DNA of 64,000 bases. Origin: Cenococcum geophilum. Taxonomy: Eukaryota. Both the position numbers and the translations under genes were made by a program. A model generated the notes under the pieces. That model was given only the letters and a program-made list of their open reading frames with translations, ran no database searches and was not told the origin of the DNA. Location: the NCBI GenBank assembly GCA_050273025.1, contig CP158635.1, positions 1,488,001 to 1,552,000 on the forward strand, read 5' to 3'. Positions 1-64,000 of the stretch are shown piece by piece. Position 1 is the stretch's first letter. Each line of letters opens with the position of its first letter.

Positions 1-960
1 TTGCTCTTAAATATAGTTTATATCTCTAAGCTGTGGTTAGGGGCGCCTCTTTATACAAGCTAGTAATATAAACCCCAAATCTTTTAAGTCGGTGTTTGGG
101 ATAACATTAGGAGCATATTTAACAGCCTCTTTAAAGTTCGCTGTGTTAAAGTTAGTATAATAAATAGAGCTCTTTGCAGAAAACTTATAGAGTAGTACTC
201 GCATATCTTAGCCGGATACACGAATTAATATAAGGCTAACCCGGTAATATAAAATTCCCAGCTTCCTAAGGTAGTTAAATGCGTTAAAAACCTAACTCTT
301 AGTACTTAACTATAAGTTAAAGAGCTTAAAAAATATATTGAATGCGCAATAAACTATAACTGCGCTTCTTCCAGTCCAACACGAATATGGATTATTTCTT
401 TAAGTATAAATTAATAGTATTCAACACTAATTTTTAGAAATTTGCCTTCTAAGAATGCTTACTTAATCTTAATAATGTTATTATACGCTACTTACCTAAG
501 AATATCCTTCTCTACTAGCCTATGCTCTTTTTTAAGCTTCTTAGATATAATTATGCTAGGGATATACTTACGCTAATATATTACTTATTCAGTTTTACCC
601 TATATAAGCGTGCCTAGGGTAATAAGCTCTTGTAGCTGTTTGACACCGGAAGTATTATTTAATATTACAACTAAGACTTCCGGGGAAGCGGCAGTATTTA
701 TTCGATTTAAAAAGGCTTTTAGAATCGGTACGCTAAGAGATATAATGGATTAGTGGATTATATTAGTATAACTTTTAGCTTTCTACATAAGGGCGGCTTT
801 TATTAGAGCTATTAGAGCACTTTCCTTAAGATCTAGCATCCTCTATGGTTAAGGATGCCTAGTAAACACATTCTTAATCATATATCCACTAGAATCTATA
901 TATAGTAGCATAATTGCTTATAGGGGGAAGTATCTGCTATAGTAAGAGGTAAGCGCATTT
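1..960 (-). pseudogene. Protein-kinase-fold (probable pseudokinase) gene relic, runs off the window edge
   Basis: Minus strand reads EKDILR*VAYNNIIKIK*AFLEGKFLKISVEYY*FILKEIIHIRVGLEEAQL*FIAHS / VFNAFNYLRKLGILYYRVSLILIRV / NFKEAV...TDLKDLGFILLACI. This fits kinase subdomains III-IX (H.NIVK, VEYC, FDYL...H) without a clear HRD or DFG. Two short intron-like gaps. Confidence 0.55.
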
Positions 961-2064
961 TAAATGTCCTTATAAGATGGGAATTGGCTAGTACAAATCT
1001 AAAATCTGGGAAACCGTTATTAGGAAATCGAATTCGGTTTTCGCGAATTAGAGCTTAGTTATTAAGATTAGAATACGGTTCTATTTTCTAAACTTTAACT
1101 TTTAACATTTACGCTTAAGGCCAAGCTTAATATCTTTTAAATAGGTATAAAAAAGCGCCTTTAAGATAGAGTCCTCAATTTATAGTAAGCTTCCCCGCTA
1201 TTATTAGGCTTTTAATAAATTTTTGACTCTGTACCTTTAATGCCCACTAAAAGTATACCTAAGTATCCCTATCTTTAACCACTTCGCCTAAGCCGGTCGT
1301 CTAATAAGCACGTTTCTAAGCCTCCCTATTAGCGTTAAGAGTTAAGTCCAAAGGCTGCCCTAATTAAAATCACAGATAAAGCACCTTTAAATATCTTAAC
1401 TCTAAAAGAATCCTCTAAACCCCTAATACCAGATAACTATAAAAGCCGATGGGTATGGCCATCTTAATTAAAGCACAACTTATTAAATCTAGTAACTATT
1501 TGGATATTTCCTTCTTCTAAGCAGTATAACCTTTAAGCTAAAATCTAGTCGCATAACCAAACACGGGACGCGCTTAATGCTAAGGTTTAGCTACGCGTAA
1601 ACTTCGTATAGTAGTTAACTTAACTATCTATAGATAACGCTGCATAGTATGCTGCGTATAACGATATTACTGCTACGCTCTAGTAGTATACTTAAGATTA
1701 CGCTTATATACTTATAGACAATAATTACCTAAGGGCCAAGATTTAGCGGCTTATAGTTTAAGTACTCTATATCTTTATACTTTCTACCTTTATAAACTAA
1801 TAATAGCTAGTTTAACTGCTTATTAACTTTCATTCTTAACGCATTAGCCCTAAAGGATAAATAAATTCGCGTCCTTTAAAAGAGGTTGTTTTAATAATCT
1901 AATAAGGCAAACCGTAAATATTATAGTAGAGATATGGTATTAGTAACAGAAAATTCTGGGGTAAGGGAAATAGAAGCGTTAGATTATGCGTCTTCTTTAT
2001 ATTCCCTTAAAGTTTAGAAAATTTTACTCGTGCTATAAAATGTAAAATACTTTGCCTATAGTCT

Positions 2065-2198
2065 AGCATTCTCAATTTCCAAGCGTTCTTATTTCCAAGC
2101 ATTCTCATTTTCTAAGCGTTCTTATTTCTAAGCATTTTTATTTCCTAAGCATTTTTATTTTCTAAGCATTCTTAGTCTCTAGGCATTCTTAAATTTTA
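2065..2198. repeat. Tandem array of about 8 copies of a 16-17 bp unit (AGCRTTCTYATTTCYA)
   Basis: Directly visible: agcattctcaatttcca / agcgttcttatttcca / agcattctcattttcta and so on. Non-triplet period, intergenic. Confidence 0.85.
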
Positions 2199-2736
2199 AG
2201 TATAATTCGTCTTTAAAGCGCTGAATTGAAAAAGAGATATAGAGGATTAAGTAGCGTGCCTTTAGGCTATTAGCTTTATATAGATACCATCTATACTATA
2301 AAATTACTCCTTAAGGTATAAAATGGGCATAGCTATATTTTAAGGTGCGCTTATCAATAAATACTTATTATACTACCTATTTATTCTAAAGCCGTAAGTA
2401 ATTTAGCTATAAGGGTTTTAGGTAGGCATTATAATAGGCTTTTAGGTTATTAAAAGACAGACTTATATAAAGATAACCAAAGGAAGGTATTTAGACCTCT
2501 TTAATTCCTTATTTTTGGGATACTAGGAAGGTTTTTAATAAAGGTATAAATATAACCTTAGATTATATAAAAGCCATAAAATGAGGATTATTAATTACTT
2601 AACTAATATAATATATAGGTTACACGAAAATTAACAAACTTAACGCAAAAATAAGAATTAGTAATAACTAAATAAAAGTAATAATAAAGCATAGATAACT
2701 GCGTAGCGTAATTAACTCGGTTACTTAACCTAAACC

Positions 2737-4359
2737 CTAAAAACCTAAGCTTATCTTATTTATGTTCTATACTACTAGGCATTCCCCTCTTTCCTAAAGA
2801 CTAAGTTTACGGAAATCGCTAACTCCTATTATTATAAAGTAATCTTCTTTAAATTTCTTAAATATAGAATCTTTGTTAACAGCCTAGTCTACAGCGGGTA
2901 ATCGCCGGCCTATATAAGCGGATGATAACCGGCCTATGTAAGTAGGTGATAAACGGGCTATTAGAGTGGGTGATCCTCTAAGTAACTAATTGCGGAATGT
3001 ACGGGCTATTCCCGCAGTAAGCCTAATAGAAGGAGATCTGCTTCTTTTTAGCTCTTTACCTAGTATAAACTTAAAGAATCTAGCTTTTATAATAGTAGCA
3101 GAATTATAAAGCGCCTAGTTAGTAATATACGCTCCCTATCTTAACTATAAAGTTGCTTTAGTCTCCTACTTTTTCTCTAACTTGCTGTTAATATCCTAAT
3201 TAATTAAGACATAGTAAGGACCGTACCTTTTATCTCCTTTTATATCTAGATTAAGCAGATTTAACTTAGTGTCTATATTAACTGCGTCCTCTATAAACTA
3301 AGCGACTCCGAAAATATCGTTAATATAACGCCTCGTGTATTTATATTTGCCATTATTTAGTTATTAGTCTCTATATTAATTAAAATGGTTACTAACTTTT
3401 TGGTTCTCTAGTAGATTCTCTTTATACTAAGAATCCGCCGTAGATGACTTAATTTAATACTTCGGATAACTTTTTGGTCCGTATTTATTAATATACTTAA
3501 TGCCCCTTCCGCTAATCTACCTAATAGTTATTATAGGCACACCCTTTACCTTCTTTGGACTAGGCCTATAATATAATAATCGACTATACTTAGGGTCCTC
3601 CTTTAAGTTATCTTTACCTATAAGGTCGATAGGCTTATTCTTCCCACCGTTCTCTATGCTTTTATAGGGAATGCTATTTATCCCTTTAGCACCCTTACTG
3701 GGCTCCTCTTTAACCTTAGTCTTGCCCTCTTCTTTTCCCTTAGCTTAACCCTGTTCTTTCCCCTTAGGCTTAGCCTATTCTTTCCTCTTAAGCTTAGCCT
3801 ATTCTTTCCCCTTAGGCTTAGCCTGTTCTTTCCCCTTAGGCTTAGCCTGTTCTTTCCCCTTAGGCTTAGCCTATTCTTTCCCCTTAGGCTTAGCCTATTC
3901 TTTCCCCTTAGGCTTAGCCTGTTCTTTTTTCTTAGTCTTACCCTTTTCTTTTTTCTTAGGCTTAGCCTGTTCTTTCTCCTCCTCCTCTTTCTCTTCCTCC
4001 TCCTCTCCCTCCCCCTCCCCCTTCTCCTCCCCCTCCTCCTTCCCCTCTTCCCCCTCCTCCCCTCCCTCTCCCTCCTCCTCTAACTCCTCCTCTGACTCCC
4101 CCCCAGATTCCTCCCGTCTAGCCTTCTCCGATTTTATTTAATTACCTAACTAACTTGTAGCCGCAGCGAAATATTCGTTATATTAAGTGCCCTAGGGGTA
4201 ATACTCTAGATTAGCACCCTATAGCCTGGCTTTATTGGTTTTTATTACTTTCTACGCTATAGAGCCTGCTTCTACTTCTAGCTTAAGGAGACTTAGGTTG
4301 TTAACAAATTTTAGATATTTCTTATATTTAGCCACTAATTTATTAATAAGAGTGGCCAT
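2737..4359 (-). pseudogene. Hypothetical protein relic with an E/G-rich tract, (QAKPKGKE)n repeats and a globular C-terminal domain
   Basis: ATG at 4359 (MATLINKLVAK...), EEEGE low-complexity 3975-4115, octapeptide repeats, then GPKSYPKY*IKSS...KYKYTRRYINDIFGVA*...YVLIN*DINSKLEKK*ETKATYS*R*G. Stops fall at Q/W/R-type positions expected from RIP. Confidence 0.6.
3726..3975 (-). repeat. 24-bp coding minisatellite, about 10 copies (TTCTTTCCCCTTAGGCTTAGCCTG), encoding QAKPKGKE on the minus strand
   Basis: Directly visible tandem units with period 24. Confidence 0.9.
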
Positions 4360-4809
4360 CTTAACTAATTATAAGATACTATCGTGGGGTAATATAAAAA
4401 GTGCTGTTCTTATAGGTAAAATACAGAACTAGAAATGGAGGTTAGAGTAAAATTTAAAGTAGAACTAAGGAAACGGAAATTGGAATAGACTTTAAAGTGT
4501 AATTAAGGAAATAAAAGTTAACTTAGTAAGTTAAGTGCCTGCTTAATAGGTTGCTTAAAAAATAAATTATAAGTTAGGTTACTGGGTAGAGGTTCTTAAA
4601 TAATTATCGCGGAATAACATACTTTAGTAAATAGGTACCTTTACTCTTAAGCCAATAAATGTTTGCCTTCCCTGGGGGGCATATAGGCATAAATTCTAGT
4701 TTTTAATTTCTTATTTATAAAATCCGTTTTCCCGTTTATAAAATCCGTTTTCTCGCCTATAAAATCCGTTTTCGTATTTATTGAATTTACTACGAAATCT
4801 AAATCTAGA

Positions 4810-5658
4810 ATGCCTTTTTTTATTACCCTTTTTACCTTTTATATAAGCTTAAATAGTCGCACCTTCTATTATCTTACGTCCTTACCTAAAACTATATTCT
4901 TTCTTTAGGCCATTACATCCTCTCTAGCCGCTACTGCTTTCGCAGGCACTATTTACTTCTATCGCACTACGGTATAGAATGATTTAACATCACTCTAATA
5001 TGCTTACTAGTTAGATAGCCTATTCCTAACCTATACACTAACTACACTACATTAAGTAGTATAGATTTTAGTTGGAGCTGCTAGATAGCTTACCTTTAAT
5101 CTTAACTCTGTTAGTATATTGGTCGGAACAGTACTTTAATTTAATTTCCTTAGTCTTAATTATACGTTAATATAAAGTCAACTTAAAAACCCTTGCTAGA
5201 AGAACGGCTCCTTTAATATAGGATTTAATTAATTTAATTCTATAAACGTGAGCGGCAAGTTTATTATAGATTTCGAGGTAAATACTAAGAAACCTTAATA
5301 GTTCTACTATGTATAAACGTTCCGCAAGTCTCATTGCTATGCTAGCATGGTTTTCAGCGTAAACCCTAGAGACGAGGCAGACCAGTTTATAAAAAATGCT
5401 TAAAACTCTACTATTAAAGCAGCCCTAGTTATACTTCCTACTACTAATACCTATCCTTTCCCTTCTAAGAGCTCCGAGGTTTTATTATCTCCTATAGTTA
5501 CTAACCCTATAGTTCTCTTAAGTGTAGGTAAGGTTACGTTAACTAGTAGTTCTTAAAGCTTATTCTTAATCTCGCCTAAAATTTCTAATAGCGCTAGAGA
5601 TCTATTACTTAGATTAAGCTACTATATAGAAGGTGTTCTTATAGCGTTAGTCTTATAA
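4810..5658 (+). pseudogene. Cupredoxin-like extracellular serine/threonine-rich protein relic
   Basis: Reads ILVGAAR*LTFNLNSVSILVGTVL*FNFLSLNYTLI*SQLKNPC*KNGSFNIGFN*FN...KP**FYYV*TFRKSHCYASMVFSVNP. De-RIP gives V.VG..G.L.F.P / F.F...NHT..QS...PC / PQWFYCAQ....HC.AGMVF.VNP, followed by an S/T/P-rich tail and a hydrophobic C-terminus. Confidence 0.8.
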
Positions 5659-7249
5659 TTTATAAACTTTTATAGTTATTCAGTAACTTTAGGTAGAGAA
5701 TAATAAATATAAAGATAGTTTATGGATAATCCGGATGTATAGAGTACTAAATAAACTATCTATTTTTTAAAGTCTTAAAAGTAAATACTGTAAGATTTAG
5801 AAAGATCAATGCGCTCGCTTATAGAAAACCACTTTTCCGTTTCTAGAATCCCGGTTCCTTTTTCTCGTTTCTAGAATTCCGGTTCGTATCCTGGTTCGCA
5901 TCCTAGTTCTTATTTCTAAGATCTTAACCTTTAGATATACCCCTTTTTAATTATACCTAAAGTTAAAAGACCTTACTATAATGGAAACTGGGAGATGTCT
6001 TATAATACCTTCCGGGCCTATTACAACCCTACTCCTTTAAGTCCGCTTATTAAATAGCACCTAGCTATTTCCTATCTTTTGTATAAATAGGGAGCCTAGT
6101 ACTATATCACTTTAAGAGCCTTATGGAGATATTTTAAGAGAACCGCTTTTAAGTACTATATAAACGGTTAGTACACCTTACATTTAGATATTAAAATCTG
6201 GTTAAAGGCTTAAATTTTATATAATTATTCTATTATACCTATTCCACCCATTCTACCTATTTTGCCTATTCCACCCATTTCCCCTAAGCTCTCCTTATAA
6301 AGTTTTAAGTTTGGTTTAATAGAAATATCAAACTAAAGATAGGCTAAGATTCTCCTTCCTTAGAAATGTTTCTATTATTAGATCTAAACGGGATTTGCCT
6401 TAGTTGCGGTTTTAGCAAAGGAGAGTTAAGAGGCTATACTTTATTGTATAGGGATAGCACCTGCCTCCTATAATTATCCTTAGTAGATTAAGGCGGATTT
6501 ATTAGTTTTCGCGGCCTATATAGTAGGCTTAGAGAAACTAGTAAAGGTTTTAGTTCTTATATAACGGTTATTAAAGGCAGTAAAGGATGCAATAGTAGGG
6601 GAGGCGGGTAAAGGTGTTAACCGGGATTTAGGGCTATATATTGTCCTAATTGGCGCTACTAAAAGGACCAGTTCTTTTAGTGCTATTTAGCGGTTAATAA
6701 GAAGCTCACTTAGATCTCATTCCTTCTCTTTATTAGTAAGGAGTCTACCTTATACTAAGAGAAAAGATAAACTAGTTCTTTTGCTTTTTTCTATAGTGCT
6801 TTCCCGGCGGCCATAACTTAAAGATTTTCGTCTTAAGTGGTAGATTTTATAATCTTCCTAATAATGCGTTTATTTGGTACCGTAAACGTAACACAATCTT
6901 TTTTTAAGTAATTTTAATGAAGTGGTTAAGGATAAGATATAATGGTAATAACTCTAAGGTTAATAGTATTATATGCGCTCAGCCGACTATATATACACTA
7001 CGCTATATCACTAAAAGGGTTGTTTTATTAAACCCTAAATAGCAATTTAAAACTAGGATTTAAAAATCCGGTTCCGGTTTTACGGTTTTAGAAACTAAGC
7101 CATTATATATATATAAGTTTCGTATTCTAGGATCTATAAAACTAAATCCTAATTTAGAAACATAAGGAATATACCTATATATTTAAGCTAGAGAAGCCCT
7201 CTAAACTAAGAGCACAGTATAGCGCAAATATAATTAGAATTACACTCCT

Positions 7250-9600
7250 TCTCCTTCCTACCCTATCTTTAGGCATTCTCTTTCCCTTTAAAAATTCTCT
7301 CCTATGCCTAATAAATCCTATTACATAGGTAAATGTAGGAAACAAACTAGATTTCTAGTACGTTTCGATACTAAAAACTCCTAGAGCTATGCTAATAGGG
7401 CTATATAGATTATTCAATTCGCGAAATGCGTTATATAAGGCAACCTTAAACTTTACAGATCCTACCTTTCTCCCTCTCTTTATAATTATAAGACCTTATA
7501 ACTGTTCTAGGGACTAAACCGCTAGCTTTAAGATTCCCTAAAGCTCGCCAAATAGCACGGCTGCTCTTTAATGGTATTACCCCTTATCCCTCTTATAAGG
7601 GCTATACTTATCCAGCCAAGGCAGTACGTTAGTTAACGCGCTATATTATATTCTCTCGTAGATATTATAAGTGGTAGTGGCGATTATAATACGTTTTAGG
7701 TAGATTAGGCAAGTATTATAGTAAGTGTTACTTATTAGAATAGCACTAGCTTCCTTTATCCGTTTCCACAAAGTACTCCTAGCGCGTTTAGTCTCGCGAT
7801 ATAAATAATATCTTATTAAAATAAGTTGCAATTAGGGGGCGAATCTATACAATTAGTTTTAGTAAATATATCTATTAGATTAATTATAACGCACTTAGGC
7901 TAATATTAATTAACATAGGTTTACTTATATGTGATACTGCATTAACTATAAATAAACGTCATCTAACCCAACTCTAATAGCCTTAAAAGTATAATAAGTC
8001 TATTTTAGTTCTTTATATAGAATAACCTTACTTATTATTGCCGTTATAGGCTTTAGAAGTAGAATATATCTAAATAGCTATATAAATTATTAAGGATATC
8101 CCTATAACTCTTAATCCTATTCCTTCCCTTATAACCTAAGAGTATACGCCTCTATACCTATTAGATTCGATATATATATTTTTATACCTCTAGAGGTTCT
8201 ATCTTAGCTAAGTATGCTTACTCTAACTTTAATTCTAGAATCTCTTTAAACTTTCGTATCTTTGTTTATAAAGTATAATTCTCTTTACCTTTTACTACCT
8301 TTGTTAATACTAGCCACTCTATCTGCATTTTAATCCATCTTAAGTCTATTTTATCCGTTAAGGTACCCAAATTAGGCTTATATCCGTACTGTATTCGCCT
8401 AAAGAGGTCTATCGCTATGCGCTTACTTTTTTTAGTAGATCTTTAAGGCATAATAGGAGTATTCTTATAAGGCGGGACTGCTTTTTACTTACGCTATATT
8501 GCTGACCTTTACTTACAAGGCGAAGCAGGTTTGTACTTATAAGGGGAAGCAGATTTGCGTTTATAAGTAGTAATTTTATAGTTATCGTCCGCAGGTTAAT
8601 CTAACGCTATAGTAGATAATATATCTTTATACCTTACTCCTAAAAGTTCGGATTCTTCTTAAATGCTACTTCTCTCTAAAAAAAAAGAGTAGTTAGTAGG
8701 TTAAGATTCCGATTTTCTATAAAGGAGATGCTGGAATGTACCTTTATCTAAAAATGCACCCTTAACTTTAGTAAGGAATTTGGCGTCATCTATAGCTTTA
8801 TTATTAATTAAAGGCGCGTTCTCGTTAATTCTATTATATTATCCTTTAAAGTTAAGCACCCAGCTAGATTTATTAATTAAGTCCCCTTCGGTTCCAGTCA
8901 TACTATTAACCGCCGTAAACTAGGTGCCTACGATTATGCTTTACTCTAATGCTATTATTATCTGGCTTAGGACTGGTCCTTTTAGGTTATTTAGAAATGC
9001 CGTACTTCTTACCTAGCTATTAACTATGGAATTCTTAGAGATTTTTACTAGGGTTAAGCCGAAAATAGGATTTCCTAAGAGAGTAATATTAATAAAGCCG
9101 TAAATAAGAGCCATTAAGAATAGGTATGCTGTCTTTTTAACGTCTTAGTGTAGGATAGTTTCTTTAACAAAAGGGCCTAGGGGATGCCTATTTATGTTTA
9201 GAAAGCTAACCTTTATATAAGCCCCGAGACGATACCCTAAAAGGTAGTACCGTTACTCTACCTTATTTTTATTCGCTGTAACTGTATAAATTCTAATCTT
9301 AGAAAGGTAGATGCTTTTATAGAGCTAACGGGTTACTAAAGTGCTATACTGCCTTAGTCTAAGGACCCTTGGTAATACTAAGTCTTAAATATTTAACTTA
9401 TATGCTAGATTTATGGTTAATAGGCCCTTAATTTCAAAACGAAGTAAAATAACTAAAATGGGTAAGGGGATGCTGTACCGTAATAGACAGCTTAAGCCGC
9501 CGCAAGCCTATTTAGCCTTCTTACTTTTGATATTCTTAATTTCTACTATTAAAATTATTTGTATGCCTAAGGCCCTAGCACGAAACACTAATCTGCTTAC
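7250..9600 (-). pseudogene. Hypothetical protein relic(s), no family recognised
   Basis: Long minus-strand frames broken only by TAA/TAG at likely Q/W positions (e.g. HPLGPFVKETILH*DV..., SIIVGT*FTAVNSMTGTEGD...). Includes ORF-track 7646..7831. Confidence 0.35.
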
Positions 9601-9989
9601 TTAAACGAAACTTCTACGCCCACCTAAGGCTCTGCTTAGTAGGTGACCCTTAATTAGCGCTTACTACTTACGGCTATTTAGGCAACTAAGGCGATTATAG
9701 CAAGGCTATTTATACTCTACCTCGCCGGTTTATATAGAACCCCTAGATAGTTTTACTTAGATGGCCCGTTATATATTATAATAGTATTGATTGGACTATA
9801 GGGTGTGTAATAGGAGTATAGTGAAGCTCTGTTCCTAGAATGCACTTTGTGTTTACCTTACACCAACTTGCCCCTCTTTGGTATCTCTATTAGTGTAAAA
9901 CGAAGTATAACTACTAGTACCCCCACTACCTACTCTATGTATCTTTTGTCCTCACTTCTTTCTTTATATAGTTAATTTATTAAACTAAA

Positions 9990-11176
9990 ATGCCTAAATA
10001 AATTCACCCTAAAAGGCAACCATATTTTACTAAAGATAGCAAGCCTTATTTTAAACCGAAATCCCTTAAAGAGATCTTACTTAAGGATTTTAAAAAGGTG
10101 TTTATAGTAAGGAAGAAGATTATTATTCTAAGCGGTGCTAGCATTTTAGTAGCTGCGAAAAGTAAGTCTTATGTATTGGAAACCGTAAAGAGCTACTTTT
10201 CTAACTCTTAATGCTTATAGTTTCTGACTTTTATACGCTTTATAGGCACCAATCTAGACGTAACCCGTTTAAGATTAGTAATTATAATAACGGTAATTCC
10301 ACCGAAAATATGCACGGTAATGTTTGTATTATAAATAAGAAAGCTTCTCGTGCCGTTCTTACTAACTCCTATTAACTTAAGTATAAGAATATCGTTTATA
10401 CCCTTTAAAACCTTATATTTTCTAGGCGCCAGTCTAGACATAGCCTATTTAACATTAATAATTATAATAACGATTATTTAACTCAAAATATATATAGGGG
10501 CTTTTGTATTATAAATGAGCTAGCTTTTTATGCTATACCTATTAACTTCTACTAACTTGCGAACGAAAACAATAAGCGTATCCTTTAACACTTTACGCAG
10601 AATATTAACGGACTTTATAATAAATTCCAGTCGTTATCTCTAGACTCTCCTTTAACTAAGAAGGGCCTATAGATAAAGACAATAGAACTTTACGGTTAAC
10701 TAGATAGGATAATCTGCTATAAGTGTAAATGGCGCTTAGCCTTTAACCTAAAGTACTTTTAGGGATCGGAACTATTGGCTTGTCCTAATTATATTAGGAA
10801 AGATATAGACTAATAAGGCGAAGGGAAACGGTCTAGAGATATTAGTATGCTTTGGCCCGATGTACTTCTTAATAGAGAAATTAACAATTAAGATAAGGAC
10901 GCGATTGCAGCTATGTCTTAGGATGCTAAACGTTAAGTTCCAGATCTTATTCTGATTATGGGCACTTAGCTAAAAAAACTAGGTATATTTTAGCTAGCCA
11001 CGCGCCTTTATAAGGCGGCGAAAACTAGAAATAGATGTAATCCCATTATATAGATAAATAAGGAACCCCTATTACGTAGATTAAGGCCAAAATTTCACGG
11101 CCTAATTAACTACACAATTTATAGGGACTGCCAAGAGATCGCTAGATATCTTTTAGATAAGGCTACGCCCCTATAA
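9990..11176 (+). pseudogene. Sir2-family NAD-dependent deacetylase (Hst3/Hst4-like) relic
   Basis: Motifs in order: KKIIILSGASILVAA (GAGISV), GTAAGT intron, SDF (PDF), FTQNINGL (TQNIDGL), IELYG*LDRIICYKC (LHG...CxxC), CPNY (CxxC), GKRSRDISMLWPDVLLNRE (GKR...G.LRP.V.L.GE), PDLILIMGT*LKKLG, *INKEP (WINKEP), DCQEIA. Confidence 0.88.
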
Positions 11177-11361
11177 CTTAATAGCGATGCAAAATTAGGA
11201 GGTAGCTGGCACGAAGATAGATAGGGAGAGGACAACATCGGAGTCTATAATAATAGTTTGCTTAGCATAAGGAAGTTAACCGCAGCCTTTAATCTTTCTT
11301 AGTGACTAGTCTTTTAATTTATAGGAAAGTTAAGTATATATAGTGTTAAAGCCTATATTAT

Positions 11362-12500
11362 TATCCTTTCTAAGTAGTAGCTAAACTACTAGCTTGTATA
11401 TCTCGTCTATAAACCCTACTAGCCGCGTATTTAATAAATACATTTCTCTTATCTTATGCCAGCCCTCTACTGCCTATTATAACGGCGTTTTACCATACTT
11501 ATCTTTAGATTTCGCGTCAACGCCGTCCTTAAGCAACAGCTCTACTATAGTCTTATATGCCCATTAAGCAGCCTATAAGAGTGGTGTCCAATTATTGCTA
11601 TCCTTAGAGTTAGAGTTAACGCCTTTCCGCGTAAGTAGTAGCTTTACTATCCCCTCTTATCCACTTTCTGTAGCCTATAAGAGTGGAGTCCGACCTTTAA
11701 TATTAGTAGAGTTTAGGCTGATGCCGTCCTTTGTTAGCAGTAGCTCTACTATTACCTCGTGCCCGCGCTCTGTAGCTGCTAATAGTAGTATTTAATTATA
11801 GAAGCCCTTAGGGTTTAGGCTAACACCATCCTACGCTAATAGTAGCTTTACTACCCCCTTATGCCCGTTTGTCGCGGCCTATAATAGCGGTATATCTCTA
11901 AGAGCGCTCTTAGGATCTGGATTAACGTTATTTTGCGTAAGTAGTAGCTCTACTACTGCCTCACTTCTATATTCTGCAGCTAATAACAGTGGTATAGCCC
12001 CAAATTTATCCTTAGAGTTTGGATTGATGTTATCCCGTATAAGAAGTAGTTTTACTACCGCCTTATAACCGTCACTTGTAGCCAATAACAGTGGCGTCCA
12101 ATTGAAATTATCCGTTACTTAGATATTAGCTCCTGCTTCTAGTAAAATATAAAACTCCGCTTCTTGTCTATATTCTATAGCCCGTAATAACGCTAAACTT
12201 TTAGAGCGCTGTGGTAATTTGGTTATTAACGAAAGTAGTAGCATTTCTAGACGAAGAGAGATATATATATTAACTTTATACTAATAGGATCTAAATAAGT
12301 AATAGAAATCTGGTAGTAGAAGGCTTATTGTCTAAGTAGCCGGCTATATAGTAGTATTAAAGTATATTTTAAGGATATAAAGCCAGTGATTTAACCTGGC
12401 AAATATAAGGTAGATTACCCTTTACTATAGAAGGATTTAAAATTTGTTTATAGAAGAAGAGGTAGCGTAAGAGGTATTTATTCTATTGGACTATTATTAC
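11362..12500 (-). pseudogene. Ankyrin-repeat protein relic (about 7-8 repeats)
   Basis: Repeated TPLLLA...G..AVVKLLL....NPNSKD units at about 102-bp period (ORF-track 11879..12085 is part of it), disrupted by RIP stops. Confidence 0.9.
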
Positions 12501-12879
12501 TTATTTTTACTAAACGTTAAATATAAAAAGTTGTTTTAAAGTTAGGATTTAGGATTTAGGAAACTAAAAACGGAAATTTAGAATTGGGAACCGAGAAATA
12601 GGAAAATGAAAAGGATTTCTTTAGTGGGAGGGCCTATCTAACAAGTTTACGTAATATTGTATATACGTAATACCACGCTTAAGCTATAGAAGGGCCTAAT
12701 AGTAAAGAGATATAAATAAAGACCGCTTAAATGTTGATATTTAATCCATTAAAGAGAGCAATATATCGTAAACGCTATTAGGGAGATAGAGATTACCAGT
12801 ATAAAGTTATAAAGCTTAACGTTTAATAAATATCTAAATTTTAGGAGAGTATATTAGGATTTGCTAAAAAGCAAGTCTA

Positions 12880-13210
12880 ATTATATCCCTTAAAAACCAT
12901 TGCTAGTCCGTCTTAGTAGGTTTTTAGCCTATCTTATTATATCCTTAAGAGCTTTAAGCTAAACGTCCTAGGCATTCCTTAGTATTTTAAGCTTCTTTAC
13001 TGTTCCCTTCTTAACCTCCTTACACTCTCTCCCTACGGCGTCCTTTAGTGCAGCAATCTGCTTTTCCGTCCCCTTTCTAAGTTTATTATATTAGTTCTGC
13101 GTAGTATTCTTTAGTATAGTTACCTACTTTACTATCCCGTCCTTAATTTCGGCTACCTGTTTCTCTAATGAAATTTAAACTAGATTAATTATTTGCTCTG
13201 CCGTACTCAT
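12880..13210 (-). pseudogene. Small coiled-coil hypothetical protein relic
   Basis: MSTAEQIINLV*ISLEKQVAEIKDGIVK*VTILKNTTQN*YNKLRKGTEKQIAALKDAVGREC... amphipathic, heptad-like pattern. Confidence 0.35.
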
Positions 13211-14879
13211 TATATAACTTTAAAGTGGGGGAGGTAGAGGTAGAGGTACGGTAAGGTCAGTTTAGTGGCCTTTTTTATGCTTTCCTCCCTAGTTTTAGGT
13301 AGTTAATAAATTTTTGGCGTCTTAAGTGGTCTTTAATATATATAATATTCTTATTAGGCTCTTCTATAAAAATAATATCTTGGATATTTCTCTTAGCCTT
13401 TACGGATTAGAATATACGTTATAGAAGTCATGCTTACTTTCTTACCTTTTCCTCTATCTTCGATTCCTTCTCTTACTATATCTTAAGTGGTATAACTAAG
13501 GAAGGTTGGCCTCCCTCTATAGGTGTGTTGGAGGTTAGTATATAATTAATTAAACTAGGGCCTAAATCGGGAGTATATATCGCCTTTAGTTGTTCCAAAT
13601 TAGATTTACTAGTGGCTTCTTACTATTATATAGGCATTATGGTTATTAGAGAGTTTTCTGCGCTATATATTAGCGTTAGTATCTATTAAGCCGGGTAAGA
13701 GGCTAAGTAAGAAGTGTCCCGCTCTTAAGAGGTGGGAGGATAGCTATTTATATACGGCGGAAGGCCAGTAAATGGCTAGACAAAGTAGTGTATAAGGCGC
13801 AGGCTGCTAAATATGGCGGATAACTAGCTAACGCCACTTATTTATACCTGCTATGATATTATATAACGCCTGGGGTTATAAGGCGCGTATATAGGTTTAA
13901 AAAAAGCCACTTTCTGCTTAAGTAGGCTAAGATATCCTATAGGGTTGCTATAGTATAAACTTTATTTAGATTAATAAATACATAATTCTTAACGGCTAAT
14001 TTATAGCTTATTAAACTTTTGCTTATATGCCTATAAGAATCCTCTTAAAGCCACTCCTATAGCTTCCTATCCTAAGTTTACTTCCCTTAATTTAGTATTT
14101 TTTTATCTATAAAGGATCCTAATTTAGTCCCTACGCCTATTTAGCGGGGGCTAATTTATAATACTCTCTCTTATATAAAAGTCCCGACCTTTTTAGAAAT
14201 ATTATTGCAATATATAACTATTCCGGATCGACACCGCCCAATTTTAAGAGAAGGGCCTTTTCGGTATCTGTCTACTTAAAACTATAGCCCTAGCGTTATA
14301 GCTTAATGTTATCCGCGAGGGGATTTATAATGGTAGGAGTAGGGATATAGAAGAATGGGATGTAGAGTTAGCGGTATTTAAGCAGAGTGGGAGTTTTCCT
14401 ATAATTGCTGCTAATGAAATTAGGTTGCTCGCTAGTGATGCTAGATTTAGTGCTAGATGTTAGTAATAGTAGTATTTAGCTTAGGTAGTGCTCTACTCTT
14501 TTAAGGTAGTTATATTAAAGGCAATATATAGTTTCTATTTTGCCCGGGAACTTTTTTACAATAGCGACCTTATTATATAGGTTACCTTTTATAGAGATAA
14601 GAATTTTATCTTCCTTATATGTCTAGTATATGCCTTTTAAGGGAAGATTAGAGCAGCCTAAAAGGCATAGACTAGGGGGAAGGGGCTAATCAATTTTACG
14701 ATTATTGCTGCTGTATAAACTGTAATAGTAATAAGTAAAATACTTTAGAGCTAGCAAGGTAGGGTGCGTATAATTCGTATCTTAATATATATTGGAGTGG
14801 TGTATATAACTTAAGTATTACGGCAATCGATTTAAATCTAACTAAGCTCGCTCTTAAATTTAATAGGTCTGTATCTTAA

Positions 14880-16099
14880 TTATTTAACTATATTATACTA
14901 GGCCTTTAATCGCTAGAGGTGGCATAACGGTACTCTAGTTGATAATTATTCTTTATTAACCCTAGCTTTTATGCAATTTGATCCTAACTAAACCCTTTAT
15001 TAACCATCTATTTTAATAAGTTTATTTTTAAGGCATCCTTCCACTTTAACATTCTAAAGTATTTTAGGAACTTTTAGTTAAATATACGCGAAGGAAAGAA
15101 TAATAGAACGAACGGAAAGAGTATGGGCGTATTAACTTGTTTAAGGAAACACTTAATATATTACTGGTAATGCTAGATTCCCTACTAATTATAATATTAG
15201 GATTGCTAAGTCCTAGCGATAATAAAAGGTTGCACTTATTTAGATAATAATTCTTATAATTTGTTATAATTGTATCTAGATAAGACTCTATAATCCTCTC
15301 CCACGTTTCTTCCTTTTTTTGTTTATCCGGTTGCGTATAGTAAGTATTATCGCGATACTTCTTTCCGCCTAGACGACTTTATAAAGAAGTATTTGTAGAT
15401 GGCTTGCTAATAGTAGGAGAGGAGATAAGCGTTGTATTTCTGTTAGTAGAAGGCTTGCCGCTCTTAGGAGAATGTCTAGCCGTATTATACTATATTAGGC
15501 ATTAGTAGGGTAAGAATTAGGTAAGTACTAGTAGTACGAACTATTAACGCGTGTGTTTGTTAAGGGTATATTAGCGCGAGGTTAACTAATTCTAAATTAG
15601 TTAAGGCTAGCAAAGGTAAAGACTTTAATCTTAAAGGTAGTAAGTCTGTGTTAGAGTTGCGGCTATTAGGATAGGAGCTAGCTATGTTCTACTTTATTAG
15701 GTATTAGTAAAGTAATTAAAGAGGGAGTATTAACAGTACGAACTATTTATACATGTGTTCTCTAAGGATATATTAGTACAAGACTAACTAATTCTAAAAC
15801 CCCTAAGTCTGGTAATAGTAAATACTCTAATTTTAAAGGTAGTAAACCTATAATAGGGTTGCGGCTATTAGGATAAAACCTGGCCGTGTTATACTATATT
15901 GGGTATTAGTAGAGTAATTAATTAATTAGAGAGCATCGGCAGTATAAACTGTTAACGCGTATATCTGCTAAGTATCTAGTGTTGCGAAGTTAATTGGTAG
16001 TGTTAAAGGTAGGGAGATTAATATTAAAGCTTTTAGTAGCGTTAATCTCTTAGGCGCTTGCAGTGGTGTAACTAAGCAAATTAGACTTCTAATATCCAT
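14880..16099 (-). pseudogene. Gene with tandemly duplicated exon/intron units and a C-terminal Myb/SANT-like domain
   Basis: ATG 16099 (MDIRSLIC...). Three 150-nt exons separated by paralogous phase-0 introns 15894-15949, 15692-15743 and 15490-15541. The C-terminus reads WKDALKINLLK*MVNKGFS*DQIA*KLGLIKNNYQLEYRY, de-RIP W...E..LL..MV..G.SWDQIA..LG.T...C..EY, a Myb-like helix-turn-helix pattern. Confidence 0.55.
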
Positions 16100-17503
16100 T
16101 TTTTGGGCTTTAGGTTGGTTAAGTGTTAATAGTAAGAAAGAGGGATGGTTATAGAATATTAGGGCAGAGACGAGAGTTATTTTATAAATATATTTACTGG
16201 CTAACGGGCTACTAAGCGGCTGAATTAAAGCGAAGATATTAGTGGTATGGATTCTTATCTACCATAGGGGCACTAATTTTGGATTGTCTGGCTGTATAAA
16301 CTAGATGCTCTATAATAGCGTAAGCCAACTAATTTAGGGGCGTAAAGATTTTATTATAATTATATACCGGAATCTATTACTAAACACTCTACTAAATAGT
16401 ATAAAAAGTAGCTACTATAAATATAAATGCTATAACCTACCTAGTTAAATCACCACATTATGATTTCCGGTGCCTATAATAGCCTAGCATTCTTTATACC
16501 CTTTTCCTTAATATATTCGCGCTAGCTTGATAGAATTATTTTCGCTTTCTCCTATAGCTAAATTAAAGTAGCTATAGTGTATTTAAGATTAAACTTACTT
16601 AAAGTTTGATAGTCTTAGTAATATTAAATAGCGACAGATAAAACTTATCTAAGTAGAGAAAATGCTCTAGCAATTTGGATTTATTTTCCTTTATAATATT
16701 ACAGAACAAATGCCGTTCCTCTAGGGTGAAAAAGTGTATTATTCTGTAACTGGTATATTCTACATTATATTTATCTACGTTATTAACTTAAAGAAGTTTA
16801 CACTAAAGTTAGAAGAAGTTGTTGGGTTAAGGTGCCCTTTAGTAGCCTTTTAGATAGGATAGTTGACGGATAAAAGGAGGACTTTTAATTACTGGGCTTG
16901 TGGTTTAATGAGCTAGGGTTGGCTTAGGAACAGCTTTTTCTAGATCTGTCTTGACGAATAATATGGTATTTAGGCGAGATTCCTTAACTAAGGTACTGTA
17001 GCTAAAATCTTAGTTTAATTTGGAAGCTAGTATAATAAGTAGCTAGATATAGTAGATAAAGGAATCGACAGCCGGCATAAATAAGCTAGAGATTAAAATA
17101 AAGCAATTTATGCTAAAGAGTGAATGGCTAGTAAATAGGGCAAATTAGAGCATAGTTTAAGAGCCGCAAGGAGATAAATATAGGGAGGAAATTAGGGCAA
17201 TAAGAAGGTAACCGTATATACTTAGCATTACTGGGCGAAACTAGCTATATATTAGCTCTCTCTATGCTTTATTAATGCGATATATAAATCGCTATATTTA
17301 GTATATCGTTTACAATTAACCTAAGAACTATTAGATAATATAAAAGTGGAAATTAGCCCTAAGGGGGAACACAGATCTTACTGGAAGATCTATATATAGG
17401 AGGCGCTGGATATAGACTTAACAAATTAGAGCTATTGCTACTAGTAGTTAAAATCGGAGCCTCGCTTTTAAAAGTTGCTTTAGTCTATCCTATTAGCGAG
17501 TCG

Positions 17504-17638
17504 CTGTATATAGTAGCCAGCGACCTATATATAGTAGCTAATGACTTATAAATAGTGGCCAGCGGCCTGAATATAGTGGCTAGCGACCTGTAAAAAGTGG
17601 CCAATAACCTGTAAATAGTGGCCAGCGACCTGTATATA
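17504..17638. repeat. 21-bp tandem repeat, about 6.5 copies (CTGTAWATAGTGGCCAGCGAC)
   Basis: Directly visible. Triplet period suggests a heptapeptide repeat in a degraded minus-strand gene. Confidence 0.85.
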
Positions 17639-19544
17639 ATGGGAAAAATAAAACTTGCTACGAATTTTGAGTTTAGAGTAGCCTTATAGCTCGTTCGTGT
17701 CTATATATGGGAATTACCTTTCTCCTTAACCTAGGACGGAAGAAGTTATAGTCGCCGAGATTATATAGTCTTACTTTAGCTCCTTAGCTACTCCGAATAT
17801 ATATAGAGATTATATATGCCAGGCGTTTGTTTCTTAGCTGCTATACTTTACTTCTCTCCTTTATCTTACGCTCGTATTAGAGTAATCTTTCTAAATGGTC
17901 TAGTATTATAGCCCTTTTCCTACTCTCCCTAACGCTTTACCTCCTTATTCCTGTGACCTAGCTGACTAGGAAAATCCACTATCCCTTATTTTGGTACCTT
18001 ATGCGGCAATTTGGGCACCTTATCTCTTATAAGCTCTAAATTTACTCGTTTTCTCTATCTATTGTCCTAGGCCAGATCCCCTAACCTTAAATCTTAATCT
18101 TTAGACTTTAAACCCTGTTGCACGTATATTCCCCGCCTTGGTACTTTAAATATTAAATTATATATAGTGGACTTAATATCGTTCTAAACTAGATCTTAAA
18201 TATTAACCTAGACTAAATATACACCAGATATTTCCTATAATAATATTCTCTAACTTAACAACAAAGCTTTACAGGTTTTTGTTAGTGAAAGTGTATTAGT
18301 AAATCTGTATCGTTAATAACGTTTTATTTAAAAGTTTGCCATCTTTAGAGCTGCTTAACTTAAGCTATAATATGTACTTAGTTATATTTAAATATACACC
18401 AAAAGAACGTCTGGAACTATTTCCAGTTAGAGATATTAATTTTTTGCATCTAGAGGAAGCGGTAGTAAGATAACTATTGGCCTACTTAGTTTCGTATACA
18501 CTAAAATTAGAGGGTAGGATATATGGAAGAAGATAGCTATTAAATAAGTACGGAGTCTTAATTAGAAGCTGCGTATAGAGTGTCCTAACTATTAAAAGTA
18601 AGCCGCCTAAAGAAAAGTCTTATAGGTAAGGACTTTTTACTAGTTTAGGTAAGAGCACCTATTATATTACTAGATTTCTAGAACCAAGTTTTATTTAGCT
18701 AAGGTGCTATACTTAAGACTAATTATGGAGTTATAGCGAGATAGTATTGGTAGAGCAGCTTTTAGGCATGTAATTAGTTATAATTAGTGTGATATTACGT
18801 TTACTATTATAAAAAATAATTCTATAGCTGCTACGTGATTTTAACTTACCTTTTAGATAAAGGGAGGCGGGAATACGTAATGGAAACAAGGTGTTCTATA
18901 TAATGGCCTATGGCGATTACTAGGCGAATTTAGACTTGCTCTGTTATAGCGGATAATTACTTATGCCTTCTTATTAAGAACCCCAGTTTAATTACATTAA
19001 TTTCTATCTTTATAGGCGAAATCGACTTTATAAGGTAACAAAGAAAGCTATACTTTTAATCTAATCCGATCCGACTCTAAACTTAATACTTATATTAATT
19101 GCGTCTTGCGAGCTTGTTTCTAAATCTACATTAAAACTGCCACTTAAGTTATATATATATACCTACGGCGCTAAATTTTAAGGCGAAAAGGCAATTTGTA
19201 GCTTAAAATAATTAGGTATTTATACTCCGCTATTTTTAGTTAACCTAAGCGCAGTTATCGCATATTCTATCTATTATTTATACCGCGAATATGTTTTTAA
19301 GTTAATGCGAATAGCGCTTTAATTTCTTAATAGTTTATACATTTCCTATTTTAGCTGTTAGCGTATATTTTAGTTAAAGATATTTTATAGCAGTAAAATA
19401 TTACTAGTGGTATAGTACGCCTTGCTGCTTAACTAGTTAGGAGCCTAGCGGTAGGCTTAGCGAGCGTACCCGAAGCCTTACTTTTTTCTTAAAAAGTATT
19501 TTAAATATAGGTTTAATCGGATATCATCTCTCTTTTTCGCCCTA

Positions 19545-19605
19545 CTTCCCATCCTTCTCTCTTTTCTCTCTCTTTCTCTCTCTCTCTCTTTTCTCTCTTT
19601 CTCTC
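19545..19605. repeat. (CT)n-type pyrimidine microsatellite
   Basis: ccttctctcttttctctctctttctctctctctctcttttctctctttctctc, just upstream of a degraded plus-strand frame. Confidence 0.85.
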
Positions 19606-22314
19606 GCAACTACTAGAATGTAGTGGGTATATATAGTCTATTTATAATCTATAAGAAGCGGACCGCAAATATACCTCCCGCAGCTAAATTTCCCTCTTTA
19701 CTCAACTTCTCCTAGGCTATAGTAACGCTAGGGGGGGAGCATTTTAAAATTTTCTGCAATATGTACAACGACCTAAATATCGCACGTAACTTAACTACGC
19801 CCCACCAAGATAACTCCTTACTTTTAAACTAGTATAAGCGCGTTAGCAACTAAGCTATAGATACACAGAGTATATAGATATAAGCGCTCGGACTTAAATA
19901 GACGCTCTTTTTACTAACCGATCTAAGCGAGGCTATATGCACTTTATAGTCTAAAGGCGCCCTTTACCTAAAAGGGGTTATTAAGAATAAATCCCTAAGT
20001 AATATTATTAGGGAGGATATTATTATTAATGATATAGCCTATGGCCTTTTAACTCTCTTAAAGTTAATTAAACGCTAATATACTTATAGGTTGTCCGTTT
20101 AATACTCTTTTACACTTAAAAGTCATTCTATATTACAGACTATTTGCCTTATAAGTTTAATAGAATATCCTCTAAACTCGGCCGAGACCTACGATTTAAG
20201 GGAAATCCTAAAATTACTGCAGTATAGTGTATGGCCTTTTTAGGTAATAAAGTAACCTTTATAATGGATATTGGTAAAGGTTCTTAAGAGCAACTAATAG
20301 AAGAAAGGGTAACCTTTATTATAGAACTAGGTAATATATATATATTACTTTAATCTAGTTAATATTAAATGTTTTAATCTTAAGCTAGATTTTTGCGTAA
20401 CTTTTGGCTATTATATACTTTATCTAGTATTAAGGAACAAGGCGAAGCATAAGTAGTGTTTATTTACTATCTTTATGCTAATAAATCTCTTCCGGAAAAG
20501 GAAGTTAATAAAGAACACGCTAAACGAGCCGATAGACTAGCTGATTAAATACTTAGTCTAGGCCAAAAGGACTGTCTTGGACAACGTAAAAAAAGTTAAT
20601 TTGTTATTTAGAAACCGAACAACAAAGACTAAGAGTAAAGACTTAGGTATATGAAGTTATAGCATTATATTCTTAGGGGCTATTGCCTTTATTTAAATTG
20701 ATTTTAATGAAAACTATATATAATTAGTTTGAATTACCTTTAAAGCGGGTAGCTAAACGTTACGGCTATACGTGATTAATGCTTGCTTTTAACCAGAATG
20801 GTAATAACGCAATTTCCGTTAAGTAGTGGGGTACTGTATAGCCCTACCTTCCAAAACGGGAATTTGTGTGTTGGGCGCCAATATTTTTATATTCTTTTTT
20901 CTTTATATAACTACTTACTCTTTATCGCAACCCATCCTAATATTTAACTTGCTTTATGTTCCTATAAAACAGTTACAATAGGTAAAGAGCAAACTAAGTA
21001 TATTTAAGTAAAGAAGTTTATATAGGGCTATATTCTAACTTTAGCTCGTTAGCTCTCCCTCTTTTAGCTATAAATTTATACCTGCGTCCTTTAACCTGTA
21101 GATGGCATTTTAAAATAAGGTAGCGGAAGACATTCTACTATTATATATAAATAGTAGAGATTATAGAAGAAGGTGTTAAGGATCTATCTAATAAGAAGCT
21201 TAAGGAGAAAGCCTCTAACTTGGTAATTCCCATTATAACTTATAGAGATATATATTTGCTAAGAAATATATAGTATAAAGTAAAGGTTAAGATAGATATA
21301 AATGATACGGTTAGCAATAATAATTTGGTTATAGATAATAGTATTTTTGTGGTCTTTATAAGGAAACAAAGTAAGGAAGAAGCCGTAGTAGCATTCCCGT
21401 ATAATTTAATTGCTATAGGCCTAGGAAAAATAGGCTGGGCTATAGTTCGCGTAGAGAGAAGTTTTATGCTTTTTAGGAATCCTTTAGTGCGGTTTTTCCG
21501 TTAGATTTAATTCTGCGTACTATAGCAAATTAAAAGCAAATTTTATTAAAAATGCTACTGTTATACCCTTACCTAGAGCTATTGTTGGGTATCCTCCCTT
21601 AATAGGCTATGGAAAAACTAACTCTAGAGCCTTAGAGTAATTAAACTTTGCACTGTAAAATTCTAAGAGCTGCTGTACTATAACAGGGAATCTGGCGGCT
21701 CTATATTGAGGGTTAATAGACAAGCTTTACCGCGGCGATAAGTGGTGAGATTCTGAAATATATCTTTGCGGTAGGGCCTCTCCTATATAATTTAAGGAGT
21801 AACCTAAACCTATTATTTAAATCTCTATATTTAGGAGTGCTTCGGCATCTTAATTAAGTTCCCTAAGGGCGATAGGCTATTTATCCGTTAAGGAAGTAGG
21901 TTTACTTAAGGCTTTTAAATTTAGGTACTCCTGAGCTTAGCTATCTAAAATTGGCAAGGAGTTATAAAGTACTAGTACCTATTAGCTATAGCGTACTGTA
22001 TAGTGGGATAGGAGCTAGCTTATAGCTTTTATTACGTCTTTAGCGTTTCGCGGTTTGTGGGTTTATATTAAGACTATTAGAGACCCAGTTACCTTAAAGT
22101 AGAGAGTAATTGAAATTGAGCCTAGTACTAAGAAAGTATTAGTCTTGTGAGAAAACCTTATGATTTTGGCTGCTAGTAGAAATAGCGCTACTATCTAAGG
22201 TAGTTAAAGAGCTTAGTAAACGCTTCTCTTAAATAGAGGTTGAAGATTGCTTATATATTACTAATTAATAGATTAATATTAGTAAATAAAAGAGTGGGTT
22301 ATTTTAAATACGTA

Positions 22315-22565
22315 TATCTTGGCTGAGGCTCTACTAGCTAAGTATTTTCTAGCTAAGGCTCCTCTAGCTAAGGGCTTTCTGACTAAGGCTTTATTAGCTA
22401 ATGCTTTACTAACTAGGGCTCTATTAGCTGGGGATTTTCTAGTTAAGGTTTTGCTGGCTAAGGATTTATTAGCTAAGGCCTTGCTGGCTAGGGCTTTAGC
22501 GGTTAGAGATTTTCTAGCTAAAGATTTATAGGCTGGGGCTTTACTGGCTAAAACTTTTGCGGTAG
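22315..22565 (-). repeat. 15-bp coding repeat, about 16 copies, encoding (PQPxx)n on the minus strand
   Basis: Units such as CTGGCTAAGGCTTTG. Minus frame KP*PARP*LINP*P corresponds to PQP repeats with CAG>TAG. C-terminal part of a degraded gene divergent from DUF3723. Confidence 0.75.
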
Positions 22566-23592
22566 GATCTTTACTCCTATTAGGTTTTCGTATTTATCTA
22601 GGTGCTGGCTTTTACGATATTAACTAATTATTTTTAAAGTTTTATATTGCTTTTTATAGGCTGCATAATAACAATTTTCTAGCCGATTATAGTAGGTAGC
22701 GTGGAGAGTATATGGCGGTTCTGCCGTTACTAGGTAGCGGGTATGTCTTAGAAGGGAAGTTATTGCTGTAAAACGGGAGGCGTACCCCTTAACTATGCAT
22801 TAGAACTGCCCGTTAGACTTATTTACTTTCTTTTTTCATAGGTATAGAGGCACCTCTGTAGCATTTTCTAGAATGTCGGTTTCCTCTTTAGAGCTAGAGT
22901 TAGTATTAGATTTAGAATCTTCTAGTTATAATAAGCCTGGATTTTTATAAGTATATTTAGGAGACTTTGTTATAGAAGTCTAATCTATTACTTAATAAGT
23001 ATATAATTTGGTTGTAGGATATAAGTTAAAACACTTTCTTACTATTTCCTTGGTTTTAAAGATGATCTATTATAATAACGATAACGTAAAAAATATATAG
23101 TAGGAGTTTTAAGGGAAACGGAGACGGAGACGGAGACGGATTTATACTTATATTGTTCCAACACAAATATCTATACGGCTATTAATAAGGGTTAGGGGAT
23201 TTAAAAGCGCTTGGCTTAACAAACTATTAACTAGTTGTTTTATATTCTGGCATATAAGCTACTCTCCGTAACTGCTTTCTTAGTATAGTTTAATAAACTA
23301 CGCCTTAAATATAGGAGAATTAACACACTATTGGAGGCAGTGCTTAGTCGATTTTCTAGAAAACGAATTTGGGATCTAGTTTAGCGATGCTGGATTGGAA
23401 AAATCGAAATCTAGATTTAAGAAACCAAATTCCAGGATCCTTAAACCCTGAATTTTTTATACTTTTAGATATACGCGGTTTTTAGAGTAGCGGATAACAT
23501 TTCGCCCTCTTTTAATCTTTTATAAACTAGGCTTACATTATAACTACTTTTAAGATTTTTTACAGCTCGTACTGCACTTAGAAGAAGAGGTA

Positions 23593-26500
23593 ATAGTAAT
23601 AGATACGCTAGATAAAGACTTTATAGCTATTAAAGCGTAGTGTTTTAGAGGGGTTATAAAGATTAACCTTAGGGTACTTAATTTCGGGCATCCTTTAGCG
23701 CGTAAATATTATCGTGGGCCGTTTAAAAAAAAGTTATAGTTCTAAAAAATATTTTTAAGAGAACTAGTTACGATTGATTAACTAAGGAACATTTTATTAA
23801 GGCTATTGTAGATAATAACGCACTTATAGATGCCCTTAGGGTCTCTAGTATTAATAAGAATATACTTTATTAGAAGGAAGACACTATAAAGATTCCCTAC
23901 CTTCCTATAACCTGTTAATTGCCTTAATAAATTATACCGCATCTGTGCTACTAAGCAAGTTCTAGATCTAAATAATTAATGGTGGACTGTTAAGCTTTAC
24001 TCTAAGCGTAAGTTTTAATATTTATACCCCTTATAAGTGTCTAACGTAATTTCCAGAACTCTCTTTAAACGCTTTAATAAATATTATAGAGGCCTTTAGA
24101 AACGAGCAGCCCTTTTTAGACGGAGAAATATTTTATAAGATCTTATATTATTGTTAAAGAAACGATAATAAATTAGAGAACCGATGGCGGAGTCGGCTCA
24201 CAGCCACAAAAGAGAAAGATTTATGGTAGCTGTTAAAGAATAAGCGCTTTTAAGATGCATTTTACGCACTTAATAATATACCGGAACTCTTTTACCTAAT
24301 TCAGCTAGGCACTCTATATTATTTTCTAGGTTTAAAGTGTAACGAGATATGTTTCTAAACTGTATATATGCTCTTACTTATATATATTTAGGAGATCCTC
24401 AATTCTCTTAAGCATATTTTAATTATTTGGAATTAAATTCTAGGCCATGAAACTATTCTAGGCCGTAAAACTATTTTACCCCATAAAACTTTAAATATCT
24501 CATTTTCTGCTATTGATGCCCTTATGTTATAGAAACTGGAGCTTTACGTATCTACTATCTCCGAAAGAGACCGGATTTCCATTAAAAGTTAGATGTAATT
24601 AAAAATAATATTTCCTACTATTACAGACTTCTATAAGAGAGATGCGCTTTTTAAGAATATTTTATTAGTTCCTTACTTAATATCTACTCTACGTAGTTGT
24701 TTTAAAAATTTAAAGTATCTTAAACCTTATTATACTATCCTTAAACAACTCCTAGGCTCTAATTAAAAACGTACCATCTAGCGTAGCTTTTCAGCTGTCT
24801 ATTTTTGTTTTGAAAATCTTAATGTTAAATATCTAGAGGACTAGATAACACCGCTATCCCTAACAACATTTAAGGGGGATAAATGGTTGGGTTATGTTAC
24901 ACTATAGGCGTTTTGCATGCGTTATTTTCCTAAAATAACGTCTATGGCCCCTAAAAAGGAGTAGGGCAAACAAAAACCCGTTATTAAAGAGCTAAATCCA
25001 GCTCTTTGGTATAAACTAGGAAATCTTGCCATTATTCTAGGTTTTCGCATAGATTAGGCCCTTAAACTGCAGAAACAGAATCCTAATAGGGAACTCGCTA
25101 TCCATTTTCTTAAGCAAGCAAAGCCTGGTTATGGGGATAATATTAGTAGACCTATATTTTAGGTTACGCAAGTGCTAAAGTTAATAAAGCATTCCTATAG
25201 AGAACGACAGCTTCCTTAGTTTACCTCCGAGGTAAAGTTACTTAGTGATTATCGCTGTGGCTAACCTTTTAAGGATGACCATGTTAAGGATTAGTCCTCC
25301 TTATTTATTCTATTAATCTTCTTTATAGACTATATTTAAGGCACTAAAATAACTTTATTTTATGTTAAGCGTGACTTATATTATAGCTTTCTTAAAAGTA
25401 GCACCTAATAGGTAAGGCGTTGGATATCAAAATCTGAATACTTATTAATAATTTAAAGTTCGATTTCCTAGAAACGTTGACTTCTTTTTATGGGTATACT
25501 AACGCTAACTATATCCCTAGAGCTCCTCTAGCTGTATTATAAAGAGACTTATTAGCCTAAAAGGTGGAACAGCTTAAGGATATTAAGCGTTAGTTACATG
25601 CTAAGATTAAAAGCCTAAAAGGAGAGTTATAGAAAGAGAGAGATTCTAAGGGAGATATAAGAAGATAGTATAAACAGGACTTAACTATAGAGAGAGATAA
25701 GAATCGGCAGCTATAAAACAAGGTTAGAGATCTTAAAAGACTTTATTAAGACGTAGTATAAGATGTCTAATGAGAAAAGGCTAAATTGGGGGAAGCGGAG
25801 ATAAAAATCTAAAATTAGTAAATTCGGATTAGTGAACTTGAAAATTCTAACGATATTAATAATTTTATAAGTTATTACTCTAATAAAGATGTTAGTGTGC
25901 CAAATCTGTAAGAGACCATTTTCCTACTAGAGAAAAAGATAGAGTTAATAATAAGATATAAAGAAGCTTTAAATATAGAATTAGCGAAGTAAAGGTAATT
26001 ATTAGAGGGATATATTAAGTAGACCGTATTCTTTAAAGCAGAAAATTCTAAGCTATAGGTCTAGCTAGCAACTTAGAAAATAGAAAAAGACGAATTAACC
26101 TCTAAGCTTTAAAAAAATAAAGTAAGTATTTAAACTATTATTTAATCCCAAGATATAGAAGTTTAAGTTAATTTGTTAACTATATGGGACCGTGCTAAAG
26201 ATAAATATATTACTTAATTAAGGAACACGTAAGCCCAGCTAGAGGCTAAAATAAATCAACTTAGAGCAAGCTTTAAAGCAGAAAATGGCAGACTATAAGC
26301 CCAACTTATAGCCTAAAAAAGAGAGAAAGATGAACTAATATCTAAGCTTTAAATAAGAAGAGTATAAATGCAGGATTTTGGTGTCTAAACTATTATTTAA
26401 TCCCCAGATGGAGAAGTTTAGGCTAATTTAATAACTATATGGGACCGTGCTAAAGATAAATAGATTACTTAATTAACGAATAGGTTAGCCTAGCTGCAGA

Positions 26501-27714
26501 CTAAAGTACAGCAACTTTGTAACTAAATGGTTTAACTGCTGAATCCTAACCTTAAGGCGGAGGCAAATGCTAATAAAGCAAAAATGTTGCAATATAAAAT
26601 CGTTAATTTTAAATCTAAACTTAAGAAAACCTAAGCCTAGCTAAAGAGTAGAGAACTTGTGGGCTCCTAATAGGCCTAAATAATTAATAACCTTGTATAC
26701 TAGATGGAAGAACTTCGGGCTACTACGTATTAGGAAACTCTTAAAGCCGTAGGCCGTGTTTTGGGAGTATAAGCTGGTTGGGAGAGAACCTGGCAATATT
26801 GCACCGTTACTAAAGAGACTAATAATAATATTGTTGTGCGTGAATCTGGTTTACTATAAAGAGAGAGCGCTACTGCCTAGCTTGCAGACATTAAAAAGAT
26901 TAGGTAGATAAAGTTTAGGGGCGGCAAGTACATCTTAGTTTTCTTAATTCAACTCGTTTATAGTTTTAGGTGCTGTTGGATAGACGTTCTAAAGGACAAG
27001 GAATATATAGCCAAATTTGTGCAATAGTGCACAGAATGCGCAGGAGATATGTATACTAGCCGCTTTAGTATTTTTTAGCTAGTTACGCCTAAGACCTAGA
27101 CCACAAATCTTAAGGATCTCTGCCTTAAGAATGGTGGTTGCTATTTCGGGGAATCGGCGGATATAGGGATGTTTGTAAACAGTGTTACTAAAATAGTAAA
27201 GAAATATCGCTTGGCGCTTATAAGAAATACAAATAAGGATGCGGAGGAGGTTGTTAACGAGTGGGACCGTCGCCTAATCGCACGTGGGAAATAATGGAAG
27301 CTAATGTTCTTAAATTAAGAGCTTAAGCCTATACTAGGACAGATGGAGTAGGAATTAGGCCTAAAGAACTCGGTAAAGGACTTGGATTTCTAGGTTGGTA
27401 AGGCGTTCCCTACGGTATCTACTACTGCTAGTAACGAAAGCGCTATTTAGGAAAGCTAGACCAATATTAATATTAATAAAAGGTAGAATAAGGCTTAAAA
27501 AGATAGGGCTATAATTAAAACCAGAAAGCTATAAGGGTCGCTACTGCCGTTACTGCCGCCATTGCCTAAGGGCAATTTTATATATAATACTTCAGGAAAT
27601 ACTTTAGAACTGTTAATGGAGCTTAATGACCTAAATAGTAATATTAGTATTGGTAGAAACTAGAACAAAGGACGGCTGCAGTTACTTAATACTAAAGACA
27701 GCAATGAATTGTAA
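23593..27714 (+). pseudogene. DUF3723-family protein relic with long coiled-coil C-terminal extension (Starship-associated family)
   Basis: KA*CFRGVIKINLRVLNF, LKNIFKRTSYD*L...FIKAIV, NCLNKLYRICATKQVLDLNN*WWTVKLYS (CLHG.HR...WWTV.LY), FRNEQPFLDGEIFYKILYY (NE.P.SDGEI.RKI..Y), LLVPYLISTLRSCFKNLKYLKPY, FCMRYFPKITSMAPKKE, YRCG*PF, ITLFYVKRDL. Heptad-rich 25500-26750. Confidence 0.82.
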
Positions 27715-29997
27715 ATAGGAAAAAAAATGTAAAATAGTATTAAAATAAAAGACTGTAGAGTATAAAAGTAGATTACTAACCTAGTAATAACAATTAGATC
27801 GTCTAAAATAAAATAAAAGAGCTGCCCAGTCCTTAGCTATCCCTAAGATGATGCGGAATTCTAATACTAAAACATTATAATAGTTACCCGGAACCTAATG
27901 GTCCTTTACTAGTCGCGGACATCTAATCTTAAATTGTAACGGTTTAACTTTAACAAATTAGTATAATGTAAATATACTAAAGACCCTACTTAATTATATG
28001 TGACTATCTATTATTTAAAACGAAACTGCTGGGTGTAAGAGCTAGGTTTAAAGGTCGGAGGTAGTAGTATTATCTAAAGCGAGTTAAATGACCGGGTTCT
28101 GTTTAATCCATCATTTATATACCGTATTGGTGATACGGACTTAGTGTAAACCCTATTTTAATGGCTAGGAGAGCAACTACTACGCTGCGCGTTTTTAATA
28201 AATCTGTTGGTAGGATATAACCTAGTAGAGAAAGACCCGTTTAAGTTAGGCGGACTTGCCCTTTATTATATGGCTATGCCTTAAGCTGCCCTAGCTATCT
28301 GAGCCTAGGTTATATTCTAAGGTTAGTTTTAACTAGCTGCAGCAGCGCAAGGCCTTTTTTTAACTTTATAGCTTAACTATCTGGTACCGGGTTAAAGGGC
28401 GTAGATAGATAGTAGCTGATTAAATATATCTTAGAATTGCTTATCCTCTTCTCTAATAGGCGTAAGATAGGGGAAGTCCTTATCGTCATTATTATCTTCT
28501 AAGAAGTCTTTATTTAGTTCCTAGTTAGGATCCTAGTTATCTCTCGTAATATTATTGCCCCTATTATAAGAACTAATGGGAAAGCTATTAAGGGGTTAGT
28601 TAAGTATGTTCTCGGTGAACCTAGAAGTCTGCATACCTTTATTAAGCTTATTAAAGCTAATATAACTGCCGTTAAAGCTTAGATTAAAGGAGGTTTAGGT
28701 TTACAACGTTATTATTATTAGGTAGGCTACCATTAAATCTCCGGTAAGGAGCCCTCCAGCTTCTTAAAACTTATTAATAGTTTAGTAGTTGGCTAGGTAG
28801 TAGTTCCGTAGATTATAGCGTTACTATATACTTTAGTTAGTAAGATATATTCTAGCAAAAACTTAAAGAAAACTAACTATCTTTTTTATGGATTTAGGCC
28901 AGTTCTTATTGGGGTAGGAATAAAAAATATGCTTAACTCTATTTCTTTTAATAATAAGGGCGAGTCTAGTATTAGGGACTCTTCTTATAAGCTTATAACA
29001 TTTCCTATTAATTCCTTCTTTACGGCGTTTAAAAAAATTTTATATTATAGATATTATAACGGGAACAGCTAAGGGTAGAGAGGAAAAAATACGTAAAGCT
29101 TAAATCTCGGTAGTGGTTAAATATTAATAAGTTAATGTAAAGTTAGCGGATAAGCTTATAAGGAGAATAGTAGACATTTATATATTACTGAATTCAGATT
29201 TTTCTACTAATACTAAGCTTTTTAAAACTATATATTCCAGTCTTGCGGATCTGGCTATGGAGTTAGGGGATATATTATAGCTCGCGCGTATAAGGACTAG
29301 TTAAAGGGTCTACGGAGAGTATCCTATAGTTAATTGTTTCTCTATAGAAGCTGTGTTTAATAAATACCAGTTTTATAGCTTTTAAACTTTTACTCTAATT
29401 AGCTGCGGCACTTAGTTAGGATTTTAATTATACTCTTACTGCCTATTAGCTTATGCTAACTGTTAGATATAAGCTCTTAATATATATACTATAAATTTAA
29501 CTGTCTGAAGGCTTACGCACGCTAGTAATACTTTCCCGCTCGGTTATGCCTTATTCTTCCCTAATGCTAATAAGAAGGGAGTAAGATAATAAACGTCCGT
29601 TAGATATACCTAAGTGGCGTACTCTAGATATAGCCCCCTTATTTACACGCGTTAGAAGGAATTAACGCTAGGGCTTTAGCGGTAAACTAATAAGCGGCTA
29701 GTTAGAAGGTATGCATGCTAAGAAAAGAAGGCGAAGCCGGATGCTAAGTAAGTTAAGTATTGGATTTTAAGGATTAGGGATTAGTAATCTTGGATACTAG
29801 ATTTAAGATTAATTATAAAATTGCAAATCGCCGATTCGCAAACCCCGCCTTCCTTAAAAACGGTTTCTAGATTTTAAAATCCATCTTTATATATTTTGAA
29901 ACCATCTGCGTAGGCTAAATTACGTAAGTAAAGTATATATCTAGGTACTAGTATATAACGTATATCTTGCCTAGGAAATTCAGCATTATAGAATACT

Positions 29998-31703
29998 ATG
30001 TAAATAATTATAATTTTCCTCATCTCCCTTGGAGCCGTATTTGGAGTATTTACTTTATAGAAGCTTTTATAGCTAATTAATATACCTACCCGTAAGTTAA
30101 TCTTCTCTTTTCTTTATAAAAGACTTAATTACACGTTAGTTATTAAGCGTTAAAAAGGAAGCTCTAATATAAGCGTACTTATAGCGATTCTTATTCTTCT
30201 TTATGTTATAGCGAATATTATTATCTATACTCTTGGAATTTTAGGCCGCGCCGAGTTGGCGAAACGTTGTGGCTCTCTTTTTGTTATTAACATAATCCCG
30301 CTATATCTTAGTAGCAGGACCAGTCTAATTGGTAATAAAGTCCTTTATCTAAATCTAAGCTAATACGGCCTACTTTACCGCTAGGTAGGCCGTGTTTGCG
30401 TAATTTAAGGTCTTATATATAGTTTTACTAACTTCTCGGTAGTTCTTAGTTCCGCTTAGGAAATATTAGTTCGTCACTTTATACCATACTTGCTCTTATA
30501 CTAAAAGAATACTAGCTTATTTTAGTTGTTACATTACTTAGTAAACTATCCGTATTATATTTCCGGCGCTATACGTACAAAGTATTCCTTAAATTATACT
30601 TAGTCTCCGCGATTGCGCTTGTAGGTATACTATGGGTTTATATCGGGTTAAGGAAGACTCTACTAGTAATTTATCTCTTAATCAGCTCTACGTTATAGCT
30701 TATTTATTATATAATCTAGCTTATCCGTTTATGCTTTTAAAACTATAGCTTTAGTCTAGCTAATAAAGTTACTATAAAAAGTTTTCTATATTAGTTAGAC
30801 TCTATATAGGCCACGTAGGTATTAATTACTCTTAAAAAACTGTAGAAAGTCATACCTGGGGAATATATATATCTTATATTGCTAGGCATTGCTCGCTACT
30901 CTGGTGGATTTTTTTAAGCTTATTTATACTTAATTGTATGGTATTCGCAAGACTCTAATAAGGCCGGTACCACTATTACCCTCTTAGTATAAAGGTGTAA
31001 AGGTTTTAGTAATGCACTAATGATAATACTAAGCCAGTTATCTGCAATTATTAATGGCCCGTATAGTTAAATATAGAGTTTAGATAAGTTTAATAAAGTT
31101 CTTTTTGTTATAAGTGGAGTTAGAATCGCCGCTTATCTGCTTTTAGCTAAGTACCTCCTTAAAGCTTATAAAGATTGTAGCGCTCGTGTACGTAGACTTT
31201 TATTAGTGTAGTTCTTAGAGATATTAGGTGAAACTTTAATGCCTTATTTATATTACTTCTAACCTTCCTTAATAGATTAAGAGGCCTAGGCTAGCTAGTT
31301 CCTACGTCTTTTACTTAAGATGGATAGCCGGGGGATTTTTACTGTTGCTTTTTTTATTCCGAATGTAACGCAAGGGTTAACGGCTAACCTTTAGATAGTA
31401 TCGCCGCCGGCGCGCAATCGCTTATTTAGGATGGATAGATTGTTAGATCTGCCCTAGTACGTTAAAAATAAATAGTTAGTAGAGGCTGGTAATATGGCAA
31501 TCTCTAGTAAGTGTGCCTATTTACGGGGTTTCTCCTCTACTAATATTACTATAGTTTGTGGGACTTCTACTTTTGAAAGCGTAGTAAGGAAGGCGGTACG
31601 CTTATGCTAGTAAGATATATGCATTTTTAATATTGGATTCTAGCTAGAAGAGACGGCTATAAGTAAATTAGCATTAATGAGATATATTTTTAAGAAATGG
31701 TAG
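29998..31703 (+). pseudogene. Ferric reductase-like transmembrane (FRE/NOX-type) protein relic
   Basis: AKRCGSLFVINIIPLYLSSRT (N..PL.LGGRT), YGLLYR*VGRVCVI*GLIY (H.WVG....QG..H), IPGEYIYL, FF*AYLYLIVW (QAHPY.IAW), IINGPYS (DGPYG), KVLFVISGVRIAAYL (SG.GIA), RRLLLV* (LVW), VCGT, IGF*LEE. Several GT-AG introns. Confidence 0.85.
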
Positions 31704-34700
31704 GCTAGATAAGACTGAAGCGTGTTATATATAGGAAATAATTAAATTGCTTAATAGTAACTAGAAATACTTAGCGATTGTTTAGAAACTGTTAAAGTAC
31801 TATAGGAGAAAGTTCTGTTCCCAAATTATTTAGGCCTAAGCCTACTACACTCTATATATTTGGGGGTGATCTCTACTTCTCTTTCGCTTTTGAAGATTTG
31901 CCGTTAATCTCCTTTTTACTACTTTTATTAATAGCGTTTTGTGGGGTTAATCTAAGTCCCTTCTATATTCCACTCTTATCTACTAAAGCTATAAGTGTTT
32001 TTCTATCTTTCTTCTTAAGCGCCTCTCTAAGCTCTTAAAACCTTATAATATGCTTAATAAACTTACTAAGATTGTTTTTATAATAAGATCTAAGTTTATA
32101 GGACATTAGGTTGGTTATAGGCTCTTTAATAGGCTTTTAGCATAAAACCGCCACTCTACCTATAATGTAAACCGAGTAATACCATAAATTCTTATTTCTC
32201 TCTGTGGCTCTAATGCTCGTTAGCCTAGGCTTCCACTCCACCTAGTATTTGAGTGCACTGTTTTTAGTTACGCCTTTTAAAATTTAGTTTGGTCTTCTTA
32301 GGAATCTAGTAAGCTGTCCGTCTTCGTTTTTATAATCTAAGCTGTTATTAAAAACATCCGTAAAGTAGGCCTTATTGTCACCTACTTAGCTATTAGTGTA
32401 ATTGAAAAATCTATAATTATCCGGCTATCTTACTAGGAGGTATTAGAGAAACGTCCTTAATACTAGCGATTATATTCGCGGGGTTAGACGAGCCTATTAT
32501 TAGGTGAGAAGATTAATAATCTAAACTTGATATATAGGGCTAGCCTTACTATAGCTTTCCGTATAGTCTATTCCTAAAATATACATATCCTTATACTCTT
32601 GGGTGTTGTAGGGATACGAAATTTCTATTCCGGATGTTTAGGTAGGCGAAGATAGTATTCCTACCTGTCTAGAATTAGACGGCTATAAGTGGTCCTTAAC
32701 TGGAGAAAGCATAGCTGGTAAGAGCTTAGGGCTAGTATAAAAGAATTAAGAATTATAAGTGTTATAGAGCAAAAAAAAACTGCGCGATAGCGCCCTTTAT
32801 ACCCTTATAGGATTAACGCTAGAAGCACAGTTCTAATCTAAAAATATTAAACTATGTAAGCTACTTCGCCGCAATACTAAGTCATATTAATAGTTATAGG
32901 ATAATCTCTTTACCGCCTGTGGCTTCCGGGTATTTAGGGGGCTAATACCTCTACTAGCATCTAGTGTCTAAGCCCCTTCTTATAATATTAAATAAATCCC
33001 CTATTTAATTCTAGGTGTAAAACTTAGCTTAGCCGGATTATCAACTTTAAACGATAATTAACTATTAGGGCTATCCCTAAACACTAGTATATAGAAGCCC
33101 TTATCCGGTTCTAGATAGAGTGAGAACTATATTCCTAAACTTTTTCTTAGTTACGCCAGAGGTGGCTAAATACGCAGCAGCTTTATCTCCTAACTCCTTA
33201 CTTATACTGTATGCCTTAGAAACTATAGCATAGCGCTTAGAAAGTGGCATTGCTTTTACCCACGTTATATAGATTTAGGTAAAAATATTAATCTTAGAGT
33301 AACTTACACGATTCTGGCTAATAAATTTATATAAACTTCTCTAGCTACTAAAGTGTGCGGTGTTTATATAAGCTTCTTTATGTTAATGCTAACGAGAGCT
33401 AGAGTACTAAGACTACTTATAATTTAATAAGTAATAATAGCTAAGTACTGCTTATAAAGCTAGAGACTGGTGTATTAGTTCTTCCACACTAATATAATAT
33501 GTTTTAGTTAGGTATTTATATTTAGTAATAGCTTAGCCAATTATTACCCCTAGTAATGCCTCCTCTAACCTAAATAGCTACTGTTAGATTTAGTTTAGTA
33601 GCTTGCACTTTTAGGTATAGAGCGTATACTAAGTAAGGAGTAATTATAGCTAATGGATATTATGCGCTAGCTAAAGGGTAAAGGGGCCACTAATATACTT
33701 CGCCTCGTTTAGGCAATATTAATCTCCCTTTCTAAACTTAGTCTTAGCTTAGCTAAGCAGTAGAGGAAATATTATAAAGGTGGCATTTGCCTTACCTCTA
33801 AATGTCCTTAGATTAAGCTACCTTTTCCCTAGATACTAAGCCTCGCTAAAATATAGTTCTTTTCTATACTTGTTAAATAAGTCCTATTATATATATACCT
33901 TAGATAAACCTAAATTAGATTACTAATAATTCTCGTAGGTCTATAGGTAGAGCTTAGGAGACAATCTGTATATACCACCCTAGCGTTTTATATTTTATAC
34001 CTTATAATTAAGAATAGAAAGAGGATAGTGATAAAAATAGTAATAAAGAGACGGTAGTTTTAAACGATAGTAATAAGCTATAGACTTCTGGCCACCCTAT
34101 TAATAGATTGCGCTAAAGTAACCCAGTAGAAGGGCGAATTAATATTACTAATATTAATAAACCGAGCCAGAGTGACGCTAATGGATTATTAAGTAATAAT
34201 AGAGAACTTGGGATTTGGCGTAATTTAGTAGGCAAGACTTTATAAGTGTAATGCTATATAGAAAAATAAAGTAGAAATTTAATAAGAAACTGTAGAACGC
34301 CTATAGAATGCCTAGTGGTCTGTCTGCGTTCTAAAACCCACGCTTTTATCTTTTTTAGCTTGACCTCTTCCGAGCTTTATATAATTTACGATAATCTCTT
34401 AAATCCCTTAACACGGGTAGAAGATTTTATTTACCGTATTATTAATAAAGGACAACTAATATATAATAATAACCCTAAACTCTACGAGTTTCTTTCCGAG
34501 CTTAAACACTTATATCCTAAGCAAGTACTAATAGTGTTTAAGGTTAGTAGGCTTATGGATTTATATATTAAAGAATTAAAGAATAATGTCTAGTATATAC
34601 TCTTTAGCGCTTATTCCATCTATTATAATTTGCTAAGTGGGATTATATACCTCTACTAGTGTAGTAGGAAAGGGTTAGGAGGAAGTATAATAGGACTTCT

Positions 34701-35720
34701 ACTTGTCGCCAAATTCGTTGAGCTTCTCTTATGGGAATTTCTCCAGTTCTTTAAGCCTGTAGGATCTATTATATGGGAACTTATCCGGCATACTAGGTTT
34801 ATAGGGCTCTTTATACGGAAACAGCTTCTTCTTTATAGTGTTGAAGTCATTTTTATTTTTATATATCTACTATTGGTACTTTCTTAGGACCTGCTTTATG
34901 CCTATACTTACTAGAATAGTTTTTCAATTACTACCCTTTTCTTTCAAAGAAGCTTCTTAAATTAGGGCCTAAAAAACATATCTACTAATCCCTTTTGTAA
35001 GTGACTTAAAAATCGTCTTGCCCTTTATTAAGGGTTTTAATATTATGTAATTAGTTAGATATAGAAGACTATTAGAGGTATAACTGTTACTATTAATAGA
35101 AGTACTTTCTCCGTTGCCTCTATTTTTTAGTTCTCGGCCAAAATATAGCTGTCTTTTAATCGTATCTAAGCTTTTTATAACATAATTGTGATGCTATTAC
35201 TTTATGCCACGAAGCTTCTGGATTTCTATACGCAAAGAGCGTATAACTATAGTTTATTTAGTAAGTATATTAACCTTACTTTCCTATAGTACTTGCCTTC
35301 GCTGTTAAGACTATCTTTATGCTGTAGTAAGTTAGTTGTGTCTATTTTAAACCGTATATAGTAGACCCTATAGCTGTAGTGCTGTTTATATAAATGTAGA
35401 AAGCGACAAGTTTTATACGTTGTTTTTTTTAAAAAAAAAACGAAAAGTAATAGCGTTTTATTTACCTAAAATATGATTTTGGGTTTCTAATTTCTGCTTT
35501 ACTAATCCTTACCTGGTTTTAGACTTTAGTTAAAGTTAGTTTTCCATTTTAAGTTTCTGGTTAGGATCTAGGTTTTCAGTTATTAGTTAAGCGAATTAAT
35601 AGGCAGTTTCCTGTAGGGGCTCTTATCGTATATAGCTTTTTTTAGCACGTGGGCTTGTTCCCTTGCGGGCTTATTTCCTATATTAGCAATTATACTAATG
35701 TGTTTACGCCCCTCGTGGGC

Positions 35721-35924
35721 TTAGAGCCCGTGTGGTTTACTTACCCGTATAGGAATTTGTTACGTATGGCTTATTTTAGCGTATGGACTTCTTTCCCCTG
35801 CTAGCGTATGCCCCGCATTAACTTAGAGCCCGCGTAGTCCACTCGCCTATATGGGAATTTGTTGTATACGGCTTGTTTTAGCGTATAGACTTCTTTCCCC
35901 TACTAGCGTATACCCCGCATTAAC
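35721..35924. repeat. Direct tandem duplication, 2 x 102 bp
   Basis: TTAGAGCCCG...CCCCGCATTAAC starts at 35721 and again at 35823. The differences are transitions. Confidence 0.9.
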
Positions 35925-37953
35925 TGATAATCACGCGATTACGTAACCCGTGCGGGCTATAAGCCTATAGACGCTACTTTCTCGGGCGGGATAGTTGGGC
36001 TTAGGGGCTAGGCTTGGCGTTTATAACCTACTATAAAGCTACTATAAGGGCTTTTTGCCCCTATAGGAGCGGAATTAAATTATTTAGGGACTACTCCTCT
36101 ATTTTTATAATACTAGGGAAATTATCTATTCCCCGCCTTGCCCCAACCCCTTAATTTAAAAAATAAGTCCATTAAGATAACTTATATTACGATATTTGAA
36201 TAAGTCTTCTAGTAGTTTAAAGCCCCGACTAATACATAGTCTAGGGTAAACCTCCTAGTACCTCTCTATAGTAATGCCGCTGAATCCTACTAACGGAGGG
36301 TATAAGGTTTAACTTTAGTAAATCACTTAGTGTTAAATACTAGCGGGTCTAGAGCATACTAAAAATACTTAAGCTATAGCTTAAGTAACGAAAATGGAAG
36401 GTTAGTAAGGAATAAGTGGCGCTACTAGCGCTTTAAGTAAAGACTAATAATGCTATTATTTGTAACTGGTTATATAGTTCGGTTAAAATATATCTTATTA
36501 GCGAGTTTAAAGGTCGCTTTGGCCGGTAAGTAGGATCGGAAGAGAACGCTATTTAATGTAATATTAGCGGCTATCTTAGCGTGCCTTATAGTCTACGCTG
36601 TGGCTAAATGAGGAGGTTGCATGCTACTTGTATATTATTATATATTTTAAGCGCCTAAGACTATAAAGCAGGGAAGGGATATAGAGACCCTAGATTCTGG
36701 CGCTAAAGAGGTATAATTTAAGCATTCAAAACGCTAGGGGTAATTAAGCTGCATCGTTATAAGGGTTCTAGCCTAGTAGAAGCTATAGTCGTATATGCCG
36801 ATTAAGTGATATATTTTTTAATTCGAGCCTATAAATAAATGCAATATTATTAAAAATCGGTCACTATTAGCTGCTGCTTGTGGCACAATTCTATTTAAAA
36901 TCAATTAAAAGCTAGAATTTCTTTGCCTTAGAACCTCCCCATACTTAAGAGTAACTTATATAGATTAGCTATATTCGTTTTAGATAAGTAAGGATTTTAT
37001 AAATTCTCCTATTAATACTGTTTACCTTACTTAAGTTGTAGCCGATATAGATTATACCTAAAGCCTTTTTGAACCTATTATCAAACTTAACGTGTATTAC
37101 TGTTAGATGTGTTTCTATACTTATACGCTTAAAGAAGAGCTTGTTAGAGATCGTGTTACTATTATATCTCTATAAGATAAGCAGTTAAGAACTAAGTTAT
37201 AGTTTTAGGACTTTTAGCTGCAAACTTAGCGTAAACTTAAAATGATTAAGATAAAGCTTAATGAAAACGATAAAGTTGTTAAATACACGAAACTTGCTAT
37301 AGAAAGACTAGGATAAGCGATAAAGCGAATTACTATGGAATAGGAGTGGAAGAAAGAGGATAATACTTTAAGAGCCCTTATAAGCCTCGGATTAGCTCTG
37401 CTAAAGTATCCTCTAGTATTAGAGTTAATAGGAGCAGATGGTTAGACTTTCTTATATCTTTACTAGTTATAAACTAACCTTATATTAGAGTACGATTTTA
37501 TAACAAAAGAGGGAGATGCTAGAACACTCCCTAGTTATCTACTTTATAATAATGTTATCCTTAATTCTGGAACCACTATACACGCTATTAATAATCGATT
37601 GAGATTTGTTGACGAGCTCTGGCTAAGTAATAACTTTATATACGCTGGAACGGGCCTAGATTTAATTAAGGACTTTAGAACTGCTAAGATTATAATTTAG
37701 ATACTAGACGGAACTAGAAGAATCCAGTTTAAGAATATAGCGTATATACCGAACTTTTATATAAGCCTAGTTTATTTTTAAAAGTTTAATAAATATAGAG
37801 TCTTTTGGGACAATAAGAATAACTTACTATACTATAGCGATTAATAGACGTACGCCTATTGCGGTTAGTATAGTAATTAGTTAACCCTTAAATATTATAA
37901 GCTTAAGCTAAGGGCCCTTAAGGAAGAGCTAATAAAAAGCTTAAAAAAGGAAG

Positions 37954-38161
37954 TGTTAACCTAAATTAGGTTTGCTTACCACCGTCTTACTACTATCTTT
38001 ATTGCCTACTACCCTATAACCTACTACCCTGCTGCTTACTACCTTATAACTTACTACCTATTTCTATTCCTTATATCTTCCTTATATATATATAGAGGCC
38101 CTAGAGCCATGTTTAATAAATAGAATTATTAATTTTTTATCTCTTAATCTCACGATTGACA
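37954..38161 (+). mobile_element. Solo LTR (208 bp) with 5-bp TSD GGAAG, inserted in the Copia remnant
   Basis: GGAAG(37949-37953)|TGTTAA...TTGACA|GGAAG(38162-38166). Internal TATATA-GAGGCCCTAGAGCC box shared with the LTR at 38408. Confidence 0.88.
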
Positions 38162-38407
38162 GGAAGAATTAAGGTCAATTAGACGCCTATATCTAGTATG
38201 GCTGCGGACGATTTAATGAAGGCTCTACTATATTAAAAGAATGAGGTGTTTGTTCGCAAATTGAATCTAGTTAATATTGAGGAAAGGAATAAATTTAAGG
38301 GACGTTTAATTAAGAGCTCTTAGGGGTATATTTAACTTAACACCAAATTAATATCGCGACTTTTTGTACCTTTTTTACAGCTTGGAAGGCTCTGTATAGC
38401 TGGGGGG

Positions 38408-38596
38408 TGTTGACCTGCGAAACTTTAGACGTTGTATTAGTCCTTAATTAAACGACTAATATGTGAAGCTCTAACTAATTAACTAAATATGTTGTAGATT
38501 ATACGAAGCTAATGATGACTTCTTGGTGTATATATAGAGGCTCTAGAGCCACGTTTAATGTAGTAGAGTTCTTATTCTTAATCTGACCGTTTAATA
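38408..38596 (+). mobile_element. 3' LTR of the Copia remnant (about 189 bp)
   Basis: Starts TGTTGA directly after the G6 PPT, ends TTAATA (RIP of TCAACA), contains TATATATAGAGGCTCTAGAGCC. Confidence 0.75.
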
Positions 38597-40869
38597 AATT
38601 AGATTAACGGCCTTGACTATTTTAAATATTAGCTTAAGTATTACTAGCTGTTACTCCTAATGGACGTTAATTAATAATAAAGCGTGTGTTCTAAAGGAGA
38701 TTTAGAAGAACCTAACTCCTAGAAGTACTGCTTGTGTTTTAAATAGAATTTGCAAATAAACGTTTAACCTATGGCTTAGGATATAGATTTAAAACAATTT
38801 CTAGATAACTGGATTCTAAAGTTAACGTAGTAAATATATAATGAATGCTTAAATAAGACGGTGATAATCTGTTAGCGTATCCAATCTCAATTCCTCCTTA
38901 TACTTCTAGCAGCTATTGTAAATGAACTAGTATCTAAGACGTATTATATTATCTGAATATCTATATAAGTTGTGTATATCTCCTGCTTTCCGTTTAGTAA
39001 AACTGGCGGATTTAGCGACGTAGGCCAATCCTAAACCTAGTATAGTGTATAGATACTACCATAAATAAGGTCCTGGGGTAGCTTAACTTAGGTGCTATAC
39101 TATAAACTATTACCCTTAAAGTCCTTATGTTGTCGCTACGGTAGGTTCTAACGGCAAAGAGATTTGGGACTGCTGTTTATCTAATAGCAGCTGCTATTAT
39201 TAAAAGGTATTTATATAAGAAGGCGCCCACAACTATTCCCCTTAGTTCTGTTACTATTTTATACCTAATAAATTGCTAGTAGTAAGTTAGAAGGAGAAGG
39301 AACTGCTATTCTATAAACAGAAACTTCTCTAGAGGAGGCCTTTCCTGGGGTTTGATTTAGTAGGGTAATGTGGCTATTTTCTTAATATATTAGCAGTATA
39401 GTATCTTCTGTTAGTGTAGATAATATAGGACTCCCTAATGTTTAGTTGTAATTTATTTGAGTTTATTTATATATAGGGTTTATAGGTAGGAGAGCATTAC
39501 TATTACAGCTATTGGGAGGTAGGAGATAGGCTATATAGGCGTCTTTATTGCTAATAAAGAAAGGCAAGATGCGGAGAACTTAATATTAGTATTAGCAAGG
39601 CTAATACTTCTAGCGTATAGTATGGTTTACTATTTCCTTAAGGGAAACCGGGAGATCCTTCTAGGACGCTATAATTATCTAAAATTAATGTCCGCTCTAT
39701 TTAAGTATAAGTAAAACACTAGCGTAAGAGATAGAGAAGATAGATTAAAGGAGAAACTTAGAGATAGAATATTTTTGCGTTTTATTTCTGGTGTAAAGGT
39801 AGAAGAATATAATTTTATATTCTTAAATGCTATAAAACGATGTTTTTAGTAGCGATTTGTTCTAGTTTTTTATTAAAGACATCCGGTATTACTAATCTTA
39901 GAAATATGAAACGGGAAACGGGAAATAGGAAACGGAAAGTAAGAAATGGGAAGTAAGAAATGGGAAAAAATTATAAATATAAAATATGAAACTTAAATTA
40001 TAAAATAGGAAATTAAAAAGACTAAATGGAAATATTAAAATAATTTTCTAATTTTAAGTTTTAACTTTAACGGTCTGTTAGGGACGGCGTGTAGTTAAAA
40101 GGTATAATTGCTAGCTGCCAGGGATCGTAATATACATTATACTAACTGTAACCTTAATCTTTCTTATAAAAACTCGTAAAGGCTATACTGCGCCTTAAAA
40201 AAACTCTATAAGACTTTAAAAGCTCTTATTTTAGTAAGTAACCCTATAATAAAGTTAGCGATATAAGCTGATATAGTAAATATAGGCAAGAAAAATCCTA
40301 GTGGTATAAGCGGTATAGTTGTCGCGGGGATTACTATAATCACTACTATTATTTTAATAGCACTGGTCCTGTTTCTAATTATGCGCCGTTAATAAAAGTA
40401 TAGGCTTTAGGATGCGGTTTAAGATATGGTTAAGGATATAGAGCTTAGAGAAGAACGGGGGAGGGTAAATGAGGTAACTAGATTACCTTAACGTATATTA
40501 TTTTCTAAAGAAGAGCGCTTCTAGGTATTCTAGTCCTAAGCCTATAGCTATGAAATTAAATTGATATTTTTTAATATTGTAATTTAGGATATCTTGGATG
40601 CAACCAATGGTAAATATTGTGCAAAACCGTTTGTATAGCCACTGTGGTATGCCTGACTTGTAAGTCTGTATACGTGCTTATATATATAATAGGTGTTATT
40701 TCTTAGAAAAGTAAGGATAAAGCGCTTCTCCTTTACTATTACTAAAAAAGAAAGAAATAGAAAAGATTATAATTAATGAACCCTGATTAAGCCATCCTAA
40801 TTGTAAAGTTCTAAGCTGACAAAAATCTCTAGCTTAGCTATACTATCGCTTTCTACAGCTAGCGCTTTA

Positions 40870-41780
40870 TCGCCTTATTAATGCTAAACTCGCCTTTACT
40901 AACCCCTGCCCTTTATCTTTCCGCTAAGTAAGAATTACTAGAAATAGACCTCTAAGCTAAAAAGGCAGTAGTGCCTAAAATAAGAATATATAGATATTTG
41001 GATACCGCTTAGTGCTTAACGGGCCCTTATTTCTAATCGCTGCTTAAGAGGTACTATAGTGTTACGTTAAACGTATAGCTGCTTATAGTTATACTCTTTG
41101 CTATATATCCAACAGCGACTATATAGAGAGTTCCTGTCGCATTTTGTCTTTGTAACCCGGCAATTAGAACACAGTGATTAATGCTTAACTTTAAGACCTT
41201 CTAGAGTAGGTTTAATATAAATTAAAGTTTCTCCGTTATGAGTAGTCCTAGTAGCCGTTAGTAGGGCGAGCTGGTTTAACTAAAATTACTCTCCTATATT
41301 TTAGAACTGTGTACCTAATAGAGTCTAATTTTGGGTAACCTGCTCGGCCTTTATAAAGCTTAAAGTGGTATTACCGCAACAATTGTTGGAAGTCGTTAAG
41401 GTGTATTGCTATATAGATGATTAAGACTCTAGATGCGTTATAAGAAAGTGCCTATAATTTATCTCTGTCTCTGGAATAACTATTAATGTCTCTTTATTAG
41501 ACTGGTATGGATATTATAAATAAAAGGTCTTTATCTGGTCCTTAGAGACGTTATTAATTACTAGTAAGGCCTAGAGTTGCTTATTCTCTTATTATATAGT
41601 GCTTTGCATTTTCTAGGAGACTTTTACATTTTAAGCCATAATATTAACCTGCTTTTGCAGCTTAGCGTAGTTTTAGCACTCTCTTACCTGCTACGGTATT
41701 ATAGTAAAAGCTTTACCGTGTGGGTTGTTCCTAGTGGCTAAAGGTAAAAGTCTTAGCAATAAGTTAGATAAGTAAGTAAT
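40870..41780 (-). pseudogene. Zn(II)2Cys6 binuclear-cluster protein relic (cluster near the C-terminus)
   Basis: 41091-41171 minus reads CSNCRVTKTKCDRNSLYSRCWIYSKEY. With TAT<TGT this is C-x2-C-x6-C-x5-C-x2-C-x6-C, with the typical KCDR..PC..C context. Confidence 0.75.
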
Positions 41781-42249
41781 GGTAGAAATAGAGGAGTAAA
41801 GATACTAATAAGCCTATAGAAAGGGATATTAAACCTTAAATATAAGAAGACGCCACTTGCTGTAACACGTTTTATACTTATATACTAGGTTCCTACTATG
41901 CCGTAGGTAGTAAAGGTCGGTAAAGGTTAAGGCCTAATTTAGGGTCGCTAAACGGGGCCGCTATAAGATGTGCGGCTACTAGGGGATATAAACTTACCAT
42001 AAATATATATAGAGATGCGAAAACAGCATATAATGGCTTACTTTAGCGGTGAATTCCAAGCATTAGAGGTGGCCGCAGTTAGTAGTATTAATGTAAATCT
42101 TTCGCTATGCTATTTACGGACTTAAGAATAGTTCTATCGTAGGGATCCCTACTTAGGTCACGTTTTTGGGGCTTTAGCGACAAAAATGTCTTAGTACTTA
42201 GAGCGATTCCTTCTATTAGCTACGGAGGTAGCTTTACTGCTAAGGCGTT

Positions 42250-42375
42250 GGACTCTAAATAACTACGGACACCGAAGGTCGAACTAGGGTTGTTTTCTTA
42301 TATATATTAGGGCTCTTAGAGCCACCTTAAATAAAAGAGATTACTTATTTAATTCTGTGTCTCTACCTATTAGCT
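42250..42375 (+). mobile_element. Degenerate LTR-like relic, ends not resolved
   Basis: TATATATTAGGGCTCTTAGAGCCACCTTAAATAAA resembles the TATA-GAGGCTCTAGAGCC-AATAAA core of the LTRs at 37954 and 38408. Confidence 0.4.
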
Positions 42376-42924
42376 AGCTTATATTATTTGTCGTAATACC
42401 TACCTAGCTAAAACCTTCTATTATTAACTAAAAGTATCCTTTAACCTCGCTGGAGATAGTACTGGGAATACCAATTATGCTAATACTTATAAGACCTAAT
42501 AGAAGGACTTTATACGTTTTAACATTTATACTATCCCGCTATTAGCAGTGCTATAAAACTATAAGTAGGTACGCTTATATAGGTCCAACTTATTACATCC
42601 TATATTATATTCCGTTTTATTCCCCCCTCGCAAGTTATATAGGCTTTATGTTTACAATTTAGACATTTTTCTTTTATCTCTACGTGTGGACCATCTCCGC
42701 AATTATACTGGCTCCGCAATTAGGATAAGCTTAGCAATTGGAATGGCCGAACTTATACAATACTATTCTCTATTCCCTGTATTCGAACAATATACGTATA
42801 TAATATGGCCGTATATATAACAATCATTTATAGGTTAATCCGCGCTTTTACACTAATACTATCTTCTTTATTAGGAAAGACTATATTTGGCGTAAAATTT
42901 CTTATATAGGACTAAGTTTATACA

Positions 42925-43050
42925 GGTGCTAATTAAGCTGGTGTTAATTGTGCTAGTGTTAATTATGCTGGTACTGATTGTGCTAGTGCTAATTATACTA
43001 GCGCCGGTTGTGCTAGCGCTGGTTATACTAGTGCTGGTTGTGCTAACGCT
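42925..43050 (-). repeat. 15-bp coding repeat, about 8 copies, (PAQPA)n on the minus strand
   Basis: Units such as GGTTGTGCTAGCGCT. Minus frame LAQPALV*PALAQPA corresponds to RIP'd APAQP repeats. Confidence 0.75.
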
Positions 43051-43499
43051 ATTTCTATAGATATATTATAAATGCGATTGCTTTAATACAGATTTAACCT
43101 ATCTCCGTATTTATGCTAATCTATTAATTATTGCGGCGTAAGAATATAGTGGGTAGACTTATATTATAGCACGTTTTATTTATCTTGTATGCGGCTAAAA
43201 TAGCTTAGGTATAAAGAATAATAATAAGCAGTGCGGGGCACAAAGATTAATGGTAAGGAGTGTGGCCGAAGTTATATTCTATCTTAGCTAAGATCCTAGG
43301 CGCAGCTACTAGTCTAATAACGCCTTATATAACGCCTTGTACAATATCCTAGCTTAGCCCTAAAGCCTCTTATATAAACAATACAAAGCGCCTTACGTAT
43401 TTGGATTGAAATTCCAGAATTAATTAAGAATCCTTAATATAATTACGCTCGCCGTCTCATACTATAATGGAATAGGAAACACTAAAAATGCTTATAGTT

Positions 43500-43790
43500 T
43501 ATTAGACGGACAAGTCACTTATAAGAACTCTGTCTCATTATAAGAGGCTCTAGAGCCTCACTATATACACTAGATAGGTGGCAAAAGGCTAACGACGATT
43601 TTTAACTGTTACTTAATTGCTACTAGGTTAATATTGCCACTTAGTCGGTAATAGGTAATAAATAGGTAATAGAATTAGGTAGTAAGATATACAATGGCAA
43701 GAAACAGGGTAGTAAGTCATAAGGTAGTACCTTTAAGGTCAGTACCTAACAGGGTGGTGCCTTTAAGGTTAGTACCTAATAGTGACATCA
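43500..43790 (-). mobile_element. LTR-like relic in reverse orientation, related to the Copia-type LTRs upstream
   Basis: Minus strand has GTGTATATAGTGAGGCTCTAGAGCC...AGAGTTCTTAT...CCGTCTAATA, matching the 3' half of the 38408 LTR. It also has CTTACTACC-type repeats like the 37954 LTR and a 30-bp tandem pair. Left end and TSD not resolved. Confidence 0.6.
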
Positions 43791-44464
43791 GTGGTCAAAG
43801 CGGATCCTATTTCGTTCCTCTTAGATTCTAAATAGGTCGGCATATTGCGCAATTTGGATATTAATAATAGTAATAGTTCTCCCTCTTTACGTGATAGTTA
43901 TATTTACACTATACTTACTATTAGACCATGCAATACCATTATAAAGGGTACCTATACGCATTCCTATGCCCGTTCCTCTACGCATTCCCGTTTCTATTCC
44001 TCTATAAATTCCTATAACTATTCCTCTACTCCACTATCTAATTCGTCTTTAACGGATTTAAAACTTACGTTGTTTATTACTTTCTTGGCGGATCTAGAAC
44101 TAAGATTAGGCTTTTTTTTTAAAGTTTTCTTTAATACTTAAGTTGGGCAGAGGTTTTGTTAGGCTTTCCTTTAATTCGGTTGTATATATAGGATCTTTCC
44201 CCCACCTAACAAGTATATCTTTAATATAGCTAAGTTATTTTAAGACCTTCTTTATGCCGAAAAATTCTTTGCTAGATATAAAAAGCTAAAAGCCTGGAAT
44301 TTATATAGTAGGCAAGGCAGAAAATAGAAGTCTCGGTATATACTATAAGTTTAGCGCGCTTATACCACCAACCTACTAATGTGGAATTATTACTATCTGT
44401 AAGGTATACATACTAGCTTTCTATTTCGTTTAGCTCCTATCCCCACCTCCGTTTATTACTTTTT

Positions 44465-46400
44465 ACCGCTAGTTTATATTATATGGTACAGCCCACGTCG
44501 ACTAAGTAACTTGGTATAGCTTCCCCTTTTTATTATCTCTCCTTTTTCTAAGACAATAATATCATCGGCGTGCTTAATTGTGTTAAGACAATAAGTAATA
44601 ATTAAAGTTGTTCGGCATTCTGCTTAACTTTTAAGTGATTTACAAATTAGCACCTTTGTTAGATTATCTATAATAGATAAGGCTTTATTAAGAAGCAGAA
44701 TCTTTAGATTTTTAAAAATGGCCCTCGCGATAGTAATACGTTAACGCTTACCACCCGATAGTTTAACACCTTCTTCCCTAACATTGGTGTCATATTAGGT
44801 TTTAAGACCTATTATCCGGTTATATATATAAGCGACTTTACAGGCTTCCTTAATCTCATTAGCCTTAGCATTAAGCCCATACGCAATAATTTCCTTAATT
44901 AACTTATTTGGTAAGTTAAGGCTTTAGGGGATAATTGTAATATTATCTTGTAGGCTACTTAACGTGACATTATAGGTATTCTGGCCATTAATTTTAATGT
45001 CTCCTTTATTAGGGTTAATAAACCGTTATAAGAGCTTAAAGACTATAGACTTGCCGCTTTTGCTTTGTCTAATAAGTGTAATAGTTTTCCCGCCCTTAAC
45101 TGTAAAACTAATCTTATTTACCGCCGGCCGGTCACTATCCGCGTAGGAAAATAAGATATTGGTGAATTTGATACGCCTAGTGGTAATCTTAAAGCTTATT
45201 GCTCCTTCTTTATTAATAATAGATGGCCTAGCTTAAAGAAGTTTAGAAAAGCGCTCTCCTAAACTAAGGCAATTTATAAGAATATTATATAATCTTATGT
45301 TAAAGTTTATAAATTTAAATATACTTAGCTAGGATTAAATTAAAATAAACAAGCTGCCTAGAGGTGTGAGACCCTTTATAATACGAAGAGCTAAGAGCCA
45401 TACTGTGATTACTAGGCCAATTGTTTTCGTTATATACGCCGCCAAATTAGCAAATAAGTGCAGTTAAGACATTCGCCGCATTAGTATAATAAAATCCAAT
45501 AACATAGAGGAAAGTTAGTGGTTCTTGTAATCTTAACAGTTGGCTAAAATTACCAGCTTCTAATGTTTTATTGCTTTGTATTTAATCCGGCTTTCCCTAT
45601 ATCGCATTATAGTATAATCTTAACGTATCCGAAAAAGCTTAGGATTCCTAGCGAGTTCGGCCCAGATTTGCAAGACGACTACGGCTATTGCGATAAGTCT
45701 AATATATCCATTAATAAAGTGCGACAGATAGACTATAATAGTGATGATATTAATTATAGAAGGCATTATATTAAATAATAGGTAATCCACAAAATTAATA
45801 AACCGTTTTTCTAGGTTTATAACCTCCATAACTTCTATAGAGCTTTTATCGTTATGGAAGTCCGTTAATAGTTTTATAATGTGTCTAAGGGCTCCCTCTT
45901 TAATGTTGCGCTTTAAAGACGTTGTAACCTGCGCTTTTATTAGTAGCATAGGCAGTGTTATAAGAAAGTAAAGTAGCGACCCTGTGTAGAACCAAAGTTC
46001 TTAAATAGGTAAGGGACCTTTAGAAACTGGTTAGTAAATACTATTAAAAAACGGCATAAATATATATACTAAAAGGCTTAAGAGCAGTCAGAAGTACACC
46101 TACTGATATTAATGGTAAAATCACTAGTGGCCTATTTAAGACTTGCATAATACCCACTATGCAAATTAAAAACCATATTTCTGGGCCCTTTGGCCGTAGG
46201 TAAGGTACGATTACTAAGAGATCCTCTATATAATCCCCCTAGCTTTTAGTGTTACTAGCTTAAGGCTATTCTGCAAGTAGCGGCTTAGCTTTAGCGAGCT
46301 GAGGTATTTTATATGGGATAGAGAGCCCGGCTACTAGAAATATCCGTAGAACTGGTGTTATAAGACGCTAAACTCTATAGACATTAGTCGTTAATTAATT
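44465..46400 (-). pseudogene. Half-size ABCB transporter relic (HMT1/ATM1-like)
   Basis: Walker A GGKTITLIRQSKSGKSIVFKLL*RF (GQSGSGKST), VTLSSLQDNITIIP*, signature YDTNVREEGVKLSGG, RITIARAIFKNLKILLLNKA (LLLDEA), RTTLIITYCLNTIKHADDIIVL (IAHRL.TI..AD). Transmembrane helices in ORF-track 45620..45949. N-terminal limit uncertain. Confidence 0.9.
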
Positions 46401-48199
46401 AATAGCGAGGAGGATTAAATGGGTGGCTTTAAGGGTATAGGAGGTTAGGAAAAAACTAAAATAATAATTCCTTTTCTGAGGTAACCGAACTATTTTAAGA
46501 TATAAAAGCATCTAAATGCTACTTTATATAAGTATTGGAACTTCTAAGAAGGTCTAAATGTCCGGTTAGTATAGAGCTATATTCTATATGGAGTAGGTTT
46601 ATATATATATATATATATAGTAATTTGCTAGGACATAGCGTGGAGAATACCTTTTATAACCTGGCAGTACCATTAAAATCTACCGGTAGTTGTAAAATTT
46701 AAACTCTTATATAGCTGGCTATAACTCCTGCTACTATCTATAATATATAAGCGGGCTGCTTCTTTTATATAACTGATAATAACTGCGACCTTAAAGACTG
46801 GACGGTGTAGAAAAGGAAGGAAACGGTTAGAAGGAAGAGATAAATATAATTAAACGTCTTAAATCGCTCTATAGTTTGGAATAAGATATAGGGATATAGA
46901 AGATTTTAACGTTTACTCTCTATAATATTTTGGTATAAGGAGGTAATAATGGATAAGGGTTGGGCGGGAGGTCTTAGAACGACTATTTGTACGGTAAATG
47001 AGGATTAGGCTATACTAAATGCGGCCCATACCTTTAGTCGGCACTATAATAATAAGGGCGCTTTAGTTAGAAGTTTTTAGATTAAACTTATATATATATG
47101 GCTTAATCCTATAGGTAGGTAAACTATTAAGAGCTAGTATTAAAACAAATAAGGTATTAGTAATGTAACTCTATAATCTAGATTAAAAGTAAATTCTTGC
47201 TATTAAAGGCCTAAATAGGTAATTCTTAGTTTTAGAATATAATCTAGTGCGTAATAGAGGGCACGGTGTGCTTGAGATTAACCAACCTATATATATATGC
47301 TAAGATCGCAGACAATAGAGTATTATTTATATATAAAGATGGTAAACGCTATAAAAAAAGGGCAAATACCGCCTCACTTTATAGAAGTAATTAAATGCGG
47401 GGCTACCGGTAATCTGTAAAGTTAAGAATGGCTTAAAGCCGTTCTAGGAGGCTAGATGGTATAGAAGGCGATATTAATAGCCTATTAGATGGTAATAGGA
47501 CGCCACGCGCGACTTTAGCCTTATGATTATCGCTAGCCATAAGGGGCTTAGTTAATTAATAAGGCTTACTATAGAATATAAGCAAAGCTATTAAATTTAG
47601 CCTAACTAAAATAAGCCTAATAAGCTGGCCAGCGAATGCCTAACTAAGCCCCACTAAGCCCCTCTACCGAAAGGCATTATTAAATCCTTTTTGTTGTATT
47701 ATAGTGACTTACGCTTATAAAGCGGTAGTTATATTTTTATTAAACTTTACTAATTTAAATGCTAAGATCTCTAGGCAGACTTTGCTATTTTGGCTACTTA
47801 ATTATACAACGCCCTATATAATACCCTCCCTTTTTATAAAAACAGTTTCCTTAATATAGACGCTATCTATACCCAAACATTTGGAGGAGGTCCTATTAGA
47901 CGCTCTTAACTATATTAAATTAGTGTCCTTATATCTTAGTAATAGAGGAAATGTTTAGGTTGAAGCTTTAGAGCCTAATTTGGAGAAATGCGTTGTAGAA
48001 GGGCTAGGTAATGAAATTGAGACTTTATCTATAACTGGGCTCTATATAACTGTAAGCGGAGCCAGTATAGGTTTTTGTATATATGCTAACTGCTAAGCTG
48101 CTTCTAAAAAGCTAGGTAGTTTTTTATTTAAAAGATAAAGCTAGAATAGGAATACTAAAAGATTAGTTTATTATTCCTCTTAATATTTAAAGCCCACCC

Positions 48200-48360
48200 G
48201 TATATATATCCACCGATAAAGATATATCTACTAATAAAGATATATCTACTAATAAAGACATATCTACTAATAAAGATATATCCACTAATAAAGATATGTC
48301 CGTTAATAAAGATATATTTACTAATAAAGATATATTTATTAATAAAGCCACCCATAAATA
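48200..48360 (-). repeat. 18-bp coding repeat, about 8 copies (ATCCACCGATAAAGATAT), probably (MSSSVD)n before RIP
   Basis: Directly visible period 18, at the 3' end of the minus-strand gene interrupted by the Gypsy element. Confidence 0.8.
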
Positions 48361-49602
48361 TATCGTCCTATTACCTAGGTATGCTATCTTTTACATATCC
48401 GGTAAGCCGGCTTTTATTAGCGGGGACGTAGTATTCTATCTTCTATTAGCCTAATTAGGATGCTTCTATACTAGGATTAAGTAGGTTAAAGTTATCTAAG
48501 TCTAGATTAAAGTTGGCTAATTCTAGTATAAAGGTAGCAAAATCTGAACCGAAGTCTGCGAAGTCTAACCGGAAATTAGCAAAATCGAAGTTTTTAAATG
48601 GTGTCTATTAATGTACGTTGCCTAGTAAGTTAGTAGGGTTTTAAACCAATATTGTCTAAATCTCACTAGAAATGCTATAACTGTTCGTCTTAATAGAGTC
48701 TAGATAATTTGTCCTGTTTACTTGTTCTTACGCTATTTAATTTACTAAATGCGCTTCTAGTTTGGCCGGGGGTTATAAGCTAGACTTAGGAAAGGTTTAA
48801 TTAATAGTTTATTTAGGTATCTAACGCCGCTTTAAATAAGCTAATCCTAAGTTATTTATACTTAGATACCGTTTCGTAGGCCCTAGTAACTCTAAGTAAA
48901 ATTAATATAGTTCTAACTGGAAGTCGCGGATCCCCTTTGCCACTTTATTCGCGTTATGTTTATTTACTTCTTTAGGAATTAGTTTCTTAATAGGTTTAAA
49001 AATGCTGGCTAAGCTAGAGGCTGTCTTTAGGACCTTTTCTATCTATCTAAGGTAGTATATAAGCACTAAATAATGCGAACTTAGGAATATAACCTACTTG
49101 TCTTTAGAGATATAATCCGCAAGTAGGAACTAAGCGCTCTCTCCTACCTTAGTACCGATAAGATAACACAGTTGCCTAAATTTTGCCTATATGGTGATAT
49201 TATTAGCCGTTATAGGAAGTGCTAGTTTACCTATAACTTGTATACAAACCTTTTTAATAAGTAGACTAAGTCCCTTTCTATAGGGTAGAAGTCCTGTATT
49301 GTTTTTTTCCCTATTAGTGAACTAGATTAGAAGATTGCGAAAGAATAGTATATAGAAAATCCAACGGATAGCGTTAGCTTCTTTTCGATATATAACTTTT
49401 CGTATATTATAGATTTTTCGGTAGAATTCTGCCTTTAGGTTAGATTGTTTTATTCTAGCTTTAATGTTTTTAGACTTAGATTTAATATCCCTCCATCTAG
49501 GTCTAGCGATTTTAGGTTCGGATTTAGTGCTTTTAATTTTAAACTTAATATCATTAAGCTTAGATTTAACGCCGCTAGGATTAAATACGGTGCTGCTAGG
49601 AT

Positions 49603-50028
49603 TGTTACGGACGCTTTAAGTACGATGTTACGACTACTTAGAAAAGAGACGGAAGAAGCTAGTTAGTTAATATAGGCATGGTCTAGGATAGAGCCGATAG
49701 AACTATATGACGAGGAATGGTAACCAAGGTCACATAATATAATCTATATAATCTGTGTAATCTATATAATCTATAACAAAGTAGATAGAGCACACGTACA
49801 TCACGTATAAGAAGAATTTTATAGGAGTACGGTTGTATATTTAAGGACCCTCAATCCCTACCTAAATAGTTCCTTCCTTATAGTAATTCTCAGAATACAA
49901 TTAGAGTTAATCTATTAGGCAACTACTCCACCAGTTATTATTACGTTATTAACTTTTATACTTGCATTTCCTATACACTTAGCCTAATAACGAGCCTACC
50001 GTAGTTTTTGCTATAAGGTTCCGTTATA
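49603..50028 (+). repeat. 5' LTR of the Gypsy element
   Basis: TGTTACGG...CCGTTATA (CA>TA). Colinear with 57122-57547. Confidence 0.97.
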
Positions 50029-50144
50029 TAATTACTACCTAGTTACGGTATTAATATAAGAAGTTAAATAATATACTACCAAAAGCAGCCACCACGACGC
50101 CATTAATAATAGCAACTACTTTAAGGACAGGAGGTGATACTAGT

Positions 50145-53028
50145 ATGGCAGATACTAACTTATAGCAACCTGTAACGGTCAGACAATTATAGGAAATAGT
50201 TAACTAGCTAACAGCTAACTATATAGTATTAGAAGAAAGACTTAATGGGATAGGAGCAGCAAAGATTAAGCTACTATTAATTAAGAGATTTATAGGAGAG
50301 AGGTTAAAGCTTAAAGGATTTCTTATATAGATACACTTTAAGGTCTTATAGGAGGAAGCAAAGTTACCTATACCTGTAGATTAGATAGCCTACACAGGAC
50401 TATTCTTATTAGGAAAAGCATTTAAGTAGTTTAAACCTTACCTTATAGAAATACAGGCAAATGGAATAACAACCACTAACCAAAACGTGCGATTTATGTT
50501 CTTAAGTTAAAAAGGATTTGTAGAATAACTTACGCAGATATTTAGAGACCCGGAAGAAACAACTATAGCAGAAAGAAAACTCCAGAACCTTATATAATAA
50601 ACTTTAGCAATTAAGTATACGATATAGTTCTAGACACTAGCAATATAAGTAGAGTAGAATAATAGGGCGCTTATAGCATAGTATAAATAAGGACTTAAGG
50701 CTAAAGTCTAGAACGTAATTATTCTAATAAAAGATACGGACACCCTAAGGGAATTAATAGATTAAGTAATTAAGATTAATAACAGAATCTTCTAAAGGGA
50801 ATAGGCTAAGAGAGGCTAGGATAGAGTTCTACAGTTATATAAGGCGCAGAGCACGTAACAATAAAAGCTAAGTTAGAAACTATAGTATAGCGTAAAGCTA
50901 ATGGACCTAAGTGGTATTAAAGAAGCCTATAAGAGAGGGGGCAAACTATAAAAACCTAAAGGATAAGGATTAAGTAATTAAAGGTCTAAGGAGTAGAGGC
51001 TAAATTAGGGATCTTAACAGCAGAAGATATTTAGGCGGACTCTATAGTAAGAAAAATGGTTTAAAGAGGGAGCTTGCATAAATTGTGGAAAATAAAGTTA
51101 TTATGTTAGAGACTATAGAAGTGGGCAGAGTTACTATATAGTAAAAGGCACGAGACTAGTAGACGATATATACGTATAGAGGGACAATAATGTGCTGCGA
51201 GGAACAAAAGAATGTTTAATTAAAAGTTTTGCGTTTTATTACAATAACGTATACCGAATTTATAAGGACGCTAAGTATGGCGTAAGCTATTAGCTATAGG
51301 AGCTAGCACCTATAGAATATAAAGGAACCAATAAACTAGTTCGTAGATTAGATATTAAGGATAATAAATTTAATATAAGCGAAATATTCCGTGATAATAA
51401 GGCAATAAGGGCCGCTTACTAGGAGTGAGCAGACCTTAGAGATATTATACTAAAGGTAGAGGATAATTCTACTATAGAATAGGGAACATTAGTAGGGATC
51501 GAAACCCTACTAGATATGATGTCTATCGCTTTATAAGACGCAAAAGAAGTAGGATAGCGAACCACTTCGGCACTTAATAAAGGCAAAAAGCTAAAGGCTT
51601 AAGATTCTTAAGACAAGATAAGAGATAACTAAGATTCTTAAAACAAGATAAGGCATACCTAAGGACCCATAACGGACGAAAACCGATAGAGTAGGGCAGT
51701 AGCTTAGTTCAGAAATATATAAATAAGCTTAAAATAAGAGTTTCCCATAACACAAGATTCTTAAGACGAGATAGGAACACTACGGACGCCTAGTTAGACT
51801 AAGGCGGGAGCCAAGCTTAAGTTAGAAGCAAGCTTAGGATTAAAAAATCTAAGGGACTAAGATTTTAGGGTATAAATAAGGACACCCATAAATAAGAGGC
51901 AAGAGGCTTCTTTATAGATTAGAGAATCTATAATACAAACAGCAGTTAAACTAGGAAACAGACATATAGACCCAGAAGACTTACCAAAAAAACGTAGTAT
52001 TCAGCCTAAAGATCAAAAGTTCGATACTAAAATTAAAAAGCAAGATGACTTTAAGGATTAAAGCGCAAGGCGCAAACTAAAAGAAACCATAAAAGAATTT
52101 AAACAAAGAATCATCGCATAGCAAGAACAGAAACTAGATAAAAAATCTAATATATTGGAACATATAAAGAACAGAGCACTAGTATAAAGAATCACCAATA
52201 GGCTAAGAGTAGGCACACTAAGAGCTAAGTAGCTTACTGAATTGGAAAATGAAGAGGACCTAGGGATTCTAACTAGGTTTAAAGAATGATATATAAAGGG
52301 CTATTATAATGCAGTAATAAGAAGATACTTCTTTACGGACAGACCGTATACACTCCAGCAACTATACTAAAAGTAGTATAAGCAAAGACACAACAATAAG
52401 TGGGAAGATTTCTACATATAGTTGGACGAAAAAGTTATCTAGAACCACCCGATTACCGAAAAGGCTATAACGCATATTAAAGGAGCCTTAATTATAACGT
52501 CAAAGGATCTAGAGGAACGTTTAGAGGACTAGAGAGGTAAAAAAACATATCTTAGTACCTATGAATAAAGTTATAACGTTTAGATTAGCATAATAAAGGT
52601 TTAAACTTAGGAATAAAGATAAGCTAAGAGTTAACCTAAAGCACCTAGCACACTATACGTTATTATAGATTGCGTGCGTAAATAATATATATAAAATATA
52701 TAAAAATCCAAAGGAAAAAAATCGGAAATACCCTATAAGGATATACTAGATAACAGACGAGTAATAGTATAAGAATGCCAAATATATATATAGATAGCAT
52801 CTAGTAGAAGTCCAAGAGGAAGGAAGTTTAGTACTTTAACCAGGAAGATTCCTTACGGAAAAATACTTAGATAGACGATAGTAGTAAAAATACCTAAAAA
52901 ACACATGTCTATGGCATATTAAGGATAAAAAGCGAACTAGGCATTAGCTAAAGAATAAGCTAAGTGCACCAGGATTAAGCAGCTAATAGTTAGGAAAAGT
53001 AGAGGCCTATAGAACTAGAGGGAGCTAG
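50145..53028 (+). pseudogene. gag: gag (capsid, CCHC zinc knuckle and long C-terminal extension)
   Basis: LLLIKRFIGERLKLKGFLI*I (capsid F.G.R.KL.GFL.Q), zinc knuckle CINCGK*SYYVRDY (CxxCxxxGHxxxxC) at 51075, and about 1.9 kb further coding-like sequence to LGKVEAYRTRGS*, with one frame change. Confidence 0.85.
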
Positions 53029-56000
53029 TAGTAAAGCCTTAAACCCTTAAAGGAATTTAAGAATAATACCTAAATTTACGGATTAAGTAGTAAAATCAGC
53101 AGTTTAAAGCGCTAATAGATAGTGGAGCAACGCGAAACCATATCTTACTAGCAGTAGTTAAGAGAATGGGACTACCTTATAGACAAAAGGAGCAACTTTA
53201 CCCCTTAGTTATAATTTCAAGAGATCTAATAACCTATAGAGGAGGGATTATTAATCTTAAAATAGGACCTATTTAGATAACTATTAAAGGGAGATAAATT
53301 AAGATATCTTTTAATATCCTACTATTAGGACGGGATGAGGCAGTATTAGGCATACCTTGGTTACAGGAATACAATCTAAGGATTAATTAGATTATAGGTT
53401 AGGTCAATATAAGAGATACTTAACACCGCAAGATATAATAACAAGCTAAGTTGGTATAGTACTAAGTAGGAGCAACCTACAAAGAAATAGAAAAAGGACT
53501 AAGTTATGTACCAAAGAGATACTACAAGTATAGCAAAAAACTATAGTTACTAGAAAGTAAACAGCTGTTAAAATATATAGCATAGAACTATAAAATAGAG
53601 TTAGAACCAGGAATAAATCTAAAGTTCTTTTTAATCTATAAGCTTACTAAAGAAGAAGGTAGAGCATTAAAAGAGTTTATCTAGGAAAATCTACAAAAGG
53701 GATACATCAGACTATCGCAGTCATTAGCGGGTTATCCAGTACTATTCGTACTAAAGAAAAATAGCAAACTAAGGCTATATATCAACTATAGACAGTTAAA
53801 CAGCATTACCAGAAAGGATAGGTATCCTTTACCCTTAATTAGCAAAATCTAAGATAGGATAAGCAACGCGTAAATCTTTACGAAAATAGATCTAAGATAG
53901 GCGTACTATTAGATTAAAATTAAAAAAGGCGACGAATGGAAGGCAGCCTTTAGGTTAAAGAAAGGACTATATAAACCATTAGTTATGCAATTTAGGCTTA
54001 TAAACATACCAACAACGTTCCAGAAGCATATTAACAATATATTAGGAGAATACTTAGATGAATTCGTTATAGTATATCTCAATAATATTATTATCTACTT
54101 AATAACTAAGGAAGAACACGGGGAATACGTTAAATAGGTTTTAAAGAGACTACAAGAGGAACAGATGCTAGTAGCAATTAAGAAATACGAGTTCTTTACC
54201 AGGAAAACTAATTTCGTTAGATTTATCATTAAACTAGGCTAACTTAGCATAGATCCAAAAAAGATTAAGGCTATAGTAAATTGGTAGGAACTAGAGAACG
54301 TTATATAGTTAAGATCGTTTCTAGGGTTTTGCAATTACTATAAAAAGTTTATAGCGCAGTAGTTAAAGAATATTAAGCTATTTACGCGGTTAACAAAGAA
54401 AGAAGAACTATAGGTATAAAAAGAGGAGCAAAGAGAACTCTTTAAAAAAGTTAAAGAGTTATTTACCTAAAAGCTAGTTCTTAAAATCTATTAACTAGAA
54501 CTAGAGACGGTTATAAAAATAGACGCATTAAACTATATACTAGGAGTATGCTTTATATAAAGGTATTAAGATAGATGGCACCCAGTGGCATATTATAGTC
54601 GGAAAATAACACCACCAAAGTTAAACTATAACATCTACAATAAGGAGTTATTAGGTATAGTTACAGCATTAAAGGAATAAAGAGCATTCTTATAAGGTAT
54701 AGAGAAACCATTTATAGTTAAGACGGATTATAAGAACCTAATAGGATTCCTAATAATAAAGGAACTTAACTAGAGATAGGTTAGATAGGCAGAGATACTT
54801 ATAGAATACCATTTTAAGATTTAGCATATTAAAGGTACAGACAATACGCAGGCAGATACTCTAAGCCGTAAAGCTGAACTATAAAATAAGGAAAAGCCAT
54901 TAGGGGCTTTATTGCGAAAGGATATAAACGGATTAATCAGATATAATTATCTAAAAATCGTAGCAACTTAAGAAAATAATAAACTAAAGAAAGTCTACGA
55001 GACACCGGAAAGCTTTTAGGCATAAAGAATTCTAAAAGTATAGCTAGAAGATTTATAGGCGGATATATATAAAAATTAGGAAGCAAAGTATATCCTAAGA
55101 AGCATAGTAGAATAGTTTATAGAAGACTTCTATAAGGGACTAACTTAAGAACACAATAGAGCTATAAACTTAGTGTTAAGACTTTAGGAGGAATATATTA
55201 TTAATGGAATCTAAAGGATAGCCAGAAAAGTTATAAAAGAATATCTAGATTACTAAAGGAATAAACTAATAAGGCATAAGCTATACGGAGGGCTACAACC
55301 TATTAAAATACCAGAGAGACTATAGGAGGTTATATTATAGGACTTTATTATTAAGTTGCTAAAATTAAAAGATCCTATTACCAGACAAGATTATAACGCG
55401 ATCTTAGTAATAGTGGATAAGCTTATAAAGTGGGAATACTTTATAACATATATAAAAGAAATCTCAGCGGAAGATATCGCTAGAATCTATATAAAAGAAG
55501 TATTTATAAGATATAGAGCACTAAGTAAGATTATATTAGATAGAGATCTAAGATTTATAGCAGTATTTTAGGAAATATTCTTAGCGGAGCAAGGAGTTCA
55601 AGCAGCAACTTCTACCGTATATTATCCACAGACAGACGGTTAAACAGAAAGATTAAATTAGACACTAAAACAGTATCTAAGGCATTATATCAATTATGCA
55701 CAGAATAATTAGGTATTACTATTACCAATTACACAGTTTACATATAATGCAACACCTTAAGAAGGAATAGGCACATTACTATTTAAGGCAAATTATAGAT
55801 ATAAGCCAAGAACATCGTTATTACTACAGTAAGTAAAAAAAATGAGTAGTACAGCCAAAGAAAAAATAAAGGATTTAATGAATCTTTATATAGACCTTAT
55901 AGAGACAGCTAAGGTAGTATAAAAGAGAATAAAAAAGTACTATAATGCTAAGAGATCTAAGGGACCAGATCTTAAGGAGGGAGATAAAGTGTGGCTACTA

Positions 56001-56408
56001 TATAAAAATTTCAAGAGTTAACAACTAAGCAAGAAATTAGACCACGTTAGACTAGGACCTTTTAAAATTACGTAAAGGATTTTACCAGTCACGTTTAAGT
56101 TAAACCTACTAGCTAAAATAAAGATCTACCCTATACAGCACATCGTAATGCTAGAGCCAGTATATAGGAATGTTAAGCCACTGGTTTACAAAGCAGATAT
56201 ATATAGAGGATAAGAAAAAGACAAATGGTAAGTTTTAAAGATCGTTAATTATAAGGACATTAACGACGAAATATAGTATAAGGTTAAGTAAATAGGCTAC
56301 ACTAAGACTACCTAGGAGCCACTAGAGAATTTAAAAAATGCTATAGAAAAGGTACAGGAGTATTAGAAGAAATTAGGTTAGAAAGCATTAATAAAGAAGA
56401 ATCGCTAA
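52995..56408 (+). pseudogene. pol: pol: aspartic protease, RT, RNase H, integrase, chromodomain
   Basis: ALIDSGATRNHI (53110), [53 protein letters not shown] (YLDD), KIDALNY (TDASDY), YNKELL, VKTDYKNL, DRDLRF, STVYYPQTDG*TER, LGPFKI, chromodomain YKVK*IGY.KTT*EPLENL (56220-56340). Confidence 0.95.
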
Positions 56409-56419
56409 AGAACGAGTTA

Positions 56420-57052
56420 CCTAAGGGGGACCCAAAAAGAGCAGTTGCCGAACTACTTAGATCTGTTTCCTTCTTTATTAGAGGAGAATCCGTTCTTTTA
56501 TTACCTAGTTCCTGCAAGCCTTATTCTATAAGTTTCTACTCCTTAAAATAAACCTTCTTATGCACCTTCTTAAGACGGATTAGTTAAGCGGACGCCGCTA
56601 AACGAGACTTAAGAGCCCGTTACTAAGCATCGGCAGCCTCCTGTTTAGCGTCTTAAGATTAGTATAATTTAGCAAGAGTAATAGACAGTTTATTATCTAG
56701 CCGCGTAGCAGTAGATTAAACATAAAACCTTAAGATAAATTAACTAGGGAACCAGACGACTATTAAGAGTAATAGGTCGCGTATATTTAGTATTAGAAGT
56801 AGAGTAAACGTCATAGGACAAATAAATATTCGCTTTAGTACACTTTAAGTAAAAGGACGGTTGTTATAAAGATGGGTTTGCCAGCGTAATATAAACCAAC
56901 CCCTTTTTTAAATAGCGAGAACACGGAGACGGTATAATCTCACTAAGAGATAATATTGCAGTAACAGTGCGAGCATAATAAGCAGTTAAGGAAGAAGAAA
57001 TTGCTTTAGGTATAATAAGCAATAATATTAACCAAATTAATTAGACGGACAT
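56420..57052 (-). pseudogene. Antisense extra ORF of the retrotransposon: Cys6 zinc-cluster-like motif plus coiled coil
   Basis: Minus frame EIIPSPCSRYLKKGLVYITLANPSL*QPSFYLKCTKANIYLSYDV, de-RIP PCSRC.KKGLVC...C..CTKAN...SCDV, then DAKQEAADA**RALKSRLAASA*L...KE*KLIE*GLQEL. Confidence 0.6.
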
Positions 57053-57121
57053 TATACCTCTAGTAAATAATTTGGAGATATTCCGAATCTTTAAGGATAA
57101 AGATAAAGAGGAGGGAGATAG

Positions 57122-57547
57122 TGTTACGGACGCTTTAAGTATGATGTTATAACTACTTAGAAAAGAGACGGAAGAAGCTAGTTGGTTAATATAGGCACGG
57201 TCTAGGATGGAGCCGATAGAACTATATAACAAGGAATAGTAACTAAGGTTATATAATGTAATCTATATAATCTATATAATCTATATAATCTATAATAGAG
57301 TAGATAGAGCACACGTATATTACGTATAAGAAGGATTTTATAGGAGTACGGTTATATATTTAAGGACCCTTAGTCCCTACCTAGATAGTTCCTTCCTTAT
57401 AGTAATTCTCAGAATATAATTAGAGTTAATCTGTTAGGCAACCACTCCACCAGTTATTATTACATTGTTGACTTTTATACTTACATTTCCTATACACCTA
57501 GCCTAATAACGAGCCCACCGTAGTTCTTGCTACAAGGTTCCGTTATA
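57122..57547 (+). repeat. 3' LTR of the Gypsy element
   Basis: TGTTACGG...CCGTTATA followed by the AGGAT TSD. Confidence 0.97.
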
Positions 57548-60500
57548 AGGATTAGATTTAACACTGCTAGGATTAGGTTTAACACTACTAGGCTTAATAC
57601 CATTAGACTTAAACTTGGCGTTATTAGGCTAAAGGCTTTAAGGCTTAAAGAACTTTACTAATTCCTCTTTCTACTTAGCTAGTAAAGGCATAAGTAAAGT
57701 CCTAAATGCAAGAGTTTTTACTTTATTTACAGCTTATTACGCACATACGGTCCTTAACCTTATATTAGGGTTTGAGAGTTTTTTAGAATTAATGGCTTTA
57801 ATAATATTATAGAGGATTTCTACTCTCTTAAAAGAAGTTAGCTAAATAAAAAGGGCTAAAGATTAATGTTCCGCTTACGTCTTTAAATATAGTGCGTAAT
57901 ATAGTATTAGGGTAATGCTCGTTAAGAATGGCTATAAGGTTAACTATTTTTAGTTCACTTAATATTTTTAGAGTAAAGGAGGGTAGTTAGGATTAAATGA
58001 ATAAGTGCGGGCTTAGCCGAAATAGTATTTTTAAAATATTCCTAGAACATTTTAGATACCATTTTGGTTAGTTTTATTTTATACCTATTAGCTAAGCTAG
58101 TCTAAATCCCTTCGTCCTACTACTTATATCCACAGCCTAATTATCCTTATATCTTCTCCACTTTATCCATTCTATTGTCGCTTATCCTATTCATTTTCCT
58201 ATAAAATTAAGTAAATAGAGTCTACTACCCGCTTCCCCGTTATTTCTATTATCGCATTAACAAATAAGACTGCGAAATTGGTAAGTTAATAGAACCGGCC
58301 GATATAGATAGTTAGGATAATAGTGATCTCCTCTACAGACGTCTATAACTAGGGGGTTTTGGTATTAGCGCCTTAATAAAGTGTTAAGGCTTTTAGGTTT
58401 TAAGGTGGCTAAAGCTAGCTAAAGTTAGGGGTTGGTACTATTACTATATAGTAGACGTTGGCTTATAAGGCCGTGAATATTTATTTGCCTAATTACTTTA
58501 TATTTTACGCCCCGCTCTATTACCTTGCCTTTATTGCCTTCTTATATAACTCCATTTATATATGTTCCCACTAGGCTAGCTAAATACCATGCCTCCGGCA
58601 CCTACTTTGCTGTTTGTTACTCTTATATATGTTAGAAGGGTATAGACCCTATTTACTTAGCCTTATTTTATCTAACTATTATATCTAAGTAGGAAGTTAC
58701 TTAAATTGTATAAATTAGGGTATTTAGATATGATATCCTAGTGAATGTTTTAATATATAAGTACTTCCTAGTGACACCAGTGCATAAGCAATTAAGGTAT
58801 AACTTTAAAGAATTTATATTGGCCTAATTTGCGTATCTTCTAGGGGGGGAGGCTGTATTAAAAAAACTGGATCTAGGAGTTACTAGAACTGTAAAAACTT
58901 GGTCCTTAGTGCTAGAGAGGTTGTAGAAGTTTAAGAGTCCTAATTTTAATATGGTGCTTTTCTGCGTGGTGAAACCAATGGATTTAGCTTTTTGGGGTTT
59001 TTGGCTCGCTTAATAATTTTATTAGGGGTAGGATAATAATAGGGAAAGCAGGCTGATCCGAGCCTCTTACTTATAAATGTATTTTCTAAAAACTTACTAT
59101 TTAAAGCTATAGTCTTTTTAAGGCTTACTTTGCTAATAGTGACCTATTTACTTATATACATTTTATTGGGATAAGGGGCTGGTAATTCGTTATTAATCCT
59201 AGGTAGCATCTAGTTGCACTCCCTAAGTTAATAACTAAACGGAGAGGATAAGTTAGCACTAGAGCGAAATATCTCCTTGACCTTCTGCCTAGGGATAGAC
59301 GTAAGCAATAATACTATGCCTAGACCACTACTGTAGAGGCCGAAATAGTGCTTATAGCTAGCCGATGGTTAGTAGGGTGGCGTCTATACCGCATACGCGG
59401 GATATGACTTGATAAGGATATAGAAGCTAGGTTATATTAATAGAATGCGGATTAAACTAGATAATATAAGTTTATATAGGTTTAGTTAAGAAAGGCTAAA
59501 GGTAAGTATATATATCTAATAAGTTTTCTAGCTTTCTTTTACTATTTTATTAGTTTTCCTTCCAACTCCTCTTAAATTTATTTAGATTTATTAAAATATA
59601 TATACTATATCTAGCGTCTGCAATTAATTTTCCACAGAATATCTTAACCAGATTAGCGAAATTAGTTAGGATTTTTCTACTTAAATTTATTCTGTAGCTA
59701 TGCCGGTAGATAAAACCTATTAACTATAAAACTAGGTTATTCTTAAGGTAAATTAGCTAATAATTCATTTAGGTTCCTGGGAGGCAATACCTAGCTTATT
59801 CTAAAAGGGGCGAAGAAGTTTAGGTAATTTTAGGAAAGAACTATCCCTAGTGCGGTACTCTAGTAAACTAGTTAAAGTATTTAGTAAGAAACTTTTTCTG
59901 GTAATTTTTATATAGGGCTAATATATAGAGTACCCTAAAGATAGTAGAGGGTTGGGTTTATAGGTAATAGAGGAGGTAGGGGTTACTATAAGCACCGAGT
60001 TCCCTAATTTCCGAAGATACTTATAGTAGTGAGAGTGACATTATGTATATTTCTAATATATATGTTTTACTTCTTTCTAGCTTTATTAGCTATATATATA
60101 TTAACTTATAGGGGGAGCTATCCTATAGTCAGCATTTATAGCTATTTAGCTTACTATATATTGCTAGATATATAATTACACCTAGGTTTACTATAAGTGT
60201 ACTTATCTCTAGTATACCGTAAAGGCTTGGTGCATAAAATACTAGGAGATAGGAGTGAAATGCCTAGTAAATGTAGTCGTAATATAAGAACGAATACTTT
60301 AACACATTAATATATGGCTAATGCTCTCTATAAATAGTATAGGATTAACAAAAATAGCAGTTTATCTTAACTGCTTAGATAGTAGCCTAAGTAAGCTAAA
60401 ATAACTATTTCTTTTAGGTGACTGCTATAGCAAAATCAAGGGTACCGGTAGGTATAACGGTATTAGCGAGCGAGGCTAAGTCCTAACCTAAATGATTATG

Positions 60501-61076
60501 TCTGGGGAACTAGGTTAAGCCATCTATAAGGGCCATTCTGACTATAGTAACCTTAGAGGTTAATTAGGTGGGTGGAGTTTATATAAATAGCTAAAGGAGA
60601 CGAGCTTGGATTAGATTAGATACTAGTTACTTATAATAGGTAAAGTAGTTACTACTCTATCGGCTAAGGCCAAATCTTACTATATAGTCCAATATTTGGA
60701 GCTATGGCTATTACCTTCTAGGAAGGTAAGAATAGTGCTAAAATATAAAGCTAGGACGTTATATCACCAATTAAATTAAATATTTGGCTTGTAAACTTGA
60801 AGCGGTTGTGGAATGGGATGCGTACCTTATAAGTGGCTAATAGCTAGTGGCTAGTAGCTAATATGACATATACCGCCGCGGCAAATTCTGTTCGCCGTTA
60901 TTAACTACGATACGTTTAATCTTTATGCTTTTACTATTACCGGACTACTTTTTATTACTTATTAAAAAAACTATCTCGGTTGCTTAACGAATCTCCTAAG
61001 AAAACTCCTCTATTTTATATACGTCCTCCTTATAGTTAGGGATACTCGAAATCTTCTGCCGTAATAGTTCTATAAG

Positions 61077-61580
61077 ATGGCCACGCCCACTAAATTTAGC
61101 GTACTACCTATTAAGGCTATAGATCTGGCTAGACTCCTAGAAGAAGAGGCCTGGCAGACTCCTAAGATTAAAATTTTAACTAGTGACGTTTAGTAATTAT
61201 ACTAATGGTTATGCGAAATAGAATATAATAGATTCCCACTAAGCTAAGTTAATAAGCTTTAACGGAATATCACTTAGCCTAAATACTAGGAATGCGAAGC
61301 CTAATATCTAAAGAACGCGCTTAGTGAGCATATTTAGCAAAATGCTCTTTATAAATACGATATAGACGAGATACCTTCTATAGATAGCTGGTGGGGTATT
61401 ATAGCGTTCTATATATATTTTTTAAAGTAATACGGGCTTTCTTTAAAGTAAGTAAGGGAATGCCGACTATTAATTAAGACCTAGACCTACTGGCAGCCTA
61501 AGGTAAAGCTTTTTTGGGAAGCTTCGGCCCTTTAAGAGATATAGATAGTGGAGAAGCACTTGGCGAAGAAAGTATGATGA
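61077..61580 (+). pseudogene. Hypothetical protein relic
   Basis: MATPTKFSVLPIKAIDLARLLEEEAWQTP...RLSEHI*QNALYKYDIDEIPSIDSWWGII...TYWQPKVKLFWEASAL*EI*IVEKHLAKKV*. No family recognised. Confidence 0.35.
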
Positions 61581-61888
61581 GTATAGTAGTTAAAACCAAC
61601 TATTAGATTAGTTCTAGCTAGTAAGGTATTAGCTAGGATAATAAGGCCTAAAGCTAGCAACTCTATAGGGGTGAGGGTGGCGAAATATAGGGGTGGGGTC
61701 GGCGCTAAGGCATGCTAGGTTTAACCCTTCGCGTTATTATATAATCTAGATTAACTATTCCTCTATTCTAGTACACCCCCTACTATAAGTTAGGGTCCTA
61801 GCACCCCTTTAGTATAAGTTTATAGGTCCTCTTATCTCCGCTACCTACTAACACTTGCCTTATTAATTTATTTCCCGTCTCTATAACT

Positions 61889-63620
61889 ATAGCACCTACT
61901 AAGACTGTTAATTTCTCTAACATTTTCTTAATTTTTAGAAATTTTAAGGGTATACCTAATATCCTTACGTTGTCCGAGAATTTATAATATAAGTTTACTC
62001 CCCCTGTCGATGCTTTTCCGGCGAACTAGAAGGGAGGCCAGTTTGAGGAGCAGGAGCTTACCGGCCCCTTTTTTGCCCTAACTTTTAAAGATCACTACTA
62101 TCTAGATAGATGCTTCCTTAGTTCTTCCGGTAAAACTGAGATATATAACCTCTAGCTTATTAAAAATAACAAGACTGGCATTAGTAGGTGGTATATTAGG
62201 TTTAATATTAGCCTAGTTATAAGACGCCTAAGAGTAAAGATGCTATTAACAAATCCTGTTTATATAATTGATGGTAACGGCCGCGAAGTAGTCCTTATAT
62301 AGGGATTATCTATAGAAATCTCTGACCTAGTCACTATTGATCTTTAAACGGCTAGTTTCTGGGTATAGCGTCCGATCCTATCGCGTGAGGAAGAAGGTAG
62401 TTGGTAAGAAAAAGCCGTAAAATTTACTAAAGAACTTCTAGACTCCCTACTAAGATAGCTCCTTAGTCTTAAGGCTAAGACAAACAAGAACTAAACCAGC
62501 AATCTTAGATTTAGAAAAGATAATGCTGTATATATGCAGAAATGGGGATTAGAAAGGAAAGGAAGTCACGTATTAGTTATAAGGGTATAGGAATTAAAGT
62601 CTGGAGTTATCTTTGCCGCTAAGGAGCCATACTTAAGGAACTACGACGATAATATAGTAAGAAAGGTGTGGGAAGAATTAAGAGCGGAATATAAGAATAT
62701 AATTAAGCTTAGGGAGTATGTAAGTAAACGCCACCGAAACTATGTTGCCGTTAAGTGCTAATTAATTATCCTTTTTCTAGCTAAACTTAGTAAAAGTAAT
62801 CGACTTAATATCACTAGAGAATTAGTAGCTACTATGGATGATTATGGAGTGAATTCTATATAGCCTTAACTTAATAAAACCTAACACTTACAATATTCCT
62901 AACTTTATGCTTTAGGTCTATAACGGAATAGTTGCTATATATAATAAAGATTTTGCTTATTAGGACCTGAAGCTAGAGAATATCCTTATTAGAGTTAACG
63001 ACGATGGGCTTACTCCTAAGATCGCCAACTTTAGAGAATTGAAATTTAAGGCTTTAGGAAATATAATGACTATTACTAGCTTAGTATTATATATGGCCCC
63101 CAAACTCTATATAATAAACCTACCTTATTTTAAAGCTATTAATATATAGTCCTTTAGACTTATTATATTGGAACTTCTAACTAACTAGGAGCCTAACTTA
63201 GAGATATAGGGCTTCTACGGCCTGCTAAGTCCTAAACAGTATAATAACTGAGTTTATAACGTAATCCCTATTTATATAGCAAGTGCGCTAGAGACGTTTA
63301 GGTCTATATTAAAGGGACTATTATATAAGGAACCTAAGTAGAGATGGTCCGCTAAGGAATGCTAGAAATGGCTGCTAGGAATTGTTTTAATAAATATAAG
63401 CACGTAGAAAGGCACTAATAATAGCAAGAAGCGGCCTGTGTTAGTATCCAAGGACGACGGCTGTAGAAATATATGGAGTTAATACCCTACCTAATTAACA
63501 ATCTCTCTAGAGAGACGCAATCTCTAGGGAATACTTTTTAATACTTTTTATGTATTTAACGTAACTTCCGATGGAGTTTTAAAACTTGAAGGATTAGTAT
63601 ATATTAACAGAATTATCCCC
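61889..63620 (+). pseudogene. Ser/Thr protein kinase relic with N-terminal FHA-like region
   Basis: VIFAAKEPY (VAxK), FAY*DLKLENILI (HRDLKPEN), PKIANFRELK (KIADFG), VLYMAPKL (YMAPE), AINI*SFRLIILEL (DMWSFG), EPK*RWSAKEC*KWL. N-terminal TGISRWYIRFNI resembles the FHA G.SRRH motif. Confidence 0.88.
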
Positions 63621-64000
63621 TTACTCCTTATTCTGTGTCTTTATTATTCTAACTATTTTAGCCGCTCTAACTCTAAGTCTACAAAGTCTTTAAAATAGTT
63701 TGACGCTGGTAAAGAGGTTATTAAGCTATATTATGTGCTTTCCTAGAGGATAGAGCCGCTACTAAGTAGTCTTGTGCGTTTATATAAGGCTTAGCGTTAA
63801 TATAATGCTATAAAAGGAAGAGTAGATATAGGATAGCTTACTAAAAGCTACCTATATTACTCCCTAATAACCTTAGTCTTGTAGTTAATCTTAATAGCTA
63901 TATATTGCTTATCTAGCTCCCCTTCCTCATTAATTACATTGTCTTTTACCTAAGTAAAGGCCTAACCTAAGTTTTGGCATACCTCTAGAGTTTTAGGGCG

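Follow-up and report, generated by a model that had tools for sequence, protein, structure and literature searches.

RIP damage and gene relics in the window

The window, i.e. the whole 64-kb stretch of DNA that was analysed (positions 1–64000), is an AT-rich, RIP-affected block that holds gene relics and nested retrotransposons, and it is recognized as such by its RIP indices and by the scarcity of open frames. Its overall GC content is ∼33%, with values of 0.299–0.359 in every 2-kb bin; across these bins TpA/ApT ranges from 1.42 to 1.74, (CpA+TpG)/(ApC+GpT) from 0.45 to 0.70 and the composite RIP index from 0.76 to 1.23. When 1-kb windows were moved along the 64 kb in steps of 500, the RIP thresholds (TpA/ApT >1.15, (CpA+TpG)/(ApC+GpT) ≤0.75 and composite index >0) were passed in 125 of 127, and the two that failed have substrate indices of 0.80 and 0.76. 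The observed/expected ratios of CpA, TpG and TpA are 0.41, 0.51 and 1.40, respectively. Four stop-to-stop frames of at least 120 codons are found in the 64 kb, and a 24-bp tandem repeat holds three of these four. The RIP signature thus extends through the entire window, which confirms the C>T/G>A damage over 64 kb claimed in the original prediction by the sliding-window indices it had proposed as a check. Large RIP-affected AT-rich regions are a known feature of ascomycete genomes, and the window is similar to them in its uniformly low GC content, high TpA/ApT, low (CpA+TpG)/(ApC+GpT) and degenerate transposons. It differs from them in that much of it consists of gene relics with intact relatives elsewhere, and not of classic transposon families alone. 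In addition to the index values (RIPper criteria for large RIP-affected regions are cited in PMC9156397), the differences between copies are mainly C/T and G/A transitions.

Five gene identities are solid, namely DUF3723, ankyrin, DUF7492, ABCB transporter and one protein kinase, with matches above the Pfam cut-off to DUF3723, Ank_2, DUF7492, ABC_tran and Pkinase. The DUF3723 relic (23599–27711, plus strand; Pfam E-value 2e-76) contains three short introns, has a C-terminal half of the coiled-coil type and is colinear with P0003, an intact, uninterrupted DUF3723 protein of 1313 residues in public data. The three introns of the genomic copies are absent from P0003, as in a spliced transcript. 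The relic and P0003 are identical at 872 of 1312 residues; C>T/G>A changes alone suffice to explain 320 of the 440 mismatches, and the reverse changes alone explain 24. Stops make up 6.6% of the relic, and 78 of the 87 are RIP-derivable in comparison with P0003. At a distance of 2.3 kb lies the relic of a ferric reductase gene (FRE; 29980–31700, plus strand), which is spread across two frames. Window pieces gave no direct Pfam match to FRE, and the single match of the relic is the homologue P0124 (E-value 2.1e-38), which tblastn places at 30549–31229 and in which Pfam identifies FAD_binding_8, Ferric_reduct and NAD_binding_6 domains. It is solely through this homologue that the predicted ferric reductase finds support.

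The ABCB-type half-transporter relic (44459–45949, minus strand; ABC_tran 1.3e-17) forms a gapless match with P0004, an intact ABC open reading frame from public data that matches ABCB6 and ATM1-type exporters of the PDB over its full length. The two share 356 of 497 residues, RIP explains 124 of the 141 mismatches (96.6% of positions are identical or RIP-explained), and all 14 stops are RIP-derivable. The alignments with P0003 and P0004 demonstrate directly that two genes unrelated to transposons have suffered C>T/G>A damage. For these same two genes, the expectation that an intact copy exists elsewhere is borne out to the extent that intact relatives are present in public data.

The ankyrin-repeat relic is located at 11471–12238 on the minus strand (Ank_2 1.8e-61, Ank 5.2e-33), and no NACHT domain was found upstream of it among the read-through pieces searched with Pfam. 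The DUF7492 relic (38941–39549, minus strand) is split between two frames (7.6e-16 and 4.6e-14) that together span profile positions 37–240 of 265. Its comparison with PDB sequences gave matches at chance level only, and no mention of DUF7492 was found in the literature searched. The protein kinase relic lies at 62826–63365 on the plus strand (Pkinase 4.8e-11 and 1.6e-10). Three further candidates are weak, with profile matches below the cut-off: a kinase-like relic (336–545, minus strand; Pkinase E-values 0.028 and 0.044), a sirtuin-like relic (10004–11260, plus strand; SIR2 E-values 0.093–0.095 at 10565–10828), for which the search of PDB sequences gave 0 matches at an E-value of 0.01, and a Zn2Cys6-like cysteine motif (41130–41171, minus strand; Zn_clus E-value 0.054, 14 profile positions matched). 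A multi-copy relic at 8014–9855 on the minus strand has 16 matches, which are mostly fragments of 33–127 residues with 53–100% identity; its longest relative, P0125, has 323 residues, 40% identity and no Pfam family. The predicted cargo list is therefore upheld in part: DUF3723, ankyrin, the ABC transporter and one kinase stand above the Pfam cut-off, the sirtuin, the Zn2Cys6 regulator and the second kinase stay at the weak matches described above, and the Myb-like gene was not found in the window. For the predicted cupredoxin, DUF7492 is the only match, so a cupredoxin fold is unsupported.

A full-length Ty3/Gypsy retrotransposon is nested at 49603–57547. Its two LTRs (49603–50028 and 57122–57547) are 426 bp each and 91.8% identical, and they enclose, in order and on the plus strand, protease (2.1e-5), RVT_1 (1.6e-18), rve_3 (weak) and SH3_Tf2-1 (6.8e-9) domains. 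A weak Copia-like fragment (37557–37790, plus strand; Pol_BBD E-value 0.016) lies within a segment of higher summed depth at 37.4–38.8 kb.

Colinear copies and copy number

The stretch at 15173–34614 is colinear with two independent RIPped copies found on metagenome contigs, L001 (a whole contig of 12.4 kb) and L002 (22.7 kb of a 111-kb record). Positions 1310–12413 of L001 align to 23576–34614 of the window in one HSP with 86.2% identity. L002 aligns to 15173–22360, 22813–29117 and 29110–30179, so that its match runs over 15173–30179 (∼15 kb) with a nested Gypsy element as the sole interruption. Both contigs keep the order and orientation of the window, over 12.4 kb and ∼15 kb, respectively, and together they reveal a large unit that was copied as one piece with its cargo over the 15173–34614 stretch. 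When transitions are ignored, the identity between the window and the two contigs is 98.5–98.8%. In the comparison with L001, 1208 transitions and 129 transversions were counted, and the resulting 98.8% identity without transitions indicates copies that were almost the same until RIP acted on each of them separately. The divergence of L002 is uneven, with 91–96% identity (transitions ignored) at 16–20 kb versus 98.5–99.2% at 22.8–30.2 kb. L001 and L002 could represent the same locus in other lineages instead of paralogues. A blastn search with purine/pyrimidine-recoded sequences produced mostly spurious long alignments, with only two true diagonals prominent, and was not used as evidence.

Contigs from four sequencing runs (the probable source and three other isolates), 250–900 bp long, were placed on positions 30101–50100 at an identity of at least 80%, which yielded 19045, 14314, 12259 and 15938 contigs. 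All 30 bins of this segment are covered in all four runs by many distinct contigs, and each isolate has about 3 to 26 variant contigs per listed site. For example, at position 45459, inside the ABC relic, another letter is present on 13, 8, 7 and 18 distinct contigs in the four runs. Transitions account for 3444 of the 3631 changed places in run X1. The summed depth, which does not equal copy number, is mostly about 1000–2100 along 30–50 kb and has a similar baseline over FRE, DUF7492, the Zn2Cys6 motif and ABC; it rises to 3500–7000 at 31.4–35.4, 37.4–38.8, 42.1–42.8 and 43.4–44.1 kb and is huge in the LTR bin of the Ty3/Gypsy element. In other copies, position 38014 is connected to 43691 on opposite strands. 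The sharp depth changes and these joints indicate that the block is composite. None of the RNA data listed carries 38000–47999.

The inference that the block existed in more than one copy is borne out for both past and present, by the contig variants and by L001 and L002, and single-copy status of the genes is contradicted by the many distinct contigs in every bin of the four isolates. The picture of one fossil that was once duplicated gives way to that of one copy among a repeat family. Nor is it a clean cargo block, as the depth steps and the nested Gypsy or Copia-like pieces point to a composite.

Search for a captain and other Starship parts

DUF3723, FRE, PLP and NLR are described as conserved Starship genes in PMC9156397, which confirms that DUF3723 and ferric reductase are Starship auxiliary genes. 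Two of these four are seen here, DUF3723 directly and FRE via P0124. PLP was not found in the window pieces, and NLR is represented there by ankyrin repeats without NACHT. In the Pfam search of 314 read-through pieces of the window, there was no match to the DUF3435 (PF11917) captain, to patatin or to NACHT. A transposase of any class for the gene-carrying unit was equally not found in the scanned window pieces, and element ends and a target site were not seen within the window.

Pfam searches of 4500-residue read-through frames gave nothing, and shorter pieces were chosen by stop density; the scan covered read-through frames with at most 6 stops per 100 codons. Among frames with 5–6 stops per 100 codons, three sets of listed pieces were scanned (62 of 62, 40 of 45 and 52 of 61), and these yielded only the second half of DUF7492; the other 14 pieces fall on the DUF3723 gene, the Zn2Cys6 region and the LTRs. 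The sensitivity of the scan is low, since the FRE relic was missed by Pfam. RIP also reduces the sensitivity of the captain search, and the absence of a captain applies to the window alone, as the element may begin outside it. A codon model trained on the window itself was discarded after it had strayed to the A-rich retrotransposon. Stop density as the sole gene finder performed poorly, as illustrated by the stop content of the genuine DUF3723 relic.

Origin of the block

Regions that keep cargo without a captain were called 'derelict' in Macrophomina phaseolina (PMC9156397, Gluck-Thaler et al. 2022), and PMC11162782 applies 'derelict' or 'degraded' to RIPped, non-functional copies. The window corresponds to this description, with DUF3723 and FRE, no detected DUF3435 captain, colinear copies and RIP throughout. 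As in the derelict regions of M. phaseolina described in PMC9156397, large swaths are alike among copies and transposons are nested, and RIP signatures also occur in the genomes with those regions. Unlike in those regions, every gene here is RIP-destroyed, the window yielded neither PLP nor an NLR of the NACHT type (the absence of a captain likewise refers to the window only), and about 3–26 variant contigs per site are present in each isolate, compared with 0–5 Starship copies per genome in Table 1 of PMC9156397. PMC11162782 likewise places Starships at 'low copy numbers'. The active Starships Voyager, Enterprise and Hephaestus (PMC9156397, PMC11162782) share with the window tens of kb of cargo with DUF3723 near FRE (in Voyager, mp102_11356 and mp102_11352 are close together; Table 2 of PMC9156397), and RIP inactivation is known for Starships from the same two sources. 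In contrast to these active elements, the copy in the window is dead, its copy number is far above those published, and a captain, direct or inverted repeats and a target site were not seen in the window. The cargo of the window has a metal flavour (FRE and an ABCB6/ATM1-like transporter), reminiscent of Hephaestus. Hephaestus carries metal-resistance cargo.

Because DUF3723 and FRE are adjacent and are accompanied by ABCB, DUF7492, ankyrin and kinase cargo, the favoured interpretation, which we consider somewhat probable, is that the window represents the inner part of a 'derelict' Starship-like element and a dead member of a family with unusually many copies. As the analysis brought to light neither a DUF3435 captain nor an end of the element nor an empty site, it is designated a derelict Starship-like region and not a proven Starship; of the predicted fossil Starship interior, the multi-copy state, two accessory genes and the existence of intact relatives for two genes are retained. 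As such, the window is an ordinary, well-documented case of a relic class that is already known. On this reading, a long repeat unit with genes on it, which is colinear in other copies over at least 19 kb and is probably much longer, would have multiplied to roughly 5–20 or more copies per genome. Being repeated, the unit would have been mutated by RIP during sexual cycles, and LTR retrotransposons would have inserted into it later. We infer that it was moved by a DUF3435 tyrosine recombinase, and all 64 kb would have been part of one element.

The main competitor, to which we assign a minor but appreciable likelihood, is an AT-rich isochore in which unrelated families (among them retrotransposons, DNA transposons that have captured parts of genes, and a DUF3723 element present in many copies) lie side by side, with no giant element spanning the window. 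The depth steps and joints in 30–50 kb, the nested Gypsy and Copia-like piece, the unequal divergence of L002 between 16–20 kb and 22.8–30.2 kb and the failure to find a captain in the scanned pieces would all fit such a patchwork. It is opposed by the order and orientation that two independent contigs keep over 12.4 kb and ∼15 kb, with the nested Gypsy as the sole difference, and by the similar baseline depth over FRE, DUF7492, the Zn2Cys6 motif and ABC. It is improbable that the unit belongs to another, undescribed family of large DNA transposons with gene cargo, one that is not driven by a Starship captain and merely acquired DUF3723 and FRE. A copy number far above that of the Starships in PMC9156397 and PMC11162782 and the lack of DUF3435 in the scanned pieces speak for it, but any other transposase is missing from them as well, and DUF3723 with FRE is the Starship signature published in PMC9156397. 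RIP leakage into sequence beside repeats is a known effect, and neither element ends nor a captain were seen, which would suit a block that was never mobile, i.e. a segmental duplication of an ordinary or accessory region, or leakage into single-copy genes. Against this very improbable origin stand the many contigs in all 30 bins of 30.1–50.1 kb, with 3–26 variants at listed sites in four isolates, and the 98.5–98.8% identity of the copies before RIP, which fits a copying burst rather than old duplications. Leakage into single-copy genes in particular is rejected because the genes are multi-copy.

For the derelict Starship-like element that we favour, a more specific proposal is tentative and on present evidence rather unlikely: a Starship-type family that reached tens of copies in each genome of a fungus associated with roots, in defiance of the low copy numbers usual for Starships, with cargo of a metal-handling type (FRE, ABCB6/ATM1-like and DUF7492), which may keep intact, expressed members such as P0003 and P0004. 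As intact relatives, these two offer a route to finding a living copy. If a Starship were confirmed, it would mean that giant cargo transposons are able to amplify like ordinary transposons, and that entire sets of genes then end up as AT-rich filler through RIP, which would give this fungus one way of expanding its genome.

RIP damage and recognisable genes

The window is evenly AT-rich (GC content of 0.299–0.359 in all 2-kb bins), and RIP marks are present in every 2-kb bin, with TpA/ApT ratios of 1.42–1.74, (CpA + TpG)/(ApC + GpT) ratios of 0.45–0.70 and a composite index of 0.76–1.23. When the indices were computed in 1-kb sliding windows, 125 of 127 were RIP-positive at the usual thresholds, and the remaining two fell narrowly short on the substrate index. 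CpA and TpG are depleted in the window (observed/expected values of 0.41 and 0.51), TpA is raised (1.40), and four stop-to-stop frames of at least 120 codons are left in 64 kb. RIP has thus mutated this copy throughout, as the original prediction held. Three of the four frames originate from a 24-bp tandem repeat at 3707–3980, one of six tandem arrays whose periods range from 18 to 202 bp (the others lie at 15455–15921, 17504–17642, 22363–22521, 35720–35925 and 48204–48347).

For the Pfam scan, frames were read through with X at stops, and pieces of ∼150–900 residues were picked by low stop density, giving 314 window pieces from frames with at most six stops per 100 codons rather than the full six-frame space; this set lacks 14 pieces that overlap the DUF3723 gene, the Zn2Cys6 region or the LTRs. 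Long read-through queries had no Pfam match. Matches above the cut-off were obtained for DUF3723 (within 23705–25441, plus strand; 2e-76), ankyrin repeats (Ank_2; 11471–12238, minus strand; 1.8e-61), ABC_tran (within 44246–46258, minus strand; 1.3e-17), DUF7492 (38941–39549, minus strand; 7.6e-16 and 4.6e-14), a protein kinase (62826–63365, plus strand; 4.8e-11) and the protease, RT and integrase-SH3 domains of a Ty3/Gypsy element (within 49603–57547, plus strand; 2.1e-5, 1.6e-18 and 6.8e-9). Matches to SIR2 (0.093), Zn_clus (0.054), a second kinase (0.028–0.044) and Copia-type Pol_BBD (0.016) were weak and below the cut-off, and the 314 pieces scanned yielded neither a Myb-like domain nor patatin, NACHT or DUF3435. 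The predicted gene list therefore stands for DUF3723, ankyrin, the ABC transporter and one kinase, and for the ferric reductase through its database relative described below, but no Myb-like domain was seen and the sirtuin, Zn2Cys6 and second kinase assignments are weak. A PDB search with the DUF7492 piece, a candidate for the predicted cupredoxin, returned chance-level matches only, and this domain had no mention in the literature searched. The long minus-strand frame at 8014–9855 matches 16 representatives, mostly fragments of 33–127 residues at 53–100% identity, and its longest relative, P0125 (323 aa, 40% identity), is apparently intact and has no Pfam family. This relic is a real gene outside any Pfam family, likewise present in several copies.

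Intact relatives of the relics

The DUF3723 piece led to one long database protein, P0003, of 1313 residues, which is stop-free, has a DUF3723 score of 7.7e-144 and is colinear with window positions 23599–27711. At 872 of 1312 aligned positions the residues are identical; among the 440 mismatches, 320 are explicable by C>T or G>A alone versus 24 by the reverse alone, and 78 of the 87 stops in the relic are RIP-derivable by comparison with P0003. Four contigs encode P0003, the longest of them 7408 bp. The ABC piece led to P0004, a protein of 497 residues with ABC_membrane and ABC_tran domains, which aligns without gaps to 45949–44459, with 356 of 497 residues identical and 124 mismatches explained by RIP (96.6% accounted for); the contig encoding it measures 3326 bp. 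RIP damage is proven because these intact relatives align with differences of the C>T/G>A type, and it extends to genes other than transposons, as had been claimed. Their presence in public data also agrees with the expectation that an intact copy may exist elsewhere.

Three stretches of 45–49 nt (window 24008–24056, 24356–24400 and 25406–25455) are found in the window and in L001 and L002, two RIPped metagenome contigs, and are absent from P0003. The window sequence shows canonical intron termini for two of the three, so P0003 is probably a prediction made on a spliced transcript, in which case an intact DUF3723 copy would be expressed somewhere. The Pfam DUF3723 domain covers only residues 58–568 of P0003; judged by eye, the C-terminal 740 residues have a look that suggests a coiled coil. 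This C-terminal part also contains an internal tandem duplication (window 26031–26262 and 26271–26517, 75.7% identity).

No direct Pfam match to the ferric reductase relic was obtained in the window pieces. The piece at 30249–31700 has a single database relative, P0124 (E 2.1e-38). This protein carries FAD_binding_8, Ferric_reduct and NAD_binding_6 domains, and the conserved motifs in it can be aligned with the window. Full-length PDB matches of P0004 are ABCB6 and ATM1-type heavy-metal exporters. Together, the ferric reductase and the ABCB6/ATM1-like transporter suggest a metal-handling flavour of the cargo. Apart from P0004, no ABC word-index match exceeds 39% identity and most come from bacteria, probably an artefact of candidate choice.

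Copy number and composition of the repeat unit

In a self-comparison of the window, the only dispersed repeat is the LTR pair of the Gypsy element, so that the window taken alone looks single-copy, a picture that public runs contradict. The share of sampled words of 38000–47999 was 0.58–0.60 in four runs of one sample (X1–X4) and 0.07–0.15 in sixteen others. Contigs from X1, a run of the probable source sample, and from X5, X6 and X15, three isolates that belong to other samples and other studies, were aligned to 30101–50100 at 80% likeness, yielding 19045, 14314, 12259 and 15938 aligned contigs, respectively, with cover in 30 of 30 bins in each run. Among the X1 contigs, 2083 of 19045 were at least 99% alike and 8771 fell in the 90–95% class, and 3444 of the 3631 variant places were transitions. 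Distinct contigs bearing the alternative letter numbered, in X1, X5, X6 and X15, 13, 8, 7 and 18 at site 45459 in the ABC relic, 8, 7, 11 and 3 at site 30492 in the ferric reductase relic, 7, 13, 6 and 8 at site 41013 just downstream of the Zn2Cys6 motif, and 5, 12, 8 and 6 at site 39908 just upstream of DUF7492. The depth of a single X1 contig was ∼77–113 and the baseline summed depth, which does not equal copy number, was ∼1000–2100; depth and contig counts together give on the order of 5–20 copies of the cargo genes in 30101–50100 per isolate. Because these genes are multi-copy in four isolates, leakage into single-copy genes is ruled out, and the predicted origin of the block in more than one copy is upheld.

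L001 and L002 were found in a metagenome scan with P0003; both have 32–34% GC and RIP indices like those of the window. L001, a complete contig of 12413 bp, forms a single alignment to 23576–34614 (86.2% identity), plus another 0.7 kb to the left. L002, 22.7 kb out of a 111-kb contig, aligns to 15173–22360, 22813–29117 and 29110–30179 with order and orientation kept, and the only large difference in the shared part is a 6-kb insert. The window differs from L001 by 1208 transitions and 129 transversions, and identity with transitions ignored rises to 98.8% (98.5% for the L002 core), so near-identical copies were made first and each was RIPped separately. The colinearity argues for a copied unit of at least 19 kb, which leads from unassigned sequence across the DUF3723 gene and extends past the ferric reductase. 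L001 and L002 may be this locus as it occurs in other lineages, and not paralogous copies; the contigs of the four isolates show the multi-copy state independently of them.

The Gypsy element in the window is full-length, with 426-bp LTRs at 49603–50028 and 57122–57547 (91.8% identical). The insert in L002 (15480–21470, at about window 29.11 kb) is also a Gypsy, with RT, RNase H and an integrase zinc domain. The element in the window entered this copy later, and another likewise entered L002. The LTR family is extremely abundant, with an X1 summed depth of ∼1.1 million in the LTR bin versus ∼1000–2000 in adjacent bins, about a thousandfold above baseline. An LTR 74–75% identical to that of the window lies at L002 372–801.

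Other parts of the block also differ in abundance and history. Summed depth leaps from baseline to 3500–7000 at 31.4–35.4, 37.4–38.8, 42.1–42.8 and 43.4–44.1 kb, and window 16–20 kb is 91–96% identical to L002 with transitions ignored, far more diverged than the part from DUF3723 to the ferric reductase. Contigs of three runs out of four link 38014 to 43691 on opposite strands, and many copies diverge at 43585–43676; other repeat copies are therefore arranged differently here, through either an inversion or a separate element with related ends. From these observations, the block is composite, made of nested or independently abundant pieces, and its content varies among copies of the family.

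Relation to Starships

Gluck-Thaler et al. 2022 (PMC9156397) report that captains of the DUF3435 type are found together with DUF3723 (PF12520 in their Table 2), FRE (ferric reductase; PF01794, PF08022 and PF08030), PLP and NLR genes, and they describe regions that keep Starship cargo with the captain absent as 'derelict'. Gluck-Thaler and Vogan 2024 (PMC11162782) recommend 'derelict' or 'degraded' for RIP-inactivated copies and state that RIP alone can make Starship copies diverge. Like such derelict regions, the window carries DUF3723 and FRE on one strand, separated by 2.3 kb and set among further genes, all RIPped, and no captain was matched among the 314 pieces from frames with at most six stops per 100 codons. 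We therefore file the window as a putative derelict Starship-like region rather than as a Starship proper, which is defined by a captain, element ends and an empty site. Unlike the Starships tabulated in PMC9156397 (0–5 copies per genome), and unlike the low copy numbers expected in PMC11162782, its family has an unusually high copy number. The proposed fossil Starship interior is thus partly supported: an origin in several copies, accessory genes of the Starship type and the existence of intact relatives elsewhere all hold, but a single fossil interior is not supported, and its gene list is partly weak or absent.

In summary, the window belongs to a large repeat unit in many copies that were near-identical before RIP. 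The unit would have been copied by a tyrosine recombinase of the Starship type whose gene lies beyond the window or can no longer be recognised, and repeated sexual cycles would have exposed all copies to RIP, which would have killed cargo and transposon genes alike and turned the region into AT-rich filler.
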